Position numbers and translations under genes: made by a program. Under the pieces are notes generated by a model that saw only the letters and a program-made list of their open reading frames with translations, searched no databases and was not told the DNA's origin. 45,792 bases of DNA. Origin: Thermoanaerobaculia bacterium (lineage in GTDB: Bacteria; Acidobacteriota; Thermoanaerobaculia; Multivoradales; JAGPDF01). How positions within the stretch are numbered: the stretch's first letter is position 1; each line of letters starts with the position of its first letter. The stretch spans positions 1 through 45,792 of the forward strand of contig JAIOJQ010000328.1 in the NCBI GenBank assembly GCA_019911865.1. The letters are read 5' to 3'. This document shows, in pieces, positions 1-45,792 of the stretch.

Positions 1-2
1 CG

Positions 3-176
3 GCGGGGCGGCGGGTCGCGAAGGATGCCGTCGCACTGGTGCTGACCGTGGCGGCGGTCCTGCGTCTCGGCCTGCTGCCGGTCGACGCCCTGCTCGCCGC
101 GGCGGGGGACGGCGACGAGGGCGCCACGACGCGCGCCGCCATCGAAGCCGGCGCCGCGCTCGCCGGCGCGACCTGA
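3..176 (+). CDS. 3' end of a truncated CDS, possibly a 2-oxoacid:acceptor oxidoreductase gamma-type C-terminus
   Basis: Open frame from the window edge to TGA at 174-176 with GC3-rich codons (AGRRVAKDAVALVLTVAAVLRLGLLPVDALLAAAG...AAIEAGAALAGAT). Family guess is weak. Confidence 0.4.
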   Translation, partial: AGRRVAKDAVALVLTVAAVLRLGLLPVDALLAAAGDGDEGATTRAAIEAGAALAGAT

Positions 177-290
177 CGCGCCGGCGCCTCTACTCTCCCC
201 GCAGCTCCGGCCGGCCACCCACGCGGGTGGCGCCGGCGGCCGGGCGACCCGGGAGACTGACGCATCGGGCGTCGCCCGGAGGAGGAAGCC

Positions 291-1517
291 GTGTTCGAAC
301 TGCTGCCCAAGCGAGCCCAGGAGTACCGTCAGCGTGCCCGCCAGGTCGCCGAGTCCGCGGTGCGCCCGATCGCCGCCGAGCTCGACCGCACCGGCGAGTA
401 CCCGTGGCCGGTGATCGAGGCGCTGCGCGCCGCCGAGCTGATGGGCATCTGGATCCCGCGCGAATACGGCGGCCAGGGGGCCGGGGTGCTCGACCTGTGC
501 GTCGTCGTCGAGGAGCTGTCGCGCGCCTGCGGCGGCGTCGGCGTGGCCTACGCGGTCAACGCCCTCGGCAGCTTTCCGATCATTCTCGGCGGCACCGAGG
601 CGCAGAAGCAGCGCTGGCTGCCGCCGGTCGCCTCGGGCGAGAAGCTGATCGCCTTCGGCCTCTCGGAGAAGGCCTCCGGCTCGGACGCCGGCAGCCTGCG
701 CACGCGCGCCGTGCTCGCCGACGGCCACTACCGGATCGACGGCGACAAGAAGTGGAACACCAACGGAGGCGCTGCCTCGATCTACACGGTCTATGCCTCG
801 ACCCGCCCGGATCGCGGCAGCCGCGGCATCTCGCCGCTAGTGGTCGAGAAGGGGACGCCCGGCTTCGAGATCGGCAAGCGCGAGGACCTGATGGGGATCC
901 GCTGCGTGCCGGTGCACGAGCTGCACTTCCGCGACTGCCGGGTGCCGGCCGGCAACCTGCTCGGCGAAGTCGAGGGGCGCGGCTTCGGCAACGCCATGCA
1001 GACGCTCGACCGGGCGCGGCCCGGCGTCGCGGCGCAGGCGGTCGGCCTGGCGCAGGGGGCGCTCGACTGGGCGATGCGCTACACCTCGGAGCGCCAGCAG
1101 TTCGGCCAGTCGGTGATGAGCTTCCAGTCGACCCAGTTCCGCCTCGCCGACATGGCGACCGAGATCGAGGCGGCGCGCCAGCTCGTCTGGTCGGCCGCGC
1201 GCTCGATCGACGAGGGGCACGCCGGGGCGTCGAAGTACGCCGCGATGTGCAAGGTGTTCGCCAGCGACGTGGCGATGCGGGTCACCACCGAGGCGGTGCA
1301 GATGTTCGGCGGCTACGGCTACTGCCGTGACTACCCGGTCGAGAAGTTCATGCGCGACGCCAAGATCACCCAGATCTACGAGGGGGCCAACCAGATCCAG
1401 CGCCTGGTCATCGGCCGCGCGCTGACCAAGGAGGCCGCCGCGCTCGGCGACACGCTGGCGGTCAAAGTCGAGCATCCGCCCGCCGCCGAGACGGCCGCCG
1501 AGGAGACCGGGTCATGA
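291..1517 (+). CDS. Acyl-CoA dehydrogenase
   Basis: GGAGG RBS before GTG. Motifs AFGLSEKASGSDA, GDKKWNTNG, RQQFG, QMFGGYGY, RDAKITQIYEGANQIQR. Confidence 0.95.
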   Translation: MFELLPKRAQEYRQRARQVAESAVRPIAAELDRTGEYPWPVIEALRAAELMGIWIPREYGGQGAGVLDLCVVVEELSRACGGVGVAYAVNALGSFPIILGGTEAQKQRWLPPVASGEKLIAFGLSEKASGSDAGSLRTRAVLADGHYRIDGDKKWNTNGGAASIYTVYASTRPDRGSRGISPLVVEKGTPGFEIGKREDLMGIRCVPVHELHFRDCRVPAGNLLGEVEGRGFGNAMQTLDRARPGVAAQAVGLAQGALDWAMRYTSERQQFGQSVMSFQSTQFRLADMATEIEAARQLVWSAARSIDEGHAGASKYAAMCKVFASDVAMRVTTEAVQMFGGYGYCRDYPVEKFMRDAKITQIYEGANQIQRLVIGRALTKEAAALGDTLAVKVEHPPAAETAAEETGS

Positions 1518-2233
1518 ATCGCACCGAGCTCGAATGCCGGGGGCGCGTGCAGCTCGCCCCCCTGCCCGCCACCACGATGCTCGACCTCGCCGGTTTCCCG
1601 GGCGAGTGGCTGGAGTACTCGGCCGAAGAGAACGCGCTCGTGGTGCGCCACGTCCAGCCCGGCGGCTCACCGGCGCTCGCCGCAGTGCCGGCCGAGCTGA
1701 TCGCCATGCTCGACCTGGTGCCCGCCGCCGAGCGCGCCGCGAGCCCCGGCGGCACCCTGGTGGTGCACGGCCGGACGACGCCGGTGCTGCGCCTGCACGT
1801 CGCCGGCGGCCGCATCGGCGTGCAGTGGCCGCAGGAGGACTGGGAGCACGCGCTGCCGGTCGAGCTGGCCGAGATGTTCCGCACCGTGGCGCCCGCCTCG
1901 GCGAAGCTGACCGGGGATCTCGCCTTCGCCGCCCCGGCCGGCACCGAGCGGCGGCTGATCGATTTCCTCGAGTCGTTCGAAGGGCTCTACCCGGGCGGCG
2001 AGTACCACGTGCGGCGCGACGCCGAGACGGTCCGCGTTCGCCTCGACACGTTCAACGCCGGCCCCGAGGAGTTGCTGGCGCTGGTGCGCGAGCTGGCCTC
2101 GCCCGCCGGCTCGCTCGACATCGAGCTCGACGTCGGCTCGTTCGAGCCCCGGGCCTTCGAGCGCGACTTCCGCCTCACGGCGCGCGACGGCGAGATTCAC
2201 GCCGTCCGCCCGGCCCTCTGGCCCGAGCGCTGA
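1514..2233 (+). CDS. Hypothetical protein with a possible internal duplication
   Basis: ATGA overlap with the upstream stop, coding-like codon usage, no recognised family. Confidence 0.8.
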   Translation: MNRTELECRGRVQLAPLPATTMLDLAGFPGEWLEYSAEENALVVRHVQPGGSPALAAVPAELIAMLDLVPAAERAASPGGTLVVHGRTTPVLRLHVAGGRIGVQWPQEDWEHALPVELAEMFRTVAPASAKLTGDLAFAAPAGTERRLIDFLESFEGLYPGGEYHVRRDAETVRVRLDTFNAGPEELLALVRELASPAGSLDIELDVGSFEPRAFERDFRLTARDGEIHAVRPALWPER

Positions 2234-2693
2234 GTCCGAACGCCTTCATCGCCGGAGATGAAGAAGACCGCGCCGCCCGGGCAGCGAGCGGCCCGGAGAA
2301 GGGCGCTGCGCAAGGGCTGCTTCACGCAGCGGATCGCGAACGACACGAAAACCGCAAGGGTGATCTCCTCCTGGACGATCTCCCGCTGACCGAGCTGCTG
2401 CCGGGGTTCGGGCGGAAGCTCCGATTCCTCTCGCGGATCTGCAGAAGATCCTCGGCACTCCTCTCGAACGTTCTGCAAGCTGGCCTTCTGCCAGGCCCGA
2501 AACACGTCGCACGAGGCGCCGGCCGAACGGTCCGCGCGAGTTGCGGAGCACGCCACTTGAGGTAGGATTTCGATGTCTGTAACCGACCCAGCAATGCTTG
2601 GTCGCAGCCCCGGGGACGCTTCGGATCGACGCGCACCCGGATGGGCGGGCGGCCCGGCTCGTCGAGCCCACGATCCGGGCGGGAGGCCTTGAA

Positions 2694-4223
2694 GTGGCGC
2701 CGAGCGAACGGATTCGAGCCTACAGCGTACTGACGGCGAACACCTTCGCGTTCACCGTCTGTTTCGCCGTCTGGATGCTCTACGGCGTGCTGCTGACCTT
2801 TCTCGTCGATCGCGGCCTGTTCGACTTCTCTTCGGCGCAGCTGGGCTGGCTGATCGGCATCCCGGTGCTCACGGGGGCGCTCCTGCGCCTGCCTGCGGGG
2901 CTGCTGACCGATCGCTTCGGCGGTCGCCCCGTGATGGTGGGCACCCTGCTCGTCGCCGCCGCGGCGGTATTCTCGGTCAGCTTCGCGCGCGATTTCTGGG
3001 GCTTCTTCTTCGCGGGTCTCGGTTTCGGCGTGGCCGGGTCCTCGTTCGCGACCGGAGTGGCCTACACGTCGGCCTGGTTTCCACCGGATCGCCAGGGTAC
3101 GGTTCTGGGCATCTTCGGTATGGGCAACGCCGGCGCTGCGCTGACCGCGTTCATCGCGCCGCGACTGCTGGGAATGCTGACGCAGGGCGGCGCGGACCTC
3201 GAGCGCTGGCGTTCGCTGCCCCGCCTCTACGCTGCCGCGCTGGTCGCCACGGCATTGCTCTTCTGGTTCGCGACGTTTCCGCGACGGGCGACCACCAGCG
3301 GCCTGCGAACTCTCTCCGAACGTCTGTCGCCACTCGGCGTGCCGCGGGTCTGGCGTTTCGGTCTCTACTACTTCCTGTTGTTCGGCGGCTTCGTCGCTCT
3401 CTCGCAGTGGTTGATTCCGTACTACGTCAACGTCTACACGCTCTCGGTGGGCGCCGCGGGTGCCTTGACGTCGATCTTCTCTCTGCCGTCAGGACTCTTC
3501 CGCGTGCTGGGCGGATGGCTGTCCGACCGGGTCGGCGCGCGCAGCGTGATGTACTGGGTGCTCGGCCTGAGCCTCGCCGTACTCGCGCTGCTCTTTCCGC
3601 CGCGGGTCGAACTGCGAGCGCCCGGCGAGGGTCTCCTCGCGGCAGCTCCCGGAACGGTGACTGCGGTAGGCGAGGCGGAGATTGTCGTCGACGAAACTCG
3701 CTACGCACTTCAAACCGGTCGGACCGGGGCAGCTTCGGCCGAGCTGCGATTCGGGATCGGCCGGCCCGACGAGCACCACCTGTTCCTGCCCAGAACCAGC
3801 TCCGAACAGACCCCCGTCGTCACGGTCGGCGACCAGGTCGCGCGCGGGCAGCTGCTGGCGACCGGCGTGACCCACCTCTATTTCCAGGCCAACCGCCTCG
3901 TCTTCACCGGGCTCGTCGTCATCCTCGGCGTGATCATGGGCATCGGCAGCGCCGCGGTCTTCAAGCACATCGCCACCTACTTTCCGGCACAAGTCGGGCT
4001 GGTCGGCGGGATCGTCGGCATGATCGGCGCGCTCGGCGGCTTCGCCTTTCCGATCCTCTTCGGCTACCTGCTGGGAGCGACCGGGATCTGGACGACTTGC
4101 TGGATACTGCTCGCCGCCTTCGCTTTCGTCTGCCTCGTCTGGATGCACCTCGTGATCCGCCGGATGATGCACGCTGCCGCTCCCGGCCTGATGCAGCAGA
4201 TCGACACGCCGAAGTCCACGTGA
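2694..4223 (+). CDS. narK: NarK/NNP-family nitrate/nitrite MFS transporter with an inserted soluble domain
   Basis: Motifs GLLTDRFGGR, SSFATGVAYTSAWFP, GIFGMGNAG, GGWLSDRVG, GIGSAAVFK, GGIVGMIGALGGF. Likely start is GTG 2694 after GGAGG; the ORF track start is 2598. Confidence 0.9.
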   Translation: MAPSERIRAYSVLTANTFAFTVCFAVWMLYGVLLTFLVDRGLFDFSSAQLGWLIGIPVLTGALLRLPAGLLTDRFGGRPVMVGTLLVAAAAVFSVSFARDFWGFFFAGLGFGVAGSSFATGVAYTSAWFPPDRQGTVLGIFGMGNAGAALTAFIAPRLLGMLTQGGADLERWRSLPRLYAAALVATALLFWFATFPRRATTSGLRTLSERLSPLGVPRVWRFGLYYFLLFGGFVALSQWLIPYYVNVYTLSVGAAGALTSIFSLPSGLFRVLGGWLSDRVGARSVMYWVLGLSLAVLALLFPPRVELRAPGEGLLAAAPGTVTAVGEAEIVVDETRYALQTGRTGAASAELRFGIGRPDEHHLFLPRTSSEQTPVVTVGDQVARGQLLATGVTHLYFQANRLVFTGLVVILGVIMGIGSAAVFKHIATYFPAQVGLVGGIVGMIGALGGFAFPILFGYLLGATGIWTTCWILLAAFAFVCLVWMHLVIRRMMHAAAPGLMQQIDTPKST

Positions 4224-5293
4224 GCTTACCGACGGTCCCGCGCTCGAACGCGCTCGCCGGCCTCGTCGAGGAGTTGCCGCCAGCCTCGTTCGCGATCGTG
4301 ATGGCCACCGGCATCATCTCGACGGCAGCGCAGCTGCTCGGCCAAGTGGCGCTCGCCCGAGGGCTGTTCGCCGTCAACCTCATCGCCTACCCGCTGCTCT
4401 GGGTGCTGCTGCTGGCGCGGATCGCCCGCTGCCCCGGGCGAGTTCGTGCGGATCTGCTCGACCATTCCCGCGGCCCCGGGTACTTCACCCTGGTGGCTGC
4501 CACCTGCGTGCTCGGCAGCCAGTTCATTCTGCTCGCGGGTCGTACCGGCATCGCGACGGCGCTCGGCGGTTTCGGGCTGCTTCTCTGGATCGCTCTGACC
4601 TACACGATCTTCACCGGCATCACCGTCAAGCAGGAGAAGCCAACGCTCGCCGACGGCATCAGCGGCGCCTGGTTGCTGGCCGTGGTCTCGACTCAGTCGA
4701 TCGCCCTGCTCGCGGCGCAACTCGCTCCCGAGCTCGGGGGGTTCAAGCTGGCGACGAACTTCTTCGCGCTCTCGATGTGGCTCTGGGGCGGGATGCTCTA
4801 CATCTGGATGATTTCGCTGATCTTCTACCGCTACGCGTTCTTCCCCTTTTCGCCCGGAGACCTGTCCCCGCCCTACTGGATCAACATGGGAGCGATGGCG
4901 ATCTCGTCGCTCACCGGCGCCACGCTGATCGAGAACACGCCGCACGCGCCGTTCCTGCTGTCGACCCTGCCCTTTCTCAAGGGTTTCACGATCTTCTACT
5001 GGGCGACGGGAACCTGGTGGCTGCCGATGCTCGTGATCCTGGCCATCTGGCGTCACGTCTACCGGCGCTTTCCTCTCGCCTACGATCCGCTCTATTGGGG
5101 CGCAGTGTTCCCGCTCGGCATGTACACGGCTTGCACCCTCGAGATGGCGCGGGCCATGCAACTCCCCTTCCTCGAGCCCTTCGCAAGCCGCTTCTTCTGG
5201 GTGGCACTGACAGCTTGGCTGGCGGCCTTCGTGGGCCTGCTGCGCGCCAGTGCGCGGCACTTCTCCCGTCGCGCGTCCGGCGGCACGCCGTGA
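4220..5293 (+). CDS. TDT/SLAC1 (tellurite resistance/C4-dicarboxylate transporter) family anion channel
   Basis: GTGA overlap with narK. Motifs PASFAIVMATGIIS, WLLAVVSTQS, PPYWINMGAMAIS, YWGAVFPLGMY. About 10 TM helices. Confidence 0.85.
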   Translation: MSLPTVPRSNALAGLVEELPPASFAIVMATGIISTAAQLLGQVALARGLFAVNLIAYPLLWVLLLARIARCPGRVRADLLDHSRGPGYFTLVAATCVLGSQFILLAGRTGIATALGGFGLLLWIALTYTIFTGITVKQEKPTLADGISGAWLLAVVSTQSIALLAAQLAPELGGFKLATNFFALSMWLWGGMLYIWMISLIFYRYAFFPFSPGDLSPPYWINMGAMAISSLTGATLIENTPHAPFLLSTLPFLKGFTIFYWATGTWWLPMLVILAIWRHVYRRFPLAYDPLYWGAVFPLGMYTACTLEMARAMQLPFLEPFASRFFWVALTAWLAAFVGLLRASARHFSRRASGGTP

Positions 5294-5330
5294 GGAAGAC
5301 CCTCGCCCGTGCCAACCCCTGCGCCGTCGC

Positions 5331-6059
5331 TCAGTTGTTGGTCGGACGCTTGTGGGTCCAGACGGTCGCCGGATCGCGAATCGTCTTGCGGTTCCAGTTC
5401 CAGATCACCTGCTGGTAGGGCCTCACCAGATAGTCGAGAGGCGCGACGATGAAGTGGGCGAGCCGGGTGAACGGCACGAGCAGAATGATCAGAAACGCGC
5501 CGACGATGTGCAACTTGATTACCCAGGGCATCGCGAAGACCGCCTCCGTCTCCGGCGAAAGCTTGAACACGGACCAGAGATACGGAGAGAGGTCAGCCGC
5601 GAACCAGGACGCGCCCCAGCGGTAGCCGAGGGCGATCCAGCAACCCAGAACGACCTGAGCGAGAATCACGAACTCGATGACGATGTCCATCCGCGAGGTC
5701 ACCGCGCGTACGCGCGCGTTGGTGAAGCGCCGGATCATCAGCGCGATCAGTCCGACCAGAACGGTGACGCCGAACAGGAAAGCAGTCACCTCGAGGATGA
5801 TCAGCCGCACCGGCTGGCTGTTCCAGGCCAGCGTCGCCCGGGGGAACAGGAACGCCGACAGGTGGCCGAAGAACACGATCAGAAGGCCGACGTGAAACGG
5901 AACGGAGCCCCAGAACAGAGCGCGCCCTTCGAGAAACTGGGAAGAGAGCGACGACAGGGCGAATCCCTTCTGCTTCCGCCGATAGACGAGGCCGACCACG
6001 AAGACGAAGAAGGCCACGTAGGGCAGCCCCACGAAGAGGAAAGTGTTGAGCGCGTTCAT
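5331..6059 (-). CDS. narI: Respiratory nitrate reductase gamma subunit (cytochrome b)
   Basis: Motifs SSLSSQFLE, PFHVGLLIVFFGH, KLHIVGA, PFTRLAH. Last gene of the nar operon. Confidence 0.95.
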   Translation of the reverse strand: MNALNTFLFVGLPYVAFFVFVVGLVYRRKQKGFALSSLSSQFLEGRALFWGSVPFHVGLLIVFFGHLSAFLFPRATLAWNSQPVRLIILEVTAFLFGVTVLVGLIALMIRRFTNARVRAVTSRMDIVIEFVILAQVVLGCWIALGYRWGASWFAADLSPYLWSVFKLSPETEAVFAMPWVIKLHIVGAFLIILLVPFTRLAHFIVAPLDYLVRPYQQVIWNWNRKTIRDPATVWTHKRPTNN

Positions 6060-6786
6060 GAGCTCCGTCCGATCTGCACGAGTGGTTCCTCCTGCGTTGC
6101 TTCCTCGGCTTCCAGTTCGAGCTCGCGACCGAGCGAGCGGACGAAATCGCTTTCGACCTCCGGTGCCCGCCAGTCGCCCAGTTCGAAGTCGGTCCGGAGG
6201 ATTTCGAGCGTCGCGCGCAACGGCTGGCTGAACAAAGTGCGATCCGTCGCAGGCACCTCGATCAAAGTCTTGTAGTGCTTCTCGTAGAGGCGGTCGCGCT
6301 CGGCCGCGCGCTGCTCTTCGAACTCCGCGAGCATGCGCTCGAGCGCCGGCCGCACGATCTCGGCGACCAGTTCACGAGCGAGCTCGGCGTCATCCCACCT
6401 CGCGAGCAGGCGCAGAATGGTCGGCAGGTGATCGGGCAGCTCGCTGCCGCAGTCCACGCCTGCCGCGCGCATCTCGCGATTCAGGTGCACCAGCAACTCT
6501 CCGCGCTTGTAGTCGTCACCGAACAGCACGTACCCTATGCCGAGCGTCGTCGCGGCCTGGACGTCGAACGTCCGCGTGTAGAGCTCCTGGAGCTCGTCGA
6601 GCTGGTGCTCGTCGAGTGCATCCCGACCACGTGGCAACCCTGCTGCCAGCGCCTCGATCGCTGCCGCAGCCGCTGGATTGTGTCTCGCTACGATCTCCGA
6701 CGCCACCCGAACCCGCCCCGGATAGCCGGAGTCGGGATAGTCGAGAAGCGCTGCGAGCACCTCGTAGAGCGGACGCGGAGCGACCA

Positions 6787-6787
<1 letters not shown>
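6056..6787 (-). CDS. narJ: Nitrate reductase molybdenum cofactor assembly chaperone
   Basis: Motifs LLDYP, LQELYTRTFD, ELPDHLP. Start at ATG 6787 or GTG 6790, overlapping the narH stop. Confidence 0.92.
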
Positions 6788-8340
<1,553 letters not shown>

Positions 8341-8376
8341 CTCAGCTCTCCCGTTCCCGGCGCGACCGCGAAATCA

Positions 8377-11300
8377 TCAGAACACCACCTTGTCCATGCG
8401 CTTGACCACCACGTGCGTGTCGCGGTTGGGAGCGATCGGCCCCCAGTAGTTGAAGCCGTAGGAGAACTGACCGTACCCCCCGGCGAGAAAGTTGGGCTTC
8501 AGGTGGATGCGGGTGAAGCTGTTGTGACCTCCCGCGCGGCGACCTCCACGCACCTGTGACTTCGGAATGCCGACCGTTCGCTCAGGCACGTGGTAAACGA
8601 TGCAGACTCCCTTCGGAATACGTGCGCTGACGCACGCCCGCGCGCAGTAGACGCCGTGGTCATTGTGGACCTCGACCCAGTCGTTGTCGGCGATGCCCAG
8701 CGCAGCTGCGTCGACCTCGCTCATCCATACCGGCTCGCAGCCGCGCGACAGCGTCAGCATGCGGTGGTTCTCCATGTACGTCGAGTGGATGTGCCACTTG
8801 CCGTGGGGCGTCAGGCAGTTGAGGATCCTTGCCTCGCCGCTCTTCAGTGTCTCGCGCAGGTCGCCGTAGGCCTGCGGCCGCGGAGACGGCTTGTAGGTCG
8901 GCAGGTTCTCGCCGTAGGCGAGGTACATCTCGTGGTCGAGGTAGAAGTGCTGTCGGCCGGTGAGCGTGCGCCACGGCACCAGCTTCTCGACGTTGTAGGT
9001 GTAAGCGGAGTAGGCTCGGCCGCCGTTCATCAGTCCCGACCATAGCGGCGAAGTGTTGTAGCGCCGCGGTTGCGCCTGAAGGTCGGCGTAGGTCAGGCGC
9101 ACGTCGGCGCTGCCCGCACCGAGATCGGCCAGTTCGAGCCCGGTCTTCTTCTCTGCGTTCTCGTAGGCGCGCATGTTGAGCACGCCGTTGGTCAGGGTCG
9201 AGAGATGGAGCACGGCGTTGGCGGCCCACTCGGCCTCGCGAATCGAGGGACGGGCGCTGCCGTTCTCCCGCTCGACCGGGAAGTGGTTCGACGTGATCAT
9301 CTCGTCGTAGGCATCGGCGCACTGGTAGCTGTTGCCGTGCGCCCCCAGGCCGGCGGTGCGCAGCCGATCGCCGAGCGTCACGTAGCGTTCGTGAAGCCGC
9401 GTGTAGTCCCGCTCGACGATCGTGAGCTGGTGCGTCGTCTTGCCGGGAACCGGTTCACACTCTCCGAGGTACCAGTCGCGAATTCGCGGCTGAGCGATCT
9501 CCCCTGCCGAGTCGTGCGCGATGGCAGTCGCGACGACATCCTTGTGCGTGCCGGGGAAATAGCGCCGGGCCATCTCCGCCGTCGCCTCGGCGAGATCGCG
9601 GAAGATGTTCCAATCGGTTTTCGACTCCCATACCGGGGCGACTGCCTGCGACAGAGGATGGATGAACGAATGCAGGTCGGTGCTGTTCAGATCCGCCTTT
9701 TCGTACCAGGAAGCCGCCGGCAGGACGATGTCCGAGTACAGAGCGGATGAGTCCATGCGAAAGTTGAGGTCGACGACGAGATCCATCTTGCCGACCGGCG
9801 CAACGTCATGCCACGCCACCTCCTGCGTTCGCTCGTCGGCGTCGCGGGCGATCACGTTCGAGTGCGTTCCCAGGTAGTGCTTGAGCGCGTACTCGTGCCC
9901 CTTCATGCTGCCCATGATGGCGTTGCCGCGCCAGATGTACCAGACGCGCGGGAAATTCACTTCGGCGTCCGGGTCGCTCACGGAATAGTTCAGTTCGCGC
10001 TTCGCGAGGCGATCGAGAACGTGACGCTTGATCGCCTCGTCGTCGGTGGCCCCCTGCTCGACCGCTTCGCGGCAGAGCTCCAGCGTGTTGCGGTCGAACT
10101 GGGGAAAGAATGGCATCCAGCCCATGCGAACGGAGCGGAAGATCTGGTCCGCCGTGTGCTGGCGCGTCATCTCGTTGTCGGGAACCGTGTTGTAGCGCGA
10201 GAACTGTCCGTCGTATCGGTACTGACAGGTGTTGATGTAATGCCAGATCGGCGCTTGCTGGAGACGCGCCGCGGCCTGGTGGTCGCGGGCGAACGCGATG
10301 GCACTCCACGAGTCGACAGGTGCCAGCTTCTCCTGGCCGACGTAGTGGTTGAGCCCGCCGCCGTTCTTGCCGACGCAGCCGGTGAGCATGAGCGCCATGG
10401 CGCCGGCGCGGTACATGAGGTTGGCGTGATACCAGTGATTGATGCCGGCGCCGACGATGATCATGCACTTTCCGCCGGTCGCCTCGGCGGTCGAGGCCCA
10501 TTCACGCGCGAACTGCTCGACGGTGGCGGCCGATACGCCCGTGAAGACCTCCTGCCACGCCGGCGTGTAGGCGCCATCCGGATCGTCGTAACCCTTCGGA
10601 TAGTCGCCCTCGAGTCCGCGGCTGACGCCGTACTGCGCCATGATCAGGTCGTAGATCGTGGTCACCAGCGCAGGGCCGTCGACCGTCTCGATTTCGATCG
10701 CTGGCACGCCGCGCGCTGCGTCCCGGTCGAGGCCGAAGTCGTGGAACGTGGTCTGGGCGACCTGCGTCTCGCGACCCAGCAGCGTCAGCACCGGATCGTA
10801 GGGCGAGTCGTCCGCCGCGCTCTCGTACTTCATGTTCCAGTTGCCGGGCTTCTCGTCCCAGCGCGAACCGACGCTGCCCTTGGGGACCACCGGACGCCCG
10901 GTCGCGGCGTCCAGGTTGACGAACTTCCATTCTCCGTTCGAGAGGCTCCGGTAGGCGGGCAGTTCACCGGCGCGCAGCAGGCGGCCGGGCCGGAATCGCT
11001 CGCCGTCGCGCTCGAGCTTCACGAGGTACGGACTATCGGTGTAGCGCTTCACGTAGTCGATGAAGAACGGAGTCTGGCGTCGGTGGTGGTACTCCTCCAG
11101 GAGGATGTGCGTGACCGCCATCCAGAAGGCCCCGTCACTTCCCGCGTGGATCGGCACCCACTGGTCCGCGTACTTGCAGACCTGACTGAAGTCGGGCGAG
11201 AAGACGACCGCCTTGGTGCCGTTGTGCCGCGACTCGGCGAAGAAGTGACAGTCGGGCGTACGCGTCATGTTGAGACACGCGCCCATGTCGGCAATCATCT

Positions 11301-11994
11301 TGGCGTTGTACCAGTCGGCGCTCTCGCAGACGTCCGTCTGCTCTCCCCAGATCTCCGGGAACGCGGTCGGCAGGTCGCAATACCAGTCGTAGAAGCTGAG
11401 GTTGACGCCTCCGAACAGCTGGAGGAAGCGGGCGCCGGCCGCGTAGCTGAGCATCGACATCGCCGGGATCGGACTGAAGCCGATGACGCGGTCCGGACCG
11501 TGCTTGCGGGCGGTGTAGACGTTGGCCACCGCCATGATCTCCTGCGCCTCCTGCCAGCTGGCGCGCCGGAAGCCGCCCTTGCCACGCGCCTTCTGATAGG
11601 TCGCGCGCGCCGCGGAGTCGGCCTGCAGCGCCTCCCAGGCCTTCATCGGGTCGCCGCCGTGCTCGCGCTTCTTGGCGCGGTAGGCGTCGAGCAGCGCGCC
11701 GCGGATCAGCGGGTACTTGATGCGCAGCGGGCTGTAGAGGTACCAGGAGAAGGAGATGCCGCGCTGGCAGCCGCGCGGCTCGTAGGGCGGCAGCGAGTCC
11801 TCGAGCAGCGGGTAGTCGAGCTGCTGGGTCTCCCAGGTGACGATGCCGTCCTTGACGTGGATTTGCCACGAACAGCCGCCGGTGCAGTTGACTCCGTGCG
11901 TGCTGCGGACGATGCGATCGTGCTGGAAGCGGTTGCGGTAGAACTCCTCCCACTTCCGCGTCTGAGGCGAGATGATGTCTTTGATCCAACCCAT
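8377..11994 (-). CDS. narG: Respiratory nitrate reductase alpha subunit (Mo-bisPGD), no TAT leader
   Basis: Motifs [28 protein letters not shown] (Asp Mo ligand), [17 protein letters not shown]. Likely start MGWIKD at 11994. Confidence 0.97.
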
Positions 11995-12055
11995 GGTCTG
12001 GTCCGATTCCTCTTCCGGATTGATCGCGCGGCAGGGACGTGGGCGTCCGCGCCGG

Positions 12056-12946
12056 TTAGGTCGACCGGACCTGCCGGTCAAAAATCGACTCGTAAACCGT
12101 GCGGATCCTGCGCCGTCGCCAGAGCAGCGAGTAGAGGCCGAGCAGCACGATGGCCCCACTGGTACCGGCGGTGAAGAGCCCTATGCCGTAATCGCGCGGC
12201 CGCTGGAAAGCGTGCTGGGCGTCGGCATCCTCGAGGAAAGCGAGGATCGCCGCCTGTTCGACCTGGGTCAGCGGCCGATCCTGGTAGGCGCGCTGCATCA
12301 CCGGGAAGGGCGGGCTGCCGATGACCGACCGGACGCCGGGCCCGCCGAGCCTGGAGAAGACCGTCGTCAGGTCGCGGGCCAGCAGGCCGCCGCCGATGAC
12401 CGCATCGTGGGAAACCTCGTGGCACGAGTTGCACGTCGGACCGCCGTTGATGAGCCGCTGCGTACCCTGGAACAGCGCCCGGCCGAGGGCGATCTGCCGG
12501 TCGCTGGGCGGCGCCGGCGCCGCTGCCGCCGTGGCAGCTGCGGTCGCCGTGACCGGTCCCGGGTACTCGCCTTCCTTGGTGAAAGCGAGCACGGAGAGAA
12601 CTTCGGCCGCGCTCAAAGCCTGCGGAGGCATCGGAATGCGCGCGTACTCCTCGAAGATGGCGACTGCCTCGGCGTCTCCCGACGCCACCATGTCGGTCGA
12701 GTTCTGGACGAACCGGACCAGCCACTCCTCCCGCCGTCGCTCGGTGACGCCCCGCAGATCGGGGCCCACCAGCCGGCCACCGCCCACCGTGTGGCAGGCG
12801 AAGCAGGTCTTGCGGAAAATCTCCTCGCCGCGCTGTGCGGCCTCCGACAGGGCCCGGGCGGGCCGAGGGCCGGCCAACACGGCGACGACCGCTGCAGCAG
12901 TCACGAGTCGGACTCCGGCTCTTCCGATCTGAACGATTTCCATCAA
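12056..12946 (-). CDS. Membrane-anchored diheme cytochrome c (NarC-like), first gene of the nar operon
   Basis: Signal peptide, CFACH...GPDL, CNSCH, C-terminal TM helix followed by RRRR. Lies 61 bp upstream of narG. Confidence 0.88.
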
Positions 12947-12999
12947 CGCAGGCTCCCTGGTTCGGCGCGAAGCATCTCCGCGCCGGGGGTGGCTCCGAC

Positions 13000-13013
13000 A
13001 TGACGGCCGTCAT
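13000..13013. promoter_or_regulatory. Perfect palindrome ATGAC-GGCC-GTCAT, a putative CRP/FNR-family site
   Basis: Has the 5-4-5 geometry of the FNR box TTGAT-N4-ATCAA and is centred about 60 bp upstream of the cytochrome c-nar operon start. Confidence 0.6.
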
Positions 13014-13199
13014 ATCGACGCGGAAGCACGGGATTCTTGCCGGGCAACGCCGGCTTTCCGGTGCTCGCGGAGGGTTCCGCAAGGAGTTCTTCCGCCGGTC
13101 CGGGGACCGCTCTTCGCAGCTGCGGGACGCGGCCGCAGGCGGCCTCGCCCGGAAGGGCGTCGCCGCGCCCGTTCCCTCCGCCTAGAATCCGCAGCCTCG

Positions 13200-13694
13200 A
13201 TGAAGATCTTCGGGTTCGCCGGCTACTCCGGCAGCGGCAAGACCACCCTGATCGAACGGCTGATTCCGCGCTTTGCCGAACGCGGACTCAGCGTCTCGCT
13301 GATCAAGCACGCTCACCACGCATTCGACCTGGATCGACCCGGCAAGGACTCGTACCGGCTTCGCGAGGCCGGGGCGAGGGAGGTTCTGCTCACTTCGTCT
13401 CACCGCTGGGCGCTGCTGCACGAGCTGCGCGGCGAAGCCGAGCCGTCGCTCGCCGAGCAGGTTCGGCACCTCTCGCCGTGCGACCTGCTGCTGGTCGAGG
13501 GTTTCAAGCATGCGCCGATTCCGAAGCTCGAAGTCCGGCGGGAGGCGGCCGGCGAAAGACTCCTGCATCCCGAAGACCCGTTCATCGTCGCCGTGGCCTC
13601 CGACGAGAGGATCGTGGGCCGGCTGCCTCATTTCGACCTGAACGACGTTGCCGGCATCGAAGCGTTCGTGCTCCGGCATCTGAAGCTCGGTTGA
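13200..13694 (+). CDS. mobB: Molybdopterin-guanine dinucleotide biosynthesis protein B
   Basis: Motifs GYSGSGKTTL, IKHAHH, DRPGKDSYR, DLLLVEGFK. Confidence 0.95.
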   Translation: MKIFGFAGYSGSGKTTLIERLIPRFAERGLSVSLIKHAHHAFDLDRPGKDSYRLREAGAREVLLTSSHRWALLHELRGEAEPSLAEQVRHLSPCDLLLVEGFKHAPIPKLEVRREAAGERLLHPEDPFIVAVASDERIVGRLPHFDLNDVAGIEAFVLRHLKLG

Positions 13695-13832
13695 GCCGGA
13701 GCTCGCTGTTTGCCGCGAATGGTTCCGACGGACGACGAGCGCGAAGTCACCCGCAGTGTCCCGCGCGGCCAGCGAATCCGGCGGCGCGTTCGACCCTCGC
13801 CTCGCCTCTCCCGCGTCCTGTGTCGCGCTGCC

Positions 13833-15158
13833 TCATCGCGGATCCCCGTACGCCCTCGCTAGCCGCTCGACCGGGACACCCAGCGCATAGAGGATCGGCA
13901 GGAAGTTGACGAGCAGAAAGTAGTAGACCGGACGGGTCAGGAAGCGCCGGCCGGAGACCCGAACCCGCGCCGGAACGACGCGGATCTCCCCCTCGCGTGC
14001 GAGCCTGCGCGAGAGCTCGAAATCCTCCATCAGCGGCATCTCGGGGTAGCCGCCGACCCGCTCGAAGACGGCGGCCCGGACGAAGATCGCCTGGTCACCG
14101 TACGGACGGCGGGTGTACCGCGAGCGGATGTCGGCGAGGTGGAGCAGCGGAGCGATCCAGCTCCGGCGGCCGTCGGGCACCGTCCAGGTTCGAAAAGCGC
14201 CCGCGACCACCTCGGGATCGGCGAGGGCTCGAGCGACGGAGTCGCGGGCTTCCGGCGGCAGGCCGACGTCGGCGTGGAGGAAGAGCAGCACGTCGCCGGT
14301 CGCGCAGCGTGCGCCCGCGTTCATCTGCCGTGCACGTCCTCGGGGCGCTTCCAGGACACGCACGCCCGGCACGCTGCGGGCAAGCGCCGCGGTCTCGTCC
14401 CGGCTTCCGCCGTCCACGACGAGAATCTCGTGCCAGCCATCCGCGGCGAGAGTGCGAAGCGCGGACTCGATACGGCCCGCCTCGTCGAGTGCGGGAATCA
14501 CGACGGAGATCCGGGGCGCGCGTGGACAGAGTCGACCGAGCAGGCGCGAGGTCGCGGGCGCGCGCACCGCTCCGCGTTCGATCCGCTGCTGGAGTCTCAC
14601 GAGATCGGCGGGAACGTCGACGTCGAACCAGCCGGGCAGGATTTCGACCGAAAGCCCGCGCTCGAGGAGGCGCTCGCGCGTGCGGCCGAACGTCGAGTCG
14701 GCGCTCCACGGCAGATCCTCGAGCAGGCCGGGCGGGCATCGCCGCAGCGCCAGCAGGTAGAAACCCCCGTCGTCGCAGGGGCCGAGTACCGCGTCGGAGC
14801 GCTCGAGGGCGTCGCGCGCGGCCTCCAGCAGCGCGGCCGGAACTCCGGGCGAATCCGTGCCGACGGCGATCGCGCCGGCCGCCTTGCCCGCGAGCGCTCG
14901 CGCGAAAGCCCGCGCCAGTCGTTCGCCGAGGTCACCTTCTCCTTGCGGCCAGCGGCACGCGGCGCGGGCAGCACCCCACTCGGCGGCATCGGGCTCCGGC
15001 GTAACCAGGACGGGTCGGGCCCAGCGCAGGCTCGAGACGCGGGACCAGGTGTCCTCGAAGAGCGCCGTGGCAAGAGCTGCCGCGCCCTTCGAACCCAGCG
15101 CGGGCGCGAGGCGGGTCTTGGCGACGCCCGGCCGAGGCGGCTTGGCGAAGACGAGCAC
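13833..15158 (-). CDS. Fusion of TIGR04282-like (DUF2064) and TIGR04283-like (GT2) arsenosugar-associated glycosyltransferases
   Basis: N-half: FAKPPRPGVAKTRL, QGEGDLGERL, GTDSP, LGPCDDGGFYL, DVDVPADL. C-half: ISVVIPALDE, VVDGGSRD, GRARQMNAGA, LFLHAD, YGDQAIF, PLMED. Start uncertain (about 15158-15200). Confidence 0.85.
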   Translation of the reverse strand: MLVFAKPPRPGVAKTRLAPALGSKGAAALATALFEDTWSRVSSLRWARPVLVTPEPDAAEWGAARAACRWPQGEGDLGERLARAFARALAGKAAGAIAVGTDSPGVPAALLEAARDALERSDAVLGPCDDGGFYLLALRRCPPGLLEDLPWSADSTFGRTRERLLERGLSVEILPGWFDVDVPADLVRLQQRIERGAVRAPATSRLLGRLCPRAPRISVVIPALDEAGRIESALRTLAADGWHEILVVDGGSRDETAALARSVPGVRVLEAPRGRARQMNAGARCATGDVLLFLHADVGLPPEARDSVARALADPEVVAGAFRTWTVPDGRRSWIAPLLHLADIRSRYTRRPYGDQAIFVRAAVFERVGGYPEMPLMEDFELSRRLAREGEIRVVPARVRVSGRRFLTRPVYYFLLVNFLPILYALGVPVERLARAYGDPR

Positions 15159-15196
15159 GGGAGTCCGTGCCGGCCGCGAGACCTGGAGGACGCGGA

Positions 15197-16219
15197 TCAG
15201 GCGAGCGCTCCCGAGCAGCTCGAGCCCGCGCCGGCGGTGCACGCGAAGCAGTGGCTCGCCGTGGCGATCGCGCTGCCGCCGAGATCCGAGAGCCGATCGA
15301 CGTCCCAGACCGTCGGACGAGAGGGTCCGCCTTCGAGGCGGAGCGGCAGGTCGAGCATCAGGTTGAAGTCGCAGTCGTAAAGCCGTCCCCGCCAGTCGAC
15401 GCTGACCTGCGAGCGGCACATCAGCCCCTCGACGGTCGCCGGGTTGAAGTGGTTGACCAGCAGCGCCTGGTAGTCCTCGGTCTTGCCCAGCCGCGCGAGC
15501 TGCTCGGCGAAGCGGCGGATCGGCATGTTGGTGAGGGTCAGCAGTCTATCGAACTCGATGCCGAAGCGCTCCGCGAGCTCGCGCTTGTAGTCCTCCTCGA
15601 GCTGGCGCTGCGCGGGCGGCAGCGACGGCCCGAGCGGGTTGTATACGAGGTCGAGACGCAGCGCCGAGCCGGCACGGCCGTAGCCGAGCTGGTTCAGTCG
15701 ACGCAGCGCCGCGATCGAGCCGTCGAAGGTGCCGCGTCCCCGCTGGCGGTCGACGTTGCTCTCCGTGTAGCAGGGCAGGCTGGCGACGATCTCGACGCGC
15801 TGGGCGGCGAGAAACTCCGCCAGTCCCTCGAAGCCGGTCTCGCCGAGGATGGTCAGGTTGCAGCGGTCGATGACCCGGCGGCCCAGCTGCCGCGCTCCGG
15901 TGACCAGCCGCTCGAACTGCGGGTTCATCTCGGGCGCGCCGCCGGTCAGGTCGAGCACCTCGACTCCGGGGCTGGCGGCGAGCAGCTCGAGCAGCCGGTC
16001 TGCGACCTCCGCGGAAAGCGACTCGGTCCGCTTCGGCCCGGCCTCGACGTGGCAGTGGTGGCAGGCGAGGTTGCAGAGCCGGCCGACGTTGACCTGCAGG
16101 GTCGTGATCCGGGCGCGCCGCAGCGCGCCGAGGCCGTGCCGCTGCAAGGTCGCGTCGAAGCGAGCGTCGTCGGCGGCGGTGGGCAGGACGGGAAGTCGAG
16201 GGGCGCGATCGGCGAGCAT
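15197..16219 (-). CDS. arsS: Arsenosugar biosynthesis radical SAM protein (TIGR04167-like, DUF3641 C-terminus)
   Basis: Motifs LQVNVGRLCNLACHHCH, DLTGGAPEMNP, IDRCNLT, LMCRSQVSVDW, YDCDFN, HCFACTAGAGSSCSG. Confidence 0.9.
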   Translation of the reverse strand: MLADRAPRLPVLPTAADDARFDATLQRHGLGALRRARITTLQVNVGRLCNLACHHCHVEAGPKRTESLSAEVADRLLELLAASPGVEVLDLTGGAPEMNPQFERLVTGARQLGRRVIDRCNLTILGETGFEGLAEFLAAQRVEIVASLPCYTESNVDRQRGRGTFDGSIAALRRLNQLGYGRAGSALRLDLVYNPLGPSLPPAQRQLEEDYKRELAERFGIEFDRLLTLTNMPIRRFAEQLARLGKTEDYQALLVNHFNPATVEGLMCRSQVSVDWRGRLYDCDFNLMLDLPLRLEGGPSRPTVWDVDRLSDLGGSAIATASHCFACTAGAGSSCSGALA

Positions 16220-16295
16220 GTGCGGCTCCTTCGTTCTCGGATTCAGGGCTGCCGGTTCAGGGCGAGGCCCGCGAGCAGCGCGACGATCGCCATTT

Positions 16296-17450
16296 CTAGC
16301 AGCAGCCGTCCGGGCCGCAGCAGGGCGCGGCGGGCGCGGACGAGTCGTCGTAGTCGCGGCCCTTGGTCTCGCGCGGGTCGCGCCGGAGGCTCCGCGTGCA
16401 GTCGAACGGCCGCGCCGCGCTCGGGTCGATCGGCACGCGGGGCTCGACGAGCTCGACCTGATTCCGGTAGGGCTCGCCGGAGTAGATCTCGAATGTCTTG
16501 GCGCAGACCGCGGCGCGCTCGCCCCGCACCAGCCGGTGGCCGTCGTCGTCGAGGACCTGCTTGAACGGACCCTTGTAGATCACCGCCTGGAAGTGCTCGA
16601 AGCAGGGGCCCTGCTTGCCCTTGAACGCCACGACGGTGAGCGAGCGGAACTCGATGCCCTCGACGGTGCGCCAGGGCTGCGCCGGCCGCTCGAGGATCCG
16701 CAGGCCGTGGAAGCCCGCCTGCTCGAACGCGGCGAGGAACCCCTCCTCGGTGAGCGCGCCCGAAATGCAGCCGCTCCACAACTCGGGGTCGGCCTCGAGG
16801 TGCGCCGGCACCGGCTCGTCGGCGACGATGTCGGAGATCACCGCCCGGCCGCCGTGGCGCAGGACGCGGAAGATCTCGGCGAAGAGGCGTCGCTTGTCGG
16901 CGCCGTCGACCAGGTTGAGAACGCAGTTGGAGACCACGACGTCGACCGACGCGTCCTCGACCAGCGGCGTCTCGTGCCGCAGTCGATCCGCGAGACGCTC
17001 GGCCGCGCGCAGGTCGTCGGCCGAGCGGACCGGTCGCGCGGCGAGCTCCGCGTCGAGCCGGTCGAGATCGAGTGCCAGGTCCTGGATGCGCGCGCGGCGG
17101 AACTCCACGTTGGCGAATCCCAGCCGCTCGGCGACCCGCGGTGCGGCCCGCCGAGCCACCTCGAGCATTTCGGGTGTCATGTCGATGCCGATCACCCGGC
17201 CCGCGGTGCCGACGACCTGGCTGGCGATGAAGCAGATCTTGCCGGTGCCGCTGCCCAGGTCGAGCACGGTCTCGCCCGGGCGCAGGTGGCGCGAGGGGTC
17301 GCCGCAGCCGTAGTCGCGTTCGAGCACTTCGTCCGGAATCACCGCGAGGTAGCGCGGATCGTAGTCGACCGGGCAGCAGAGCTCGGGCTCGCGGGCGGCG
17401 GCGCCGCGCGCGTAGCGCTCGCGGACGCTGGATTCGGTGGCGATGGACAT
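16296..17450 (-). CDS. ArsM-like SAM-dependent methyltransferase
   Basis: Motifs LCCP, DYGCGDP, VLDLGSGTG, VVSNCVLNL, WSGCISGA, Cys-rich tail CCGPDGCC. Directly upstream of arsS. Confidence 0.85.
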   Translation of the reverse strand: MSIATESSVRERYARGAAAREPELCCPVDYDPRYLAVIPDEVLERDYGCGDPSRHLRPGETVLDLGSGTGKICFIASQVVGTAGRVIGIDMTPEMLEVARRAAPRVAERLGFANVEFRRARIQDLALDLDRLDAELAARPVRSADDLRAAERLADRLRHETPLVEDASVDVVVSNCVLNLVDGADKRRLFAEIFRVLRHGGRAVISDIVADEPVPAHLEADPELWSGCISGALTEEGFLAAFEQAGFHGLRILERPAQPWRTVEGIEFRSLTVVAFKGKQGPCFEHFQAVIYKGPFKQVLDDDGHRLVRGERAAVCAKTFEIYSGEPYRNQVELVEPRVPIDPSAARPFDCTRSLRRDPRETKGRDYDDSSAPAAPCCGPDGCC

Positions 17451-17483
17451 GCCTGGAGTCCTCCTTCGATCGGCCCGATCGAG

Positions 17484-17945
17484 TCAGGCCCGTTGCGGGC
17501 TCGGCGTGAGACGCGCGCGACGGCGCGCCAGGAGCGAAAGACCGAACAGTGCGGCCGTGGCGGCGCCGAGACCCGCGACGCCGAGGCGCACGGCCCACCA
17601 GAGCGTCCGGACCTGGATCGGGCGGCTTCCGGCCGCGGCGGCGGGCAGCAGCGACAAAGTCGGATCCTCCTCGGGGTGAACGACCTGCAGATCACTGAAC
17701 AGGAGGACCCTCGTGGGCTCGCTCATCGGGCTGCCGTAGAGGTCGGCGATCGGGTCTCCGGCACTCCAGAGCGAGCGGTTGAGGGTCACGACCGACGGAT
17801 CGTGAGGGGAGATGAGCAGGACCTCGTGCCCCCAGCCGAGATCGGCGAGAGAGGCGGCGAGAGGCAGCAGGAGGGCGGCGACGAGACCGGCCCGGGCCCC
17901 GCGTCGGGCCCAGCGGGCGACTCCGGTCAGGACGTTCGTGGACAT
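17484..17945 (-). CDS. Hypothetical membrane-anchored protein
   Basis: Hydrophobic segments at both ends. Sits within the yceI-methyltransferase operon. Confidence 0.7.
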   Translation of the reverse strand: MSTNVLTGVARWARRGARAGLVAALLLPLAASLADLGWGHEVLLISPHDPSVVTLNRSLWSAGDPIADLYGSPMSEPTRVLLFSDLQVVHPEEDPTLSLLPAAAAGSRPIQVRTLWWAVRLGVAGLGAATAALFGLSLLARRRARLTPSPQRA

Positions 17946-17964
17946 GGCGACGATCGCTCTCGGC

Positions 17965-18576
17965 TCAGCTCGCGGCGTTGACGAAGAGGTTGAGCTTCAC
18001 CTTCCAGGTGTCGCTCACCCGTCCGGCGACCTTCTGCGGCACCGCGAGGCCGTGGTCGGAGAGCTGGACCTCGAAGGGCACCGAGACGCGCAGCCAGTCC
18101 CCTTTACCGAGCCCGGCGGCCTTCGCCGCCTCGGCGGGAATCGGCTTGACCCGGGCGCGGACGGTGATCGGCTTCGTGACGCCGCGGAGAGTGAAGTCGC
18201 CGGCGATCTCCCAGCTGCCGTCCTCGAGCTGGCGCGCGGTGGTCGAGACGAAACGGATCTCCGGGTTCTTCTTCGCGTCGAGCCAGTCGCCCGACTGCAG
18301 GTGCTTGTTGCGCAGCTCGATCCCGGTGTCGAGAGAGGCGACCGGAACCCGCACTTCGACGCTGGCGGTGCCGGCTTCGAGGTCCGCCACGACCTGGCCC
18401 GTGACGGTGTGGGTGCGGCCGAGGATGGTCTCGAAGTCGGTCTCGGATTCGAAGGTGATGTTGGTGTTCTTGTCGTCGCCGCCGGCGGCGAAGGTGCGCT
18501 CGGTGGCGGCAGCGGCGGCGACCTGGAACAGGCCCGCGAGGGCGAGGGCGAGAACGGGCGAACGACGGTGGATCAT
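17965..18576 (-). CDS. YceI-family secreted lipid/polyisoprenoid-binding protein
   Basis: Signal peptide. Motifs VPVASLDTGIELRNKHL, WLDAKKNPEIRF, GDFTLRGVTK. Confidence 0.9.
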   Translation of the reverse strand: MIHRRSPVLALALAGLFQVAAAAATERTFAAGGDDKNTNITFESETDFETILGRTHTVTGQVVADLEAGTASVEVRVPVASLDTGIELRNKHLQSGDWLDAKKNPEIRFVSTTARQLEDGSWEIAGDFTLRGVTKPITVRARVKPIPAEAAKAAGLGKGDWLRVSVPFEVQLSDHGLAVPQKVAGRVSDTWKVKLNLFVNAAS

Positions 18577-18636
18577 GGCGGGTCTCCCTGGGTTGCGCCC
18601 CCGGCCGATCGCCGGTCGGGGGGCGTCAGGGGAATC

Positions 18637-18662
18637 TTTGCCGCTCCCCGCGGAGCGGTTAC
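18637..18662 (-). promoter_or_regulatory. ECF sigma promoter GTAACC-N16-CAAA for the yceI-methyltransferase-arsS-GT operon
   Basis: Minus strand reads GTAACC gctccgcggggagcgg CAAAGA. One of four matching copies. Confidence 0.75.
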
Positions 18663-18674
18663 CGGCCGCTTCGA

Positions 18675-18700
18675 GTAACCTCTTCGCCCGATGAGGCGAA
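18675..18700 (+). promoter_or_regulatory. Autoregulatory ECF promoter GTAACC-N16-CGAA
   Basis: GTAACC tcttcgcccgatgagg CGAAGA immediately before the sigma gene. Matches the recalled Caulobacter SigF consensus. Confidence 0.75.
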
Positions 18701-18701
18701 G

Positions 18702-19265
18702 ATGAGGGGCGAGGTCGACGAGGCCTCGCTCGACGATCTGCCGGAGCTGATGGCCCGCTACCAGGCGGGGGACGAGGCGGCGTTCGAAGAGATCTACGGA
18801 CGGCTGGCGCGTTCGGTGCGCGGCTACCTGAGAACCCTGACCCCGCCGGGAGCGGACGTGGAGGACCTGGTGCAGAACGCGTTTCTCCAGATTCACCGGT
18901 CGCGGCAAACCTACCTGCCGGGCGAGCCGGTGCGCCCCTGGGCCTTCGCCATCGCCCGTCACGTCGGTCTGATGGCGCGGCGGACTTCCGGGCGGCGGGC
19001 CCGCAACGAGGTCCAGCCGTTCGACCAGCTGCCCGAAGTGCCGACCCTGTCGCGCGCCGCCGGTGCCCTCGACCGGATCTCGCTCGGGCGGGCGCTCGGG
19101 ACGCTCGCCGAGCCCGGCCGCGAGGCGGTCTGGCTCCACCACGTCGAGGGGTTCTCGTTCCGCGAGATCGCCGCCGTCCAGGGGATCTCCGAGACCGCGG
19201 CGAAGGTGCGCGCCCATCGCGCCATCGTCGCGCTGCGCGGCGAGCTGAAGGAGGCCGCGGGATGA
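18702..19265 (+). CDS. ECF RNA polymerase sigma factor (SigF/ECF16-like)
   Basis: Motifs LMARYQAGDEAAF, EDLVQNAFLQIH, PWAFAIAR, GFSFREIA...KVRAHRA. True start may be downstream (ATG 18750). Confidence 0.92.
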   Translation: MRGEVDEASLDDLPELMARYQAGDEAAFEEIYGRLARSVRGYLRTLTPPGADVEDLVQNAFLQIHRSRQTYLPGEPVRPWAFAIARHVGLMARRTSGRRARNEVQPFDQLPEVPTLSRAAGALDRISLGRALGTLAEPGREAVWLHHVEGFSFREIAAVQGISETAAKVRAHRAIVALRGELKEAAG

Positions 19266-19939
19266 CCGCGCCCGACCGCGAGCCGGTCCCCGCGGCGCTG
19301 CGCGCCGCCATCCGGCGCGATCTCGCGCCGGTGACCCCGCTGGCGTCGCCGGCGCGACGCGCCCTGCTCCTCGCGCTGCCGGCGCTCGTCGTCCTCTCGA
19401 CGGCGGTCGTCGTGCTGACCCGCGGCGCGGCGAGCCCGGGCGTGAACTCGCTCGCCGGGGGCGGCGTCTCGCTGCTCGAGTGGCTGGCCGGGCTCGCTCT
19501 GCTCTGGTTGGCGCTGCGCGAAGCCGTGCCGGGCCTGGGCGTGGGCGCCGGCCGGGCGCTCGCCGCCCTGTCCGGCGGCATCCTGCTGCAGCTCCTCCTG
19601 GGACTTCTGATCTGGCAGCAGACCGGCGCCGCGCTGAGCGGCCCCGGCGCCCTGGCCGTCGGCAGCCGATGCGCCACGATCGAGGGGGCGATCGGACTGC
19701 CGCACCTGGCGATCGCGACCTGGCTCGCGCTGCGCGCGCTGCCGATCCGGCCGCGCTGGTCGGGCGCCCTCGCGGGAGCGGCGGCCGGACTGCTCGCTGA
19801 CTCGCTCTGGCACCTGGCGTGCGCCCGCAACGACCTCGAGCACCTGCTGGTCTGGCACTTCGGGGCGACCGTGGCGATGACGCTCCTTGGCGCCTTCGCG
19901 GGCTCGTTCTGGCCGCGGGGTGAGGCCGCCAGCGAGTAA
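19262..19939 (+). CDS. NrsF/DUF1109-family membrane anti-sigma factor
   Basis: ATGA-coupled to the sigma gene. About 6 TM helices, REAVPG, Cys in GSRC and WHLAC...HLLVWH. Confidence 0.8.
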   Translation: MTAPDREPVPAALRAAIRRDLAPVTPLASPARRALLLALPALVVLSTAVVVLTRGAASPGVNSLAGGGVSLLEWLAGLALLWLALREAVPGLGVGAGRALAALSGGILLQLLLGLLIWQQTGAALSGPGALAVGSRCATIEGAIGLPHLAIATWLALRALPIRPRWSGALAGAAAGLLADSLWHLACARNDLEHLLVWHFGATVAMTLLGAFAGSFWPRGEAASE

Positions 19940-20504
19940 GAAGAGGGTTGCCGCCATCGAGATCGCTCAGCGGGCCGAAGCCGATCGCGCGCTGGCCGAG
20001 GCCTACCGCCGCGTTGCCGGTCCGGACGGCGATCCGGCTCACATTCTGGCCGTCTCCTCGCCGAATCCCCGGGCGATGGAGGATCACGCGCGCCTCTATC
20101 GCGGCTTGATGTTCGGTGCCTCGCCCCTGTCGCGCAGCGAGCGCGAGCTCGTCGCGACGGTCGTCTCGCGGACCAACGGCTGCCACTACTGAATCGAGCA
20201 CCACGGACGGGCTCTCCGGGCCGAGAGTCACGACGATGCGATGACCGACGCGGTGATGGCGGGAAACCGGGCCGCCGTCCTCGAGGCCCCGCGTCCGCGG
20301 GCGCTGTGCGCCTTCGCCGAGAAGCTGACGCGGGATCCCGGCGCCTGCGGCGAGGACGACCCCGCGCCGCTGCGGGCGCTCGGCCTGTCGGACCGCGCCC
20401 TCCACGACCTCGTGCTGGTGGTCGCCTATTTCAACTTCGTCAACCGTATCGCCTCGGGACTGGAAGTGCAGCTCGAGCCGGGTGAGCCGGCTCGCGAGCG
20501 GTAA
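19920..20504 (+). CDS. AhpD/CMD-family peroxidase-related protein with in-frame TGA at 20190-20192 (probable selenocysteine, CHYU)
   Basis: ORFs 19887-20192 and 20241-20504 share one frame. Readthrough gives LSRSERELVATVVSRTNGCHY-U-IEHHG...FAEKLT...VVAYFNFVNRIASGL, about 194 aa. Start uncertain (GTG 19920). Confidence 0.85.
20210..20229 (+). promoter_or_regulatory. Candidate bacterial SECIS hairpin
   Basis: GGCTCTC-CGGGCC-GAGAGTC forms a 7-bp stem (one G-U pair). The loop has G at its second position and starts 25 nt after the TGA. Confidence 0.55.
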
Positions 20505-20526
20505 CCGTTTCTCCGCTGCCGGCAAA
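20501..20526 (+). promoter_or_regulatory. ECF promoter GTAACC-N16-CAAA upstream of the second CMD gene
   Basis: GTAACC gtttctccgctgccgg CAAAGA, overlapping the upstream stop codon. Confidence 0.7.
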
Positions 20527-20602
20527 GAGTGACTGCGAACGGAAACCGAACCCGTTCGCGTGGCGCCGATTCCGGCGCGCACCCAGACCCGGGAGATCCC
20601 GC

Positions 20603-21172
20603 ATGACCGATTTCCGGATTCACGCTTCAGACTCCGCCCCCGAGGCGTCCCGCATCGCGCTCGCCGGAGCCCGGAGCAAGTACGGCTTCGTCCCCAACCC
20701 GATCGGCATGCTGGCCGAGTCGCCGGCCGCCGTGGCCGGCTACCTCGGCATCGGCGAGCAGTTCGACGAATCTTCGTTCACGCCGGTCGAGCGCCAGGTC
20801 GTGTTGCTCGCCGTCAGCTTCGAGAACGCCTGCGACTACTGCATGGCCGCGCACACGGTCATCGCCGGCATGAGCCGGGTCCCCGCCGCGACGATCGAGG
20901 CCCTGCGCTCCGGCGACCCGCTGCCGGAGGCGCGCCTCGACGCCCTGGCGTGCTTCACCCGCACCGTGGTGCGCGAACGCGGCCGCGTCTGCGAGCCCGA
21001 ACTCGCCGCCTTCCTCGCCGCCGGCTTCACCCGCGCCCAGGTCCTCGAGGTCGTCCTCGGCGTCGCGATGAAGACCTTGAGCAACTACGCCAACCACCTC
21101 GCCCGCACCCCCCTCGACCCGGCGTTCGCCCCGGCCCGCTGGGAGCCGGCGCACCTCGCGCCGGTCGGCTGA
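20603..21172 (+). CDS. Carboxymuconolactone decarboxylase/AhpD-family protein (CxxC)
   Basis: Motifs YGFVPN, AESP, ENACDYCMAAH, KTLSNYANH. GGAG RBS. Confidence 0.9.
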   Translation: MTDFRIHASDSAPEASRIALAGARSKYGFVPNPIGMLAESPAAVAGYLGIGEQFDESSFTPVERQVVLLAVSFENACDYCMAAHTVIAGMSRVPAATIEALRSGDPLPEARLDALACFTRTVVRERGRVCEPELAAFLAAGFTRAQVLEVVLGVAMKTLSNYANHLARTPLDPAFAPARWEPAHLAPVG

Positions 21173-21242
21173 AGACAGGGCCAGCGCCGGCTTCACCCGC
21201 TCTCCGGGTCGCTCGTGCGGCCCGGGGGTACCTTGCCCCTCC

Positions 21243-22700
21243 TCAGTCGCCCCCGGCCGGGACGGCGCTCGCAGCGGCACGGATCTCGTCCAGGATGGCG
21301 TCGAGGTCGGACTCCTCGAGATCGGGATTGACACAGACCAGGCGCAGAACGCGGCGGCCGGCGACCGTGCCGTAGCCGATCTTCAGACGACCCTCGCGGT
21401 CGAGCCAGTCGCAGAGGGCGGCGCTGTCGCGGCCGCGCACCGCGAAGCAGACGTTGATCGAGGGCGGCGGCTCGATCAGCTCGAGCGCGGGATCCGCGGC
21501 GATTTTCGCGGCGGCGAGGCGGGCGAGGGCGAACTGGCGCTGGATGCGCTCGTCCCAGCCGCGATCGCCGAGCCGCAACCAGGCGGCCCAGAGCTTGAGC
21601 GCATCGTTGCGGCGCCCGCACTGGATCGAGCGGTGCCCGGGATTGACGTCGTCTTCGTGCGACTGGAAGAGATACTCGGCAGTCTCGTCGAGGCTGCGGG
21701 TGAGCTCGCCGCGCCGCGCCACCAGGAGCACCGAGCACTGCAGCGGCACGCCCATCATCTTGTGCGGATTCCAGGTGAACGTATCGGCCAGCTCGACGCC
21801 GTCGATCAGCTCGCGCCGCGCGGGGCAGAGCACCACGCTGCCGCCCAGCGCGCCGTCGACGTGCAGCCAGGCGCCGTACTCGCGGGCCAGCGCCGCGAGG
21901 GCGCGAATCGGGTCGAAGGCGCCGCGCACCGTGGTGCCGGCGGTGGCGTTGATCAGCGCCGGCCGCACGCCGCGCGCGCGGTCCTCCGCGAGCTTCTGCG
22001 CCAGGGCGCCGACATCCATCCGGCCGACGTCGTCCGTCGGCACCCGCCGCACACTGTCGCGCCCGAGCCCGAGGATGCCGGCGTTCTTGGGGATCGAGTA
22101 GTGACCCTCCGCCGAGGTGTAGATCGCGAGGCGCTCGCCGCCGAGTCCGCGGTCACGCGACTCGGGGGAGGCGACGTTGCGCGCCAGCAGCAGCGCCACG
22201 AGATTGGCGATCGACCCGCCGGGAGTGAAGCAGCCCTCGGCGTCGGCCAGGCCGGCGTGGCGCGCCATGTGGCGGAGCAGCTCGCGCTCGACCAGTATCT
22301 GGGCGCCGGCGGCCTTGAAGGTGTACATCGACACGTTGGGCACGACGGCGAGCATCTCGGCCGCCATCCCCGCCGGCTCGCGGCCGCCGAAGAGCTGGTT
22401 GACGAAGCGCCAGCTCGAGCTCGACGGCGTCGCGGCCAGCGCCGAGCGCAGGCGCGCCAGGACCGCGGGGGTCGCGAGCCCGTCCGCTCCCAGGCGCAGC
22501 TCGAGCCGGCTCTCGAGCCGGACGGGGTCCCCGTCCCCGGCTTCGGCCGGCGCGTTCTCCTGCGCCACGAGCTCGCGGGCGAGGGCCGGGACCGCAGCCA
22601 GCCACTCTTCGAGCTCGCGGGCACGGCGTTCGCGCCCCGCCTCGGACGGCGCTTCGGACGGAGATTCAGGCGGGTCGGGACGTCGGTCGACGGTGGTCAA
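21243..22700 (-). CDS. Group II PLP-dependent amino-acid decarboxylase (GAD/CSAD-like)
   Basis: Motifs FVNQLFGG, PGGSIAN, HYSI, TAGTTVRGAFDP, WLHVDGALGG, NPHK, IQCGRRND. TTG 22700 follows GAGGAGG. Confidence 0.9.
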   Translation of the reverse strand: MTTVDRRPDPPESPSEAPSEAGRERRARELEEWLAAVPALARELVAQENAPAEAGDGDPVRLESRLELRLGADGLATPAVLARLRSALAATPSSSSWRFVNQLFGGREPAGMAAEMLAVVPNVSMYTFKAAGAQILVERELLRHMARHAGLADAEGCFTPGGSIANLVALLLARNVASPESRDRGLGGERLAIYTSAEGHYSIPKNAGILGLGRDSVRRVPTDDVGRMDVGALAQKLAEDRARGVRPALINATAGTTVRGAFDPIRALAALAREYGAWLHVDGALGGSVVLCPARRELIDGVELADTFTWNPHKMMGVPLQCSVLLVARRGELTRSLDETAEYLFQSHEDDVNPGHRSIQCGRRNDALKLWAAWLRLGDRGWDERIQRQFALARLAAAKIAADPALELIEPPPSINVCFAVRGRDSAALCDWLDREGRLKIGYGTVAGRRVLRLVCVNPDLEESDLDAILDEIRAAASAVPAGGD

Positions 22701-22769
22701 GGCACGCCTCCTCGGAACTCGGACCGCCATCTTACGCGTCGACACCTGCCGCCGGACGTGATCCACCCG

Positions 22770-22795
22770 GTAACCGAATCCGCGGGCGCGGCGAA
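22770..22795 (+). promoter_or_regulatory. ECF promoter GTAACC-N16-CGAA upstream of the DedA-reductase operon
   Basis: GTAACC gaatccgcgggcgcgg CGAAGA, 57 bp before ATG 22853. Confidence 0.75.
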
Positions 22796-22852
22796 GATCC
22801 CGGTGAACGCACCGTTCGCGCACTCCCGGCGGCGAATCGGAGGGAAGCAACC

Positions 22853-23602
22853 ATGGCACTCGAAGTGGATGACCTGACGGCGGATCCGAGGAGCCGGGTT
22901 TCCGTCCGACGGAGTCGGCGATGGCTCCGACCGCTGCTCTTCTTCGTCGTCCTGGCGGCGCTGGCGGTGGCTGCGCCGCTCCTCGGACTCGGCCAACGCC
23001 TCACGGAGCTGCGCGGCTGGATCGAGGGGCTGGGCGCGCTCGGTCCGCTGGTCTTCGCCCTGATCTACTCGATCGCGACCGTGGCGGCGGTGCCGGCTTC
23101 GCTCCTGACGATCGCGGCCGGCGCGATGTTCGGCTCGGGGGTGGGCGTCGCGACCGTGATTCTGGGAGCGACTGCCGGCGCGACGGCGGCTTTCGCGATC
23201 GCGCGCTGGATGGCCCGGGACGCGGTGGCCGGCTGGCTCGCGAAGAACGAGAAGTTCGCGCGGCTGGACGCGATGACCGAGCGTCACGGCGCGATCATCG
23301 TCGCCGTCACCCGGCTGCTGCCGATCTTCCCCTTCAATCTGCTCAACTACGGTTTCGGACTGACGCGGGTCCGCTTCGGCACCTACGTGCTCTGGTCGTT
23401 CCTCTGCATGCTTCCCGGGACGGCGCTCTACGTGGTCGGCGCCGACGCGGTCACCCGCGGCCTCGAGGAGGGGCGGATTCCGTGGGGCCTGATCGCGGTG
23501 CTCGTCGGAGTCCTGGTGCTGCTGCTCCTCGTCGTCCGGCACGCGCGTCGCGTCCTCGCGGCGCGCGAGGCGGCGGCGACGGCGGCCGAGGAGCGAGCAT
23601 GA
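22853..23602 (+). CDS. TVP38/TMEM64 (DedA, SNARE-associated) membrane protein
   Basis: Motifs LTIAAGAMFG, GATAAFAIAR, RLLPIFPFNLLNYGFGLT, MLPGT. Confidence 0.92.
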   Translation: MALEVDDLTADPRSRVSVRRSRRWLRPLLFFVVLAALAVAAPLLGLGQRLTELRGWIEGLGALGPLVFALIYSIATVAAVPASLLTIAAGAMFGSGVGVATVILGATAGATAAFAIARWMARDAVAGWLAKNEKFARLDAMTERHGAIIVAVTRLLPIFPFNLLNYGFGLTRVRFGTYVLWSFLCMLPGTALYVVGADAVTRGLEEGRIPWGLIAVLVGVLVLLLLVVRHARRVLAAREAAATAAEERA

Positions 23603-25140
23603 GCCTCCCGGAGCTGACCTCCTCGCCCCACGACCTCGCGCTCGATTCGTTCGTCCATCCGCCCGACTGGGTCAACCCCCGACCCGCGGCGAAGTACCAC
23701 CTGGTCGTCGTCGGCGCCGGTACCGCGGGTCTGGTCACGGCCGCCGGTGCCGCGGGGCTCGGCGCGCGCGTCGCGCTGGTCGAGCGCCACCGGATGGGCG
23801 GCGACTGCCTCAACGTCGGCTGCGTCCCGTCCAAGGCGGTGCTCGCCAGCGCCCGGGCGGCGGCGGACGTGGCGCGGGCCGCGCAACTCGGGATCAGCGT
23901 GCGCGGGCCGGTGGCGGTCGACTTTCCGGCAGTCATGGAGCGCATGCGGAAGCTGCGCGCGTCGATCGCGCCGCACGACGCCGCGCGCCGGTTCCGCGAC
24001 CTGGGCATCGACGTCTTCCTGGGCGAGGCCTGCTTCCGTTCGGCCGACGAAGTCGAGGTCGGCGGAGCGCGCCTGCGGTTCGCCCGCGCCGTCGTCGCGA
24101 CGGGGGGGCGTCCGGCGGTGCCGCCGATCGCCGGTCTGGTGGAGGCGGGATTCCGCACCAACGAGACGATTTTCAACCTCACCGAGCTGCCGCGGCGTCT
24201 GGCGGTGATCGGCGGCGGGCCGATCGGCTGCGAGCTGGCGCAGGCCTTCAGCCGGCTCGGCGCGCAGGTGACCATCGTCCAGAACCATCCCCGGTTCCTG
24301 CCGCGGGAGGATCGCGACGCCTCCGGGGTACTGCTCGGCGCCTTCCGGGCGTCGGGGCTCGGCGTCCGGCTCGACACCGAGGTCGAACGGGTCGAGACGA
24401 TCGGCGCCGAACGGATCCTCCACTTGAGGCGGAACGGATCGCGCGAGCGGCTCACCGTCGACGAGATCCTGGTCGCGACCGGCCGGCTCCCCAACGTCGC
24501 GGGTCTCGGGCTGGAACGGGCCGGAGTCCGCTTCGGGCCGGAGGGCATCGAGGTCGACGACTTCCTGCGGACGACCAACCGCCGGATCTTCGCCGCCGGC
24601 GACGTCGCCCTGACCCACCGGTTCACCCACGTCGCGGACGCCGCGGCGCGGCTGGTGATCCAGAACGCCCTGTTTCCGCTCAGGCGGAAGTACTCGGCGC
24701 TCGACATCCCGTGGTCGACCTACACCGATCCGGAAATCGCGCACGTGGGGCTCGACGAGCACCAGGCCCGCGAGCGCGGCGAGCGCATCGAGACCGTCAC
24801 GATCCCGTTCGCCGAGGTCGATCGCGCCCGGCTCGAAGGGGAGACGGAGGGCTTCGTCCGCGTCCACGCGGCGGCGAAATCGGGCCGGATCCTCGGCGCC
24901 ACGATCGTCGGCCGCGGCGCCGGCGACCTGATTTCGGAGATCGCCACGGCGATGGCGGGCCGCCTCGCCCTCGGCGCGCTGGGATCGGTGATCCATCCTT
25001 ACCCGACGCGCGCGGAGGCGATCCGCAAGGCCGGCGACGCCTGGAATCGCCGCCGCCTGACGCCGCGCTCGAAGCGCCTGCTCGAAGGGTACCTGTCGCT
25101 GCGCTTCGGCCGCGAGGTTCGGGGACAGGCCACCCGCTAG
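23599..25140 (+). CDS. Class I pyridine nucleotide-disulfide oxidoreductase (mercuric reductase-like, no MerA C-terminal CC)
   Basis: Motifs GAGTAG, GGDCLNVGCVPSK, GGGPIGCE, AAGD, HPYPT. ATGA-coupled to the DedA gene. Confidence 0.9.
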   Translation: MSLPELTSSPHDLALDSFVHPPDWVNPRPAAKYHLVVVGAGTAGLVTAAGAAGLGARVALVERHRMGGDCLNVGCVPSKAVLASARAAADVARAAQLGISVRGPVAVDFPAVMERMRKLRASIAPHDAARRFRDLGIDVFLGEACFRSADEVEVGGARLRFARAVVATGGRPAVPPIAGLVEAGFRTNETIFNLTELPRRLAVIGGGPIGCELAQAFSRLGAQVTIVQNHPRFLPREDRDASGVLLGAFRASGLGVRLDTEVERVETIGAERILHLRRNGSRERLTVDEILVATGRLPNVAGLGLERAGVRFGPEGIEVDDFLRTTNRRIFAAGDVALTHRFTHVADAAARLVIQNALFPLRRKYSALDIPWSTYTDPEIAHVGLDEHQARERGERIETVTIPFAEVDRARLEGETEGFVRVHAAAKSGRILGATIVGRGAGDLISEIATAMAGRLALGALGSVIHPYPTRAEAIRKAGDAWNRRRLTPRSKRLLEGYLSLRFGREVRGQATR

Positions 25141-25152
25141 GATGGGGGCGCG

Positions 25153-27069
25153 ATGCCCAAGCAGTACAGCCATGGCGGACGGGTGAGCTCGCGACCTGGC
25201 GGCGTTGCGGGCGGAGCGCCGGTCGACGAGCGCGCGCCACGCACGCTCCGCCAGCGCGTTTCGGCGCTCGGCAACTTGCCGCCGTTCCTGCGGCTGGTCT
25301 GGGAGATCCACCCCGCCATGGCCGCCGGCACGCTCGCGCTGCGCTTCGTGCGCGCGCTGCTCCCAGTGGCCACGCTCTTCGTCGGCAAACTGATCATCGA
25401 CGAGGTCGTACGGCTCGGCCGGCTCCCGGATCCACCGCCCGACCTCCCGGCCTGGCTCGCGAGCGGACTGGCGCGCACCCTGCTCGTGCTGCTGCTGTGC
25501 GAGCTCGGACTCGCCATCCTCTCCGACCTCTGCGGCCGGCTGGTGTCGCTGTTCGAGGCGTTGCTCGCCGAGCGGTTCTCGAACACCACGAGCGTGCGGC
25601 TGATGGAGCACGCGGCGACCCTCGACCTCGAGGACTTCGAGGACAGCGAGGTCCAGGACCAGCTCGAGCGGGCGCGCCGGCAGGCCGCCGGTCGCTCCAG
25701 CCTGCTCGGCCAGCTGTTCGGCCAGGCGCAGGACGTGGTGACGATCGTGGCGTTCGCCGCCGGGCTGGTGTTCTACGCCCCCTGGCTGATCGCCCTGCTG
25801 GTGGTCGCCGTGGTGCCCGCTTTCCTCGGCGAGACCCACTTCAACGCCCAGGGGTACGAGATCGCCTGGCGGCGGACGCCGGCGCGGCGCGAGCTCGACT
25901 ATCTGCGGGTGACCGGCGCCAGCGTCGAGACCGCCAAGGAGGTGAAGATCTTCGGCCTCGAGGCGTTCCTGATCGAGCGTTACCGGGCGCTCGCCGACGA
26001 CCTCTACGCGACCAACCGCGCGCTCGCCGTGCGGCGCGCCGGGTGGGGCGGGCTGTTCACCGCCGCGGGCACGCTCGGCTACTACGGCGCCTACGGCTTC
26101 ATCGCCTGGCGCACGCTGTCCGGCGAGCTGACGATCGGCGACCTGACCTTCCTGTCGGGATCGTTCCGCCGCCTGCGCAACCTGCTCGAGGGGCTGCTGA
26201 TCGGCTTCTCGCAGGTCGCCGGCCAGGCGCTCTACCTCGACGACCTGTTCTCGTTCTTCGAGCTCCAGCCCGAAATCGTCTCGCCAACCGACGCGGCGCC
26301 GTTCCCGAGCCCGATCCGCACCGGCTTCGTCTTCGAGGACGTCGGCTTCCGCTACCCCGGCGCCGAGCGCTGGGCGGTGCGCCACCTCTCGTTCACGCTC
26401 CGGGCGGGAGAAGTGCTGGCGCTGGTGGGCGAGAACGGTGCCGGAAAAACGACCCTGGTCAAGCTCCTGGCGCGACTCTACGACCCCGACGAGGGCCGCA
26501 TTCTGCTCGACGGGCGCGACCTCAGGGAGTACGACCTGGCGGCAGTGCGCGCGCGGGTCGGGGTCATCTTCCAGGACTTCGTGCACTACCATCTGACCGC
26601 CGCCGAGAACATCGCGGTCGGCCGCATCGAAGCGCGCGACGATCGCGCGCGGATCGAAGCCGCGGCCGAGCAGAGTCTCGCGGCCGAGGTGATCGCCAGG
26701 CTTCCCGAGGGGTACGACCAGCTGATCGGCAGACGCTTCAAGAAGGGAGTCGAACTCTCGGGCGGCGAGTGGCAGAAGATCGCCATCGCGCGGGCCTACA
26801 TGCGTGACGCCGACCTGCTCATCCTCGACGAGCCGACCGCGGCACTCGACGCGCGTGCCGAGTTCGAAGTCTTCCGGCGCTTCGCCGAGCTGTCGCACGG
26901 CAAGACCGCCGTGCTCATCTCCCACCGATTTTCGACCGTGCGCCGCGCCGATCGCATCCTCGTGCTCGCCGGCGGCGAGATCGAGGCCGCCGGCACCCAC
27001 GACGAGCTCGTCGCCCAGGACGGCCGCTACGCCGAGCTGTTCGACCTCCAGGCCGCGGGCTTCCGGTAG
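25153..27069 (+). CDS. ABC exporter, fused permease/ATP-binding protein
   Basis: TM domain, then GENGAGKTT, LSGGEWQK, LILDEPT, ISHRFST. Confidence 0.95.
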   Translation: MPKQYSHGGRVSSRPGGVAGGAPVDERAPRTLRQRVSALGNLPPFLRLVWEIHPAMAAGTLALRFVRALLPVATLFVGKLIIDEVVRLGRLPDPPPDLPAWLASGLARTLLVLLLCELGLAILSDLCGRLVSLFEALLAERFSNTTSVRLMEHAATLDLEDFEDSEVQDQLERARRQAAGRSSLLGQLFGQAQDVVTIVAFAAGLVFYAPWLIALLVVAVVPAFLGETHFNAQGYEIAWRRTPARRELDYLRVTGASVETAKEVKIFGLEAFLIERYRALADDLYATNRALAVRRAGWGGLFTAAGTLGYYGAYGFIAWRTLSGELTIGDLTFLSGSFRRLRNLLEGLLIGFSQVAGQALYLDDLFSFFELQPEIVSPTDAAPFPSPIRTGFVFEDVGFRYPGAERWAVRHLSFTLRAGEVLALVGENGAGKTTLVKLLARLYDPDEGRILLDGRDLREYDLAAVRARVGVIFQDFVHYHLTAAENIAVGRIEARDDRARIEAAAEQSLAAEVIARLPEGYDQLIGRRFKKGVELSGGEWQKIAIARAYMRDADLLILDEPTAALDARAEFEVFRRFAELSHGKTAVLISHRFSTVRRADRILVLAGGEIEAAGTHDELVAQDGRYAELFDLQAAGFR

Positions 27070-27199
27070 GCGGAATGATGGAAAGGCGGTCCACAGCGCA
27101 CCGCGGCCGGGACCTCGTCGCGTATTGCGGCTCGATGCGCCGCAGCGGATCCCCGGCAGATCCCGATCCCTCACGCAGCCACTCCCAGCGAGGACGCCG

Positions 27200-27553
27200 A
27201 TGAACGAGATCCTGATCCTCCTCAACGACCCGCCCTACGGAAGCGAGCGGTCCTACAACGGCCTGCGCCTGGCCCTCGCGCTGGCCAGAGCGGAGCCCGA
27301 GGCGCGCGTCCACGTCTTCCTGATGGCCGACGCGGTGCTCTGCGGCAAGTCCGGCCAGCAGACTCCCAACGGGTACTACAACCTGGAACGCATGCTGCGG
27401 GCGGTGCTTCGCCACGGCGACGTGCTGCTCTGCGGCAGCTGCATGGATGCGCGCGGACTCTCCGACGCGGAGCTGGTCGAGGGCGCGCGGCGGAGCACGA
27501 TGGAAGAACTCGCGCGGCGAACGCTCGACGCCGGCAAGGTGCTGGTGTTCTGA
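27200..27553 (+). CDS. DsrE/YchN-family protein
   Basis: Motifs LNDPPYGSERSYNGLRLA, FLMADAV, CGSCMDARG, KVLVF. GAGG RBS. Confidence 0.9.
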   Translation: MNEILILLNDPPYGSERSYNGLRLALALARAEPEARVHVFLMADAVLCGKSGQQTPNGYYNLERMLRAVLRHGDVLLCGSCMDARGLSDAELVEGARRSTMEELARRTLDAGKVLVF

Positions 27554-27641
27554 ACCAACGGCGGTGCACGCCGCCGACCCGCAACGGCCTCGCGATGCCG
27601 GGTCAGCCTGCGGGTCGGGCCTCGCCATCCGGTGTGCGGCT

Positions 27642-27863
27642 TCAGTCGGCGCCGGCGCGCTCCATCAGGCTCTGAAAGGTCCACCCGTAGACCAGCGTGC
27701 AGTCGCCCGAGGCCGAGCAGTGGACCTCGGCACGGCGGGGAATGCGGGCGAGGTTGCCGGGCGGGACGTCGATTGCCGGAACCGCGGCGCGCGCCCTCTC
27801 GATCAGCGCTCGGGGCAGCTTCGGGTCGACGGCGTCGATCTCGAGCAGGCGGCCGTCGAGCCG
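27642..27863 (-). pseudogene. Startless 73-codon coding-like remnant in frame behind the PEP-mutase stop codon
   Basis: Reads RLDGRLLEIDAVDPKLPRALIERARAAVPAIDVPPGNLARIPRRAEVHCSASGDCTLVYGWTFQSLMERAGAD* with GC3-rich codons. Confidence 0.45.
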
Positions 27864-28661
27864 CTACTCGGCGGCGAGACCGGAGAGCGCGCCGTGCGCC
27901 GCCCGGGCGGCTTCGGCGAGCGACTTCATCGCCAGCCGCCAGGGGATCGGGCCGTGGCTGATGCGGGCGGCGCCCAGCTCCGCGAGGCGAACGAGCGAAG
28001 GCCCGTCCGGCCGCGCGAAGAGGTTGACCGGCAGCGGCGAGGCGGCGCAGAGCCGGGCGATGCGCGCCTCGTCGGCGAGGCCGGGGACGAAGAGACCGTC
28101 GGCGCCGGCGGCGGCCCAGGCCGCTGCCCGCTCGAGTGCGGCGTCAACCAGGGCGTCGTCCTGCTCGGCGGCGGGCGTGACCAGGAAGAGGTCGGTGCGG
28201 GCGTTGACGAAGAAGGGGACGCCGCAGCGCTCGGCCGCCGCGCGCGCCGCGCCGACCCGCGCCGCACTCTCCGCGACCGGGAAGAGTTCGGAAGTGCCGA
28301 TCCTCCGGTCCTCGAGATTGCAGCCCACCGCCCCGGCCGAGAGGGCGCGGGTGACCGTCTCGGACACCACCTCGGAGCTGGCGCCGTAACCCGCCTCGAG
28401 GTCGACCGACACCGGCAGGTCGACCGCGCCGACGATGCGCTCGAGGTTGGCGATGGCGAGATCGAGCGGGATCTTTTCGCCGTCCTCGTAGCCGTGTGCG
28501 GAGGCGACCGGATGGCTGCCCGTGGCGAGCGCCCGCGCGCCGGCGCCGGCCACCGCGCGGGCCGAACCCGCATCCCAGACGTTGAACAGGACGAGCGGCG
28601 CCCCCGGAATATGCAGCCGCGCGAAGGCGCGCGCCCGTGCGAGCTGATCGGCCATGGCCAC
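27864..28661 (-). CDS. Isocitrate lyase/PEP mutase family protein
   Basis: Motifs NVWDAGSA, GYEDGE, PVSVDLEAGYG, GCNLED, FVNARTD, AGADGLFVPG. Confidence 0.93.
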   Translation of the reverse strand: MAMADQLARARAFARLHIPGAPLVLFNVWDAGSARAVAGAGARALATGSHPVASAHGYEDGEKIPLDLAIANLERIVGAVDLPVSVDLEAGYGASSEVVSETVTRALSAGAVGCNLEDRRIGTSELFPVAESAARVGAARAAAERCGVPFFVNARTDLFLVTPAAEQDDALVDAALERAAAWAAAGADGLFVPGLADEARIARLCAASPLPVNLFARPDGPSLVRLAELGAARISHGPIPWRLAMKSLAEAARAAHGALSGLAAE

Positions 28662-29103
28662 CCCCTCTCTCGTTGCGAGCCCACTCTCTCACTCCTCCGG
28701 CTCCCGTGTCCCGTGGCGGTGCGAGGCATGCGCCTCCTCCAGGCACCGGTCTTCGCTCGGCGCGCGGTCCGTGGCGCCGCCTCCAGGCCGGCCGGGTCGC
28801 TGGCGGTGCTGCGGAGCCGCTCCAGCGGCGATTCGCCGCGACCTTCCCGCCTTATTCTGTCGACGAAACTCCGGTGCCGCCACGACGCGTCCACGCGGGC
28901 TCCGGACCACCCCGGGAAGCGGGTGCTGCGAACGGGCCCGGCAGGTATCCTGACCGGCGGGAGGAGCGCCTTCTTGAATCGACACCCCCTCCGCTTCCGG
29001 ACTCTTGCCGCTGCGACCGTCGAAGCGACCCGGGCCGCCTTCGAGTCCAGGATCGGCTCGCTCCACCGCGACGGCTGAGCGGCGGCCGACCTCGAAAACC
29101 CCG

Positions 29104-30159
29104 ATGGCTCGACTCGCCCCTCTGTTCGCGATCGTGACGGCACTCGCGCTGCCGGGCGCCTCCGCGCGGGCCTTCCACGGCGGCGGCGTCGCGGCCTGCG
29201 GCGGCTGTCACGTCACCCACAACAGCGCGGACGGCTTGCCGATCGTGCCGGGGCCGGCCAACGACTACGCGCTGCGTTCGACGACGCCGAGCGAGGTCTG
29301 CCTGCTCTGCCACGCACAGTCGGCCGGCATGGTGCTCGGCCTCAACCCGCTCGCGCCGCCACCCGAACGGGGCGGCGGCAACTTCGTCTTCCTGCTCGAG
29401 GAGAACCTGAACGACGCGGCCGACGGCGCGACGCGCCCCATCCCGGGTGCGGCGGCGGGACACAACCTGGTCGCCCCCGCGTACGGCCTGACGGCGGACA
29501 CGCGCCACGGCGTCTCGCCCGGCGGCAGCTTCCCGGCCACCGAGATGGGTTGTACGAGCTGCCACGATCCGCACGGCCGCACGAGCTTCCGGATGCTCTG
29601 GGGCGCCGGCACGATCCGCGACGGGCTCTTCGTCTTCGGCGCGCCGGCGCCGGTCGCCAGCGGGCTGCCGCTGACCGCAGGTGCCGTCGAGCGGCGCGGC
29701 GCCCACTCCGCCTACGTCTCGGGCATGAGCGCCTGGTGCGGCAACTGCCACGGCGATTACCACCGCACCGTCGGCACGGAGAACTTCGAGCATCCGAACG
29801 ACGCCATGCTCTCGATCGCCGTCGTCGACCAGTACAACCGCTACCAGGGCGTACTCAATCCGACGGGCGGCAACCCGCTCGACGCCTACCTGCCCGAGGT
29901 GCCGTTCGAGGACGTCTCCACCGCGGTCGAGTCGACCGCGGGCCCGAGCGCGACGAGCCGCCTCTCCTGTCTCTCCTGTCATCGCGCCCATGCGAGCTCG
30001 GCGCCCGCGGCGCTCCGGTGGGACTTCGCGATCGCGACTCTGGGCGAGGACGGCGCCGTCTCGGGCTCGTGGCCGATCCCGAATCCGTACGGCGACCCGT
30101 CGCAACCCGGGCTGTGCTGGAAGTGCCACGCCGGCGGCGCCCCGCCTCCGACGCCCTGA
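29104..30159 (+). CDS. OmcS-family hexaheme cytochrome c, paralog 2
   Basis: Signal peptide ARA|FHGGGVAACGGCHVTHNS, 6 CxxCH motifs, GGNF, GHNL, CHDPHG, MSAWCGNCH, HP, YN.Y, PFED, CLSCHRAHAS, LCWKCH. These match recalled Geobacter OmcS motifs. Confidence 0.88.
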   Translation: MARLAPLFAIVTALALPGASARAFHGGGVAACGGCHVTHNSADGLPIVPGPANDYALRSTTPSEVCLLCHAQSAGMVLGLNPLAPPPERGGGNFVFLLEENLNDAADGATRPIPGAAAGHNLVAPAYGLTADTRHGVSPGGSFPATEMGCTSCHDPHGRTSFRMLWGAGTIRDGLFVFGAPAPVASGLPLTAGAVERRGAHSAYVSGMSAWCGNCHGDYHRTVGTENFEHPNDAMLSIAVVDQYNRYQGVLNPTGGNPLDAYLPEVPFEDVSTAVESTAGPSATSRLSCLSCHRAHASSAPAALRWDFAIATLGEDGAVSGSWPIPNPYGDPSQPGLCWKCHAGGAPPPTP

Positions 30160-30183
30160 GGGCCTCTCTCCCGAGAAGGCGAC

Positions 30184-33100
30184 GTGACCCGACCCGAAAC
30201 GAGCTCGCACGCCTCCGCGCCGCCGCTGCGGCGGCGCGCCACGTTTCGCCTCGTCGCGCTGATCTTCGTGCTCTCCGGCGCGGCGGCGCTCGTCTACCAG
30301 GTCGTCTGGACGCGCGCTCTCGGCCTCGTCTTCGGCAGCTCGCACCTCGCGGTGACGACCGTTCTCGCGGTCTTCATGGGCGGCCTCGCGCTCGGCGGCG
30401 CACTCTTCGGTCGCCGGGTAGGCAGCGAGCGCCGGCTGCTCCGGCTCTACGGCCGGCTCGAGCTCGGCATCGCCGCCGCCGCGCTCGGCTTCGCCCTGCT
30501 CGTGCGTGCCTATCCGCTCCTCTATGTCCCGCTCGCGCGCCTGGGCGAGAGCTCGCCCCTCTACCTCTCGATCCTGCGCGTCGGCTTCGCCGCCCTTCTG
30601 CTCCTGGTTCCCACGACGCTCATGGGCGGCACGCTGCCGGTCCTCGCGGCCTTCGTCGGCGGGCGCGGTCGGGAATTCGCGGCAAGGCTCTCGTTGCTGT
30701 ACGCGCTCAACACCTTCGGAGCGGTGCTCGGGGCCGGCGCGGCCGGATTCGTGCTCCTCCGCTTCTTCTCGGTCTCCACCAGCCTCGGCGTGGCGATCGG
30801 CATCAACGTCCTGCTCGGCTTCGCCTGCCTCGCGCTCGACCGGCGGTTGCCGTCCGCCGCCTCGCCGGAGCCCGAAGCCGCCACGCCCCCGGCGCCGGCG
30901 AGCCCCGTCGGCTCGCCGCGGCCCATTTCGGATCCTCTCCCTGGCCGCCTCGTGCTCTTCGGCGCCGGCGTCTGCGGCTTCGCCGCGCTCGGCTACGAGG
31001 TGCTCTGGACGCGCGTGCTCGGCATGGTGATCGGGGCGAGCGTTTACGGCTTCACCGTGATGCTGATGGCCTTCCTGACCGGCATCGCCCTCGGCAGCTC
31101 GGCCTACGGAGCCTGGAACCGCAAGCGGTCGGCACGAGTCGACCGCGGGCCCGATGCGGCGGTCCGCACCTTCGCGATCGTGCAGGTCGCCATCGGCGCC
31201 GCCGGTCTCGCGGTGACCGGCGCCTTGCGGGAGCTGCCGTCGCACGCCTACCAGCTCCAATGGTCGCTCCTCGGCGGACCCGCCCACGGCTTCGCGACCC
31301 GCCAGGCGATCGATTTCCTGCTCGCCTTTCTCTACGTGCTCGTACCGGCCTTTCTCTCGGGGCTCGCCTTCCCGCTCGCGGCGCGCATTCGCGCCGAGCG
31401 CGGTGGCGAGCCGGCCTGCGCGGTCGGCGAGACTCTCGCCGTGAATACCGTCGGCGCGATCGCGGGGGCGGCAGCGAGCGGCTACGTGCTGGTCCACCTG
31501 GTCGGCATCGAGCGCTCGCTCCAGCTCCTGTCGCTCGCTGTCGCGGGCTGCGGACTGGTCGTCGCGGCCAGCCTGCGCGGCCCCCGCCTCGCCGTCGCCG
31601 CCGCGGCGGCGATCGGTGTCGCCGCCCTCCTGCTCGCCTCCGCCGGCGACGCGCTGCGCTCCTGGGACCGGCGCTTCTTCGCCGTCTACCAGTCGAACCG
31701 GCCCGACAAGTTCTCGACCCCCGAGAAGACGCGCGACACCCTGCGCAACACCGACGTGCTCCACTACGCCGAGGGGGTGCAGGCGATAGTCAGCTCGATC
31801 AAGGTCAAGGGCGGCACCCAGTCGTTCATCACCAACGGCCGGATCGAGGCGACGGACAACCCGCCGGACCTCGCCTGCCAGTACACGCTCGGGCACCTGC
31901 CGATGCTCCTGCACCCCGAGCCGCGGAAGGTCTTCGTGCTCGGCACCGGCAGCGGCATGACGCTCGGCGCGACCGCCGCTCATCCCTCGGTCGAGCGCGT
32001 CACCCTCGCCGAGATCGAACCCGCCGTGCTCGGCGTCGCGCGCACTTTCGCCCGCTACAACCACGATGTTCTCGAGGATCCCCGTCTGCGCGTCGTGCTC
32101 AACGACGGCCGCAACTTCCTGCTCACGACGCGCGAGCGTTTCGATGTCATCACCGCCGACCCCATCCATCCCTGGTTCAGCGGCGCCGGCTACCTCTACA
32201 CGAAGGAGTATTTCGACCTCGCGTCATCACGGCTCGCGCCCGGCGGCGTGATGTGCCAGTGGCTGCCGATCTACGAGCTGGATGCCGCGAATCTGCGCTC
32301 CATCGTTCGCACCTTCCTGTCGAGCTTCGAGCACGTGCTCGTATGGCTCACCCACTACGACGCGCAGCTCGTCGGCAGCAATGCGGCCTTCCGGATCGAC
32401 GAGCGAGAGCTCGACCGCCGCATCGCCCAGCCGGCCGTTCGCGGCGACCTCGACCGCATCCAGATGGGCTCGGCCCGCGACCTGCTCGCCTTCTTCGCCT
32501 TCGGCCGGCCCGGGGCCGAGGCTTACTCGGCTGGCGCCCGCCTGAATACCGACGACAATCTCTATCTCGAGTTTTCCGCCCCGCTGTCCATGGAGGAGCC
32601 GGCGCTCATCGCCGAGAACTTCGCCGGCCTGGTCGCCCATCGGGAGAGCCTGCTGCCCTACCTCGCGCCCGCCGACGGGGAGGAGCGGAGCCGGCAGGAG
32701 GCGCGCGCGTCGGCGGCACTGACCGCCGCCCGCATCGCCGATCCGATCCGTCACCGTGAACTGGCCGGGGAGATCGGCCCGACGGAGGCCGCGCGACTCG
32801 CCGCCGAACTCGGCCCCGCCCTGGGGGACTACGGACCCTGGCGCTACCTGCTCGGCGAGTTCGCGCGCGACCGGGCCCAGGCGCCGCAGCTTCTCCGCCA
32901 GGTTTTCCTGCCAGCGGTCAAGCCCGGGGGCGCCGTGGAGCCGATCCGGCTCGGCGCGATAGCCCGGCGGATGACCGGGGTGATCACGACGCTCGACTTC
33001 GTCGACGGCCGCGACGGTCGCGTGCTGGCGCACCACGAGATCCTGGGAGGACCCGAAGGCGCGGCCGGCGAGCTCGTCGAAGCCGCGTTCCGGGACGTCC

Positions 33101-33243
33101 GGGAGGCCTACGCCGCCGAGCGCCGCGCGGCGAGCGCGCGCGGCGAGAGCGCGCCGGCCGAGGCCAGGCTCCTCGAGCGCCTCGCCGCGGTCCTCGGCAG
33201 CCGCCTCGCCCGGACGGACGACACCGGCCTTCCCGTTCGCTGA
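30184..33243 (+). CDS. Fused MFS-like membrane domain/spermidine synthase-like (SAM-binding) protein
   Basis: Motifs SGAAALVYQVVW, FMGGLALG, LYALNTFG, VLGTGSG, AEIEP, NDGRNFL, FDVITADP, QWLP, NTDDN. Confidence 0.92.
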   Translation: MTRPETSSHASAPPLRRRATFRLVALIFVLSGAAALVYQVVWTRALGLVFGSSHLAVTTVLAVFMGGLALGGALFGRRVGSERRLLRLYGRLELGIAAAALGFALLVRAYPLLYVPLARLGESSPLYLSILRVGFAALLLLVPTTLMGGTLPVLAAFVGGRGREFAARLSLLYALNTFGAVLGAGAAGFVLLRFFSVSTSLGVAIGINVLLGFACLALDRRLPSAASPEPEAATPPAPASPVGSPRPISDPLPGRLVLFGAGVCGFAALGYEVLWTRVLGMVIGASVYGFTVMLMAFLTGIALGSSAYGAWNRKRSARVDRGPDAAVRTFAIVQVAIGAAGLAVTGALRELPSHAYQLQWSLLGGPAHGFATRQAIDFLLAFLYVLVPAFLSGLAFPLAARIRAERGGEPACAVGETLAVNTVGAIAGAAASGYVLVHLVGIERSLQLLSLAVAGCGLVVAASLRGPRLAVAAAAAIGVAALLLASAGDALRSWDRRFFAVYQSNRPDKFSTPEKTRDTLRNTDVLHYAEGVQAIVSSIKVKGGTQSFITNGRIEATDNPPDLACQYTLGHLPMLLHPEPRKVFVLGTGSGMTLGATAAHPSVERVTLAEIEPAVLGVARTFARYNHDVLEDPRLRVVLNDGRNFLLTTRERFDVITADPIHPWFSGAGYLYTKEYFDLASSRLAPGGVMCQWLPIYELDAANLRSIVRTFLSSFEHVLVWLTHYDAQLVGSNAAFRIDERELDRRIAQPAVRGDLDRIQMGSARDLLAFFAFGRPGAEAYSAGARLNTDDNLYLEFSAPLSMEEPALIAENFAGLVAHRESLLPYLAPADGEERSRQEARASAALTAARIADPIRHRELAGEIGPTEAARLAAELGPALGDYGPWRYLLGEFARDRAQAPQLLRQVFLPAVKPGGAVEPIRLGAIARRMTGVITTLDFVDGRDGRVLAHHEILGGPEGAAGELVEAAFRDVREAYAAERRAASARGESAPAEARLLERLAAVLGSRLARTDDTGLPVR

Positions 33244-33256
33244 AGCGACGGCGTGC

Positions 33257-34219
33257 TCAGCGGGGCGGCGCCGGCGCGGCGCCGAGGCCGCCGTAGACCT
33301 GGACGCGGCCATCGGCCGATTGCGCCACGTAGGCGCGGCCCGCGGGGTCGAGCGCGAGGTCGTAGGGGAAGTAGAGCCAGCCCGGGGCGTCGCCCAATCC
33401 GAGGTGTTCCGACAGGCATTCGTTGTCCGCGATCCGCCAGCGCGTCACCATCATGCGCTGGGCGTCGAGCACGACCACGTGCCCTTCGGTATCCAGCGCG
33501 GCAGCGGTGGGATAGCCGAGGTGGAGCGGGCCCGAGCCGCGCACACCGACGCCGCCGACCCGCGCGCCCTCGAGCGTGTAGACGAGCACCCGTCCGCGCA
33601 GCGGGATCGTGACCACGACGCGGTCGCCCGAGACGTCGACGTGGCCGGGCGCCCATTCGGACCGCTCGTCCTCGGGATCCTCGGCGCCGAGGTCGATGCC
33701 GCCGAGGACGTGGCCGTCGCGGTCGGCGATCCAGACCTTCGAGTTGGCGCCGTCGGCGAGGAAGATCCGATCGCCGTCGAGCGACAGCGCGACCGAGCCG
33801 AGCGCGGGCGGCACGCTCCCCTCCGGCAGGTCGACGATCGGCACCTCGCGCCGGAAGCGACCGTCGAAGTCGATCTCGACGAGCGCCAGCCCCGGACCGC
33901 GGCGCGCGAGGACGAGGAGAAAGCCTTCGGGGTCGACCGCGAGATCCTCGGGCGACGCGAGCTCCTCGCCGCCCAGGATCTGCGCCTCGAACTGGCCCTC
34001 GCGGTCGAAGATCAGGATCCGGCTCGTCCGCGGGTCGCAGACGAAAACCTCGCCGGTGTGGGGATCCGCCGTCACGCAGTTGCCGTAAGCGATGTCGTCG
34101 CCGGCGACCGGCAGGCTCAAGCGCCCGAGGTAGCGCACCTCGGCCGCCGAAACCGTGGCGGGCGACGCCAACACGACGAGGAGCGCCGCGAGAGTGCGGA
34201 GCAGGACCCGGCCGGTCAA
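33257..34219 (-). CDS. Secreted NHL-repeat beta-propeller protein
   Basis: Signal peptide. Repeats SPEDLAVD, YPTAAALD, FPYDLALD. Confidence 0.85.
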   Translation of the reverse strand: MTGRVLLRTLAALLVVLASPATVSAAEVRYLGRLSLPVAGDDIAYGNCVTADPHTGEVFVCDPRTSRILIFDREGQFEAQILGGEELASPEDLAVDPEGFLLVLARRGPGLALVEIDFDGRFRREVPIVDLPEGSVPPALGSVALSLDGDRIFLADGANSKVWIADRDGHVLGGIDLGAEDPEDERSEWAPGHVDVSGDRVVVTIPLRGRVLVYTLEGARVGGVGVRGSGPLHLGYPTAAALDTEGHVVVLDAQRMMVTRWRIADNECLSEHLGLGDAPGWLYFPYDLALDPAGRAYVAQSADGRVQVYGGLGAAPAPPR

Positions 34220-35133
34220 CGGCCACTTCCGATCACGTCGAAGAGCTGGGCGCGACCGTTGCCGCCGTCGGAGACCAGCAGGGCACCGTTGGGCAGGCGC
34301 GCGAGCGCGTCCGGGAAGTAGAGCTGGCCCGGCTCCCAGCCTTTGCCGCCGCCGAGGCCGAGCAGCTGGCCCTCGCCGTCGAGGACGACGACCCGGTGCT
34401 GATGGCGGTCGAGGACGAAGAGGCGACCGCCGGGCTCGGCCACGATCCCCGCGGGCCAGAGCGGCACCGGGCTCTCCGAGGGCACCCGCATCCGCCCTGC
34501 GGGTCGGCCCTCCGCGTCGAAGCGCTCGAGCGCGCCGCGCTCGCCGATGCCGACCCAGAAGCCGCCGGCGCCGTCGCTCGCGAGCGCGGTGACGTTGCCC
34601 GCGATCGCGGCCCGAGCGACGACGGACGACCCCTGGAGCTTGGCGACCCGCCCGCGGCGCGCGTCCCAGACCAGCAGGCCGCCGTCCGAGGACTCCGCGA
34701 TGCGGCCGGCGACGATGCCGTCCGGCAGCGCCAGCTTGCGCGGCTCCTCCGCCGATGCGCCGCCGCGCACCGCCAGGAGCTCGGAGCCGGCGCCGCGCAG
34801 CACGGCGAGATACTCCCCGCCCACGAACGCCAGCGCGGCGGGCGGCGCCGGCAGGGCGACCTCGCGGCGCAGCGGCCAGCCGGATCCGACCCGGTGGAGA
34901 ATCAGCAGACGGTTGCCGTGCGCGTCGGCGACCGCGATCTCGTCGGCGCCGCCCACTGCCACCGCGACCGGCCAGCGCAGCGGGCGCTCGGCCGGTCCGT
35001 CGACCACCGCGGCGTAGCGCAGCAGGCGCTGGGCGAGCTGCTGGGTGAGGGCGGGCGCGGCGATCGCGACGACGAGCGCGAGCGCGATGGCGAGCGGGCG
35101 GCCGCCGCGCCGGGCGAGGCTTCGGGCGGGCAT
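34216..35133 (-). CDS. Secreted NHL-repeat beta-propeller protein
   Basis: Signal peptide. Repeats WPVAVAV, WPAGIVA, GQLYFPDALA, VSDGGNGRAQLF. Confidence 0.82.
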   Translation of the reverse strand: MPARSLARRGGRPLAIALALVVAIAAPALTQQLAQRLLRYAAVVDGPAERPLRWPVAVAVGGADEIAVADAHGNRLLILHRVGSGWPLRREVALPAPPAALAFVGGEYLAVLRGAGSELLAVRGGASAEEPRKLALPDGIVAGRIAESSDGGLLVWDARRGRVAKLQGSSVVARAAIAGNVTALASDGAGGFWVGIGERGALERFDAEGRPAGRMRVPSESPVPLWPAGIVAEPGGRLFVLDRHQHRVVVLDGEGQLLGLGGGKGWEPGQLYFPDALARLPNGALLVSDGGNGRAQLFDVIGSGR

Positions 35134-36404
35134 CACTGGTTCCTCCTCGCCATCGATTTGTGGCAACTGACGCAGAGATCGGTCACCTCCCCGGCGTGGA
35201 GGTACTTGGGGTAGGGCGCCTCGTGGATCGCGTGACAGGAGCCGCAGTCCATCGGCGCTCCCGAGCGCGGATCGAGCTTGTCCTCGCCGAGGGGATGGCT
35301 GACCCCGTGCTGGTGGGAGTGGCAACTGCTGCAGACCGCGACCGGATCGTCGACGAACAGGCGCGGCTGCCCGGCGCCGTGCGGCGCGTGGCAGGTGGTG
35401 CACGAGACCTGCCCCGCGTGCAGGGCGAAGCGCCCGGGCTGCCGGGAGGCGGCGCCGCCCGGATCGTGACAAGCGAGGCAGGTCGCCTCCTCCTTGCGCT
35501 GGAGGATCGCCGCGCCCTCCCCCGCGTGCGGGTTGTGGCAGTCGGTGCAGCGCCCGCCCGCCGCCGAGACGTGGCCGAAGCGCGCCTGGCGCGACTCCTC
35601 GACCTGGTCGGCGTGGCAGTCGCCGCACAGCTCGTCCTCGGGCTTGACCAGGGCGAAAGGGCGCTCCGCGGAGCTCGCGACGTGACAGGTCGAGCACGTG
35701 CCGCTGCCGAACGGCTCGTGGACGATCTGCCGGAGCAGTCCGGGCCGATCCGAGGCGTGCGGATCGTGGCAGGTCGCGCATTCGGCCTTCTCGACCGGGT
35801 AGCCGCCGTGAATCGACCGGAAGCGGGCGTCGACGGCGTGGCAGCTCGTGCACGAGGCGCCCGGCTTGATCAGCCCCGGCGTGTCGCTGGCGTGCGCCTC
35901 GTGACAGGTCGCGCACCGGCCTTGCGCGAACGGCGCGTGCGGGGACTTGCGCTGCTGCCACTCCGCGACGTCGACGTGGCACTCCTGGCAGAGCTCGGTC
36001 GCCGGCCGCGCGAGGAGGCCGGCGAAGGGGGCACCGTGCGCGGAGTGACAGATGGCGCAGCGCGCCTCCGCGACCGGCGCATGGACCACCTTGCGCGCCA
36101 GCTGGGCGGTAACGTCTTCGTGGCAGCGCGCGCACAGCGGCCCGGGCTGATCGAGGAGCAGGCCCTCGAGGCGGGAGACGTGGGGGTTGTGGCACGCGGA
36201 GCAGTCGCCCTCCGCGGCGGGCGGATGCTTCACCTTCGCCGCCAGCGCGTCCGCCAGGTCGTGGCACTCGAGGCAGACCTTGAGCTCGTCGACCTCGGCC
36301 GCCTGCGGCGCCCCGGCGGCGAACGCCGCCGTTCCGATCATTGCGAGCGCCGGAGCTCCGAGCAGCGCGAGCGTCGCGAGCGCGATCCGGATCGGAGCGT
36401 TCAT
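35133..36404 (-). CDS. Periplasmic multiheme cytochrome c, 16 CxxCH
   Basis: Start MNAPIRI at 36404, signal peptide, 16 CxxCH in paired CxxCHxPH...LCxxCH units. Confidence 0.93.
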   Translation of the reverse strand: MNAPIRIALATLALLGAPALAMIGTAAFAAGAPQAAEVDELKVCLECHDLADALAAKVKHPPAAEGDCSACHNPHVSRLEGLLLDQPGPLCARCHEDVTAQLARKVVHAPVAEARCAICHSAHGAPFAGLLARPATELCQECHVDVAEWQQRKSPHAPFAQGRCATCHEAHASDTPGLIKPGASCTSCHAVDARFRSIHGGYPVEKAECATCHDPHASDRPGLLRQIVHEPFGSGTCSTCHVASSAERPFALVKPEDELCGDCHADQVEESRQARFGHVSAAGGRCTDCHNPHAGEGAAILQRKEEATCLACHDPGGAASRQPGRFALHAGQVSCTTCHAPHGAGQPRLFVDDPVAVCSSCHSHQHGVSHPLGEDKLDPRSGAPMDCGSCHAIHEAPYPKYLHAGEVTDLCVSCHKSMARRNQ

Positions 36405-38332
36405 CGTGCACCTCCCGCGGCCGCCCCGTCGGTATGGCAGGTGTCGCACGCCCTCTCCGCGAACGGCGGGTGGGCGACCGGCAGCAGCAGACCCCCCTCC
36501 TTCGCGGCGTGCGGATCGTGGCAGCTGCCGCAATCGAGCGTCTTCGCCGGCAACCCGAGGTGCGCCGCGGCGAAGTCCCTGCCGTCGCCGGGATGACAGC
36601 TCAGGCAGCCTTCGGCGACCGGCTGCCGGAGCAGCGAGGGCTGCGGCGCGACGTGCGGCGAGTGGCAGTCGATGCACCCCTCCGGCTCGGCGGCCGGCGG
36701 GTGCGCCACCTGCTGGTCGATCGCCTGCTCGACCGCCGTGTGGCACGAGCCGCAGAGCGGCCGCACCGGCGCGCGCAGGAACGCCCGCGTGGCGCTGGCG
36801 TGCGGCTGGTGGCAGGCGGTGCACGAGCGACCCGCGCCCTCGTGGGTGGAGCCGCCGACCGGCGCCTCGACCTTGACGTCGTGGCACTCGGCGCACAGCC
36901 GCGCGGTCGGCGCGGTGAGCAGCGCCGGCACCGCGGCCGCGTGCGGCAGGTGGCAGCTCGCGCAGTCGCCGTCGGCGAAGGGCGGGTGCTGCGGCAGGCC
37001 GTCCGCCGCCCGCATCTCAACCTCGTGGCAGGTCGCGCAGAGCTCCTTGCCCTGGGCGACCAGCAGGTTCGCGCCGCCCGCGTGGGGCTCGTGGCACGAC
37101 GAGCAGGCGCCGGTGGCGACCGGCTGGTGGACGACCGGCAGACCCGAGCGGGTGCCGATCTCGCCGTGGCAGTTGCCGCACAGCGCGTCCTGGTCGCGGA
37201 CCAGTATCGCCTTGCGCCCGGTGCCGTGCGGATCGTGACACTCCGAGCACTCGCCGCGCGACGGCTCGTGGACGACGGCGGCCCCGGCTCCGACCGGGTC
37301 CTCGTGGCAGCTCACGCAGAGCGCGCGCGGCTCCTCGCGCAGCAGCCCCGCGACCTGGCTCTGGTGGCCGGCGTGACACGCCGTGCAGTCGCTCGCGGCC
37401 GGGTGGGGCGCCGGCAACGCCATCGCCTTCGCCACGTCGCCGTGGCAGCTCGTGCAGAGCTCGGCGGGCGCCGCGCGGAGCAGCGCGGGGTGGTCCGTCG
37501 TGTGCGCGTCGTGGCACGCGAGGCAGTCGCCGCGCAGCACCGGCCCGTGCACCGAGGGCGCCGAGCCGGCTTCGACCGCGGCGTGGCAGTCGAGACAGAC
37601 CCGCGCGCCACCGGCCGGCTTGCCGGACCCTCCTTCGTGGCAGCTCGTGCAGTCCATCTCCGGGTGGATCGCGACGCCGAGCAGCCCCGCGCGCGCGCCG
37701 CTGTGCGGCCGGTGGCAGCTCGCGCAGTCGGTGCCGGCGACCGCCATCCCCGCGTGCGCGCCAGCCCAGCCGTCCGCGCTCGCGTGGCAGCCCGCGCAGA
37801 GCGCGTCGCCCGCCTGGAGCAGCTGCTTCGGGTGCGCGCTGCCGTGGGGCGAGTGGCACGACGAGCAGCCCTCGGCGGCCGGCGGGTGCGGCACCTCGCC
37901 GTCGAGCCCGGCGGCGGCGTGACAGCCGGCGCAGAGCTCGCGCTCGGGCAGGACGAGCAGCGCCTTCTGGTTCGAGCCGTGCGGATCGTGGCAGGACGAA
38001 CACTGCTCGACCCCGGGGTGCCGGTGCTCGGCCTTCGTCCCGAGCTTCGACACGTCGTGGCAGGACAGGCAGAGAGCCGGCTCGTTCTCGGTCAGGCGCA
38101 GAGCACCGACCAGCCCGTGCGGCTTGTGGCAGGAGTCGCAGCCCTCGGCGAGCGGCGCGTGCGGCACCCGGACGTCCTTGCCGACGTCGGAGTGGCAGGA
38201 GGTGCAGGTGGAGCCCTGCTCGAAGCGGCCGCCGCGCTTGAGCTGCGCGTCGGCGCGTGGCGCGAGAGCGAGCCCGCCGAGGCCGGCGAGAGCTGCCGCG
38301 AGCGCGAGAGCCCGGATCGGTTGGGTGGTCAT
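36401..38332 (-). CDS. Periplasmic multiheme cytochrome c, 26 CxxCH
   Basis: Signal peptide and 26 CxxCH motifs counted in the translation. Confidence 0.95.
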   Translation of the reverse strand: MTTQPIRALALAAALAGLGGLALAPRADAQLKRGGRFEQGSTCTSCHSDVGKDVRVPHAPLAEGCDSCHKPHGLVGALRLTENEPALCLSCHDVSKLGTKAEHRHPGVEQCSSCHDPHGSNQKALLVLPERELCAGCHAAAGLDGEVPHPPAAEGCSSCHSPHGSAHPKQLLQAGDALCAGCHASADGWAGAHAGMAVAGTDCASCHRPHSGARAGLLGVAIHPEMDCTSCHEGGSGKPAGGARVCLDCHAAVEAGSAPSVHGPVLRGDCLACHDAHTTDHPALLRAAPAELCTSCHGDVAKAMALPAPHPAASDCTACHAGHQSQVAGLLREEPRALCVSCHEDPVGAGAAVVHEPSRGECSECHDPHGTGRKAILVRDQDALCGNCHGEIGTRSGLPVVHQPVATGACSSCHEPHAGGANLLVAQGKELCATCHEVEMRAADGLPQHPPFADGDCASCHLPHAAAVPALLTAPTARLCAECHDVKVEAPVGGSTHEGAGRSCTACHQPHASATRAFLRAPVRPLCGSCHTAVEQAIDQQVAHPPAAEPEGCIDCHSPHVAPQPSLLRQPVAEGCLSCHPGDGRDFAAAHLGLPAKTLDCGSCHDPHAAKEGGLLLPVAHPPFAERACDTCHTDGAAAGGAR

Positions 38333-38351
38333 GAGATCGACGTCCAGAGCC

Positions 38352-40085
38352 TCAGCCGCCGTGACCGGGAACCGCCGGCGCCTCCTCCGGCGCCGTCGGC
38401 AGGATCTCGAAGCGGGCGAGAGCCGCCTGGTCGATCCAGATCTCGGAGCGCTCGCGGAGCTTGGCGATCACCTCGTCGATCCGCGCCACGACCTCCTGGT
38501 TCTCGAGCTTCGCCTTGACGTTGCCCGAGACGGCCTCGAACGGATAGTGGTCCTGCTCCTCGTAGACGTCGACCTGGAGGAGCACCCAGCCGTTCGGGCT
38601 CTCCCTGGGGCCGAGAATGTCGCCCTTGCGCGCGTCGAGGAGATCCTCGCGGAAATTGAGCAGGCCCTCGGTCGCCAGCACCCAGCCGCGGTCGCCGCCG
38701 GCCTCCTTGTAGGAGTCGGTCGAGTTCTGGCGGACGAGCCAGGCGAACTCCGCGCCGCCCTTTGCCAGGCCGGCCAGCCGCTCGGCCTGCTCGCGGGTCG
38801 GCACCGTGAGCTGGAGCAGGTGCAATCGCGGCGGCTTGCGGAACTCGTCGCGGTGCTCGTCGTAGTAGGCACGCGCCTCGGCCGGAGTCACCTCGACCCC
38901 GGCGGCGACCGTCTCCTTGAGGTACTTCGAGGCGAGATGGCTGAGCTCGAGCGCATGCAGCTCGCGCCTCACCTTCGGCGTGTCGCCATAGCCGCGGCGC
39001 AGGCCCTCGGCGATCAGCATCTCCTCGAAGATCAGCTCGTCGAGAACGCCCGGCTTGTATTCGGCGGCGAGCACCGGGTTGGTGACTCCCGACCAGGCCG
39101 TGCCGAGCCGGCCGGCAAGCTCCTTGATGGTCAGCGTGCGGCCGGCGAGCCGCGCCACGGCGCGCTCGGGATCGGCGAACCTGGGCAGCAGCTTGCCGTC
39201 GTGCATGCGCTGAACCTCGATCGACTCGTAGGCCGCCCAGTCGACCTCCAGGCCGAGCGACGGCTCGAGCCGCTCGACGAGCGCCTTGCGGAGCGCGAGC
39301 TCCTGCCGGTGGCGGAGCTCGACCAGGACCCGGCGGGTCCGCTCGGCGAACTTTTCGGGATCGGCCGGCTCGACCTTCACCAGCCGGGCGAGGGTCCAGC
39401 CCCATGGCGTCGCGAGCGGCGCCGAGAGCGCGCCGGGCTCGCTCGTCTTGGCGAACTCGAGCAAGGACTGGTGGAGGTCGGTGAAGGCCGTGTTCATTCG
39501 GCCGCCGCGCCCGGCGTAGGGATCCTGGGAGTCGGTCCCGGCCAGCTCCGCCCAGGCCTCCTCGCCGGCCGGTTCGAGCTTCGCTCGCAGCGCCTCGAGC
39601 TCGGCCCGGTCGCGCCGGGTGAGGATCCGGAGCGTCGCGAACCGGTAGACGTCCGCGTAGACTTCGCGCGCCTTCGGCTCGGAGAAATCGAGCCGCGCCA
39701 GGATCTCCTCGCGGAAGACCTCGCCACGCGCCTTCGACTCGCGGCGCGCCACGAGCTTGCGCGCGAGCTGCGGATCCGCGTCCATCTCGAGTGTCCGCGC
39801 CTCCTGGGCGAGGAGGGTGTCGTTGACCAGGCGGAACATCAGCTGCTCGAGGTCGAAGCGTGACCGCTGCCGAACCTGCTGGGAGCGGTGGATCTCCTCG
39901 AGGACGATCTCGATGTCCTCGCTGTAGAGCGCTTCGCCGTTGACGCGGGCAACGACGGTCGAGCCGGCGTCGGGGGGATCGAGCTCCTGCCCGACGCCCG
40001 GCAGCGGCGCGGCGAGCAAGGCGAGGGCAGAGAGCCAGCGGACGGGTCGCGCCGCACGGCGCGCCCGCGGTGGTGAAGTGCGCAT
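38352..40085 (-). CDS. Parvulin/PpiC-type (SurA/PrsA-like) peptidyl-prolyl isomerase with two rotamase-like modules
   Basis: Start MRTSPP at 40085. Motifs VVARVNGE, EARAYYDEHRDEF, FAWLVRQNSTD...GGDRGW, GPRESPNGW. Confidence 0.85.
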   Translation of the reverse strand: MRTSPPRARRAARPVRWLSALALLAAPLPGVGQELDPPDAGSTVVARVNGEALYSEDIEIVLEEIHRSQQVRQRSRFDLEQLMFRLVNDTLLAQEARTLEMDADPQLARKLVARRESKARGEVFREEILARLDFSEPKAREVYADVYRFATLRILTRRDRAELEALRAKLEPAGEEAWAELAGTDSQDPYAGRGGRMNTAFTDLHQSLLEFAKTSEPGALSAPLATPWGWTLARLVKVEPADPEKFAERTRRVLVELRHRQELALRKALVERLEPSLGLEVDWAAYESIEVQRMHDGKLLPRFADPERAVARLAGRTLTIKELAGRLGTAWSGVTNPVLAAEYKPGVLDELIFEEMLIAEGLRRGYGDTPKVRRELHALELSHLASKYLKETVAAGVEVTPAEARAYYDEHRDEFRKPPRLHLLQLTVPTREQAERLAGLAKGGAEFAWLVRQNSTDSYKEAGGDRGWVLATEGLLNFREDLLDARKGDILGPRESPNGWVLLQVDVYEEQDHYPFEAVSGNVKAKLENQEVVARIDEVIAKLRERSEIWIDQAALARFEILPTAPEEAPAVPGHGG

Positions 40086-41146
40086 CAACCGGACTCCTTC
40101 ATGACCACTGCGGCCTCCCCGCCAGAACCGGCGAGGAGCATACGCGTGGCGATTCGTTCGAGCAGATTCCGCAGCTGCGCGCCGCGCGAGTGGACGCGGC
40201 CGCGACCGAACCACCCCTCTCGGTCGAAGCCGCCACCTTCGAGCGAGCCGACGAAGAGGATGCGGCCCGACTCGGCGTCGAGCAGCCGTACCGCCACCGC
40301 GACCACCGGCTCGGGCGAGCTGCCGCCGCGAACTTCCCAGCGCTCGACCGAACCGGTGACCAGCCGGGCGGCGCCGCAGGCGTCGCGCACCTCGGCGCGG
40401 ACCTCCGCCGAGAGCTCGCCCCATCGGATGCCGCCCGGGCCGCGCAGCGCCGTCGTCACGCAGCCCGGCTCGGCGAGCGGGATCCCGGCGGCGACGAGCA
40501 GCGCGCGCATCGTCTCGGTCGCCGCCGCCGCGACCTCGAGCCCGTCCGCCACCTCGTTGACGGTGAAGGGCACGATGCCGACGAGGTCGGGCGGCGCGGC
40601 GACCCCGACTCCCGGGCTCGCCGGCGCGACCGCGCCGAGCTCGACGCCCGCCAGCAGCTCGGTGACCACCGGCGGCAGCAGGGTCGCGAGGTCGGCGACC
40701 GCGCCGATCCCCAGCAGGCCGCGCGTGTCCAGCCCGGAGCGGGCGACCGCGGCGGCCCACGCCATGCGGCCCGTCCGCCCGTCGTAGAGCCGGGCCGAAA
40801 CCGTGAGATCGGGAACCAGATGCTCGGGCGCGTCGTGGATCGCCACCGAGATCAGCCAGTCGGCCCCGAGCGCCGCCGCGATCGCGCGCAACCGCTCGGG
40901 CGGCGCGCCGTCGGCGTTGCGCAGGCGCTCGGCGCGCAGCGCGGCCCGGGTCCGCTCGGCGTCGATCACGGTCGCCCTCCGGGCGAGCTCGGCAGTCACC
41001 GCCTGCTCGAACCGCGCGCCGAGTCCCTCGACCCGCACGCCCTGCCGCACGGGCAGCAGCGCGACCGTGTCGGCCAGCGCTGCGCGGCCGGCCAGGGCGC
41101 CGGCGGCGAGCAGGAGCGGAGCGAGGAGGGAGCGGCGGCGCATCAC
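40085..41146 (-). CDS. Exported protein with two CsgG/LpoB/GNA1162-like domains
   Basis: Signal peptide. Two units, VALLP...ARLYDGRTGRMAW and VGIVPF...VRLLDAESGRILF. Confidence 0.7.
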   Translation of the reverse strand: MMRRRSLLAPLLLAAGALAGRAALADTVALLPVRQGVRVEGLGARFEQAVTAELARRATVIDAERTRAALRAERLRNADGAPPERLRAIAAALGADWLISVAIHDAPEHLVPDLTVSARLYDGRTGRMAWAAAVARSGLDTRGLLGIGAVADLATLLPPVVTELLAGVELGAVAPASPGVGVAAPPDLVGIVPFTVNEVADGLEVAAAATETMRALLVAAGIPLAEPGCVTTALRGPGGIRWGELSAEVRAEVRDACGAARLVTGSVERWEVRGGSSPEPVVAVAVRLLDAESGRILFVGSLEGGGFDREGWFGRGRVHSRGAQLRNLLERIATRMLLAGSGGEAAVVMKESG

Positions 41147-41149
41147 GGG

Positions 41150-41734
41150 CTACTTGAGCAGCGTCTCCACGAGCCGTCGCACGCAGCGTCGCGTCGTCAC
41201 CGAGAGCGGTTCGCCCTCGTTGCCGAGCAGGCGCGCCGAGGCGACCGAGCCCTTCTCGGTGTGCGTCGCCGCCCAGATGATGGCGCCCGACTCGGTCTCG
41301 ACCAGCTGGGCGTCGACGGTCACCGTCGGGACGCCGGCCGAGCCCGAGCGCAGCACCTCGGACTGCAGGACGGCGCCCGCGATGACCGCCTGGACACCGA
41401 GCGTCTTGCCGAGTTCGACGATCTGTTCGGTGCTCGGACGCTGGGCCCGGTTGGCGCCAAATTTGACCGTGGCGGCGTTCACCTCGCCGGGCTCGACGAC
41501 GTCGACCGCGCCGGTCGCGAGCAGCTCGGTGACCAGCAGTCGGGTCACGCGCGCGGCCGCGGCGGTGTCGTTCGAGTAGTTCTCGAACGGCAGCACGGCC
41601 ACCCTCTCGACGAACGAGAAGTCGATCTTCGGGTTGGTGAACTTCGTCGGCCCCATCGACCCGCAGCCGCTGAGGGCCCCGAGGCAGGCGACGAGGAGGG
41701 CGAGGCATCGGGTCGAGCTTCGGAGTTTTCTCAC
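41150..41734 (-). CDS. Lipoprotein, CsgG/LpoB/GNA1162-like
   Basis: Lipobox LSGC, RVAVLPFEN, LGVQAVIAG, LVETESGAIIW. Likely start GTG 41734. Confidence 0.8.
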   Translation of the reverse strand: MRKLRSSTRCLALLVACLGALSGCGSMGPTKFTNPKIDFSFVERVAVLPFENYSNDTAAAARVTRLLVTELLATGAVDVVEPGEVNAATVKFGANRAQRPSTEQIVELGKTLGVQAVIAGAVLQSEVLRSGSAGVPTVTVDAQLVETESGAIIWAATHTEKGSVASARLLGNEGEPLSVTTRRCVRRLVETLLK

Positions 41735-41750
41735 GGTTCGCACCTTCCGA

Positions 41751-43901
41751 TCAGAAGGAGAGGGTGGTGCCTGCGTTGACACTGGTCACGGCGGTCTCCG
41801 GGCCGTCCGCGATCGCCGAGCTCGAGCGCGTCATGGAGCCGAAGAGCACCAGTCGGGCCGCGAGCCGGTAGTGCAGGGCGAGGCTCTCGTTGCGGGTTTG
41901 CGCGCCTTCGCGCTGGGAGAAGTCGTCCCAGCCGAGCGCGAGGCTCAACTTCGGTCCCGGGTTCCACGACAGATTGTAGCTCTGCCGAATCGTGGCGCCG
42001 GTCGACTCGTCGAAATAGGCGATCGTGCCGCCGAGGCCGAGCGCGGCGCCGGGTGTCCAGCCGAAATCGACGAACAGGCTGGAGCTCTCGAAGCGCGGCC
42101 CGCCGGCGACGGCGCTCTCCGTGCGGCTCCAGGTGTAGCCCCCGCCCAGGCGCCAGTCCTGGCGCGGGCGCATGTCGATCCGCTCCGTCCAGGTGAGCGT
42201 CTCGCGCGCCCCGCCGGTCCCCGGGGTCTCGATCCGGCTGGTCGACAGGTTGGTCACGAGACGCAGCTCGTCGAGCAGGTCGAGGGCGATCGTCGCGCGC
42301 GCGTAGCGGAGGTTCGACAGCTCGTGCCGCTCGTCGGAGTCGGTCCGCACCCCGGTCGCGAGCAACGCGTCGACGGTGTCGAGTGGATTCCAGCGCAGGC
42401 TCGCTCCGAAGTCGTCGGAGATCCGGGTCAGGTCGCGTCCGGCGCCCTCCTCGTAGCGCGAGTGCCGGTAGGCGACCGAGAGCGTCAGGTCGCGCGCGAG
42501 GTCGAGGCCGAGTCCGCCGTTGATCGCCGAACCGGTGGTGTCCCGCCGCACCACGCCGCCCACCGTCGTCGAGTCGTTGCTCGCGTCGGCCGAGGCGTGG
42601 AAGTGGAGTCGCTCCGAGACCCGCCACGCCAGGCTCGCGGCCGCCCGGTAGAGGTCGGCGCTGCGCTCGGGCTGGAGCGCCTCGACCGCGACGTCGCGCA
42701 GGGCGACGAGCTCGGTGACGCGGACCTCGTTCTCCGGGTTGATCGAGACGTTGACGGCCTTCAGATAACGCTCGGAGGACTCCAGGAAGTGGAGCTGATA
42801 GCGGAGCAGATCGGGGTCCCAGGCGCGCTCGAGGATCGTCACCGGCTGCCAGACCAGGCCGTCCGCGCTCTGGTAGACGTCCCAGGCGACCTGGGCGCCC
42901 GAGAGGCGGTCGACGACGATGTCGAGCCGGTGCGCCGGCACCGGCAAACCGAGGTCGAGGGCGAGGTTGCGGAAGGTGTTGGCGCCGCCGATTTCGATCG
43001 CCGGCGCGACCGGCGTCGAGAGGTCGCCGTCGACGAGGCCGGGCGCCGCGTCGAGTTCGCCGAGGGCGGGCGAGAGGTCGACGCCGGCGAAACCGCGCAC
43101 CGCCGCGATCGGCTCCGCGAGCTCGCCCTCGCCGCGGCTCTGCTCGGCTTCGAGCCGGCCGGCGACGCCCGCGAAGGAGAGGCGGACGCGATCGCCCGCC
43201 AGCGCGCGCGCCGCGGTGAGCCGCAGGTCGTGACGCAGCTGGGTGACGTCGAGGGCGGCCGCGCCGCCGGTGAGCTCGTTGTACCTGCCGCCGTACCCGA
43301 CGCTCCAGCGCGGGCGCTCGAACAGCAGGTCGACGCGCCCGACCCGCTGCTCGAGCCCGCGGCCGAGTGCCGCCACGCTCGCCGACTCGTCGGCGAGGTC
43401 GCGCCAGGAGAGGCCGAGGCGGAAGCCGCGCGGCGCGCGCCAGGAGAGGCTGGTGGTGAGCGCGCGCGACTCGAACTCCGCCGCGTCCGCGCCGGTGTCG
43501 GACCGCAGGCTCTCCCAGGCGACGCGCCACGACAGGTTCGGCGCGCCGTAGCGCAGCTCGGCCACCGGCTGCACGGTGGTGCGCGAGAAGGCCTCGACGC
43601 CGTCGAGCTGCGCGGCCTGCTCGGCGTAGAGGCCCGAGAGGTGCAGGCTCAGGTAGGGCGTGAGCTCCTGGACGACCGCGACGTTGGCGGAGTGATCGCT
43701 GCCGTCGACCACGGCGTCGCCGAGATCGGTGCTCGTCCAGCCGAGCCGGAGGGCGCCGTCGAGCGTGCCGGCGCGTGCCGCCGAGGCCGCCGCCAGAGCG
43801 AGCCCCGCCAGAACGAGGCTGCGCCCGGCACCCTCCCGCGAAACCTGCGACGCGCGTCTCACGGCGGGCATTCTCACAGCCAGCTCGAACGCCGCCACCA
43901 T
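41751..43901 (-). CDS. Outer-membrane beta-barrel with an inserted discoidin/F5/8-type-C-like domain
   Basis: Signal peptide, alternating amphipathic strands, C-terminal TLSF. Start is 43871 or 43901. Confidence 0.8.
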   Translation of the reverse strand: MVAAFELAVRMPAVRRASQVSREGAGRSLVLAGLALAAASAARAGTLDGALRLGWTSTDLGDAVVDGSDHSANVAVVQELTPYLSLHLSGLYAEQAAQLDGVEAFSRTTVQPVAELRYGAPNLSWRVAWESLRSDTGADAAEFESRALTTSLSWRAPRGFRLGLSWRDLADESASVAALGRGLEQRVGRVDLLFERPRWSVGYGGRYNELTGGAAALDVTQLRHDLRLTAARALAGDRVRLSFAGVAGRLEAEQSRGEGELAEPIAAVRGFAGVDLSPALGELDAAPGLVDGDLSTPVAPAIEIGGANTFRNLALDLGLPVPAHRLDIVVDRLSGAQVAWDVYQSADGLVWQPVTILERAWDPDLLRYQLHFLESSERYLKAVNVSINPENEVRVTELVALRDVAVEALQPERSADLYRAAASLAWRVSERLHFHASADASNDSTTVGGVVRRDTTGSAINGGLGLDLARDLTLSVAYRHSRYEEGAGRDLTRISDDFGASLRWNPLDTVDALLATGVRTDSDERHELSNLRYARATIALDLLDELRLVTNLSTSRIETPGTGGARETLTWTERIDMRPRQDWRLGGGYTWSRTESAVAGGPRFESSSLFVDFGWTPGAALGLGGTIAYFDESTGATIRQSYNLSWNPGPKLSLALGWDDFSQREGAQTRNESLALHYRLAARLVLFGSMTRSSSAIADGPETAVTSVNAGTTLSF

Positions 43902-43951
43902 CCGCGAGGGTGGCCCCGCCGCAACCCGCGGCGCGGGGCGGCCGGCCCCCC

Positions 43952-43987
43952 AAAAAAAGCGACCCGGGGTGCGGACACCCCGGGTCG
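43952..43987 (-). terminator. Intrinsic terminator after the OmcS-like gene
   Basis: Perfect 12-bp stem CGACCCGGGGTG/CACCCCGGGTCG, 4-nt loop, then C and T7 on the minus strand. Confidence 0.9.
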
Positions 43988-44023
43988 ATGTGGCGCCGGC
44001 AGGCGCCGGATCTCTACCTCAGA

Positions 44024-45175
44024 TCACGGCGTGACGAGGTGGTCGAACTCGTCCTGCGTGTGGCACTTGTTGCAGAGCGACTTCTGGTCGTCGTCCGCCG
44101 GCAGCGTCGCCTGGGCGTACGGGATCTTCCAGGAGCCCGAGGTCGCGCCGTCGGTCTCGATGTTCTGGATCGTGAAGTCCCAGCGGCCCATGTCCTGCGC
44201 CGAGGTGGCGTGGGCGCGGTGGCAGGTGACGCAGGCGACCATCGACGTGCCCGCGGTCGGACCGGCGGTCGAGGTGGTCGTGACCGAGGGATCCTCGAAC
44301 GGCGTGTCCGGCAGGTAGGCGTCGACCACGGTGCCGCTGCCGCAGGGATCGGTCGGGCCGGTCGGCGGGTTGTTGACGCAGTCGGCCGTGCCGCGATACT
44401 CGTTGTACTTGGCGACGATCGTCGCGGTCAGAGCCTCGCCCGACGGGTGGATCAGGTTGCCGGACGAAGCGTGGAAGTCGCCGTGGCAGGTGGAGCACCA
44501 CTCGCTGTAGCCCGAGTGGTAGGCGTTGTGGTTCGCCAGGCCCTCGATCGAGTTGTAGCTGATGCCCTCGGCCACCAGGGTGCCGCCGAACGTCACCTCG
44601 TCCCCGCCGACGTCGATCGTCTGGCCGGTCTGGTAGAGGAAGCGGAAGCTGTCCTGGCCGTGCGGGTCGTGGCAGCTCGTGCACTCGAGCTGGTTGTTCG
44701 CCAGCTCGGCCTGGCCGCCCGGGGGATAGAGCAGCGTGGTGTCCCAGTTGCTGCCCTTGATGCCGGAGCGCAGGTTGTGGCCGGCCCGCTGGCCCGGGAT
44801 CGGGTTGGTCGCGCCGCCGCGGCCGTCGTTGACGTTGTCCTCGAGCAGGAACACGAAGTTGCCGGCGCTGTAGTACTCCTGCAGCGTCGGATTCAGTGGA
44901 TCCGACTCGAACACGTTGTAGCTGGCGCTGTTGTTGCCGTGGCAGCGCAGGCAGGTGTCGGTCGCGTTCGGCAGCAGCAGCAGGTCGGTGTAGCCGAAGC
45001 CCGGCGCCAGGCCCGGCCCGGTGCCGGTGGCGTCGAGGTTCATGCCCAGGTTGTTGGCGCTGTTGTGCATGGTGTGACAGCCCTGGCAGTAGCCGACCGA
45101 CTCGTGGTGGAACGCCATCGCCGGGGCGGCGAGCAGCACCGCGACGGCGGCGATCAGAAGCATCCGGTTCTTCAT
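44024..45175 (-). CDS. OmcS-family hexaheme cytochrome c, probable major nanowire subunit
   Basis: AMA|FHHESVGYCQGCHTMHNS, 6 CxxCH, AGNF, GHNL, NQLECTSCHDPHG, SEWCSTCH, CHRAHA, Q.SLCNKCH..D. AAAGGAG RBS. Confidence 0.9.
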   Translation of the reverse strand: MKNRMLLIAAVAVLLAAPAMAFHHESVGYCQGCHTMHNSANNLGMNLDATGTGPGLAPGFGYTDLLLLPNATDTCLRCHGNNSASYNVFESDPLNPTLQEYYSAGNFVFLLEDNVNDGRGGATNPIPGQRAGHNLRSGIKGSNWDTTLLYPPGGQAELANNQLECTSCHDPHGQDSFRFLYQTGQTIDVGGDEVTFGGTLVAEGISYNSIEGLANHNAYHSGYSEWCSTCHGDFHASSGNLIHPSGEALTATIVAKYNEYRGTADCVNNPPTGPTDPCGSGTVVDAYLPDTPFEDPSVTTTSTAGPTAGTSMVACVTCHRAHATSAQDMGRWDFTIQNIETDGATSGSWKIPYAQATLPADDDQKSLCNKCHTQDEFDHLVTP

Positions 45176-45235
45176 CTGGCGTCTCCTTTCCGTCGCCCTC
45201 GGGCGCGGGAGTTTTCATGTCTGTCCAGCTCTAGC

Positions 45236-45250
45236 GCAACGAGCGTGCCC
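45236..45250 (-). promoter_or_regulatory. Sigma54 (-24/-12) promoter
   Basis: Minus strand reads gGGCACGctcgTTGCg against the consensus TGGCACG-N4-TTGC, 61 bp upstream of the ATG. Confidence 0.75.
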
Positions 45251-45372
45251 GCTTCGCGGCGAGCCGCCGCGCGGACCGCCGGGGCGCGCCGCAAATCGTG
45301 TGTCGAGAATGGGTTGCGAGCCGGACTCGCAGTGCCGGCGAACGACCCGGCGGCGGTGGTGCGGGCGGACGC

Positions 45373-45419
45373 TGCGCAAGTTTCCCCACGGCTCGCCGCG
45401 GCGTGCGAAAAATCTCCCA
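45373..45419. promoter_or_regulatory. Two tandem candidate enhancer-binding-protein sites
   Basis: TGCGCAAGTTTCCCCA (45373-45388) and TGCGAAAAATCTCCCA (45404-45419) are quasi-palindromic and 31 bp apart. Confidence 0.55.
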
Positions 45420-45466
45420 GTCTCCCGGGGTAGGCCGCTCGCGGGAGCGCCTGGGTCGGCGGAGAG

Positions 45467-45792
45467 GCGAAGGCGCCGGCGGTTTCGCTTCGGCAAGAGC
45501 GGCTGGAGCAGTAGTGAGGCACGCGGTCAACTTACGCCGTGGCCGGCGGCGGGAGGCCGCCTGGGCGGGTGGCAGCGTCGTGCTGGCCGGGTAGCGACGA
45601 CCGGCGCGAGGTCAGCCGCGGCCGAGCCGGCGGGCGCGACGGGCGAGCATGGCGTGGGTCGTCGCTACCCGGCCAGCACGACGCTGCCACCCGCCCAGGC
45701 GGCCTCCCGCCGCCGGCCACGGCGTAAGTTGACCGCGTGCCTCACTACTGCTCCAGCCGCTCTTGCCGAAGCGAAACCGCCGGCGCCTTCGC
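45467..45792. repeat. Perfect inverted repeat with 136-bp arms and a 54-bp spacer, running to the window end
   Basis: 45467-45602 is the reverse complement of 45657-45792. Confidence 0.95.

Follow-up and report, generated by a model that had tools for sequence, protein, structure and literature searches.

The stretch of DNA analysed here (the window; 45,792 nucleotides of a Thermoanaerobaculia bacterium) is likely to contain a genuine sigma factor regulon, consisting of a SigF/NrsF-type switch and four closely spaced promoters; we assign the switch to group ECF16 on the basis of the promoter, the NrsF partner and the cysteines. We consider the regulon likely to be real because its promoter motif is kept ahead of orthologous genes in four related Thermoanaerobaculia genomes, even where the order of the genes differs. 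Behind the four promoters are, among others, genes of a kind involved in making organic arsenic compounds, one of them of ArsS type, and such genes seem here to answer an envelope stress signal rather than the usual arsenic repressor. The features are as follows, with promoters predicted by pattern scan.

13833–15158, minus strand: fused DUF2064 and GT2 "arsenosugar biosynthesis glycosyltransferase" (TIGR04282 and TIGR04283), last gene of the yceI unit
15197–16219, minus strand: ArsS-family radical SAM protein (TIGR04167, 440.8 bits; cut-off 300)
16220–16295, minus strand: 76-nt spacer separating arsS from the methyltransferase gene, resembling a deletion scar
16296–17450, minus strand: ArsM-like SAM methyltransferase, 384 aa, ending in a CCGPDGCC tail (best family match NF040538)
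17484–17945, minus strand: conserved 153-aa protein without a family, two hydrophobic segments
17965–18576, minus strand: YceI-family periplasmic protein, first gene of the divergent unit (PF04264, 102.2 bits)
18635–18662, minus strand: ECF16-type promoter of the yceI unit, GTAACC-N15-GCAAAGA
18675–18702, plus strand: ECF16-type promoter of sigma-nrsF, GTAACC-N15-GCGAAGA
18750–19265, plus strand: ECF sigma factor (Sigma70_r2 and Sigma70_r4_2)
19262–19939, plus strand: NrsF-type membrane anti-sigma factor (PF06532, 49.7 bits; cut-off 26.8)
19920–20504, plus strand: AhpD/CMD-family peroxidase-related protein (TIGR01926, 135 bits; cut-off 81.8)
20501–20528, plus strand: ECF16-type promoter of the CMD gene, its -35 box overlapping the TAA stop of the AhpD gene
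20603–21172, plus strand: CMD/AhpD-family protein with a CxxC motif (PF02627, 30.4 bits; cut-off 23)
21243–22730, minus strand: PLP-dependent decarboxylase, a conserved neighbour (PF00282, 236.4 bits)
22770–22797, plus strand: ECF16-type promoter of dedA and the FAD oxidoreductase gene
22853–23602, plus strand: DedA/VTT-domain membrane protein (PF09335, 94.3 bits)
23599–25140, plus strand: class I FAD-dependent pyridine nucleotide-disulfide oxidoreductase (NF004991, 741.1 bits; cut-off 620)

Predicted promoter sites and their conservation

A preliminary description of this DNA reported four copies of GTAACC-N15-GC(G/A)AAGA, each oriented ahead of a transcription unit. All four are where it had placed them, in an orientation and at distances typical of promoters. 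The sites span 4.2 kb, and each is located 47–74 nt upstream of a start codon: 58 nt from the yceI ATG at 18576, 47 nt from the sigma factor ATG at 18750, 74 nt from the CMD ATG at 20603 and 55 nt from the dedA ATG at 22853. Each is followed by a Shine-Dalgarno-like GGAG, and all are clear of the inferred coding starts; at the CMD site, the -35 box touches only the AhpD stop codon. Given the site in front of its own gene, the sigma factor is predicted to be autoregulated.

Within the draft genome, the motif is confined to this region. GTAACC-N15-GCRAAGA occurs four times in the window and never in 100 dinucleotide-preserving shuffles. The GTAACC hexamer is present eight times (3.2 expected), and just four of the eight carry the -10 box, in agreement with the earlier statement that the other hexamers lack it. 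The genome-wide motif scan that the preliminary description had proposed was carried out as a pattern search of the draft assembly (3,764,310 bases, 458 contigs). Although this assembly contains 341 GTAACC hexamers, the strict pattern matches it four times, every time inside the window, and the looser GTAACC-N16-CRAA returns the same four sites only. The regulon had been called self-contained, and so it is in this assembly, whose completeness is rated at 92.6% and contamination at 6.2%, and from which further sites may be missing; nine candidates with one mismatch occur elsewhere in it.

The motif is the same as the published ECF16 consensus, which reads (T/C)GTAAC-N17-CGAA, its -10 box being GCGAAA, and which was mapped in other species through primer extension and 5'-RACE. 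In the window, CAAA replaces CGAA at two of the four sites.

We compared this genome with four relatives (G015, G024, G008 and L041; n=5 in total). The motif precedes yceI in 5/5 genomes and the sigma factor gene in 5/5, in L041 with the -10 variant GCCAAT. It is exact before dedA and the oxidoreductase gene in three genomes (this one, G015 and G024), while in G008 this promoter has an exact -35 box and the -10 variant ACCAAG. For the CMD gene, G015 has the motif with N14 spacing, and no recognisable motif was found ahead of the G024 orthologue. Gene order is rearranged in G008: its yceI unit is without the methyltransferase and ArsS, and the ArsM-like gene has an exact motif of its own, 24 nt before the longest ORF. 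In L041, the genes for YceI, the 153-aa protein and ArsS are contiguous downstream of a single motif.

In three of these relatives, exact matches to GTAACC-N15-GCRAA gather around the sigma factor gene: six of the seven in G015 fall within 24.4 kb of a 4.5-Mb genome, five of the six in G024 on one contig, and five of the six in G008 within 22.2 kb. The reversed pattern, used as a control, gives one match in each of these genomes. Across 23 sites compared, both boxes are conserved and the spacer is variable; a G before the GC and an A two bases after the AA are also conserved, and neither was set by the search pattern. The motif was not found in the fetched portions of two distant NrsF loci (G031 and G017).

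Sigma factor and anti-sigma factor

The sigma factor consists of regions 2 and 4 only (PF04542 and PF08281 as main matches, with PF04545, also region 4, matching too). Its best NCBIfam match, NF009188, reaches 96.1 bits, under the cut-off of 250. The longest ORF begins at 18702, within the -10 box, and the gene is likely to start at the ATG at 18750, which has GGAG ahead of it; the resulting M-x-RYQ start is kept in relatives. The ecfF gene of Bradyrhizobium japonicum likewise starts at a distal start codon. The nrsF gene lies directly downstream with a 4-nt overlap, and homologous sigma factors are paired with NrsF in 5/5 other loci.

NrsF has only two cysteines, C137 and C187, 50 residues apart. 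Both are invariant across five homologues with identity down to 37%, and the cysteine pairs of studied NrsF-type proteins (C131/C181 and C129/C179) have the same spacing. A crude Kyte-Doolittle scan finds four segments at or above 1.6; ECF16 anti-sigma factors have six transmembrane segments. By eye, Ala/Gly-rich stretches at about residues 141–160 and 165–185, below the scan threshold, could be helices. Among the control genomes, PF06532 has a match in Caulobacter only, and NrsF exceeds the cut-off in 35 of the 301 Acidobacteriota genomes sampled. The earlier identification of an ECF sigma/NrsF regulon is supported by the consensus motif, by a Pfam NrsF with both cysteines and by the motif in four further genomes.

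Genes of the four units

Family searches confirmed the gene contents that had been named for the four units. In the divergent unit, YceI has a hydrophobic segment at its N-terminus. The 153-aa protein had no match in Pfam or NCBIfam searches and only hypothetical Atlas clusters, and its orthologues come after yceI in 4/4 other genomes. The methyltransferase is below the cut-offs of two pathway-specific ArsM models, the arsinothricin model NF040538 (329.1 bits; cut-off 500) and the arsenosugar model NF038099 (122.7 bits; cut-off 400), and no ArsL-type partner was identified. Its cysteines in YGCG, SNC and GEC/SGC align by HMMER to C72, C174 and C224 of 4kw7, a solved arsenic methyltransferase in which these three residues have a role in As binding. 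The 76-nt spacer that follows looks like the trace of a deletion, the lost gene being one for a PHO4-family transporter, which is present at this position in relatives. A PHO4-type ORF sits between the methyltransferase and ArsS in G015, a window ORF (16243–17598) ends in residues similar to both termini of this transporter, and blastn homology blocks are interrupted at the spacer.

ArsS combines a Radical_SAM domain with a Cys-rich C-terminal DUF3641 (PF12345, 178.9 bits), has the cluster motif CNLACHHC (CX3CX2C) and carries Cys, not Sec, in its C-terminal region; it is the genome's sole copy above the TIGR04167 cut-off. The glycosyltransferase exceeds the cut-offs of both its families (TIGR04283, 211.3 bits against 182; TIGR04282, 164.6 against 134), with Pfam domains DUF2064 and Glycos_transf_2. 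Its likely start is the GTG at 15158; the longest ORF extends to 15419 and would overlap arsS. Within the unit, from yceI to the glycosyltransferase gene, we found neither a sigma-70-like promoter nor a terminator-like site.

On the plus strand, the start of the AhpD gene overlaps the end of nrsF, and an in-frame TGA (20190–20192) lies within a CxxU motif. The product is probably a selenoprotein: G015 and G024 retain the TGA, which aligns to Cys in four more distant homologues, and the genome encodes tRNA-SeC, SelA, SelB and SelD. The candidate SECIS hairpin just 3' of the TGA (predicted -17.5 kcal/mol) is no better than that of shuffled sequences (z = -0.32). The CMD protein scores 26.9 bits against TIGR00778, slightly under the cut-off of 27.8. 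The decarboxylase is syntenic in all four relatives; the window pattern scan revealed no motif ahead of it on its strand, and it is probably outside the regulon. DedA has seven hydrophobic segments. The oxidoreductase has a CLNVGC redox disulfide and is MerA-like, at 376.4 bits under the MerA cut-off of 454 (TIGR02053).

Our survey covered 52 ArsS loci flanked on each side by 3 kb or more. Within 3 kb of ArsS, the methyltransferase and the FAD oxidoreductase each occur in 24 of these loci, DedA occurs in 19, and NrsF in one. The DedA-FAD oxidoreductase pair and the ArsM-like methyltransferase adjoin ArsS in many phyla, NrsF in this clade only. Because its members recur beside ArsS across phyla, the regulon appears to gather one functional module. 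Family searches found no Acr3, ArsC or ArsR-type match on the window's contig, as had been noted for the window; these functions are encoded elsewhere in the genome, on contig C12 (ArsR, a permease, a thioredoxin-like protein, ArsC and Acr3) and contig C18 (ArsR and a canonical ArsM).

Working model, alternatives and implications

By homology, the membrane-bound NrsF would keep the sigma factor inactive until a soft metal(loid) or an oxidant modifies C137 and C187. The freed sigma factor, with RNA polymerase, would then initiate at the GTAACC-N15-GCRAAGA promoters, and four units would be transcribed: yceI with the genes for the 153-aa membrane protein, the ArsM-like methyltransferase, ArsS and the fused glycosyltransferase; the sigma factor gene with nrsF and the selenocysteine AhpD-like gene; the CMD/AhpD-like gene; and dedA with the FAD-dependent disulfide oxidoreductase gene. 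We infer co-transcription within each unit. The output would be metalloid methylation and radical-SAM chemistry coupled with thiol/redox enzymes.

The closest parallel is the ECF16 prototype, SigF-NrsF of Caulobacter crescentus. It shares the promoter (GTAACC-N16-CGAA), the order of sigma factor and NrsF-family anti-sigma factor, the two cysteines 50 residues apart, a small autoregulated regulon and a divergent target operon. However, its described targets are different (CC3254-3257, CC2905-2907 and a YedY-type sulfite oxidase subunit), with no ArsS, ArsM-like, AhpD/CMD or DedA genes among them, and the host belongs to the Proteobacteria rather than the Acidobacteriota. The preliminary description had cited this system for its promoter and for a response to heavy metals and oxidants; published results confirm the promoter and a response to Cr and Cd, and show no response to H2O2, tBOOH, paraquat or diamide. 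Three other ECF16 pairs, EcfF-OsrA of B. japonicum, SigF-NrsF of Azospira suillum and BcrS-AbcS of Brucella melitensis, have the same promoter type, C129/C179 and a target operon beside or divergent from the sigma factor gene. Their outputs differ, with an emphasis on methionine sulfoxide reductases and a methionine-rich peptide; no Msr or YedY gene was seen in the regulon described here.

The cyanobacterial arsenosugar pathway involves ArsM and ArsS. The present unit resembles it in having an ArsS above cut-off that adjoins an ArsM-type methyltransferase, and two "arsenosugar" transferase families. However, the methyltransferase is nearer to the arsinothricin model than to the arsenosugar model, both of which it fails, the host lineage is non-phototrophic, and control is by an ECF sigma factor. 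ArsR-controlled ars operons, such as those in the same genome, are likewise regulated responses to a toxic metalloid. Here, in contrast, there is no ArsR, homology suggests as sensor a membrane anti-sigma factor whose cysteines face outward, and the regulator would act positively through promoter recognition. To our knowledge, no regulator of ArsS-type genes has been described except in cyanobacteria, and in the literature collection searched no paper combines "arsenosugar", "ECF" and "sigma factor".

It is important to consider how else the motifs might be explained. That they are not promoters at all, and instead belong to a short repeated sequence or serve some other DNA-binding protein as its operator, is very improbable: the two boxes alone are conserved while the 15-nt spacers differ among sites and genomes, the sites face start codons from outside the coding sequence with GGAG following, and their sequence is that of an experimentally mapped consensus. 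A different possibility is that the promoters are real and that only yceI with the 153-aa gene, and sigma-nrsF, depend on them, while the ArsM-like, ArsS and glycosyltransferase genes are expressed mainly from an unrecognised internal promoter, outside the stress response. The gaps of 33 nt before the methyltransferase gene and 76 nt after it (the putative scar) would suit such an arrangement, as would the G008 yceI unit. We nevertheless regard it as unlikely, in view of the separate motif of the ArsM-like gene in G008, the contiguous L041 genes behind one motif and the result of the search inside the unit; moreover, the dedA-oxidoreductase pair, a common neighbour of ArsS elsewhere, bears the same motif.

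The inducer is a separate matter. The preliminary description had suggested that the ArsS pathway answers a thiol-reactive stress signal and may not be specific to arsenic. Arsenite is itself thiol-reactive, and ECF control is therefore no argument against a role in arsenic metabolism. Arsenite might bind the two NrsF cysteines as the natural inducer, making the ECF16 system an envelope-side arsenite sensor of an organoarsenical pathway, parallel to cytoplasmic ArsR circuits. The binding of As(III) to pairs of thiols is established, all three aligned cysteines are present in the methyltransferase, and ArsS, TIGR04282 and TIGR04283 exceed their cut-offs; in Caulobacter, the response to Cr and Cd, both thiol-binding metals, requires the NrsF cysteines. 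On the other hand, ArsR, ArsC and Acr3 are unlinked, on C12/C18 with the canonical ArsM, and the methyltransferase scores too low for either of the curated models of a pathway ArsM. A MerT homologue is an additional member of the G015 regulon, and the G008 methyltransferase has a different radical SAM protein as its partner. Published ECF16 inducers also vary among species: H2O2 in Bradyrhizobium and chlorite or HOCl in Azospira and Brucella, with no response to H2O2, Cd or chromate in S. meliloti. An arsenic-specific role is accordingly conceivable, though we hold it doubtful.

Returning to the ECF16 regulon, a broader interpretation can be offered tentatively. ArsS, the ArsM-like methyltransferase, DedA, the MerA-like oxidoreductase and the AhpD/CMD proteins might form one conserved cross-phylum module that protects thiols and turns a soft metalloid, namely arsenic and perhaps also selenium or tellurium, into organic compounds. 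In this Thermoanaerobaculia clade it might be a transferable cassette carrying its own ECF16 sigma factor, sensor and promoters. Arsenosugar-type chemistry would then be inducible, triggered from the periplasmic side through the NrsF cysteines, as an envelope-stress defence independent of ArsR.

If the regulon is as we describe it, the pathway could be approached in a simple way, through a single sigma factor and its four short, unique promoters. The regulon would also point to likely pathway partners, namely DedA, the MerA-like oxidoreductase, the AhpD/CMD proteins, the 153-aa membrane protein and YceI, a link that gene neighbourhoods in other phyla back independently. ECF16 systems, described as proteobacterial in the publications considered here, would be extended to the Acidobacteriota.

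The proposed promoter motif and the genes behind it

The window contains four matches to GTAACC-N15-GCRAAGA, a pattern that was found in none of 100 dinucleotide-preserving shuffles:

18635-18662, minus strand: motif site ahead of the yceI unit
18675-18702, plus strand: motif site ahead of the sigma-nrsF unit
20501-20528, plus strand: motif site ahead of the CMD gene
22770-22797, plus strand: motif site ahead of the dedA-FAD oxidoreductase unit

The preliminary description had reported four oriented copies and had stated that the other GTAACC hexamers it noticed lack a -10 element. Both statements were borne out: the window has eight such hexamers (3.2 expected), and the -10 box is present in just the four motif sites. 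We extended the scan to the whole host assembly (G000; 3,764,310 bases, 458 contigs, 71% G+C), in which the window is contig C166 and GTAACC occurs 341 times. GTAACC-N15-GCRAAGA, GTAACC-N15-GCRAA and GTAACC-N16-CRAA each have four matches genome-wide, always the same four window sites. Relaxing the spacer to N15-17 yields nine matches with CGAA (two in the window) and 12 with CRAA (four in the window), and allowing one -35 mismatch adds nine further candidate sites. The earlier characterization of the regulon as self-contained thus holds for the assembled part of the genome, and the assembly is rated 92.6% complete, with 6.2% contamination.

In an alignment of 23 sites in the fetched loci, the two boxes stand out as conserved around a variable spacer. 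Two bases outside the search pattern are also conserved, namely a G preceding GC and an A two positions past AA. Because the boxes are conserved, the spacer is free and these additional bases were not imposed by the search, the motif behaves, as judged from the alignment, like a promoter and unlike a repeat. A promoter scan of 13500-25600 found no sigma-70-like promoter, and a terminator scan found no terminator-like site within the yceI unit; the sole such site is inside dedA on the opposite strand, and the total is below that of shuffles. Neither Rfam families (gathering threshold) nor tRNAs and similar RNAs (ARAGORN) were detected in the window.

The previously proposed gene list agrees with our family searches. 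The genes are:

likely start GTG 15158, minus strand: fusion of TIGR04282 and TIGR04283, the two "arsenosugar glycosyltransferase" families, each above its cut-off
15197-16219, minus strand: ArsS (TIGR04167, 440.8 bits, cut-off 300)
16296-17450, minus strand: ArsM-like methyltransferase (family search)
17484-17945, minus strand: hyp153 (153 aa), two hydrophobic segments, no family match
17965-18576, minus strand: YceI (family search)
likely start ATG 18750, plus strand: ECF sigma factor, regions 2 and 4 (family search)
next in the sigma unit, plus strand: NrsF (PF06532, 49.7 bits, cut-off 26.8)
probable start GTG 19920, plus strand: AhpD/CMD-family gene with in-frame TGA at 20190-20192
20603-21172, plus strand: CMD gene, behind the second plus-strand site
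21243-22730, minus strand: PLP-dependent decarboxylase between CMD and dedA, without motif
22853-23602, plus strand: DedA/VTT protein, behind the third plus-strand site
23599-25140, plus strand: class I FAD disulfide oxidoreductase (NF004991, 741 bits; MerA model below cut-off)

The motif ends 58 nt (yceI), 74 nt (CMD) or 55 nt (dedA) before the start codon, and a GGAG-type ribosome-binding site precedes each start. For the sigma gene, the longest open reading frame begins at ATG 18702, which we rejected as the start because it falls within the -10 box. The next ATG, at 18750, is preceded by GGAG and yields a protein beginning M-A-R-Y-Q, a start that is conserved among relatives. The probable start of the AhpD-like gene lies within the end of nrsF, and this overlap makes its co-transcription with sigma-nrsF likely.

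The ArsM-like methyltransferase scores 329.1 bits with the curated arsinothricin ArsM model (below 500) and 122.7 bits with the arsenosugar ArsM model (below 400). Its cysteines align to C72, C174 and C224 of the arsenic methyltransferase structure 4kw7, which we take to be the As(III)-binding residues. An Atlas search for relatives of hyp153 with a named function returned none, only unnamed clusters. The best match of the decarboxylase is diaminobutyrate decarboxylase-like, far under cut-off; the gene adjoins the cluster in five of five genomes and has the motif in none. The feature is flanked by genes for a cytochrome c protein (12056-12946) and MobB (13200-13694) on one side, and for an MsbA-like ABC exporter (25153-27069) and a DsrE-like protein (26804-27553) on the other. 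The exporter gene starts 12 nt past the oxidoreductase gene, a pairing that is not kept in the related genomes G015 and G024.

We examined four (X1, X2, X6 and X14) of 24 public RNA-labelled runs, all 24 being in assembled-contig form. X1 and X6 are flagged as probable DNA, and X2 has contig borders near-identical to those of X1 and covers every gene evenly, so these three runs are not evidence of transcription. In the metatranscriptome X14, five short contigs of depth 2.6-5.3 fall on the methyltransferase gene, its junction with hyp153, yceI, nrsF and the nrsF/AhpD junction. X14 also has one contig of depth 272 at 13000-14287, which spans the start of the cytochrome c gene, mobB and a 3' part of the glycosyltransferase gene; this contig has adapter-like letters at its end, and its region contains no Rfam family or tRNA. 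Since contigs give no start, strand or level, X14 supports no conclusion on transcription.

Comparison with studied ECF16 systems

Kohler et al. (2012) give the Caulobacter SigF binding sequence as GTAACC-N16-CGAA, matching the consensus quoted in the preliminary description, and report that C131 and C181 of NrsF hold SigF inactive. A Brucella paper gives the ECF16 consensus as (T/C)GTAAC-N17-CGAA, with the -10 box GCGAAA, and describes conserved C129/C179; in B. japonicum OsrA, C129/C179 are the sole cysteines. The NrsF of the window has cysteine at just two positions, C137 and C187, and both are invariant across five aligned homologues with identity down to 37%. In a crude hydropathy scan, four membrane segments stand out clearly in this NrsF, against the six of ECF16 anti-sigma factors. 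A further likeness is to B. japonicum ecfF, whose start was moved to a distal codon experimentally; the same correction (18702 to 18750) is made here from sequence. The switch itself appears to be of the usual ECF16 type.

Distribution in relatives and possible transfer of a cassette

We searched for NrsF in 41 genomes, i.e., the host and 40 relatives, and found it in six. Besides the host, these comprise one genome from each of two other genera, G015 (86% identity) and G024 (85%), the same-genus genome G008 (54%), and the genomes G031 and G017 (36%). There was no match in 12 of 13 other same-genus genomes. More broadly, among 301 Acidobacteriota genomes sampled, 35 have NrsF above its cut-off. 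Genome-wide, GTAACC-N15-GCRAA has seven matches in G015, six in G024 and six in G008, against one each for a reversed-pattern control. These matches are clustered: six of seven lie inside 24.4 kb around the sigma gene in the 4.5-Mb genome of G015, a single contig holds five of six in G024, and five of six lie inside 22.2 kb in G008. The pattern has one match in G017 (control 0) and three in G031 (control 4), none on the sigma contig.

Genes behind the motif in the host, its relatives and L041, a further MAG locus

yceI-hyp153: five of five genomes (including L041)
sigma-nrsF: five of five; -10 variant GCCAAT in L041
dedA-oxidoreductase: exact in G000, G015 and G024; exact -35 and -10 variant ACCAAG in G008
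CMD: G000; G015 with N14 spacing
DUF3187 protein: G015, G024 and G008
LCAT-like hydrolase: G015 and G024
MerT homologue: exact motif, G015 (L035 13474-13850; PF02411, 71 bits)
thioredoxin-reductase-like gene: own site in L041; part of the sigma operon of G015, and probably likewise in the equivalent 1.2-kb stretch of G024
FAD oxidoreductase: G008, 141 nt downstream of a site

No motif was found upstream of the G024 CMD orthologue, and a motif scan found none upstream of the MerT-like and DUF3187-like genes of the host. The host's MerT-like gene (contig C283) follows a gene that, read by eye, resembles a metal-sensing repressor. G015 and G024 have a common gene order: glycosyltransferase-ArsS-methyltransferase-hyp153-YceI, divergent sigma-NrsF-...-SecAhpD-CMD, then the opposite-strand decarboxylase. 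In L041, yceI, hyp153 and arsS are contiguous. The order in G008 is rearranged. There, an ECF16 motif directly serves the ArsM-like gene (L009 10959-14090), and the next two genes encode another kind of radical SAM protein, of 308 aa and with weak Rv1681-like and ArsS N-terminal matches, and a 328-aa protein without a family. An ArsR and canonical ArsM pair lies 4 kb beyond these genes.

In blastn comparisons of the window with the fetched G015 and G024 loci, homology is confined to 13833-22655 and 22768-25110 (78-87% identity). These blocks begin and stop at regulon-unit borders, and synteny is lost in the flanks. Taken with the patchy occurrence of NrsF, this suggests that the cassette was transferred between genera. 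Alternatively, the window contig may be mis-binned. Past these blocks, the following 20 kb of the window has only scattered matches of 63-73% in the G015, G024 and G008 genomes; one 847-base stretch of it is 90% identical in the related genome G003.

In G015, a gene for a PHO4-family transporter separates the methyltransferase gene from arsS (L007 5891-6980), a blastn gap suggests that G024 also has one there, and in G008 such a gene is inside the yceI unit. In the window, this place is taken by a spacer of just 76 nt (16220-16295). Its frame still encodes residues similar to those at either end of the transporter, and it looks like a clean deletion of that gene.

Arsenic-related context and possible signal

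Among 79 ArsS loci from many phyla, an ArsM-like gene is within 3 kb of ArsS in 33, an FAD oxidoreductase in 31 and DedA in 24, and NrsF is within 10 kb in three, two of which are apparently the loci of G015 and G024 met above and were counted once. When only loci flanked by 3 kb or more on each side are considered (52 loci), the corresponding counts are 24, 24, 19 and 1. These counts make dedA-oxidoreductase a usual neighbour of ArsS elsewhere; in the window, this unit is 6.5 kb from arsS, joined by the common promoter motif. NCBIfam models of ArsM-AhpD domain fusions (NF041537 match) tie the AhpD/CMD genes to the same theme. Judged by gene neighbourhood, the regulon's units appear to be functionally linked.

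An orthologous ECF sigma factor is present in 10 of the 79 loci, of Myxococcota type (L068, L072-L074, L081, L093, L094, L096, L101 and L111). These sigma factors are 55-100% identical mutually. Their genes are on the strand opposite to ArsS at a distance of 1-5 kb, and follow the FAD oxidoreductase gene in loci that have one. The one such locus that was read has a zinc-finger-type anti-sigma factor. A simple box-pair search of the Myxococcota-type loci found no motif common to the sigma-upstream and arsS-upstream regions.

Other arsenic genes of the host are on separate contigs:

C12, about 590-4000: ArsR-type HTH, permease, small thioredoxin-like gene, ArsC-like gene (below cut-off) and Acr3 (366 bits, above cut-off)
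C18, 33-1168: canonical ArsM (299.7 bits), adjoining another ArsR-type HTH; its single in-frame TGA makes it a possible selenoprotein

None of the genome's six HTH_5 (ArsR-type) matches is on the window contig, in agreement with the initial observation that the window lacks ArsR, ArsC and Acr3. Given this separation, the ArsS module would, by gene location, be under control separate from the ArsR circuits.

The TGA of the AhpD-like gene is within a CxxU motif (NGCHY-TGA), and is kept in G015 and G024; four more distant homologues have Cys at the aligned position. The genome encodes tRNA-SeC, SelA, SelB and two SelD genes, the second of which (G000:C447:2560-3480) has one in-frame TGA and is likely selenocysteine-containing. 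In a search for a SECIS hairpin downstream of the AhpD-like gene's TGA, the fold was no better than shuffles.

By homology, NrsF would sequester the sigma factor, and modification of its cysteines would release sigma so that the four promoters fire. Published ECF16 inducers differ between species: Cr and Cd in Caulobacter (with no response to H2O2, tBOOH, paraquat or diamide), H2O2 in B. japonicum, and chlorite or HOCl in Azospira and Brucella. S. meliloti RpoE7 did not respond to H2O2, Cd or chromate. Arsenite is a plausible inducer, so the earlier proposal of a thiol-reactive signal that may not be arsenic-specific stays hypothetical. Within the library searched, no paper joins arsenosugar, ECF and sigma factor, and full ECF16 regulon lists might include YceI/CMD/DedA-type targets. 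Relative to known ECF16 systems, what is new is the host phylum and the output, which comprises ArsS-type genes, an AhpD that is a putative selenoprotein, and the pair of DedA and a MerA-like oxidoreductase.

Follow-up and report, generated by a model that had tools for sequence, protein, structure and literature searches.

A probable selenocysteine-encoding UGA at the second redox cysteine of an AhpD-like protein gene in a Thermoanaerobaculia bacterium

We propose that positions 19920 to 20504 of the window (the whole 45,792-nucleotide stretch of DNA that was analysed) make up one gene for a 194-residue AhpD-like (TIGR01926) thiol/selenol oxidoreductase, and it is very probable that the UGA at 20190–20192 is decoded there as selenocysteine (Sec). 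The open reading frames called with translation table 11 at 19887/19920..20192 and 20241..20504 share one frame, and their sole separator is this TGA. Read with TGA as U, the frame stays open from 19887 to the TAA at 20502–20504, with neither a frameshift nor a further stop, and the product contains ...SRTNGCHYUIEHHGRALR.... An earlier note on this DNA had joined the two short frames across a single TGA, had placed that TGA precisely where the AhpD CxxC motif has its second Cys (NGCHY*IEHH), and had set the limits of the gene at 19920 and 20504. The read-through frame, the codons TGC CAC TAC TGA at 20181–20192, and the derived GTG and TAA ends bear it out on each of these points. The coordinates of the gene, its elements, and its neighbours are collected in Table 1.

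Table 1. The putative selenoprotein gene, elements within it, and adjacent genes (window coordinates)
Feature	Position	Strand	Remarks
ECF-type sigma-70 family factor gene	18702..19265	+	Pfam Sigma70_r2 and Sigma70_r4_2; overlaps the nrsF start by 4 nt
NrsF-type anti-sigma factor gene	19262..19939	+	Pfam NrsF PF06532, 49.7 bits; last 20 nt overlap the start of the selenoprotein gene
Predicted AhpD-like (TIGR01926, peroxidase-related) selenoprotein gene	19920..20504	+	194 codons, GTG start, TAA stop 20502-20504, Sec91
Codon of Glu76, predicted proton-relay residue	20145..20147	+	12 residues before Cys88; invariant in 20 Sec-form sequences
Active-site motif C88-H89-Y90-U91 (TGC CAC TAC TGA)	20181..20192	+	second Cys of the AhpD CxxC would be Sec
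Putative Sec-encoding UGA codon	20190..20192	+	TGA at the aligned position in relatives and distant loci
Codon of His95, predicted relay histidine	20202..20204	+	4 residues after Sec91; invariant in 20 Sec-form and 14 Cys-form sequences
Bacterial SECIS-type hairpin within the coding sequence	20210..20229	+	7-bp stem 20210-20216/20223-20229, loop CGGGCC 20217-20222
Cys-only CMD/AhpD-domain paralogue (CDYC motif)	20603..21172	+	Pfam CMD 30.4 bits; 98 nt downstream of the selenoprotein gene

The family to which the product belongs is well documented. AhpD-like CxxU selenoproteins were described from the Sargasso Sea metagenome in 2005, with 27 sequences in COG2128 (PMC1088965), so the statement in the earlier note that AhpD/CMD-like selenoproteins are already known holds. 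'AhpD-like 1', with 299 genes, ranks fourth in number among the prokaryotic selenoprotein families of GOS (PMC2398784), an entry in a 2026 review reads 'AhpD-like protein, TIGR01926, CxxU' (PMC13188914), and BSepDB takes the AhpD-like family as its browsing example (PMC13326102). By the pertinent passages of PMC13188914 and PMC1088965, the window gene shares with this family (COG2128/TIGR01926) the model, the CxxU, the placement of Sec at the second position, and the motif. It also shares with the family an in-ORF bacterial SECIS (bSECIS) hairpin with a G in the apical loop, and widespread Cys homologues. There is no essential difference; the window gene has a GTG start that overlaps the anti-sigma gene, and its N-terminus, MRPPASKKRVAAIEI, is unlike the usual MAWIxxI.

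The assignment rests on profile scores. The read-through product matches NCBIfam TIGR01926 at 135 bits (cut-off 81.8) over profile positions 3–175 of 178, and a six-frame search of the genome with the same model gave 127.4 bits with one TGA inside the match. Pfam CMD (PF02627) scores 46.3 bits against 23 (E=4.3e-12) on residues 64–142 of the product numbered from 19887 (P0001) and spans the TGA, which is residue 102 in that numbering; TIGR00778 (ahpD_dom) scores 44.2 bits against a cut-off of 27.8. The product stays far below the cut-offs of TIGR00777, the M. tuberculosis-type AhpD (18.5 bits against 191.95, a weak match of query residues 81–134 to profile positions 112–163), of NF041238, the AhpD_rel_CFYUT (seleno)protein (55 bits against 175), and of TIGR04030 (79.8 bits against 233.15). 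With NF041238, called 'hypothetical protein 1' in the Sargasso study, and with the CMD-like PF02627 CxxU selenoproteins ('AhpD-like 2'), the window protein shares the AhpD/CMD fold and the CxxU. The NF041238 profile, however, has 357 positions, and the branch to which the window protein belongs is that of TIGR01926. Among solved structures, those nearest to the window protein are AhpD or peroxidase-related proteins homologous to it over most of its length, namely, 6k40 (alkyl hydroperoxide reductase AhpD; E=9e-26), 3c1l (Mlr4105), 2oyo, and 2pfx (both peroxidase-related), with E-values from 9e-26 to 1e-22. All the solved AhpD-family relatives have Cys at the second position, where the window protein would have Sec, and none comes from the window's lineage.

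In M. tuberculosis AhpD, the second Cys of the motif, Cys133, attacks the AhpC partner. Sec91 would therefore occupy the nucleophile position. Residues E76, C88, Y90, U91, and H95 are invariant in the alignment of 20 Sec-form sequences, and the C, the Y, and the C/U of the motif are invariant across 14 aligned Cys homologues as well. The proton relay, as set out in the relevant passages of PMC3141380, is E36-C48-Y50-C51-H55 in PA0269 (2o4d) and E118-C130-H132-C133-H137 in M. tuberculosis AhpD. The spacing of the five window residues equals that of both relays, and His95 corresponds to His55 of the former and His137 of the latter (PMC3141380). With PA0269, the likeness extends to the whole Glu/Cys/Tyr/Cys/His series. 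M. tuberculosis AhpD, an AhpC-reducing adaptor with a CxxC-type centre (Cys130/Cys133), shares the spacing of the relay Glu and His with the window protein, whereas its relay has His132 in place of the Tyr and the window protein is outside TIGR00777. With Sec inserted, C88-x-x-U91 would form the redox centre of the product, with Glu76, Tyr90, and His95 at its sides, a relay as in the structurally characterised proteins of the AhpD family. Such a protein most likely alternates between selenol/thiol and selenenylsulfide forms, and its predicted role is the reduction of a peroxiredoxin partner or of a hydroperoxide directly.

The TGA is conserved well beyond this one contig. When 61 genomes (that of the window plus 60 from the same genus, family, and order) were searched in six frames, family matches turned up in 39, and an in-frame TGA is present in all 31 matches with E<=2.5e-19; within this order, the TIGR01926 family thus appears to be almost entirely Sec-encoding. 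Twenty loci of relatives were fetched, L015 among them being the window itself. In every one, a stop occupies the very position of the second Cys in VSxxNxCxY*, and in every one, the codon is TGA. A pattern derived from the alignment of the 20 proteins, scanned over one genome per species across GTDB, yielded 80 further loci in named MAGs and isolates, from Gemmatimonadota, Chloroflexota, Planctomycetota, Actinomycetota, Acidobacteriota, Bacillota, Ignavibacteria, Marinimicrobia, and others. The closest of these named distant loci are from Gemmatimonadota MAGs, at 52% identity. The aligned codon in the 80 is TGA at 67 loci and TGC or TGT at 13. Cys occupies the site in all 14 full-length database proteins and paralogues that were aligned, and the Cys-form homologues are single proteins of 184–198 aa; full-length database proteins show Cys because the Sec forms are not called whole. 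A search for TGA/Cys alternation among homologues had been suggested in the earlier note, and the alternation found (TGA in 20/20 relatives; 67 against 13 farther away) is, judged from these alignments, typical of a selenoprotein family.

Coding constraint continues past the TGA. Comparison of the window with L016 and L017, its two closest orthologues, gives a dN/dS of 0.13 upstream of the putative Sec codon and of 0.27 and 0.22, respectively, downstream. Between L016 and L017, the values are 0.21 upstream and 0.20 downstream. The residues of the C-terminal half, past the TGA, are well conserved in all 20 sequences. Taken as codon statistics, these figures place the sequence on both sides of the TGA under purifying selection.

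The genome has the machinery that Sec decoding would use, and the suggestion to look for selA, selB, selC, and selD was answered by finding them all. The assembly (458 contigs, 92.6% complete, 6.2% estimated contamination) contains selA (338.7 bits), selB (274 bits; cut-off 242.25), and two copies of selD, one Sec-encoding (GGUAAK) and one with Cys (GGCAAK). It has one tRNA-Sec with anticodon tca, detected by ARAGORN and by Rfam RF01852 (72.7 bits against 47). The sel genes lie on contigs other than the window's, and GC is 71–72% there and 71.1% in the window. Since 57 of the 61 sampled genomes have selA, among them all that carry the TGA form, the Sec trait is one of the lineage, and contamination is an unlikely source of it. 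A crude count of the terminators of long frames in the genome gave 2231 TGA, 687 TAG, and 145 TAA; TGA being the commonest, there is no genome-wide reassignment of this codon. No other suppressor-type tRNA was reported by ARAGORN among the 53 tRNAs.

Downstream of the TGA, within the coding sequence, lies a hairpin whose 7-bp stem includes one G-U pair and which has a folding energy of -10.1 kcal/mol when taken alone. Its first loop base is 24 nt after the UGA, and loop position 2 is a G. The bSECIS constraints stated in the pertinent passages of PMC13188914 are an apical loop of 3–9 nt, an upper stem of 4–16 bp, a G in the first two loop positions, 16–37 nt from the UGA to the apical loop, and an MFE of at most -7.5 kcal/mol. 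The window hairpin, with its loop of 6 nt, stem of 7 bp, G2, 24-nt distance, and -10.1 kcal/mol, falls within all of them (PMC13188914), in line with the earlier note, which had pointed to a 7-bp hairpin with a G-containing loop at a spacing that fits a bacterial SECIS. The optional N1-N2 loop-closing pair of the bSECIS model is not formed (C and C). Taken alone, the hairpin is no stronger than chance in 71% GC DNA: the single-sequence fold over 61 nt has z=-0.22, with 78 of 200 shuffles folding as well, and that over 24 nt has z=-1.13, with 22 of 200 shuffles as good. An Rfam scan of 18400–21400 at E<=1 returned no family, the hairpin region included. The support comes from the comparison of homologues.

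For covariation, we used the nine of the 20 relatives' genes that share the window's type of hairpin. In these, 98.4% of cells are paired, as against 27–46% when the partner is slid by 1–3 columns, and compensatory changes occur at three of the seven pairs (G-C/C-G, A-U/C-G, and C-G/U-A). The covariation score was reached by 0 of 500 shuffles, a control that is inflated since the nine sequences are mutually related and were picked for a shared hairpin; the slid-partner control is less affected. The loop and the three inner pairs are invariant in the set and encode the conserved L-R-A-E, so part of this conservation could be driven by the protein. The other 11 relatives have different hairpins, closer to the UGA, most of the ACGGAGC-GGG-GCUCCGU type and two of the form CCGGCGC-GGGCU-GCGCCGG.

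A wider census took in the 97 of 100 loci that a stricter motif pattern matched (L089, L109, and L114 being left out). Within the bSECIS range, 65 of the 84 Sec genes and eight of the 13 Cys genes have a hairpin of 6 bp or more; mononucleotide shuffles give one in 24% of cases for the former and 18% for the latter. The presence of such a hairpin does not by itself tell the two classes apart (65/84 vs 8/13, Fisher p=0.30). A G in the first two loop positions, on the other hand, is found in 65/65 of the Sec-gene hairpins and 3/8 of the Cys-gene hairpins, and the hairpin together with its loop G does separate the classes (65/84 vs 3/13, Fisher p=0.0002). The mean MFE z over the 42 nt after the codon separates them modestly (Sec -0.31, Cys +0.24, p=0.02). 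As a working model, SelB carrying Sec-tRNA(Sec) would be expected to bind the hairpin at 20210–20229, 24 nt downstream of the UGA and inside the reading frame, and to supply the ribosome with Sec at 20190–20192, replacing termination.

Could the TGA instead be a nonsense mutation of a TGC or TGT Cys codon, or an error of sequencing or assembly, so that the gene is dead or mis-read? A single base change would be enough, the assembly is fragmented, and Cys is what stands at the site in 13 of the 80 distant homologues and in all aligned database proteins. An accident in one genome is, however, hard to reconcile with the same TGA in 20/20 relatives' loci and 67/80 distant ones, with purifying selection downstream of it (dN/dS 0.22–0.27) and no frameshift or extra stop, or with the fragments known from other assemblies, which end at the TGA (90 aa, 2 contigs) and restart after it (87 aa, 62 contigs). 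We regard this explanation as extremely improbable. The same fragments, both of which are called as proteins in public collections, might be taken for two independent small proteins, a 90-aa N-terminal one and an 87-aa C-terminal one made separately, and ATG 20241 could start the second. Yet, the AhpD/CMD domain and the TIGR01926 model are continuous across the TGA, the Cys-form homologues of 184–198 aa are single proteins, and the 16 codons that separate the TGA from ATG 20241, with the invariant His95 and the conserved L-R, would stay untranslated. Two separate products, too, have hardly any probability.

The TGA might also be read through without Sec, by near-cognate insertion of Trp or Cys or by a suppressor tRNA, the hairpin being a by-product of the coding sequence. 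This would suit a hairpin that is not significant on its own (z -0.22 and -1.13) and the frequent folding of Cys-form genes at the same place (8/13). What makes it very unlikely is the conjunction of a complete Sec pathway, whose tRNA-Sec with anticodon tca has no other suppressor-type companion among the 53 tRNAs, with a site that aligns with the redox Cys as a classic Sec/Cys pair, a loop G in 65/65 hairpins of Sec genes as against 3/8 of Cys genes, and compensatory changes in the stem. Decoding as Sec is the reading we prefer.

The start codon of the Sec-encoding gene was assigned by comparison. In L016 and L017 (79% identity), the gene starts with a GTG 85 codons before the Sec codon, and more distant homologues start with an ATG 72–82 codons before it (MAWIxxI...). 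The window codon aligned with the GTG of L016 and L017 is GCG; going upstream from it, the first in-frame start is GTG 19920, which precedes the Sec codon by 90 codons. Exactly at this GTG begins a database protein of 90 aa, so an automatic gene caller picked the same start. We infer that the gene probably runs from 19920 to 20504, with 194 codons and Sec at residue 91.

As the in-frame TGA would encode Sec, automatic annotation has cut the gene into two fragments. The N-half (90 aa, 2 contigs) and the C-half (87 aa, 62 contigs, with records in NCBI, JGI/IMG, ENA, Logan, and nr) are stored as separate database proteins, just as the earlier note had expected of gene callers. Many of the 67 distant TGA-form loci are presumably also stored as two short proteins. 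The chief value of the present reading lies in annotation: joining the halves restores a full enzyme of an antioxidant family and adds a probable selenoprotein to the organism's list. It implies no new biology, the family, the motif, and the recoding mechanism having been described since 2005.

On its upstream side, the gene is preceded by the sigma factor and anti-sigma factor genes of Table 1. In L016 and L017, nrsF and the selenoprotein gene are separated by an additional 1.2 kb, with a gene for a 323-aa Pyr_redox_2 flavoprotein (thioredoxin-reductase-like). The window is collinear with both up to 19917 and again from 19922; it is because this segment is missing that the GTG start overlaps the end of nrsF. 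A tblastn search of the window's genome (92.6% complete) gave no homologue of the flavoprotein at E<=1e-10, and scans of 18400–21400 for sigma-70 promoters and intrinsic terminators returned nothing. In a tblastn search of flanks of 1.5–3 kb, NrsF turned up beside the selenoprotein gene only in L016 and L017, and 3 of 99 loci gave an ECF-sigma-like match. A family-wide link of the selenoprotein to ECF sigma/NrsF was therefore rejected, the link being confined to the clade of the window, L016, and L017. For this clade, we offer tentatively, and think rather unlikely, that the selenoprotein gene is wired to the ECF sigma/NrsF stress module, being co-transcribed and, in the window, translationally coupled with the anti-sigma factor. 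It would then be a Se-dependent output of an envelope or metal/oxidative-stress sigma regulon whose dedicated reductase was lost.

Downstream, the Cys-only paralogue scores 53.8 bits against TIGR01926, below the cut-off, and has an 82.5% identical orthologue at the same place in L016. The motif NACDYCMAAH that had been read in this neighbour is present in it as part of ENACDYCMAAH. No ahpC neighbour was seen among the window ORFs examined. Farther out are a YceI-like gene and genes for a PLP-dependent decarboxylase, a VTT/DedA-type membrane protein, and a class I pyridine nucleotide-disulfide oxidoreductase.

After the Sec codon, the selenoprotein orthologues do not share a single hairpin. Across the 60 nt that follow the UGA in 20 loci of one order (L015 to L034, L015 being the window), this one orthologous family carries at least three designs, GRCYCUC-CGGGCC-GAGRGYC, ACGGAGC-GGG-GCUCCGU and CCGGCGC-GGGCU-GCGCCGG, which lie at differing distances from the UGA. 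Each is supplied by the conserved HHG/AH..LR region, from codons that differ from design to design.

The genes with Cys at the Sec site (n = 13; L036, L045, L054, L055, L059, L062, L066, L075, L076, L091, L098, L105 and L106) often fold at the SECIS position too: 8 of the 13 still form a hairpin there with 6 or more base pairs, against 18% of shuffles, and a G within the first two loop positions is found in only three of the Cys-form hairpins. These structures may be remnants of a former SECIS, or they may be a by-product of the coding sequence.

Within the family, orthologues at 77–79% identity are present in two other genera (genomes G015 and G024), but g1, the genus to which the window belongs, has none in any of its 13 genomes (G001 to G013), where the best matches reach 48% and 34% identity. 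Family members thus carry the gene in a patchy pattern.

The gene neighbourhood also varies. In the two closest orthologous loci, L016 and L017, nrsF is separated from the selenoprotein gene by a 1.2-kb segment coding for a thioredoxin-reductase-like Pyr_redox_2 flavoprotein of 323 aa, whereas the window is without it and the end of nrsF overlaps the start of the selenoprotein gene. No homologue of the flavoprotein was found elsewhere in the window's assembly, which is 92.6% complete. The class I oxidoreductase encoded downstream could be a candidate reductase for the nearby thiol/selenol proteins. The 98-nt spacer preceding the Cys-only paralogue contains an inverted repeat, GCGAACGG / CCGTTCGC, which is not followed by a run of T and is not among the results of the terminator scan.

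Coordinates of the features discussed
Feature	Sequence	Position	Strand	Locus
1.2-kb flavoprotein segment		280-1514		L016
1.2-kb flavoprotein segment		289-1519		L017
Corresponding junction, segment absent	window	19917-19922		
Inverted repeat	window	20535-20560		
VTT/DedA-type membrane protein gene	window	22853-23602		
Class I pyridine nucleotide-disulfide oxidoreductase with dimerisation domain, after the VTT/DedA-type gene	window	about 23596-25140		
selD	G000 (window's assembly) C447	2560-3480	-	L011
selD	G000 C179	9558-10478	-	L010

The two selD genes of the window's genome differ at the active site, with Sec in one (GGUAAK) and Cys in the other (GGCAAK), which makes SelD a second selenoprotein of this genome.

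Follow-up and report, generated by a model that had tools for sequence, protein, structure and literature searches.

In the OmcS nanowires of Geobacter sulfurreducens, one of the histidines that bind heme comes from the neighboring subunit (PMC9473688). Products of the osc (omcS-companion) operon of this species have proposed roles in forming the nanowires: OscH in folding, OscE/F/G in secretion and OscD in morphology (PMC13194489, citing Shen et al. 2025, Cell Chem Biol 32:239). A table in the same article equates oscI with GSU2495 and oscJ with GSU2494, and its text records a dispute over what OmcS filaments do in the physiology of Geobacter. Reviews still call the secretion step of nanowires speculative (PMC12307469).

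Other described systems share parts of the architecture reported here. The omcE nanowire cluster of Desulfuromonas and Geobacter (bioRxiv 10.1101/2025.10.22.684050) also combines a subunit gene with a large outer-membrane beta-barrel, two beta-propellers and two multiheme cytochromes, but its subunit is an unrelated tetraheme protein, and the consulted passages name neither a PPIase gene nor PelC-like ones. A marine Acidobacteriota MAG, ‘Ca. Polarisedimenticola svalbardensis’ AM4, was described in 2021 as having OmcS-like hexahemes in a cluster with beta-barrels and periplasmic cytochromes (PMC8528874). In the PelBC exopolysaccharide export system of Pseudomonas aeruginosa, twelve copies of the lipoprotein PelC form a ring that sits on the PelB exporter in the periplasm (PMC12141448).

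The Thermoanaerobaculia cluster and its Geobacteraceae counterpart

We analyzed a 45,792-nucleotide stretch (JAIOJQ010000328.1:1-45792, hereafter the window) of a Thermoanaerobaculia (Acidobacteriota) MAG, GCA_019911865.1. Positions 29104-45175 hold a cytochrome cluster that we interpret, with a probability of roughly 0.7, as an osc-type module that makes, exports and electrically feeds an extracellular OmcS-type hexaheme cytochrome. An earlier reading made from the sequence only had listed two hexahemes, a barrel, a lipoprotein and a related exported protein, a PPIase, 26- and 16-heme cytochromes, two NHL propellers and an MFS/spermidine-synthase fusion. All of these parts are found in the cluster, and the 54 CxxCH motifs it reported agree with our count per frame (6 + 16 + 26 + 6). 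Nine of the genes lie on the minus strand, spaced by short gaps or overlapping; packed so tightly, they form an operon-like unit and are not neighbors by chance. The sequence-only reading was also right that the DNA is rich in GC (63-76% across the window), that nar genes are present, and that the host is not Geobacter but perhaps an acidobacterium: the MAG belongs to the class Thermoanaerobaculia, outside Desulfuromonadia.

We call the locus an osc cluster because seven of its genes (among them OmcS, NHL, barrel, lipoprotein, PPIase and 26-heme protein) are collinear reciprocal best hits of a Geomonas omcS cluster, which bears out the companion-gene orthology suggested earlier. The operon includes a PPIase chaperone gene, corresponding to OscH. 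Between the subunit gene and the PPIase gene lie the candidates for OscE/F/G, the third of which is recognized by position, size and PelC-like domain only. We infer these letters from gene order. Large multiheme cytochromes follow the PPIase, as expected for oscI and oscJ. Two NHL propellers, one of them a Geomonas reciprocal best hit and neither with a CxxCH motif, are possible candidates for the beta-propeller-like morphology factor OscD. The G. sulfurreducens osc cluster and the present one share the gene order hexaheme OmcS-family subunit, barrel, lipoprotein, second PelC-like protein, PPIase, 26-heme protein and second multiheme protein, and both have NHL propellers. Each of the two loci also has more than one OmcS paralogue (omcS, omcT and oscC in Geobacter; two here). 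However, the paralogues are convergent and flank the cluster at either end here, whereas they are in tandem in Geobacter. The Geomonas gene for a 465-aa lipoprotein, between omcS and the barrel gene, has no counterpart in the Thermoanaerobaculia cluster, and the host differs in being an Acidobacteriota bacterium of 71% GC.

At least five of the six companion genes occur in the same order in 19 of 79 fetched loci, whose record titles span many phyla. The exception in order concerns L051 and L074, where the best-match positions of the two multiheme genes are swapped. A Polarisedimenticolaceae locus (L014) has the order OmcS-barrel-lipoprotein. The AM4 cluster, from another class and habitat, is likewise an Acidobacteriota OmcS-like hexaheme cluster, read in its paper as a possible metal-reducing conduit (PMC8528874). 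Given these 19 loci, the 2021 report and the description of the osc machinery as widespread in the 2025 osc paper (Shen et al.), the case for novelty is weak, and the novelty in this lineage claimed by the sequence-only reading was overstated. The locus is a good new example of a known OmcS cluster and no new kind of system; it overturns no current view, widespread machinery having already been claimed in print. It does add a complete, well-resolved OmcS assembly cluster outside Desulfuromonadia. The points that are new here are the PelC homology of two companion proteins, the flanking pair of old OmcS paralogues, and the occurrence of the stretch 43000-45700 in bioanode, bioreactor and RNA samples.

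Two compact OmcS-like subunits

OmcS-like paralogue 1 (29104-30159, plus strand) is a 351-aa protein with a signal peptide, six CxxCH motifs and the mature N-terminus FHGGG. Paralogue 2 (44024-45175, minus strand; 383 aa), which heads the minus-strand operon, also has six CxxCH motifs and begins FHHES when mature. Against OmcS (PDB 6EF8), paralogue 1 aligns in two long stretches covering OmcS residues 1-152 and 185-349 (E 3.3e-31), and paralogue 2 over residues 1-150 and 216-350 (E 1.2e-25). Homology thus spans the whole chain of both proteins, far outside the CxxCH motifs, and the OmcS-type identity proposed for them stands. The residue following the predicted signal-peptide cut aligns with residue 1 (Phe) of mature OmcS. 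Paired_CXXCH_1 is matched by all four cytochromes of the cluster. The two paralogues are 42% identical to each other; in a FastTree tree, paralogue 1 clusters with the far-end copies of other clusters. The pair is old.

An alignment of seven sequences (A3) includes a true OmcS orthologue from Geomonas edaphica, which matches 6EF8 at E 5.7e-118, alongside the two paralogues and four relatives. It contains 13 invariant histidines, six in CxxCH motifs and seven elsewhere, and the six motifs are invariant in alignments A1 and A3 alike. The seven non-motif histidines would be enough for bis-His ligation of all six hemes. One of them, H37 of paralogue 2, lies three residues past the first CxxCH and aligns with the histidine of the OmcS segment CHTMH; it is invariant in 16 of 16 relatives and in 7/7 sequences of A3. 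Both hexahemes keep this N-terminal FH...CxxCH..H segment. In mature OmcS, the N-terminal histidine that ligates a heme of the neighboring subunit is His16. By the same arrangement, the Thermoanaerobaculia subunits could polymerize head to tail, with the histidine past the first CxxCH ligating a heme of the next subunit. From these sequence features we infer that this organism may form OmcS-type filaments.

The mature chains are 330 (paralogue 1) and 362 (paralogue 2) residues long, compared with 407 in OmcS, and so are 45-77 residues shorter. Three long OmcS insertions are missing from both, as judged from the alignment with the Geomonas orthologue. A conserved acidic tail, ending in TP, closes the C-terminus of paralogue 2 and of most relatives; OmcS lacks it, and paralogue 1 retains just the final TP. 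The subunit interface may therefore differ from that of OmcS. Such compact subunits could help to compare which parts of OmcS polymerization needs.

A terminator-like hairpin (43960-43987, minus strand), with a 12-bp stem that includes 10 G-C pairs and is followed by a T-run, lies between the genes for paralogue 2 and the barrel. Hairpin-type sites in the region are not above shuffles (3, against a shuffle mean of 3.7). By raw count, 8 of 18 other loci have a hairpin and T-run of similar kind after the omcS-like gene.

The barrel, two PelC homologues and a chaperone

The outer-membrane beta-barrel protein (41751-43901, minus strand; 716 aa) has a signal peptide, a C-terminal Phe and a central discoidin-like insert at about residues 285-400. 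By itself it has no Pfam match. Across its family (P0008 and 19 homologues), OMP_b-brl is matched by 4 of 20 members, Porin_4 by 3/20 and F5/8 type C by 3/20, and the family profile has a weak PDB match to the galactose oxidase N-domain (E 0.004). Searches of Pfam and NCBIfam and a PDB profile search returned no MtrB-type or other porin-cytochrome match, and the PDB profile search detected no similarity to PelB. The barrel is the full-length reciprocal best hit of a Geomonas protein of 745 aa (23% identity, E 1e-21).

The next gene encodes an outer-membrane lipoprotein (41150-41782, minus strand), 210 aa as listed, although its true start may be further in. Its lipobox is LSGC, and the lipobox residue C40 is invariant in 24/24 sequences. 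The protein itself has weak LpoB/CsgG matches, while the profile of its family (A4) matches PelC structures (5t11, E 6e-11; 5t10, 1.1e-10; 9h80_C, 7.3e-9); it is the reciprocal best hit of a Geomonas lipoprotein of 189 aa (34% identity). The adjoining exported protein (40085-41146, minus strand; 353 aa) has a signal peptide, and no Pfam match above noise by itself. Its family profile (A5) matches PelC in two stretches (9h80_C, E 1.3e-18; 5t11, 7.9e-15), it is related to the lipoprotein by BLASTP (3e-07), and a profile-profile comparison pairs its C-terminal half with the lipoprotein family at 99.6%. It is linked to its Geomonas counterpart only by position and size and through the PelC-like domain common to both; the counterpart has a lipobox, whereas the 353-aa protein does not. 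These profile matches show that the lipoprotein is a PelC homologue, as is each half of the 353-aa protein, which suggests an export funnel similar to PelBC. The cluster also encodes a SurA-like periplasmic PPIase chaperone (38352-40085, minus strand; 577 aa), the full-length reciprocal best hit of the Geomonas PPIase of 609 aa. It has a strong Rotamase_2 match (2.5e-27) and a weak one to SurA_N_3 (5.5e-4, under the family cut-off).

In the assembly route that we favor, the subunits, mainly paralogue 2, would be exported by Sec, loaded with heme, kept competent by the PPIase and released through the barrel. A ring of the PelC-like lipoprotein, together with the tandem PelC-like protein, could sit under the barrel as a periplasmic funnel, by analogy with PelBC. 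As with PelC and PelB, the homologues are encoded beside a barrel of the outer membrane, but the cargo of PelBC is a polysaccharide and here would be a heme protein polymer. There are also two PelC-type genes here, one of them a tandem duplication, and ring formation is putative. The PelC homology of the two companion proteins suggests in specific terms how a cytochrome polymer might cross the outer membrane and, if absent from the osc paper, the link gives a concrete, testable architecture for the secretion step. Only tentatively, and at well under even odds, would we extend this to a broader proposal. It holds that the nanowire export machine is homologous to the PelBC exporter, with a PelC-type ring and a tandem PelC-type protein feeding the heme-loaded subunit into a discoidin-bearing barrel, and that a compact OmcS lineage with two ancient paralogues serves Acidobacteriota and FCB-group phyla on electrodes.

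Electron transfer, competing interpretations and occurrence

Two large periplasmic cytochromes follow the PPIase. The 26-heme protein (36401-38332, minus strand; 643 aa) resembles an MtrA/DmsE-like heme wire: it scores 272 bits against the DmsE-family model (cut-off 192), matches the decaheme chain of PDB 6r2q_A (E 3.8e-17) and is the reciprocal best hit of a Geomonas protein of 657 aa with 26 CxxCH motifs (35% identity, E 1e-100). The best full-length Geomonas match of the 16-heme protein (35133-36404, minus strand; 423 aa; Paired_CXXCH_1 6e-76) is this same 26-heme protein, Ge_657; to the gene that follows, Ge_223c, which is cut by the locus end, it is 40% identical over the part present. 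These cytochromes could relay electrons through the periplasm as far as the filament base, for net transfer to electrodes, minerals or partner cells. Beyond them lie NHL beta-propellers a (34216-35133, minus strand; 305 aa; NHL 2.9e-13) and b (33257-34219, minus strand; 320 aa; NHL 2.2e-13), both with signal peptides. Propeller b is the reciprocal best hit of the 358-aa NHL protein adjoining omcS in Geomonas edaphica. The propellers may act on filament form or anchoring.

The fused MFS/spermidine-synthase protein (30184-33243, plus strand; 1019 aa; NF037959, 124 bits against a cut-off of 40; Spermine_synth 3.5e-24) lies 24 bp downstream of omcS-like 1. Its presence was correctly noted by the earlier reading, but its place in the system was not borne out. 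It adjoins the cluster only within this genus (same-genus genome G014, 81% by tblastn to 82%), is near it in G003 and Geomonas silvestris L038, and lies elsewhere in the genome in G002, G004 and G033. The fusion is no conserved part of the OmcS cluster.

The same genes could be read as a porin-cytochrome conduit that makes no filament, in which the barrel sheathes the MtrA-like 26-heme protein and the hexahemes are monomeric surface reductases like MtrC in MtrCAB. The 6r2q_A and DmsE-family matches and the MtrB-like size of the barrel favor this idea, and such clusters in marine Acidobacteriota have been taken as porin-cytochrome systems (PMC8528874). With MtrCAB of Shewanella the locus shares MtrA/DmsE-like paired-CxxCH units and a large barrel encoded nearby; it differs in having 26 hemes instead of 10, an OmcS-family in place of an MtrC-family surface cytochrome, and a barrel of unrelated sequence. 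The locus does not qualify as an MtrAB-type porin-cytochrome complex: the cytochrome side matches, but the barrel has no MtrB-type match in Pfam, NCBIfam or the PDB profile search. Moreover, the hexahemes are OmcS homologues that retain the inter-subunit ligation histidine, the barrel family matches no solved porin-cytochrome barrel in the profile search, PelC-type funnel proteins belong to polymer export, and the Geobacter operon orthologous to this one has been linked with the assembly of nanowires (PMC13194489). We consider a conduit without a filament unlikely. The two ideas are compatible in part, since the barrel could anchor a filament and also pass electrons. Multiheme wires are reversible in principle, and with a cathode, Fe(II) or a partner cell as the donor, a filament or conduit might instead feed electrons into nitrate respiration. 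The window encodes narGHJI and the NarK-family transporter narK at 2598-12159 (2598-12946 with a diheme cytochrome c), about 17 kb from the cytochrome cluster. However, no link in expression or conservation joins the two loci. When 9100-29060, which takes in most of narG (9100-12159) and leaves out narHJI and narK, was compared with the two same-genus genomes sharing the cytochrome cluster, long nucleotide matches were limited to two places, the PEP-mutase gene and the sequence immediately preceding omcS-like 1. The ‘bioanode’ label among the runs holding 43000-45700 also fits outward transfer, and inward use appears quite improbable.

That the cluster is foreign, brought in by misbinning of a Desulfuromonadia contig or by a very recent transfer, is effectively refuted. 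The MAG has an estimated contamination of 6.2% and the distribution of the cluster is patchy: within the genus, 2 of 13 other species have a full-length strong match, and so do 9 of the 401 phylum genomes that were sampled. Against this, the composition of the contig is typical of the host (GC 0.711, genome 0.710; tetranucleotide correlation 0.995, rank 38/58), and the closest protein relatives are from Acidobacteriota, not Desulfuromonadia. In a same-genus genome the cluster lies inside a 1.2-Mb contig at 85-93% nucleotide identity, similar to that of rpoB (88-89%). These results indicate that the cluster is native to the lineage.

The stretch 43000-45700, which holds the gene for paralogue 2 (omcS2), occurs in runs labelled bioreactor, bioanode and biofilm metagenome, and in 6 RNA rows. 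Single contigs of RNA libraries X16, X17 and X18, from two studies, cover omcS2 almost end to end, and X16 contigs match parts of seven other cluster genes with zero differences; these are assembled contigs, whose depth cannot rank genes, and DNA can occur in RNA libraries. The recurrence of this stretch in bioanode and bioreactor samples and in RNA libraries makes Thermoanaerobaculia candidates for electroactivity in engineered systems.

An osc-type cluster with OmcS-like subunits

The region at 29104-45419 holds eleven genes, two on the plus strand and nine on the minus strand that converge on them; real frames were picked by third-position GC, and start codons and overlaps were placed. The plus-strand pair consists of a hexaheme gene, omcS-like 1 (29104-30159), and, 24 bp after it, an MFS/spermidine-synthase fusion (30184-33243). 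The nine minus-strand genes form a tightly packed run that opens with a second hexaheme gene, omcS-like 2 (45175-44024), and continues through a 716-aa barrel (43901-41751), a 210-aa lipoprotein (41782-41150), a 353-aa exported protein (41146-40085), a SurA-like PPIase (40085-38352), a 26-heme cytochrome (38332-36401), a 16-heme cytochrome (36404-35133) and two NHL propellers (35133-34216 and 34219-33257). The named domains were confirmed by Pfam and NCBIfam, and the four cytochromes carry 6, 6, 26 and 16 CxxCH motifs, 54 in sum. Frames, motif counts and family searches thus bear out every item of the gene content, and the motif total, listed by the sequence-only reading for this region. The window spans the full 45,792 bp of contig C166; its source MAG comprises 3.76 Mb in 458 contigs, with 92.6% completeness and 6.2% contamination.

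In Geobacter sulfurreducens, the genes around omcS are described as the osc (omcS companion) operon, with OscH assigned to folding, OscE/F/G to secretion and OscD to morphology; oscC encodes an OmcS-like paralogue, and oscI and oscJ encode periplasmic cytochromes (excerpts of PMC13194489, citing Shen et al. 2025). At the Geomonas edaphica locus, our Geobacteraceae reference, the barrel (23% identity, E 1e-21) and the PPIase (21%) have reciprocal best hits over their full length; the lipoprotein (34%) and the 26-heme protein (35%) have them too, and the Geomonas counterpart of the latter also carries 26 motifs. The 16-heme protein finds its full-length match there in the 26-heme protein, and the next gene, cut by the end of the locus, is 40% identical to it. 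These reciprocal best hits, together with the osc gene content in G. sulfurreducens, lead us to classify the cluster, by homology, as osc-type; this supports the sequence-only reading, which likened the gene content to the omcS-companion cluster. The Osc letter of each gene we infer from gene order.

A scan of one genome per species found at least 104 relatives, from which 79 loci were kept, and the eleven proteins were searched against these by tblastn. The common order in these searches is subunit, barrel, lipoprotein, 353-aa protein, PPIase, 26-heme protein and 16-heme protein. At least five of six companions were found in 19 of the 79 loci, and the lipoprotein together with the 26-heme protein in 29, counts to be read with the fact that many remaining loci are too short to reveal their neighbors. 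The 19 loci are titled Acidobacteriota, Thermoanaerobaculia, Fibrobacteria, Zixiibacteriota, Krumholzibacteriota, Ignavibacteria, Planctomycetota, Desulfobulbaceae, 'delta proteobacterium' and Geomonas. Two loci (L051 and L074) show swapped best-hit positions for the two multiheme genes and otherwise the same order. One locus titled Heimdallarchaeota archaeon MAG (L066) has an OmcS-like gene with bacterial-type 26-heme, 16-heme and PPIase neighbors, and is probably a misbinned bacterial contig.

The sole significant match of both hexahemes among solved structures is the OmcS filament subunit (6EF8/6NEF; E 3.3e-31 and 1.2e-25). Both alignments span most of the chain, and residue 1 (Phe) of mature OmcS aligns to the first residue past the predicted signal-peptide cut in each. 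We aligned the two paralogues with four relatives and the true OmcS orthologue of Geomonas edaphica, which itself matches 6EF8 at E 5.7e-118 over residues 1-407. Thirteen histidines are invariant in that alignment, six in heme motifs and seven elsewhere. The predicted resemblance to OmcS beyond CxxCH is thus present. One of the seven non-motif histidines lies three residues past the first CxxCH; it would correspond to His16 of OmcS, the residue reported to ligate a heme of the next subunit (Wang et al. 2019). That OmcS has an inter-subunit heme-ligating histidine is stated in the available text of PMC9473688. Unlike OmcS, the hexahemes here are compact and lack three long insertions found in it. 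Paralogue 2 and most relatives also differ from it at the C-terminus, where they have a short acidic tail that closes with TP; paralogue 1 keeps the final TP alone.

Within a compact-type clade formed by Acidobacteriota and FCB-group phyla, the two paralogues belong to separate subclades; true OmcS lies outside it, in a Desulfuromonadia/Nitrospirota clade. This tree (FastTree/MAFFT, 58 rows) is descriptive only, and takes in sequences shorter than 560 aa whose CxxCH number exactly six and whose cover is 80% or more, other OmcS-like ORFs being left out. G033, a genome of the same order whose locus (L017) is titled 'Thermoanaerobaculia bacterium', and G003, another Acidobacteriota genome, likewise carry a second OmcS-like copy at the cluster's far end. 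The G003 copy (G003:C1:207436-208355) reads as two pieces in separate frames, which could mean that the gene is frameshifted or a pseudogene, or that the assembly is wrong here.

PelC-type proteins and a proposed route for filament assembly

A profile of the lipoprotein family (24 homologues) matched PelC (5t11, 6e-11; 9h80_C, 7.3e-9), followed by GNA1162 and LpoB. The profile of the 353-aa protein family (16 homologues) matched PelC chain 9h80_C in two stretches (1.3e-18), and the C-terminal half of the 353-aa protein matches the lipoprotein profile (99.6%). Since both profiles match PelC, two PelC-type proteins are encoded by the cluster, one with a single domain and one tandem. PelC is described as a periplasmic ring of twelve lipoproteins on the outer-membrane exporter PelB (PMC12141448, in the portion available). 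A co-mention of PelC and OmcS in one paper was discarded, since PelC is there the name of a grid-preparation device. The 353-aa protein was absent from an Atlas lookup.

The barrel of the window had no family hit of its own, and in the Atlas it returned only unnamed neighbor clusters and low-scoring outer-membrane-protein leads. Among the 20 family members scanned, including the window's, hits were to OMP_b-brl (4), Porin_4 (3) and F5/8 type C (3). The central part of the family profile weakly matched a galactose oxidase N-domain (E 0.004). At barrel residues of about 285-400, the F5-8 type C Pfam model passes in 3 of the 20 members, at up to 3.9e-07. The barrel family thus appears to carry a discoidin or F5-8 type C-like insert, of a carbohydrate-binding type. 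Such an insert would be odd in a protein-export barrel, and could be a candidate binder of a surface glycan or of the filament.

Judged from its sequence, the 26-heme protein is MtrA/DmsE-like. Its PDB match, 6r2q_A, is labelled 'Cystathionine beta-synthase' in our table. The chain has 333 residues and its match here is a paired-CxxCH protein; we presume it to be MtrA, the decaheme cytochrome in the MtrCAB structure, and the label therefore looks misassigned.

The stretch 43000-45700, which includes omcS-like 2, was found in 20 run rows from nine studies, with labels that include bioreactor, bioanode and biofilm metagenome; two rows are possibly the source of the window's DNA, and six are RNA. 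Contigs of each of three RNA libraries (X16-X18, two studies) cover omcS-like 2 almost end to end, and in one RNA library contigs also fall on seven other cluster genes with zero differences. Word depth on omcS-like 2 exceeds that on neighboring contigs (67 vs 4-11 in X16, 18.7 vs 3-5 in X17, 243 vs 5-24 in X18), which is a hint only, because depth over assembled contigs does not allow genes to be ranked and because this very gene guided the choice of runs. Cover of omcS-like 1 is low in X16-X18, which is not evidence of silence. A further library, X15, has a flat depth of about 50 and may contain DNA. Adapter letters terminate two of the RNA contigs, at 44007 and 44017. Between omcS-like 2 and the barrel gene lies a strong hairpin with a T-run (43960-43987, minus strand). 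Overall, the terminator scan yielded no more sites than expected by chance (3, with a shuffle mean of 3.7); of 18 other loci, eight have a similar hairpin 3' of the subunit gene, a count made without a shuffle control.

The best-supported reading of the cluster follows the proposal made for Geobacter and adds one detail to it; the homologies behind it are observed, and its steps are inferred. The operon's first gene, which is followed by the hairpin and T-run and then the barrel gene, would yield an excess of subunit. The SurA-like PPIase could keep the subunit competent in the periplasm, from which it would pass through a PelC-type funnel into the barrel and polymerize outside via the conserved inter-subunit histidine. 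The 26- and 16-heme wires may supply the filament with electrons. The main rival is a porin-cytochrome conduit, in which the hexahemes would act as monomeric surface cytochromes; conduit and filament may coexist.

Nativeness and distribution

The sequence-only reading placed the contig possibly in Acidobacteriota, and our data agree. Among the best 120 matches to the MAG rpoB, the 13 that are organism-labelled comprise twelve Thermoanaerobaculia and one Holophagales (82-86% identity); the nearest named relative of omcS-like 2 is also Thermoanaerobaculia (73% identity). The composition of the contig is typical of the MAG. In G014, a genome of the same genus, the whole cluster including the MFS fusion lies within a 1.2-Mb contig, at 85-93% nucleotide identity, similar to that of rpoB (88-89%). 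It follows that the cluster, which is not from Desulfuromonadia, is native to a sub-clade of the genus. Recent transfer within the genus was dropped in light of the same cluster and rpoB identities. No long rpoB match was found in the same-genus genome G017, which is probably an assembly gap.

Distribution is patchy. A match occurs in five of 41 relatives, the window's genome included, and in two of the 13 other species of the genus. Across the phylum, 15 of 401 evenly sampled genomes have a match at E 1e-10 or better, nine of them full-length and strong. In a library of 1.84 billion proteins, representatives of the family number 566 at E 1e-3, 227 at 1e-10 and 29 at 1e-30.

The sequence-only reading suggested that such a gene set may be new to this lineage, a suggestion that overstates the novelty. 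The title of Shen et al. 2025 claims a widespread, ancient machinery, and a 2021 ISME J paper describes, in the text available, an Acidobacteriota MAG whose OmcS-like cytochromes of six hemes are found in clusters with barrels and periplasmic cytochromes (PMC8528874). OmcS homologues outside Geobacter have also been discussed (PMC10954620). Among the papers searched, none on OmcS in Thermoanaerobaculia came up besides that 2021 study and the preprint of it. The link to PelC, the pair of flanking paralogues and the bioanode and RNA occurrence are candidate, and modest, additions to a known kind of system.

Flanking DNA and other loci

A PEP-mutase-family gene (27864-28661) adjoins omcS-like 1, near the left edge of the cluster at about 29066. 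The same junction is found in G017; in G014 this gene is about 500 kb from the cluster, so the DNA to the left of the cluster has undergone rearrangement within the genus. Between the MFS fusion and the second NHL gene, where the two transcription units converge, G014 has some 1.8 kb (contig C1; L089, about 11200-13040) that the window lacks.

A respiratory nitrate reductase locus occupies 2598-12946. Scores exceed the cut-offs for narG (1395/1084 bits), narH (640/524) and narI (113/105.6), and narJ is just below (57.8/59.35). The locus includes a NarK-family MFS transporter, and a diheme cytochrome c gene is upstream of narG. GC is 63-69% here versus 71-76% elsewhere, and neither G014 nor G017 shows a long nucleotide match to 9100-12946, which spans the larger part of narG together with the cytochrome c gene. 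The locus may be an acquired island. Elsewhere in the MAG, contigs C236, C63, C223 and C443 carry large multiheme frames with 21, 19, 17, 11, 10 and 8 CxxCH motifs. In total, the MAG has 18 stop-to-stop frames with at least four CxxCH, some possibly overlapping.

Follow-up and report, generated by a model that had tools for sequence, protein, structure and literature searches.

The best-described relative of the locus analyzed here is OmcS of Geobacter sulfurreducens, a hexahaem c-type cytochrome for which a filament structure is known. The histidine that an OmcS subunit donates to its neighbour is reportedly His16, an assignment said to go back to work by Wang and colleagues in 2019. The osc (omcS-companion) cluster of the same organism, which we take to be GSU2501-GSU2493, belongs to an assembly machinery that Shen and colleagues are said to have called widespread in Cell Chem Biol in 2025. 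In excerpts of two papers, 11 of the 12 axial histidines of OmcS come from its own subunit and one, at haem 5, from the neighbour (PMC6584659, PMC9473688). The Geobacter osc operon is assigned roles in folding of OmcS (OscH), in secretion (OscE, F, G) and in morphology (OscD) in an excerpt of PMC13194489. According to an excerpt of PMC12977616, an eight-gene block lies downstream of the OmcS-like gene GSU2501 and is directly preceded by it; among the four OmcS-like paralogues of G. sulfurreducens a wire is known only for OmcS, and none for GSU2501/OscC. Outside Geobacter, clusters that combine OmcS-like genes with those of periplasmic cytochromes and barrels have been noted in marine Acidobacteriota MAGs (Ca. 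Polarisedimenticola; excerpt of Flieder et al., 2021, PMC8528874) and likewise in Krumholzibacteria (excerpt of PMC7914226).

Here, an OmcS-like gene (g1) and its surroundings were analyzed in a contig of an uncultured Thermoanaerobaculia bacterium, referred to as the window (the whole stretch of DNA analyzed, 45,792 nt). Our preferred reading, which we regard as moderately probable, is that g1 encodes the protein from which a haem wire of the OmcS type is built as a chain of repeats, with the products of g2-g5 making and exporting it and those of g6 and g7a feeding it.

The hexahaem cytochrome g1 and its relation to OmcS

The following features of g1 were annotated:

44024..45175, minus strand: g1, OmcS-family hexahaem c-type cytochrome (ORF, phmmer, profile, AlphaFold2 model, His conservation)
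45113..45175, minus strand: putative Sec-type signal peptide of g1, 21 aa, ending in APAMA before FH (sequence and OmcS alignment)
44342..44380, minus strand: Cys-closed loop CVNNPPTGPTDPC of g1, precursor C266...C278 (mature C245, C257), an extra 12-13 residues compared with other short forms

The ORF comprises 383 codons and encodes a precursor of 383 aa with a mature chain of 362 aa. Codon-position GC in the g1 frame is 0.59/0.50/0.96, which is typical for a window of ~72% GC and identifies g1 as a real frame. An AAGGAG sequence can be read ~8 nt 5' of the ATG. A riboswitch of a known family was not found 5' of g1 by Rfam: the scan of 43700-45792 at E <= 1 yielded just two chance microRNA-like matches, and the whole window gave nothing at the gathering score. 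ORFs antisense to g1 (e.g. 43775..45433, plus strand) were rejected as GC-rich shadow frames.

Among all PDB chain sequences, OmcS (6ef8/6nef) was the sole significant phmmer match of g1 (E 1.2e-25). Residue 22 of the g1 precursor pairs with residue 1 of mature 6ef8_A, by which the cleavage site was set, and the mature chain following APAMA opens with FHHESVGYCQGCHTMHNS. The first 25 residues align without gaps, 12 of the first 18 are identical, and F1, H2, C9, C12, H13 and H16 of mature g1 coincide with those of OmcS. The original prediction had placed the mature N-terminus in the OmcS register, which is thus borne out residue for residue. The A-x-A/FH cleavage context is kept among relatives of g1. 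Apart from its six CxxCH motifs, the protein contains two further cysteines.

A profile of 95 g1 relatives (alignment A1) matched OmcS over nearly its full length with E 1.4e-58, and all six CxxCH motifs of g1 pair, in unchanged order, with motifs of OmcS. The profile covers OmcS 1-149 and 184-407 and leaves 150-183 unmatched. This gap corresponds to the long loop after CxxCHDPHG, which had been described as missing from g1, and indeed the spacer from CxxCHDPH to the next CxxCH measures 54 aa in g1 versus 91 aa in OmcS. The protein had also been called shortened, and with 362 aa the mature chain is 45 aa shorter than the OmcS chain of 407 aa.

An AlphaFold2 model of g1 built on A1 reached a mean pLDDT of 82.9 and a pTM of 0.80. 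With this model, Foldseek retrieved OmcS alone at E <= 0.001 (E 6.1e-15, TM 0.67/0.64), and VIA-align superposed model residues 22-375 on OmcS 1-407 with Z 26.4, an rmsd of 2.8 A over 319 residues and 34% identity. Since phmmer, the profile, the AlphaFold2 model, Foldseek and VIA-align agree, the assignment of g1 to the OmcS-like hexahaem subunit family, as originally proposed, and its modelled OmcS fold are regarded as secure. Within the PDB copy searched, this fold is represented by a solved structure for OmcS alone.

Distal histidines, spacer classes and the cysteine pair

When the A1 profile was searched against 1.84 billion representative sequences, the number of clusters obtained was 2075 with a cutoff of E <= 1e-3 and fell to 776 with 1e-10 and to 186 with 1e-30, giving a family of ~2,000 clusters at 50% identity that includes many uncultured phyla. 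The spacer between haem 3 and haem 4 is bimodal across the family (52-63 or 77-140 aa), by which short and long forms are distinguished. To assess the conservation of histidines, 157 six-haem mature sequences were aligned (P0001, 90 representatives from the family search and 66 ORFs from related loci); rows lacking the N-terminal motif, rows with other than exactly six CxxCH and representatives with a mature length <320 aa were left out.

Outside the motifs, exactly six histidines were 100% conserved, among the short-spacer (n=73) as well as among the long-spacer sequences (n=84). In mature g1 numbering these are H2, H16, H112 (GHN), H151 (DPH), H222 (HP) and H301 (RAH), identical to the six distal candidates named in the original prediction and invariant in 157/157. 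With six haems and six universal distal histidines, there is no universally conserved spare histidine able to replace H16, and the set fits the OmcS scheme of 11 own and one neighbouring histidine as given in the published excerpts. A family rule of six invariant distal histidines and two spacer classes therefore emerges from the alignment.

The N-terminus of the form F-H...CxxCH-x-x-H was found in nearly every full-length family member, short or long. The idea that g1 had kept a special polymerisation signature had to be given up, because the register is a hallmark of the entire superfamily of 2075 clusters; being family-wide, the register and H16 cannot separate wire-formers from non-polymerising paralogues, and the N-terminal signature alone is unusable to call a wire-former. 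The best-surviving alternative builds on this. According to it, g1 is an OmcS-family cytochrome that does not polymerise and corresponds to OscC/GSU2501 or OmcT of Geobacter. As a monomer or dimer located at the outer surface or in the periplasm, it would carry electrons or serve as a terminal reductase, while still relying on the downstream genes to be folded and exported. We consider this rather unlikely. It draws on two further histidines that are conserved in the short forms and could complete the ligation within one subunit: H195 occurs in 100% of the short but 23% of the long forms, 48 of the 84 long forms having Arg at this position as in OmcS, and H214 in 86% of the short and 48% of the long forms (n=73, 84). 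On the other hand, H16 is invariant although haem 1 has its own CxxCH histidine, which fits a role as ligand. A two-copy complex prediction with g1 22-383, four haems and A1 scored 0.01 against a mark of 0.42 and speaks neither for nor against binding.

The two extra cysteines were real as predicted, and both were conserved at 99% among 105 full-length close relatives of g1. OmcS has L and F at these positions. Aligned with other short forms, the two cysteines flank 12-13 inserted residues that are absent there, and among relatives the length of the loop between them varies from 9 to 17 residues while the cysteines themselves are retained. Because the cysteines stay while the loop length varies, in a secreted protein, a disulfide-closed loop, as the original prediction had considered possible, is the natural reading, and a disulfide between the two cysteines most likely holds together a surface loop specific to this clade. 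This loop might, for instance, serve as an oxidation-resistant clasp or as a site of inter-filament contacts.

From 76 loci of species-representative genomes and the window, 77 OmcS-like ORFs were read. Most of them have a mature length of 325-345 aa and no extra cysteines; the pair was present only in g1 and in three loci of Acidobacteriota / Thermoanaerobaculia MAGs (L003, L004, L010). A quick maximum-likelihood tree was built from 96 rows, and the 23 rows with the Cys pair were all placed in one 24-row group, with an SH-aLRT of 90 against a mark of 95. Because most relatives are shorter and lack the pair, g1 is, as judged from these alignments, a short form that gained insertions and not the smallest form. 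The overall interpretation as a minimal wire variant with a kept polymerisation signature is therefore retained for the family, the six histidines, the shortness and the Cys loop, and dropped for the words minimal and special signature.

Gene neighbourhood, second paralogue and RNA-library contigs

A spacer of 122 nt separates g1 from g2; from there on, g2-g8 are encoded on the strand of g1, with each stop overlapping or abutting the next start:

43960..43987, minus strand: terminator-like hairpin in the 122-nt g1-g2 spacer (12-bp stem with 10 G-C, loop of 4, then T7)
41751..43901, minus strand: g2, predicted 716-aa outer-membrane beta-barrel with an inserted beta-sandwich at ~259-384 and the C-terminus ...TLSF (AlphaFold2, Foldseek)
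41150..41782, minus strand: g3, LpoB/CsgG-like lipoprotein, lipobox LSGC (Pfam PF13036 E 5.4e-6, PF03783 E 1.3e-4)
40085..41146, minus strand: g4, 353-aa secreted protein with no Pfam family match (Pfam search, sequence)
38352..40088, minus strand: g5, SurA-like chaperone with a PPIC-type prolyl isomerase domain (PF13145 E 1.7e-26, weak SurA_N_3)
36401..38332, minus strand: g6, 643-aa multihaem cytochrome with 26 CxxCH (motif count)
35133..36404, minus strand: g7a, 423-aa multihaem cytochrome with 16 CxxCH (motif count)
34216..35133, minus strand: g7b, NHL-repeat beta-propeller protein (NHL E 2.8e-13)
33257..34219, minus strand: g8, second NHL/beta-propeller protein (NHL E 2.2e-13)
29104..30159, plus strand: p1, second OmcS-family hexahaem paralogue, mature length 328 aa (sequence search, tree); start placed at the M of MARLAPLF by reading, coordinates approximate

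No Pfam match was obtained for g2. Its AlphaFold2 model (pLDDT 88.3) contains about 28 long strands, and Foldseek returned generic large-barrel matches, namely TonB-dependent receptors, MtrB (best TM 0.41/0.44), PapC and LptD. By tblastn, homologues of g2, g3, g4, g6 and g7 adjoin an OmcS-like gene in 43, 46, 36, 47 and 31 of 76 loci, respectively. The syntenic loci belong to Acidobacteriota, Zixibacteria, Krumholzibacteriota, Ignavibacteria, Fibrobacterota, Calditrichota and other phyla, and in a scan of contigs the best 80 matches were all MAGs of phyla other than that of Geobacter. The cluster headed by g1 resembles osc and is syntenic across many phyla.

The position of g1 directly upstream of the block is that of GSU2501, for which no wire is known according to the excerpt of PMC12977616, and this again favors a non-polymerising cytochrome. 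However, two OmcS-like ORFs within +/-10 kb were found in just 7 loci; most related loci have a single one, namely the gene next to the block, which leaves no other candidate subunit there if wires are assembled by the block. The hairpin between g1 and g2 also argues against the non-polymerising reading, since a terminator after g1 suggests that its product is abundant relative to the machinery. Within 160 nt past the OmcS-like ORF, a hairpin with dG <= -12 directly before a T-run was present in 27/76 related ORFs, compared with 3-6 of 67-77 in control windows shifted by -700, 600, 1200 or 2400 nt. The separation of g1 from the overlapping genes g2-g8 by a hairpin suggests the pattern expected of an abundant subunit ahead of its machinery.

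The paralogue p1 is 47% identical to g1 and contains no Cys pair; with 328 aa it is among the relatives that contradict the label minimal for g1. That p1 is the main filament subunit and g1 a minor, tip, anchor or alternative-condition subunit is improbable: the genome does have two OmcS-family genes, and p1 sits in a different clade, widespread and well supported (24 rows with an SH-aLRT of 96 in the same 96-row tree), and keeps the same six distal histidines and N-terminal register, but it lies away from the assembly block, no terminator-like hairpin was found after the gene, g1-type and not p1-type genes are syntenic with the block across phyla, and whole-gene RNA-library contigs were found for g1, albeit in runs picked with a g1 probe and hence biased.

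In these libraries, contigs from the RNA-seq runs X15 (44018-45460) and X16 (44018-45233), both of one study, span all of g1 without differences. As DNA can be present in such libraries, they are no proof of g1 transcription. A contig of run X18 from a second study also begins at 44018, where X15 and X16 carry an adapter-like loose end, and the RNA-labelled run X17 of a third study bridges 44018. A discrete RNA end 6 nt past the g1 stop codon, which does not coincide with the hairpin, is at most weakly hinted at by these contigs. Outside g1, X15, X16 and X18 contributed short, low-depth pieces only, and their gaps and depths cannot rank genes.

Sequencing runs containing all sampled words of the window (share 1.00) comprised 9 rows from 4 studies labelled bioanode or bioreactor metagenome; two more share-1.00 rows (X10, X11, study P5) carry no organism label. 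The bioanode-labelled runs fit a wire used on electrodes. As the bioanode and bioreactor runs are flagged as possible sources of the DNA, they show the place of sampling and are not independent support.

Proposed function and comparison with known systems

Under the preferred reading of g1 as a wire subunit, the precursor would be exported by Sec and cut before F1, and the protein would take up six c-type haems with bis-His ligation by the six CxxCH histidines and the six invariant distal ones. The products of the osc-like genes, i.e. the SurA/PPIase chaperone, the large barrel and the lipoprotein partners, would then fold g1 and take it through the outer membrane. If g1 behaves as OmcS does, H16 in the N-terminal arm of one subunit would supply the remaining ligand to haem 5 in the following subunit, and we propose that a head-to-tail stack with an unbroken line of haems would result. 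Along this line, electrons from respiration might pass from the periplasmic cytochromes with 26 and 16 haems to minerals or electrodes. While the family, the modelled fold, the conserved ligand set, the conserved neighbourhood and the occurrence of g1 in RNA-library contigs are observations, we infer the export route, the role of H16, the disulfide and the direction of electron flow, and polymerisation of g1 is likely.

The protein would help to test whether Acidobacteriota have cytochrome wires and which parts of OmcS are dispensable. Being shorter, well conserved and encoded together with its whole assembly cluster on one contig, it would be a practical candidate for such tests. As a tentative suggestion, short-spacer relatives of OmcS (about 325-362 aa), for which no structure has been solved, may be the commonest nanowire subunit outside the Geobacter lineage, and the disulfide-stapled loop gained by the Thermoanaerobaculia-like clade could, together with H195, give it a helical packing, stability or bundling of its own.

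In the portions of the literature consulted, no mention was found of the six-invariant-His rule, the two spacer classes or an H195 confined to short forms as an invariant residue. Nor was the Cys-closed insertion seen in the Thermoanaerobaculia-like clade found there, in a search not aimed specifically at the Cys pair. The reports on Ca. Polarisedimenticola and Krumholzibacteria are annotations, and the Cys-pair insertion, the spacer classes and the invariant-His set are absent from their excerpts (PMC8528874, PMC7914226). The g1 locus adds a solid, if unsurprising, instance of a system whose wide distribution had been reported before.

The g2-g8 block was compared with osc by gene composition and order, not by the sequences of the Osc proteins. 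As far as the Geobacter cluster is described in the excerpts, both have, behind an OmcS-like hexahaem gene, closely spaced genes on a single strand that encode envelope proteins, a prolyl-isomerase chaperone, two large periplasmic multihaem cytochromes and NHL/propeller proteins. The cluster of g1 differs in that no omcS/omcT pair lies upstream. Furthermore, three genes separate the cytochrome from the PPIase where Geobacter presumably has four, and the propeller genes stand at the end of the cluster, whereas in Geobacter we take them to follow right after the cytochrome.

At the protein level, OmcS (GSU2504, G. sulfurreducens; PDB 6EF8 / 6NEF) is known as a filament, while g1 is known here from its gene and a predicted monomer model. 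At 27-34% identity, both proteins contain six CxxCH motifs in the same order, hold all six universally conserved distal histidines and share the blocks CxxCHDPHG, SEWCxxCH, CxxCHRAH and QRxLCNKCH. In addition to the shorter spacer after CxxCHDPH, g1 has its haem motifs 5 and 6 placed 19 aa closer together (48 versus 67 aa). Conversely, g1 differs from OmcS by an N-terminal insertion of ~9 residues (GPGLAPGFG region), an 11-residue C-terminal tail past the last CxxCH and the Cys-closed insertion of 12-13 residues, and H195 of g1 takes the place of Arg228 in OmcS.

Paralogue p1 and neighbouring genes

The second OmcS-family hexahaem gene of the window, p1, belongs to a distinct clade, several members of which contain seven CxxCH motifs. 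The next gene, on the same strand, encodes a membrane protein.

29104-30159, + strand: p1, second OmcS-family hexahaem gene, mature protein 328 aa, lacking the Cys pair
30184-33243, + strand: membrane protein of 1019 aa, one domain of which resembles spermidine synthase (PF01564, E 3.5e-24)

This pair was found beside the block, the osc-like gene set g2-g8, in divergent orientation in three of the 76 related loci (L044, L046 and L054). Two genes that are possibly phosphonate-related are located upstream of p1; they have no connection to the finding on the hexahaem cytochrome gene g1.

27864-28661, - strand: PEP phosphomutase-family protein (E 3e-78)
21243-22859, - strand: PLP-dependent decarboxylase (E 5.8e-70)

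A further pair of genes encodes a molybdopterin oxidoreductase (1260 aa) together with a four-cluster ferredoxin subunit (517 aa), the C-terminal domain of which is of the nitrate-reductase-beta type. The region that contains this pair has a GC content of 0.63-0.66, lower than the 0.71-0.76 of the remaining window.

6787-12159, - strand: NarGH-like pair

RNA-library contig ends and the terminal repeat

Contigs from the RNA libraries X15, X16 and X18, which originate from two studies, share an end at base 44018 on the - strand, 6 nt past the stop codon of g1, and those of X15 and X16 carry an adapter-like loose end at this position. A predicted terminator hairpin is located 31-58 nt beyond it. 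The common end may correspond to a processed 3' end or to an assembly effect.

At the end of the window contig, an inverted repeat with 141-nt arms (45467-45607 and 45652-45792; 99% complementary) was observed, which gives rise to mirror-image ORFs on both strands. The arms are separated by 44 nt and the second stops exactly at the contig end; most likely the repeat is an assembly fold-back artefact and not biology.

The inserted domain of g2

The most conserved segment of the predicted outer-membrane beta-barrel g2 (DGN..IDIGG..W.VY.S.DN..W..RY.KAVN) corresponds to a beta-sandwich domain inserted between barrel strands. This predicted insert could serve as a plug or as a cytochrome-docking domain.

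41751-43901, - strand: g2, inserted beta-sandwich domain at residues ~259-384

Residue H195 of g1

Among the aligned relatives, His at mature position 195 of g1 is present in all 73 short-spacer family members, whereas it occurs in only 23% of the 84 long-spacer members, in which Arg is the most frequent residue at this position.

~44528-44530: mature residue H195 of g1 (precursor H216)

H195 may interact with a haem propionate instead of serving as an axial ligand. In OmcS, the position of H195 is occupied by R228.
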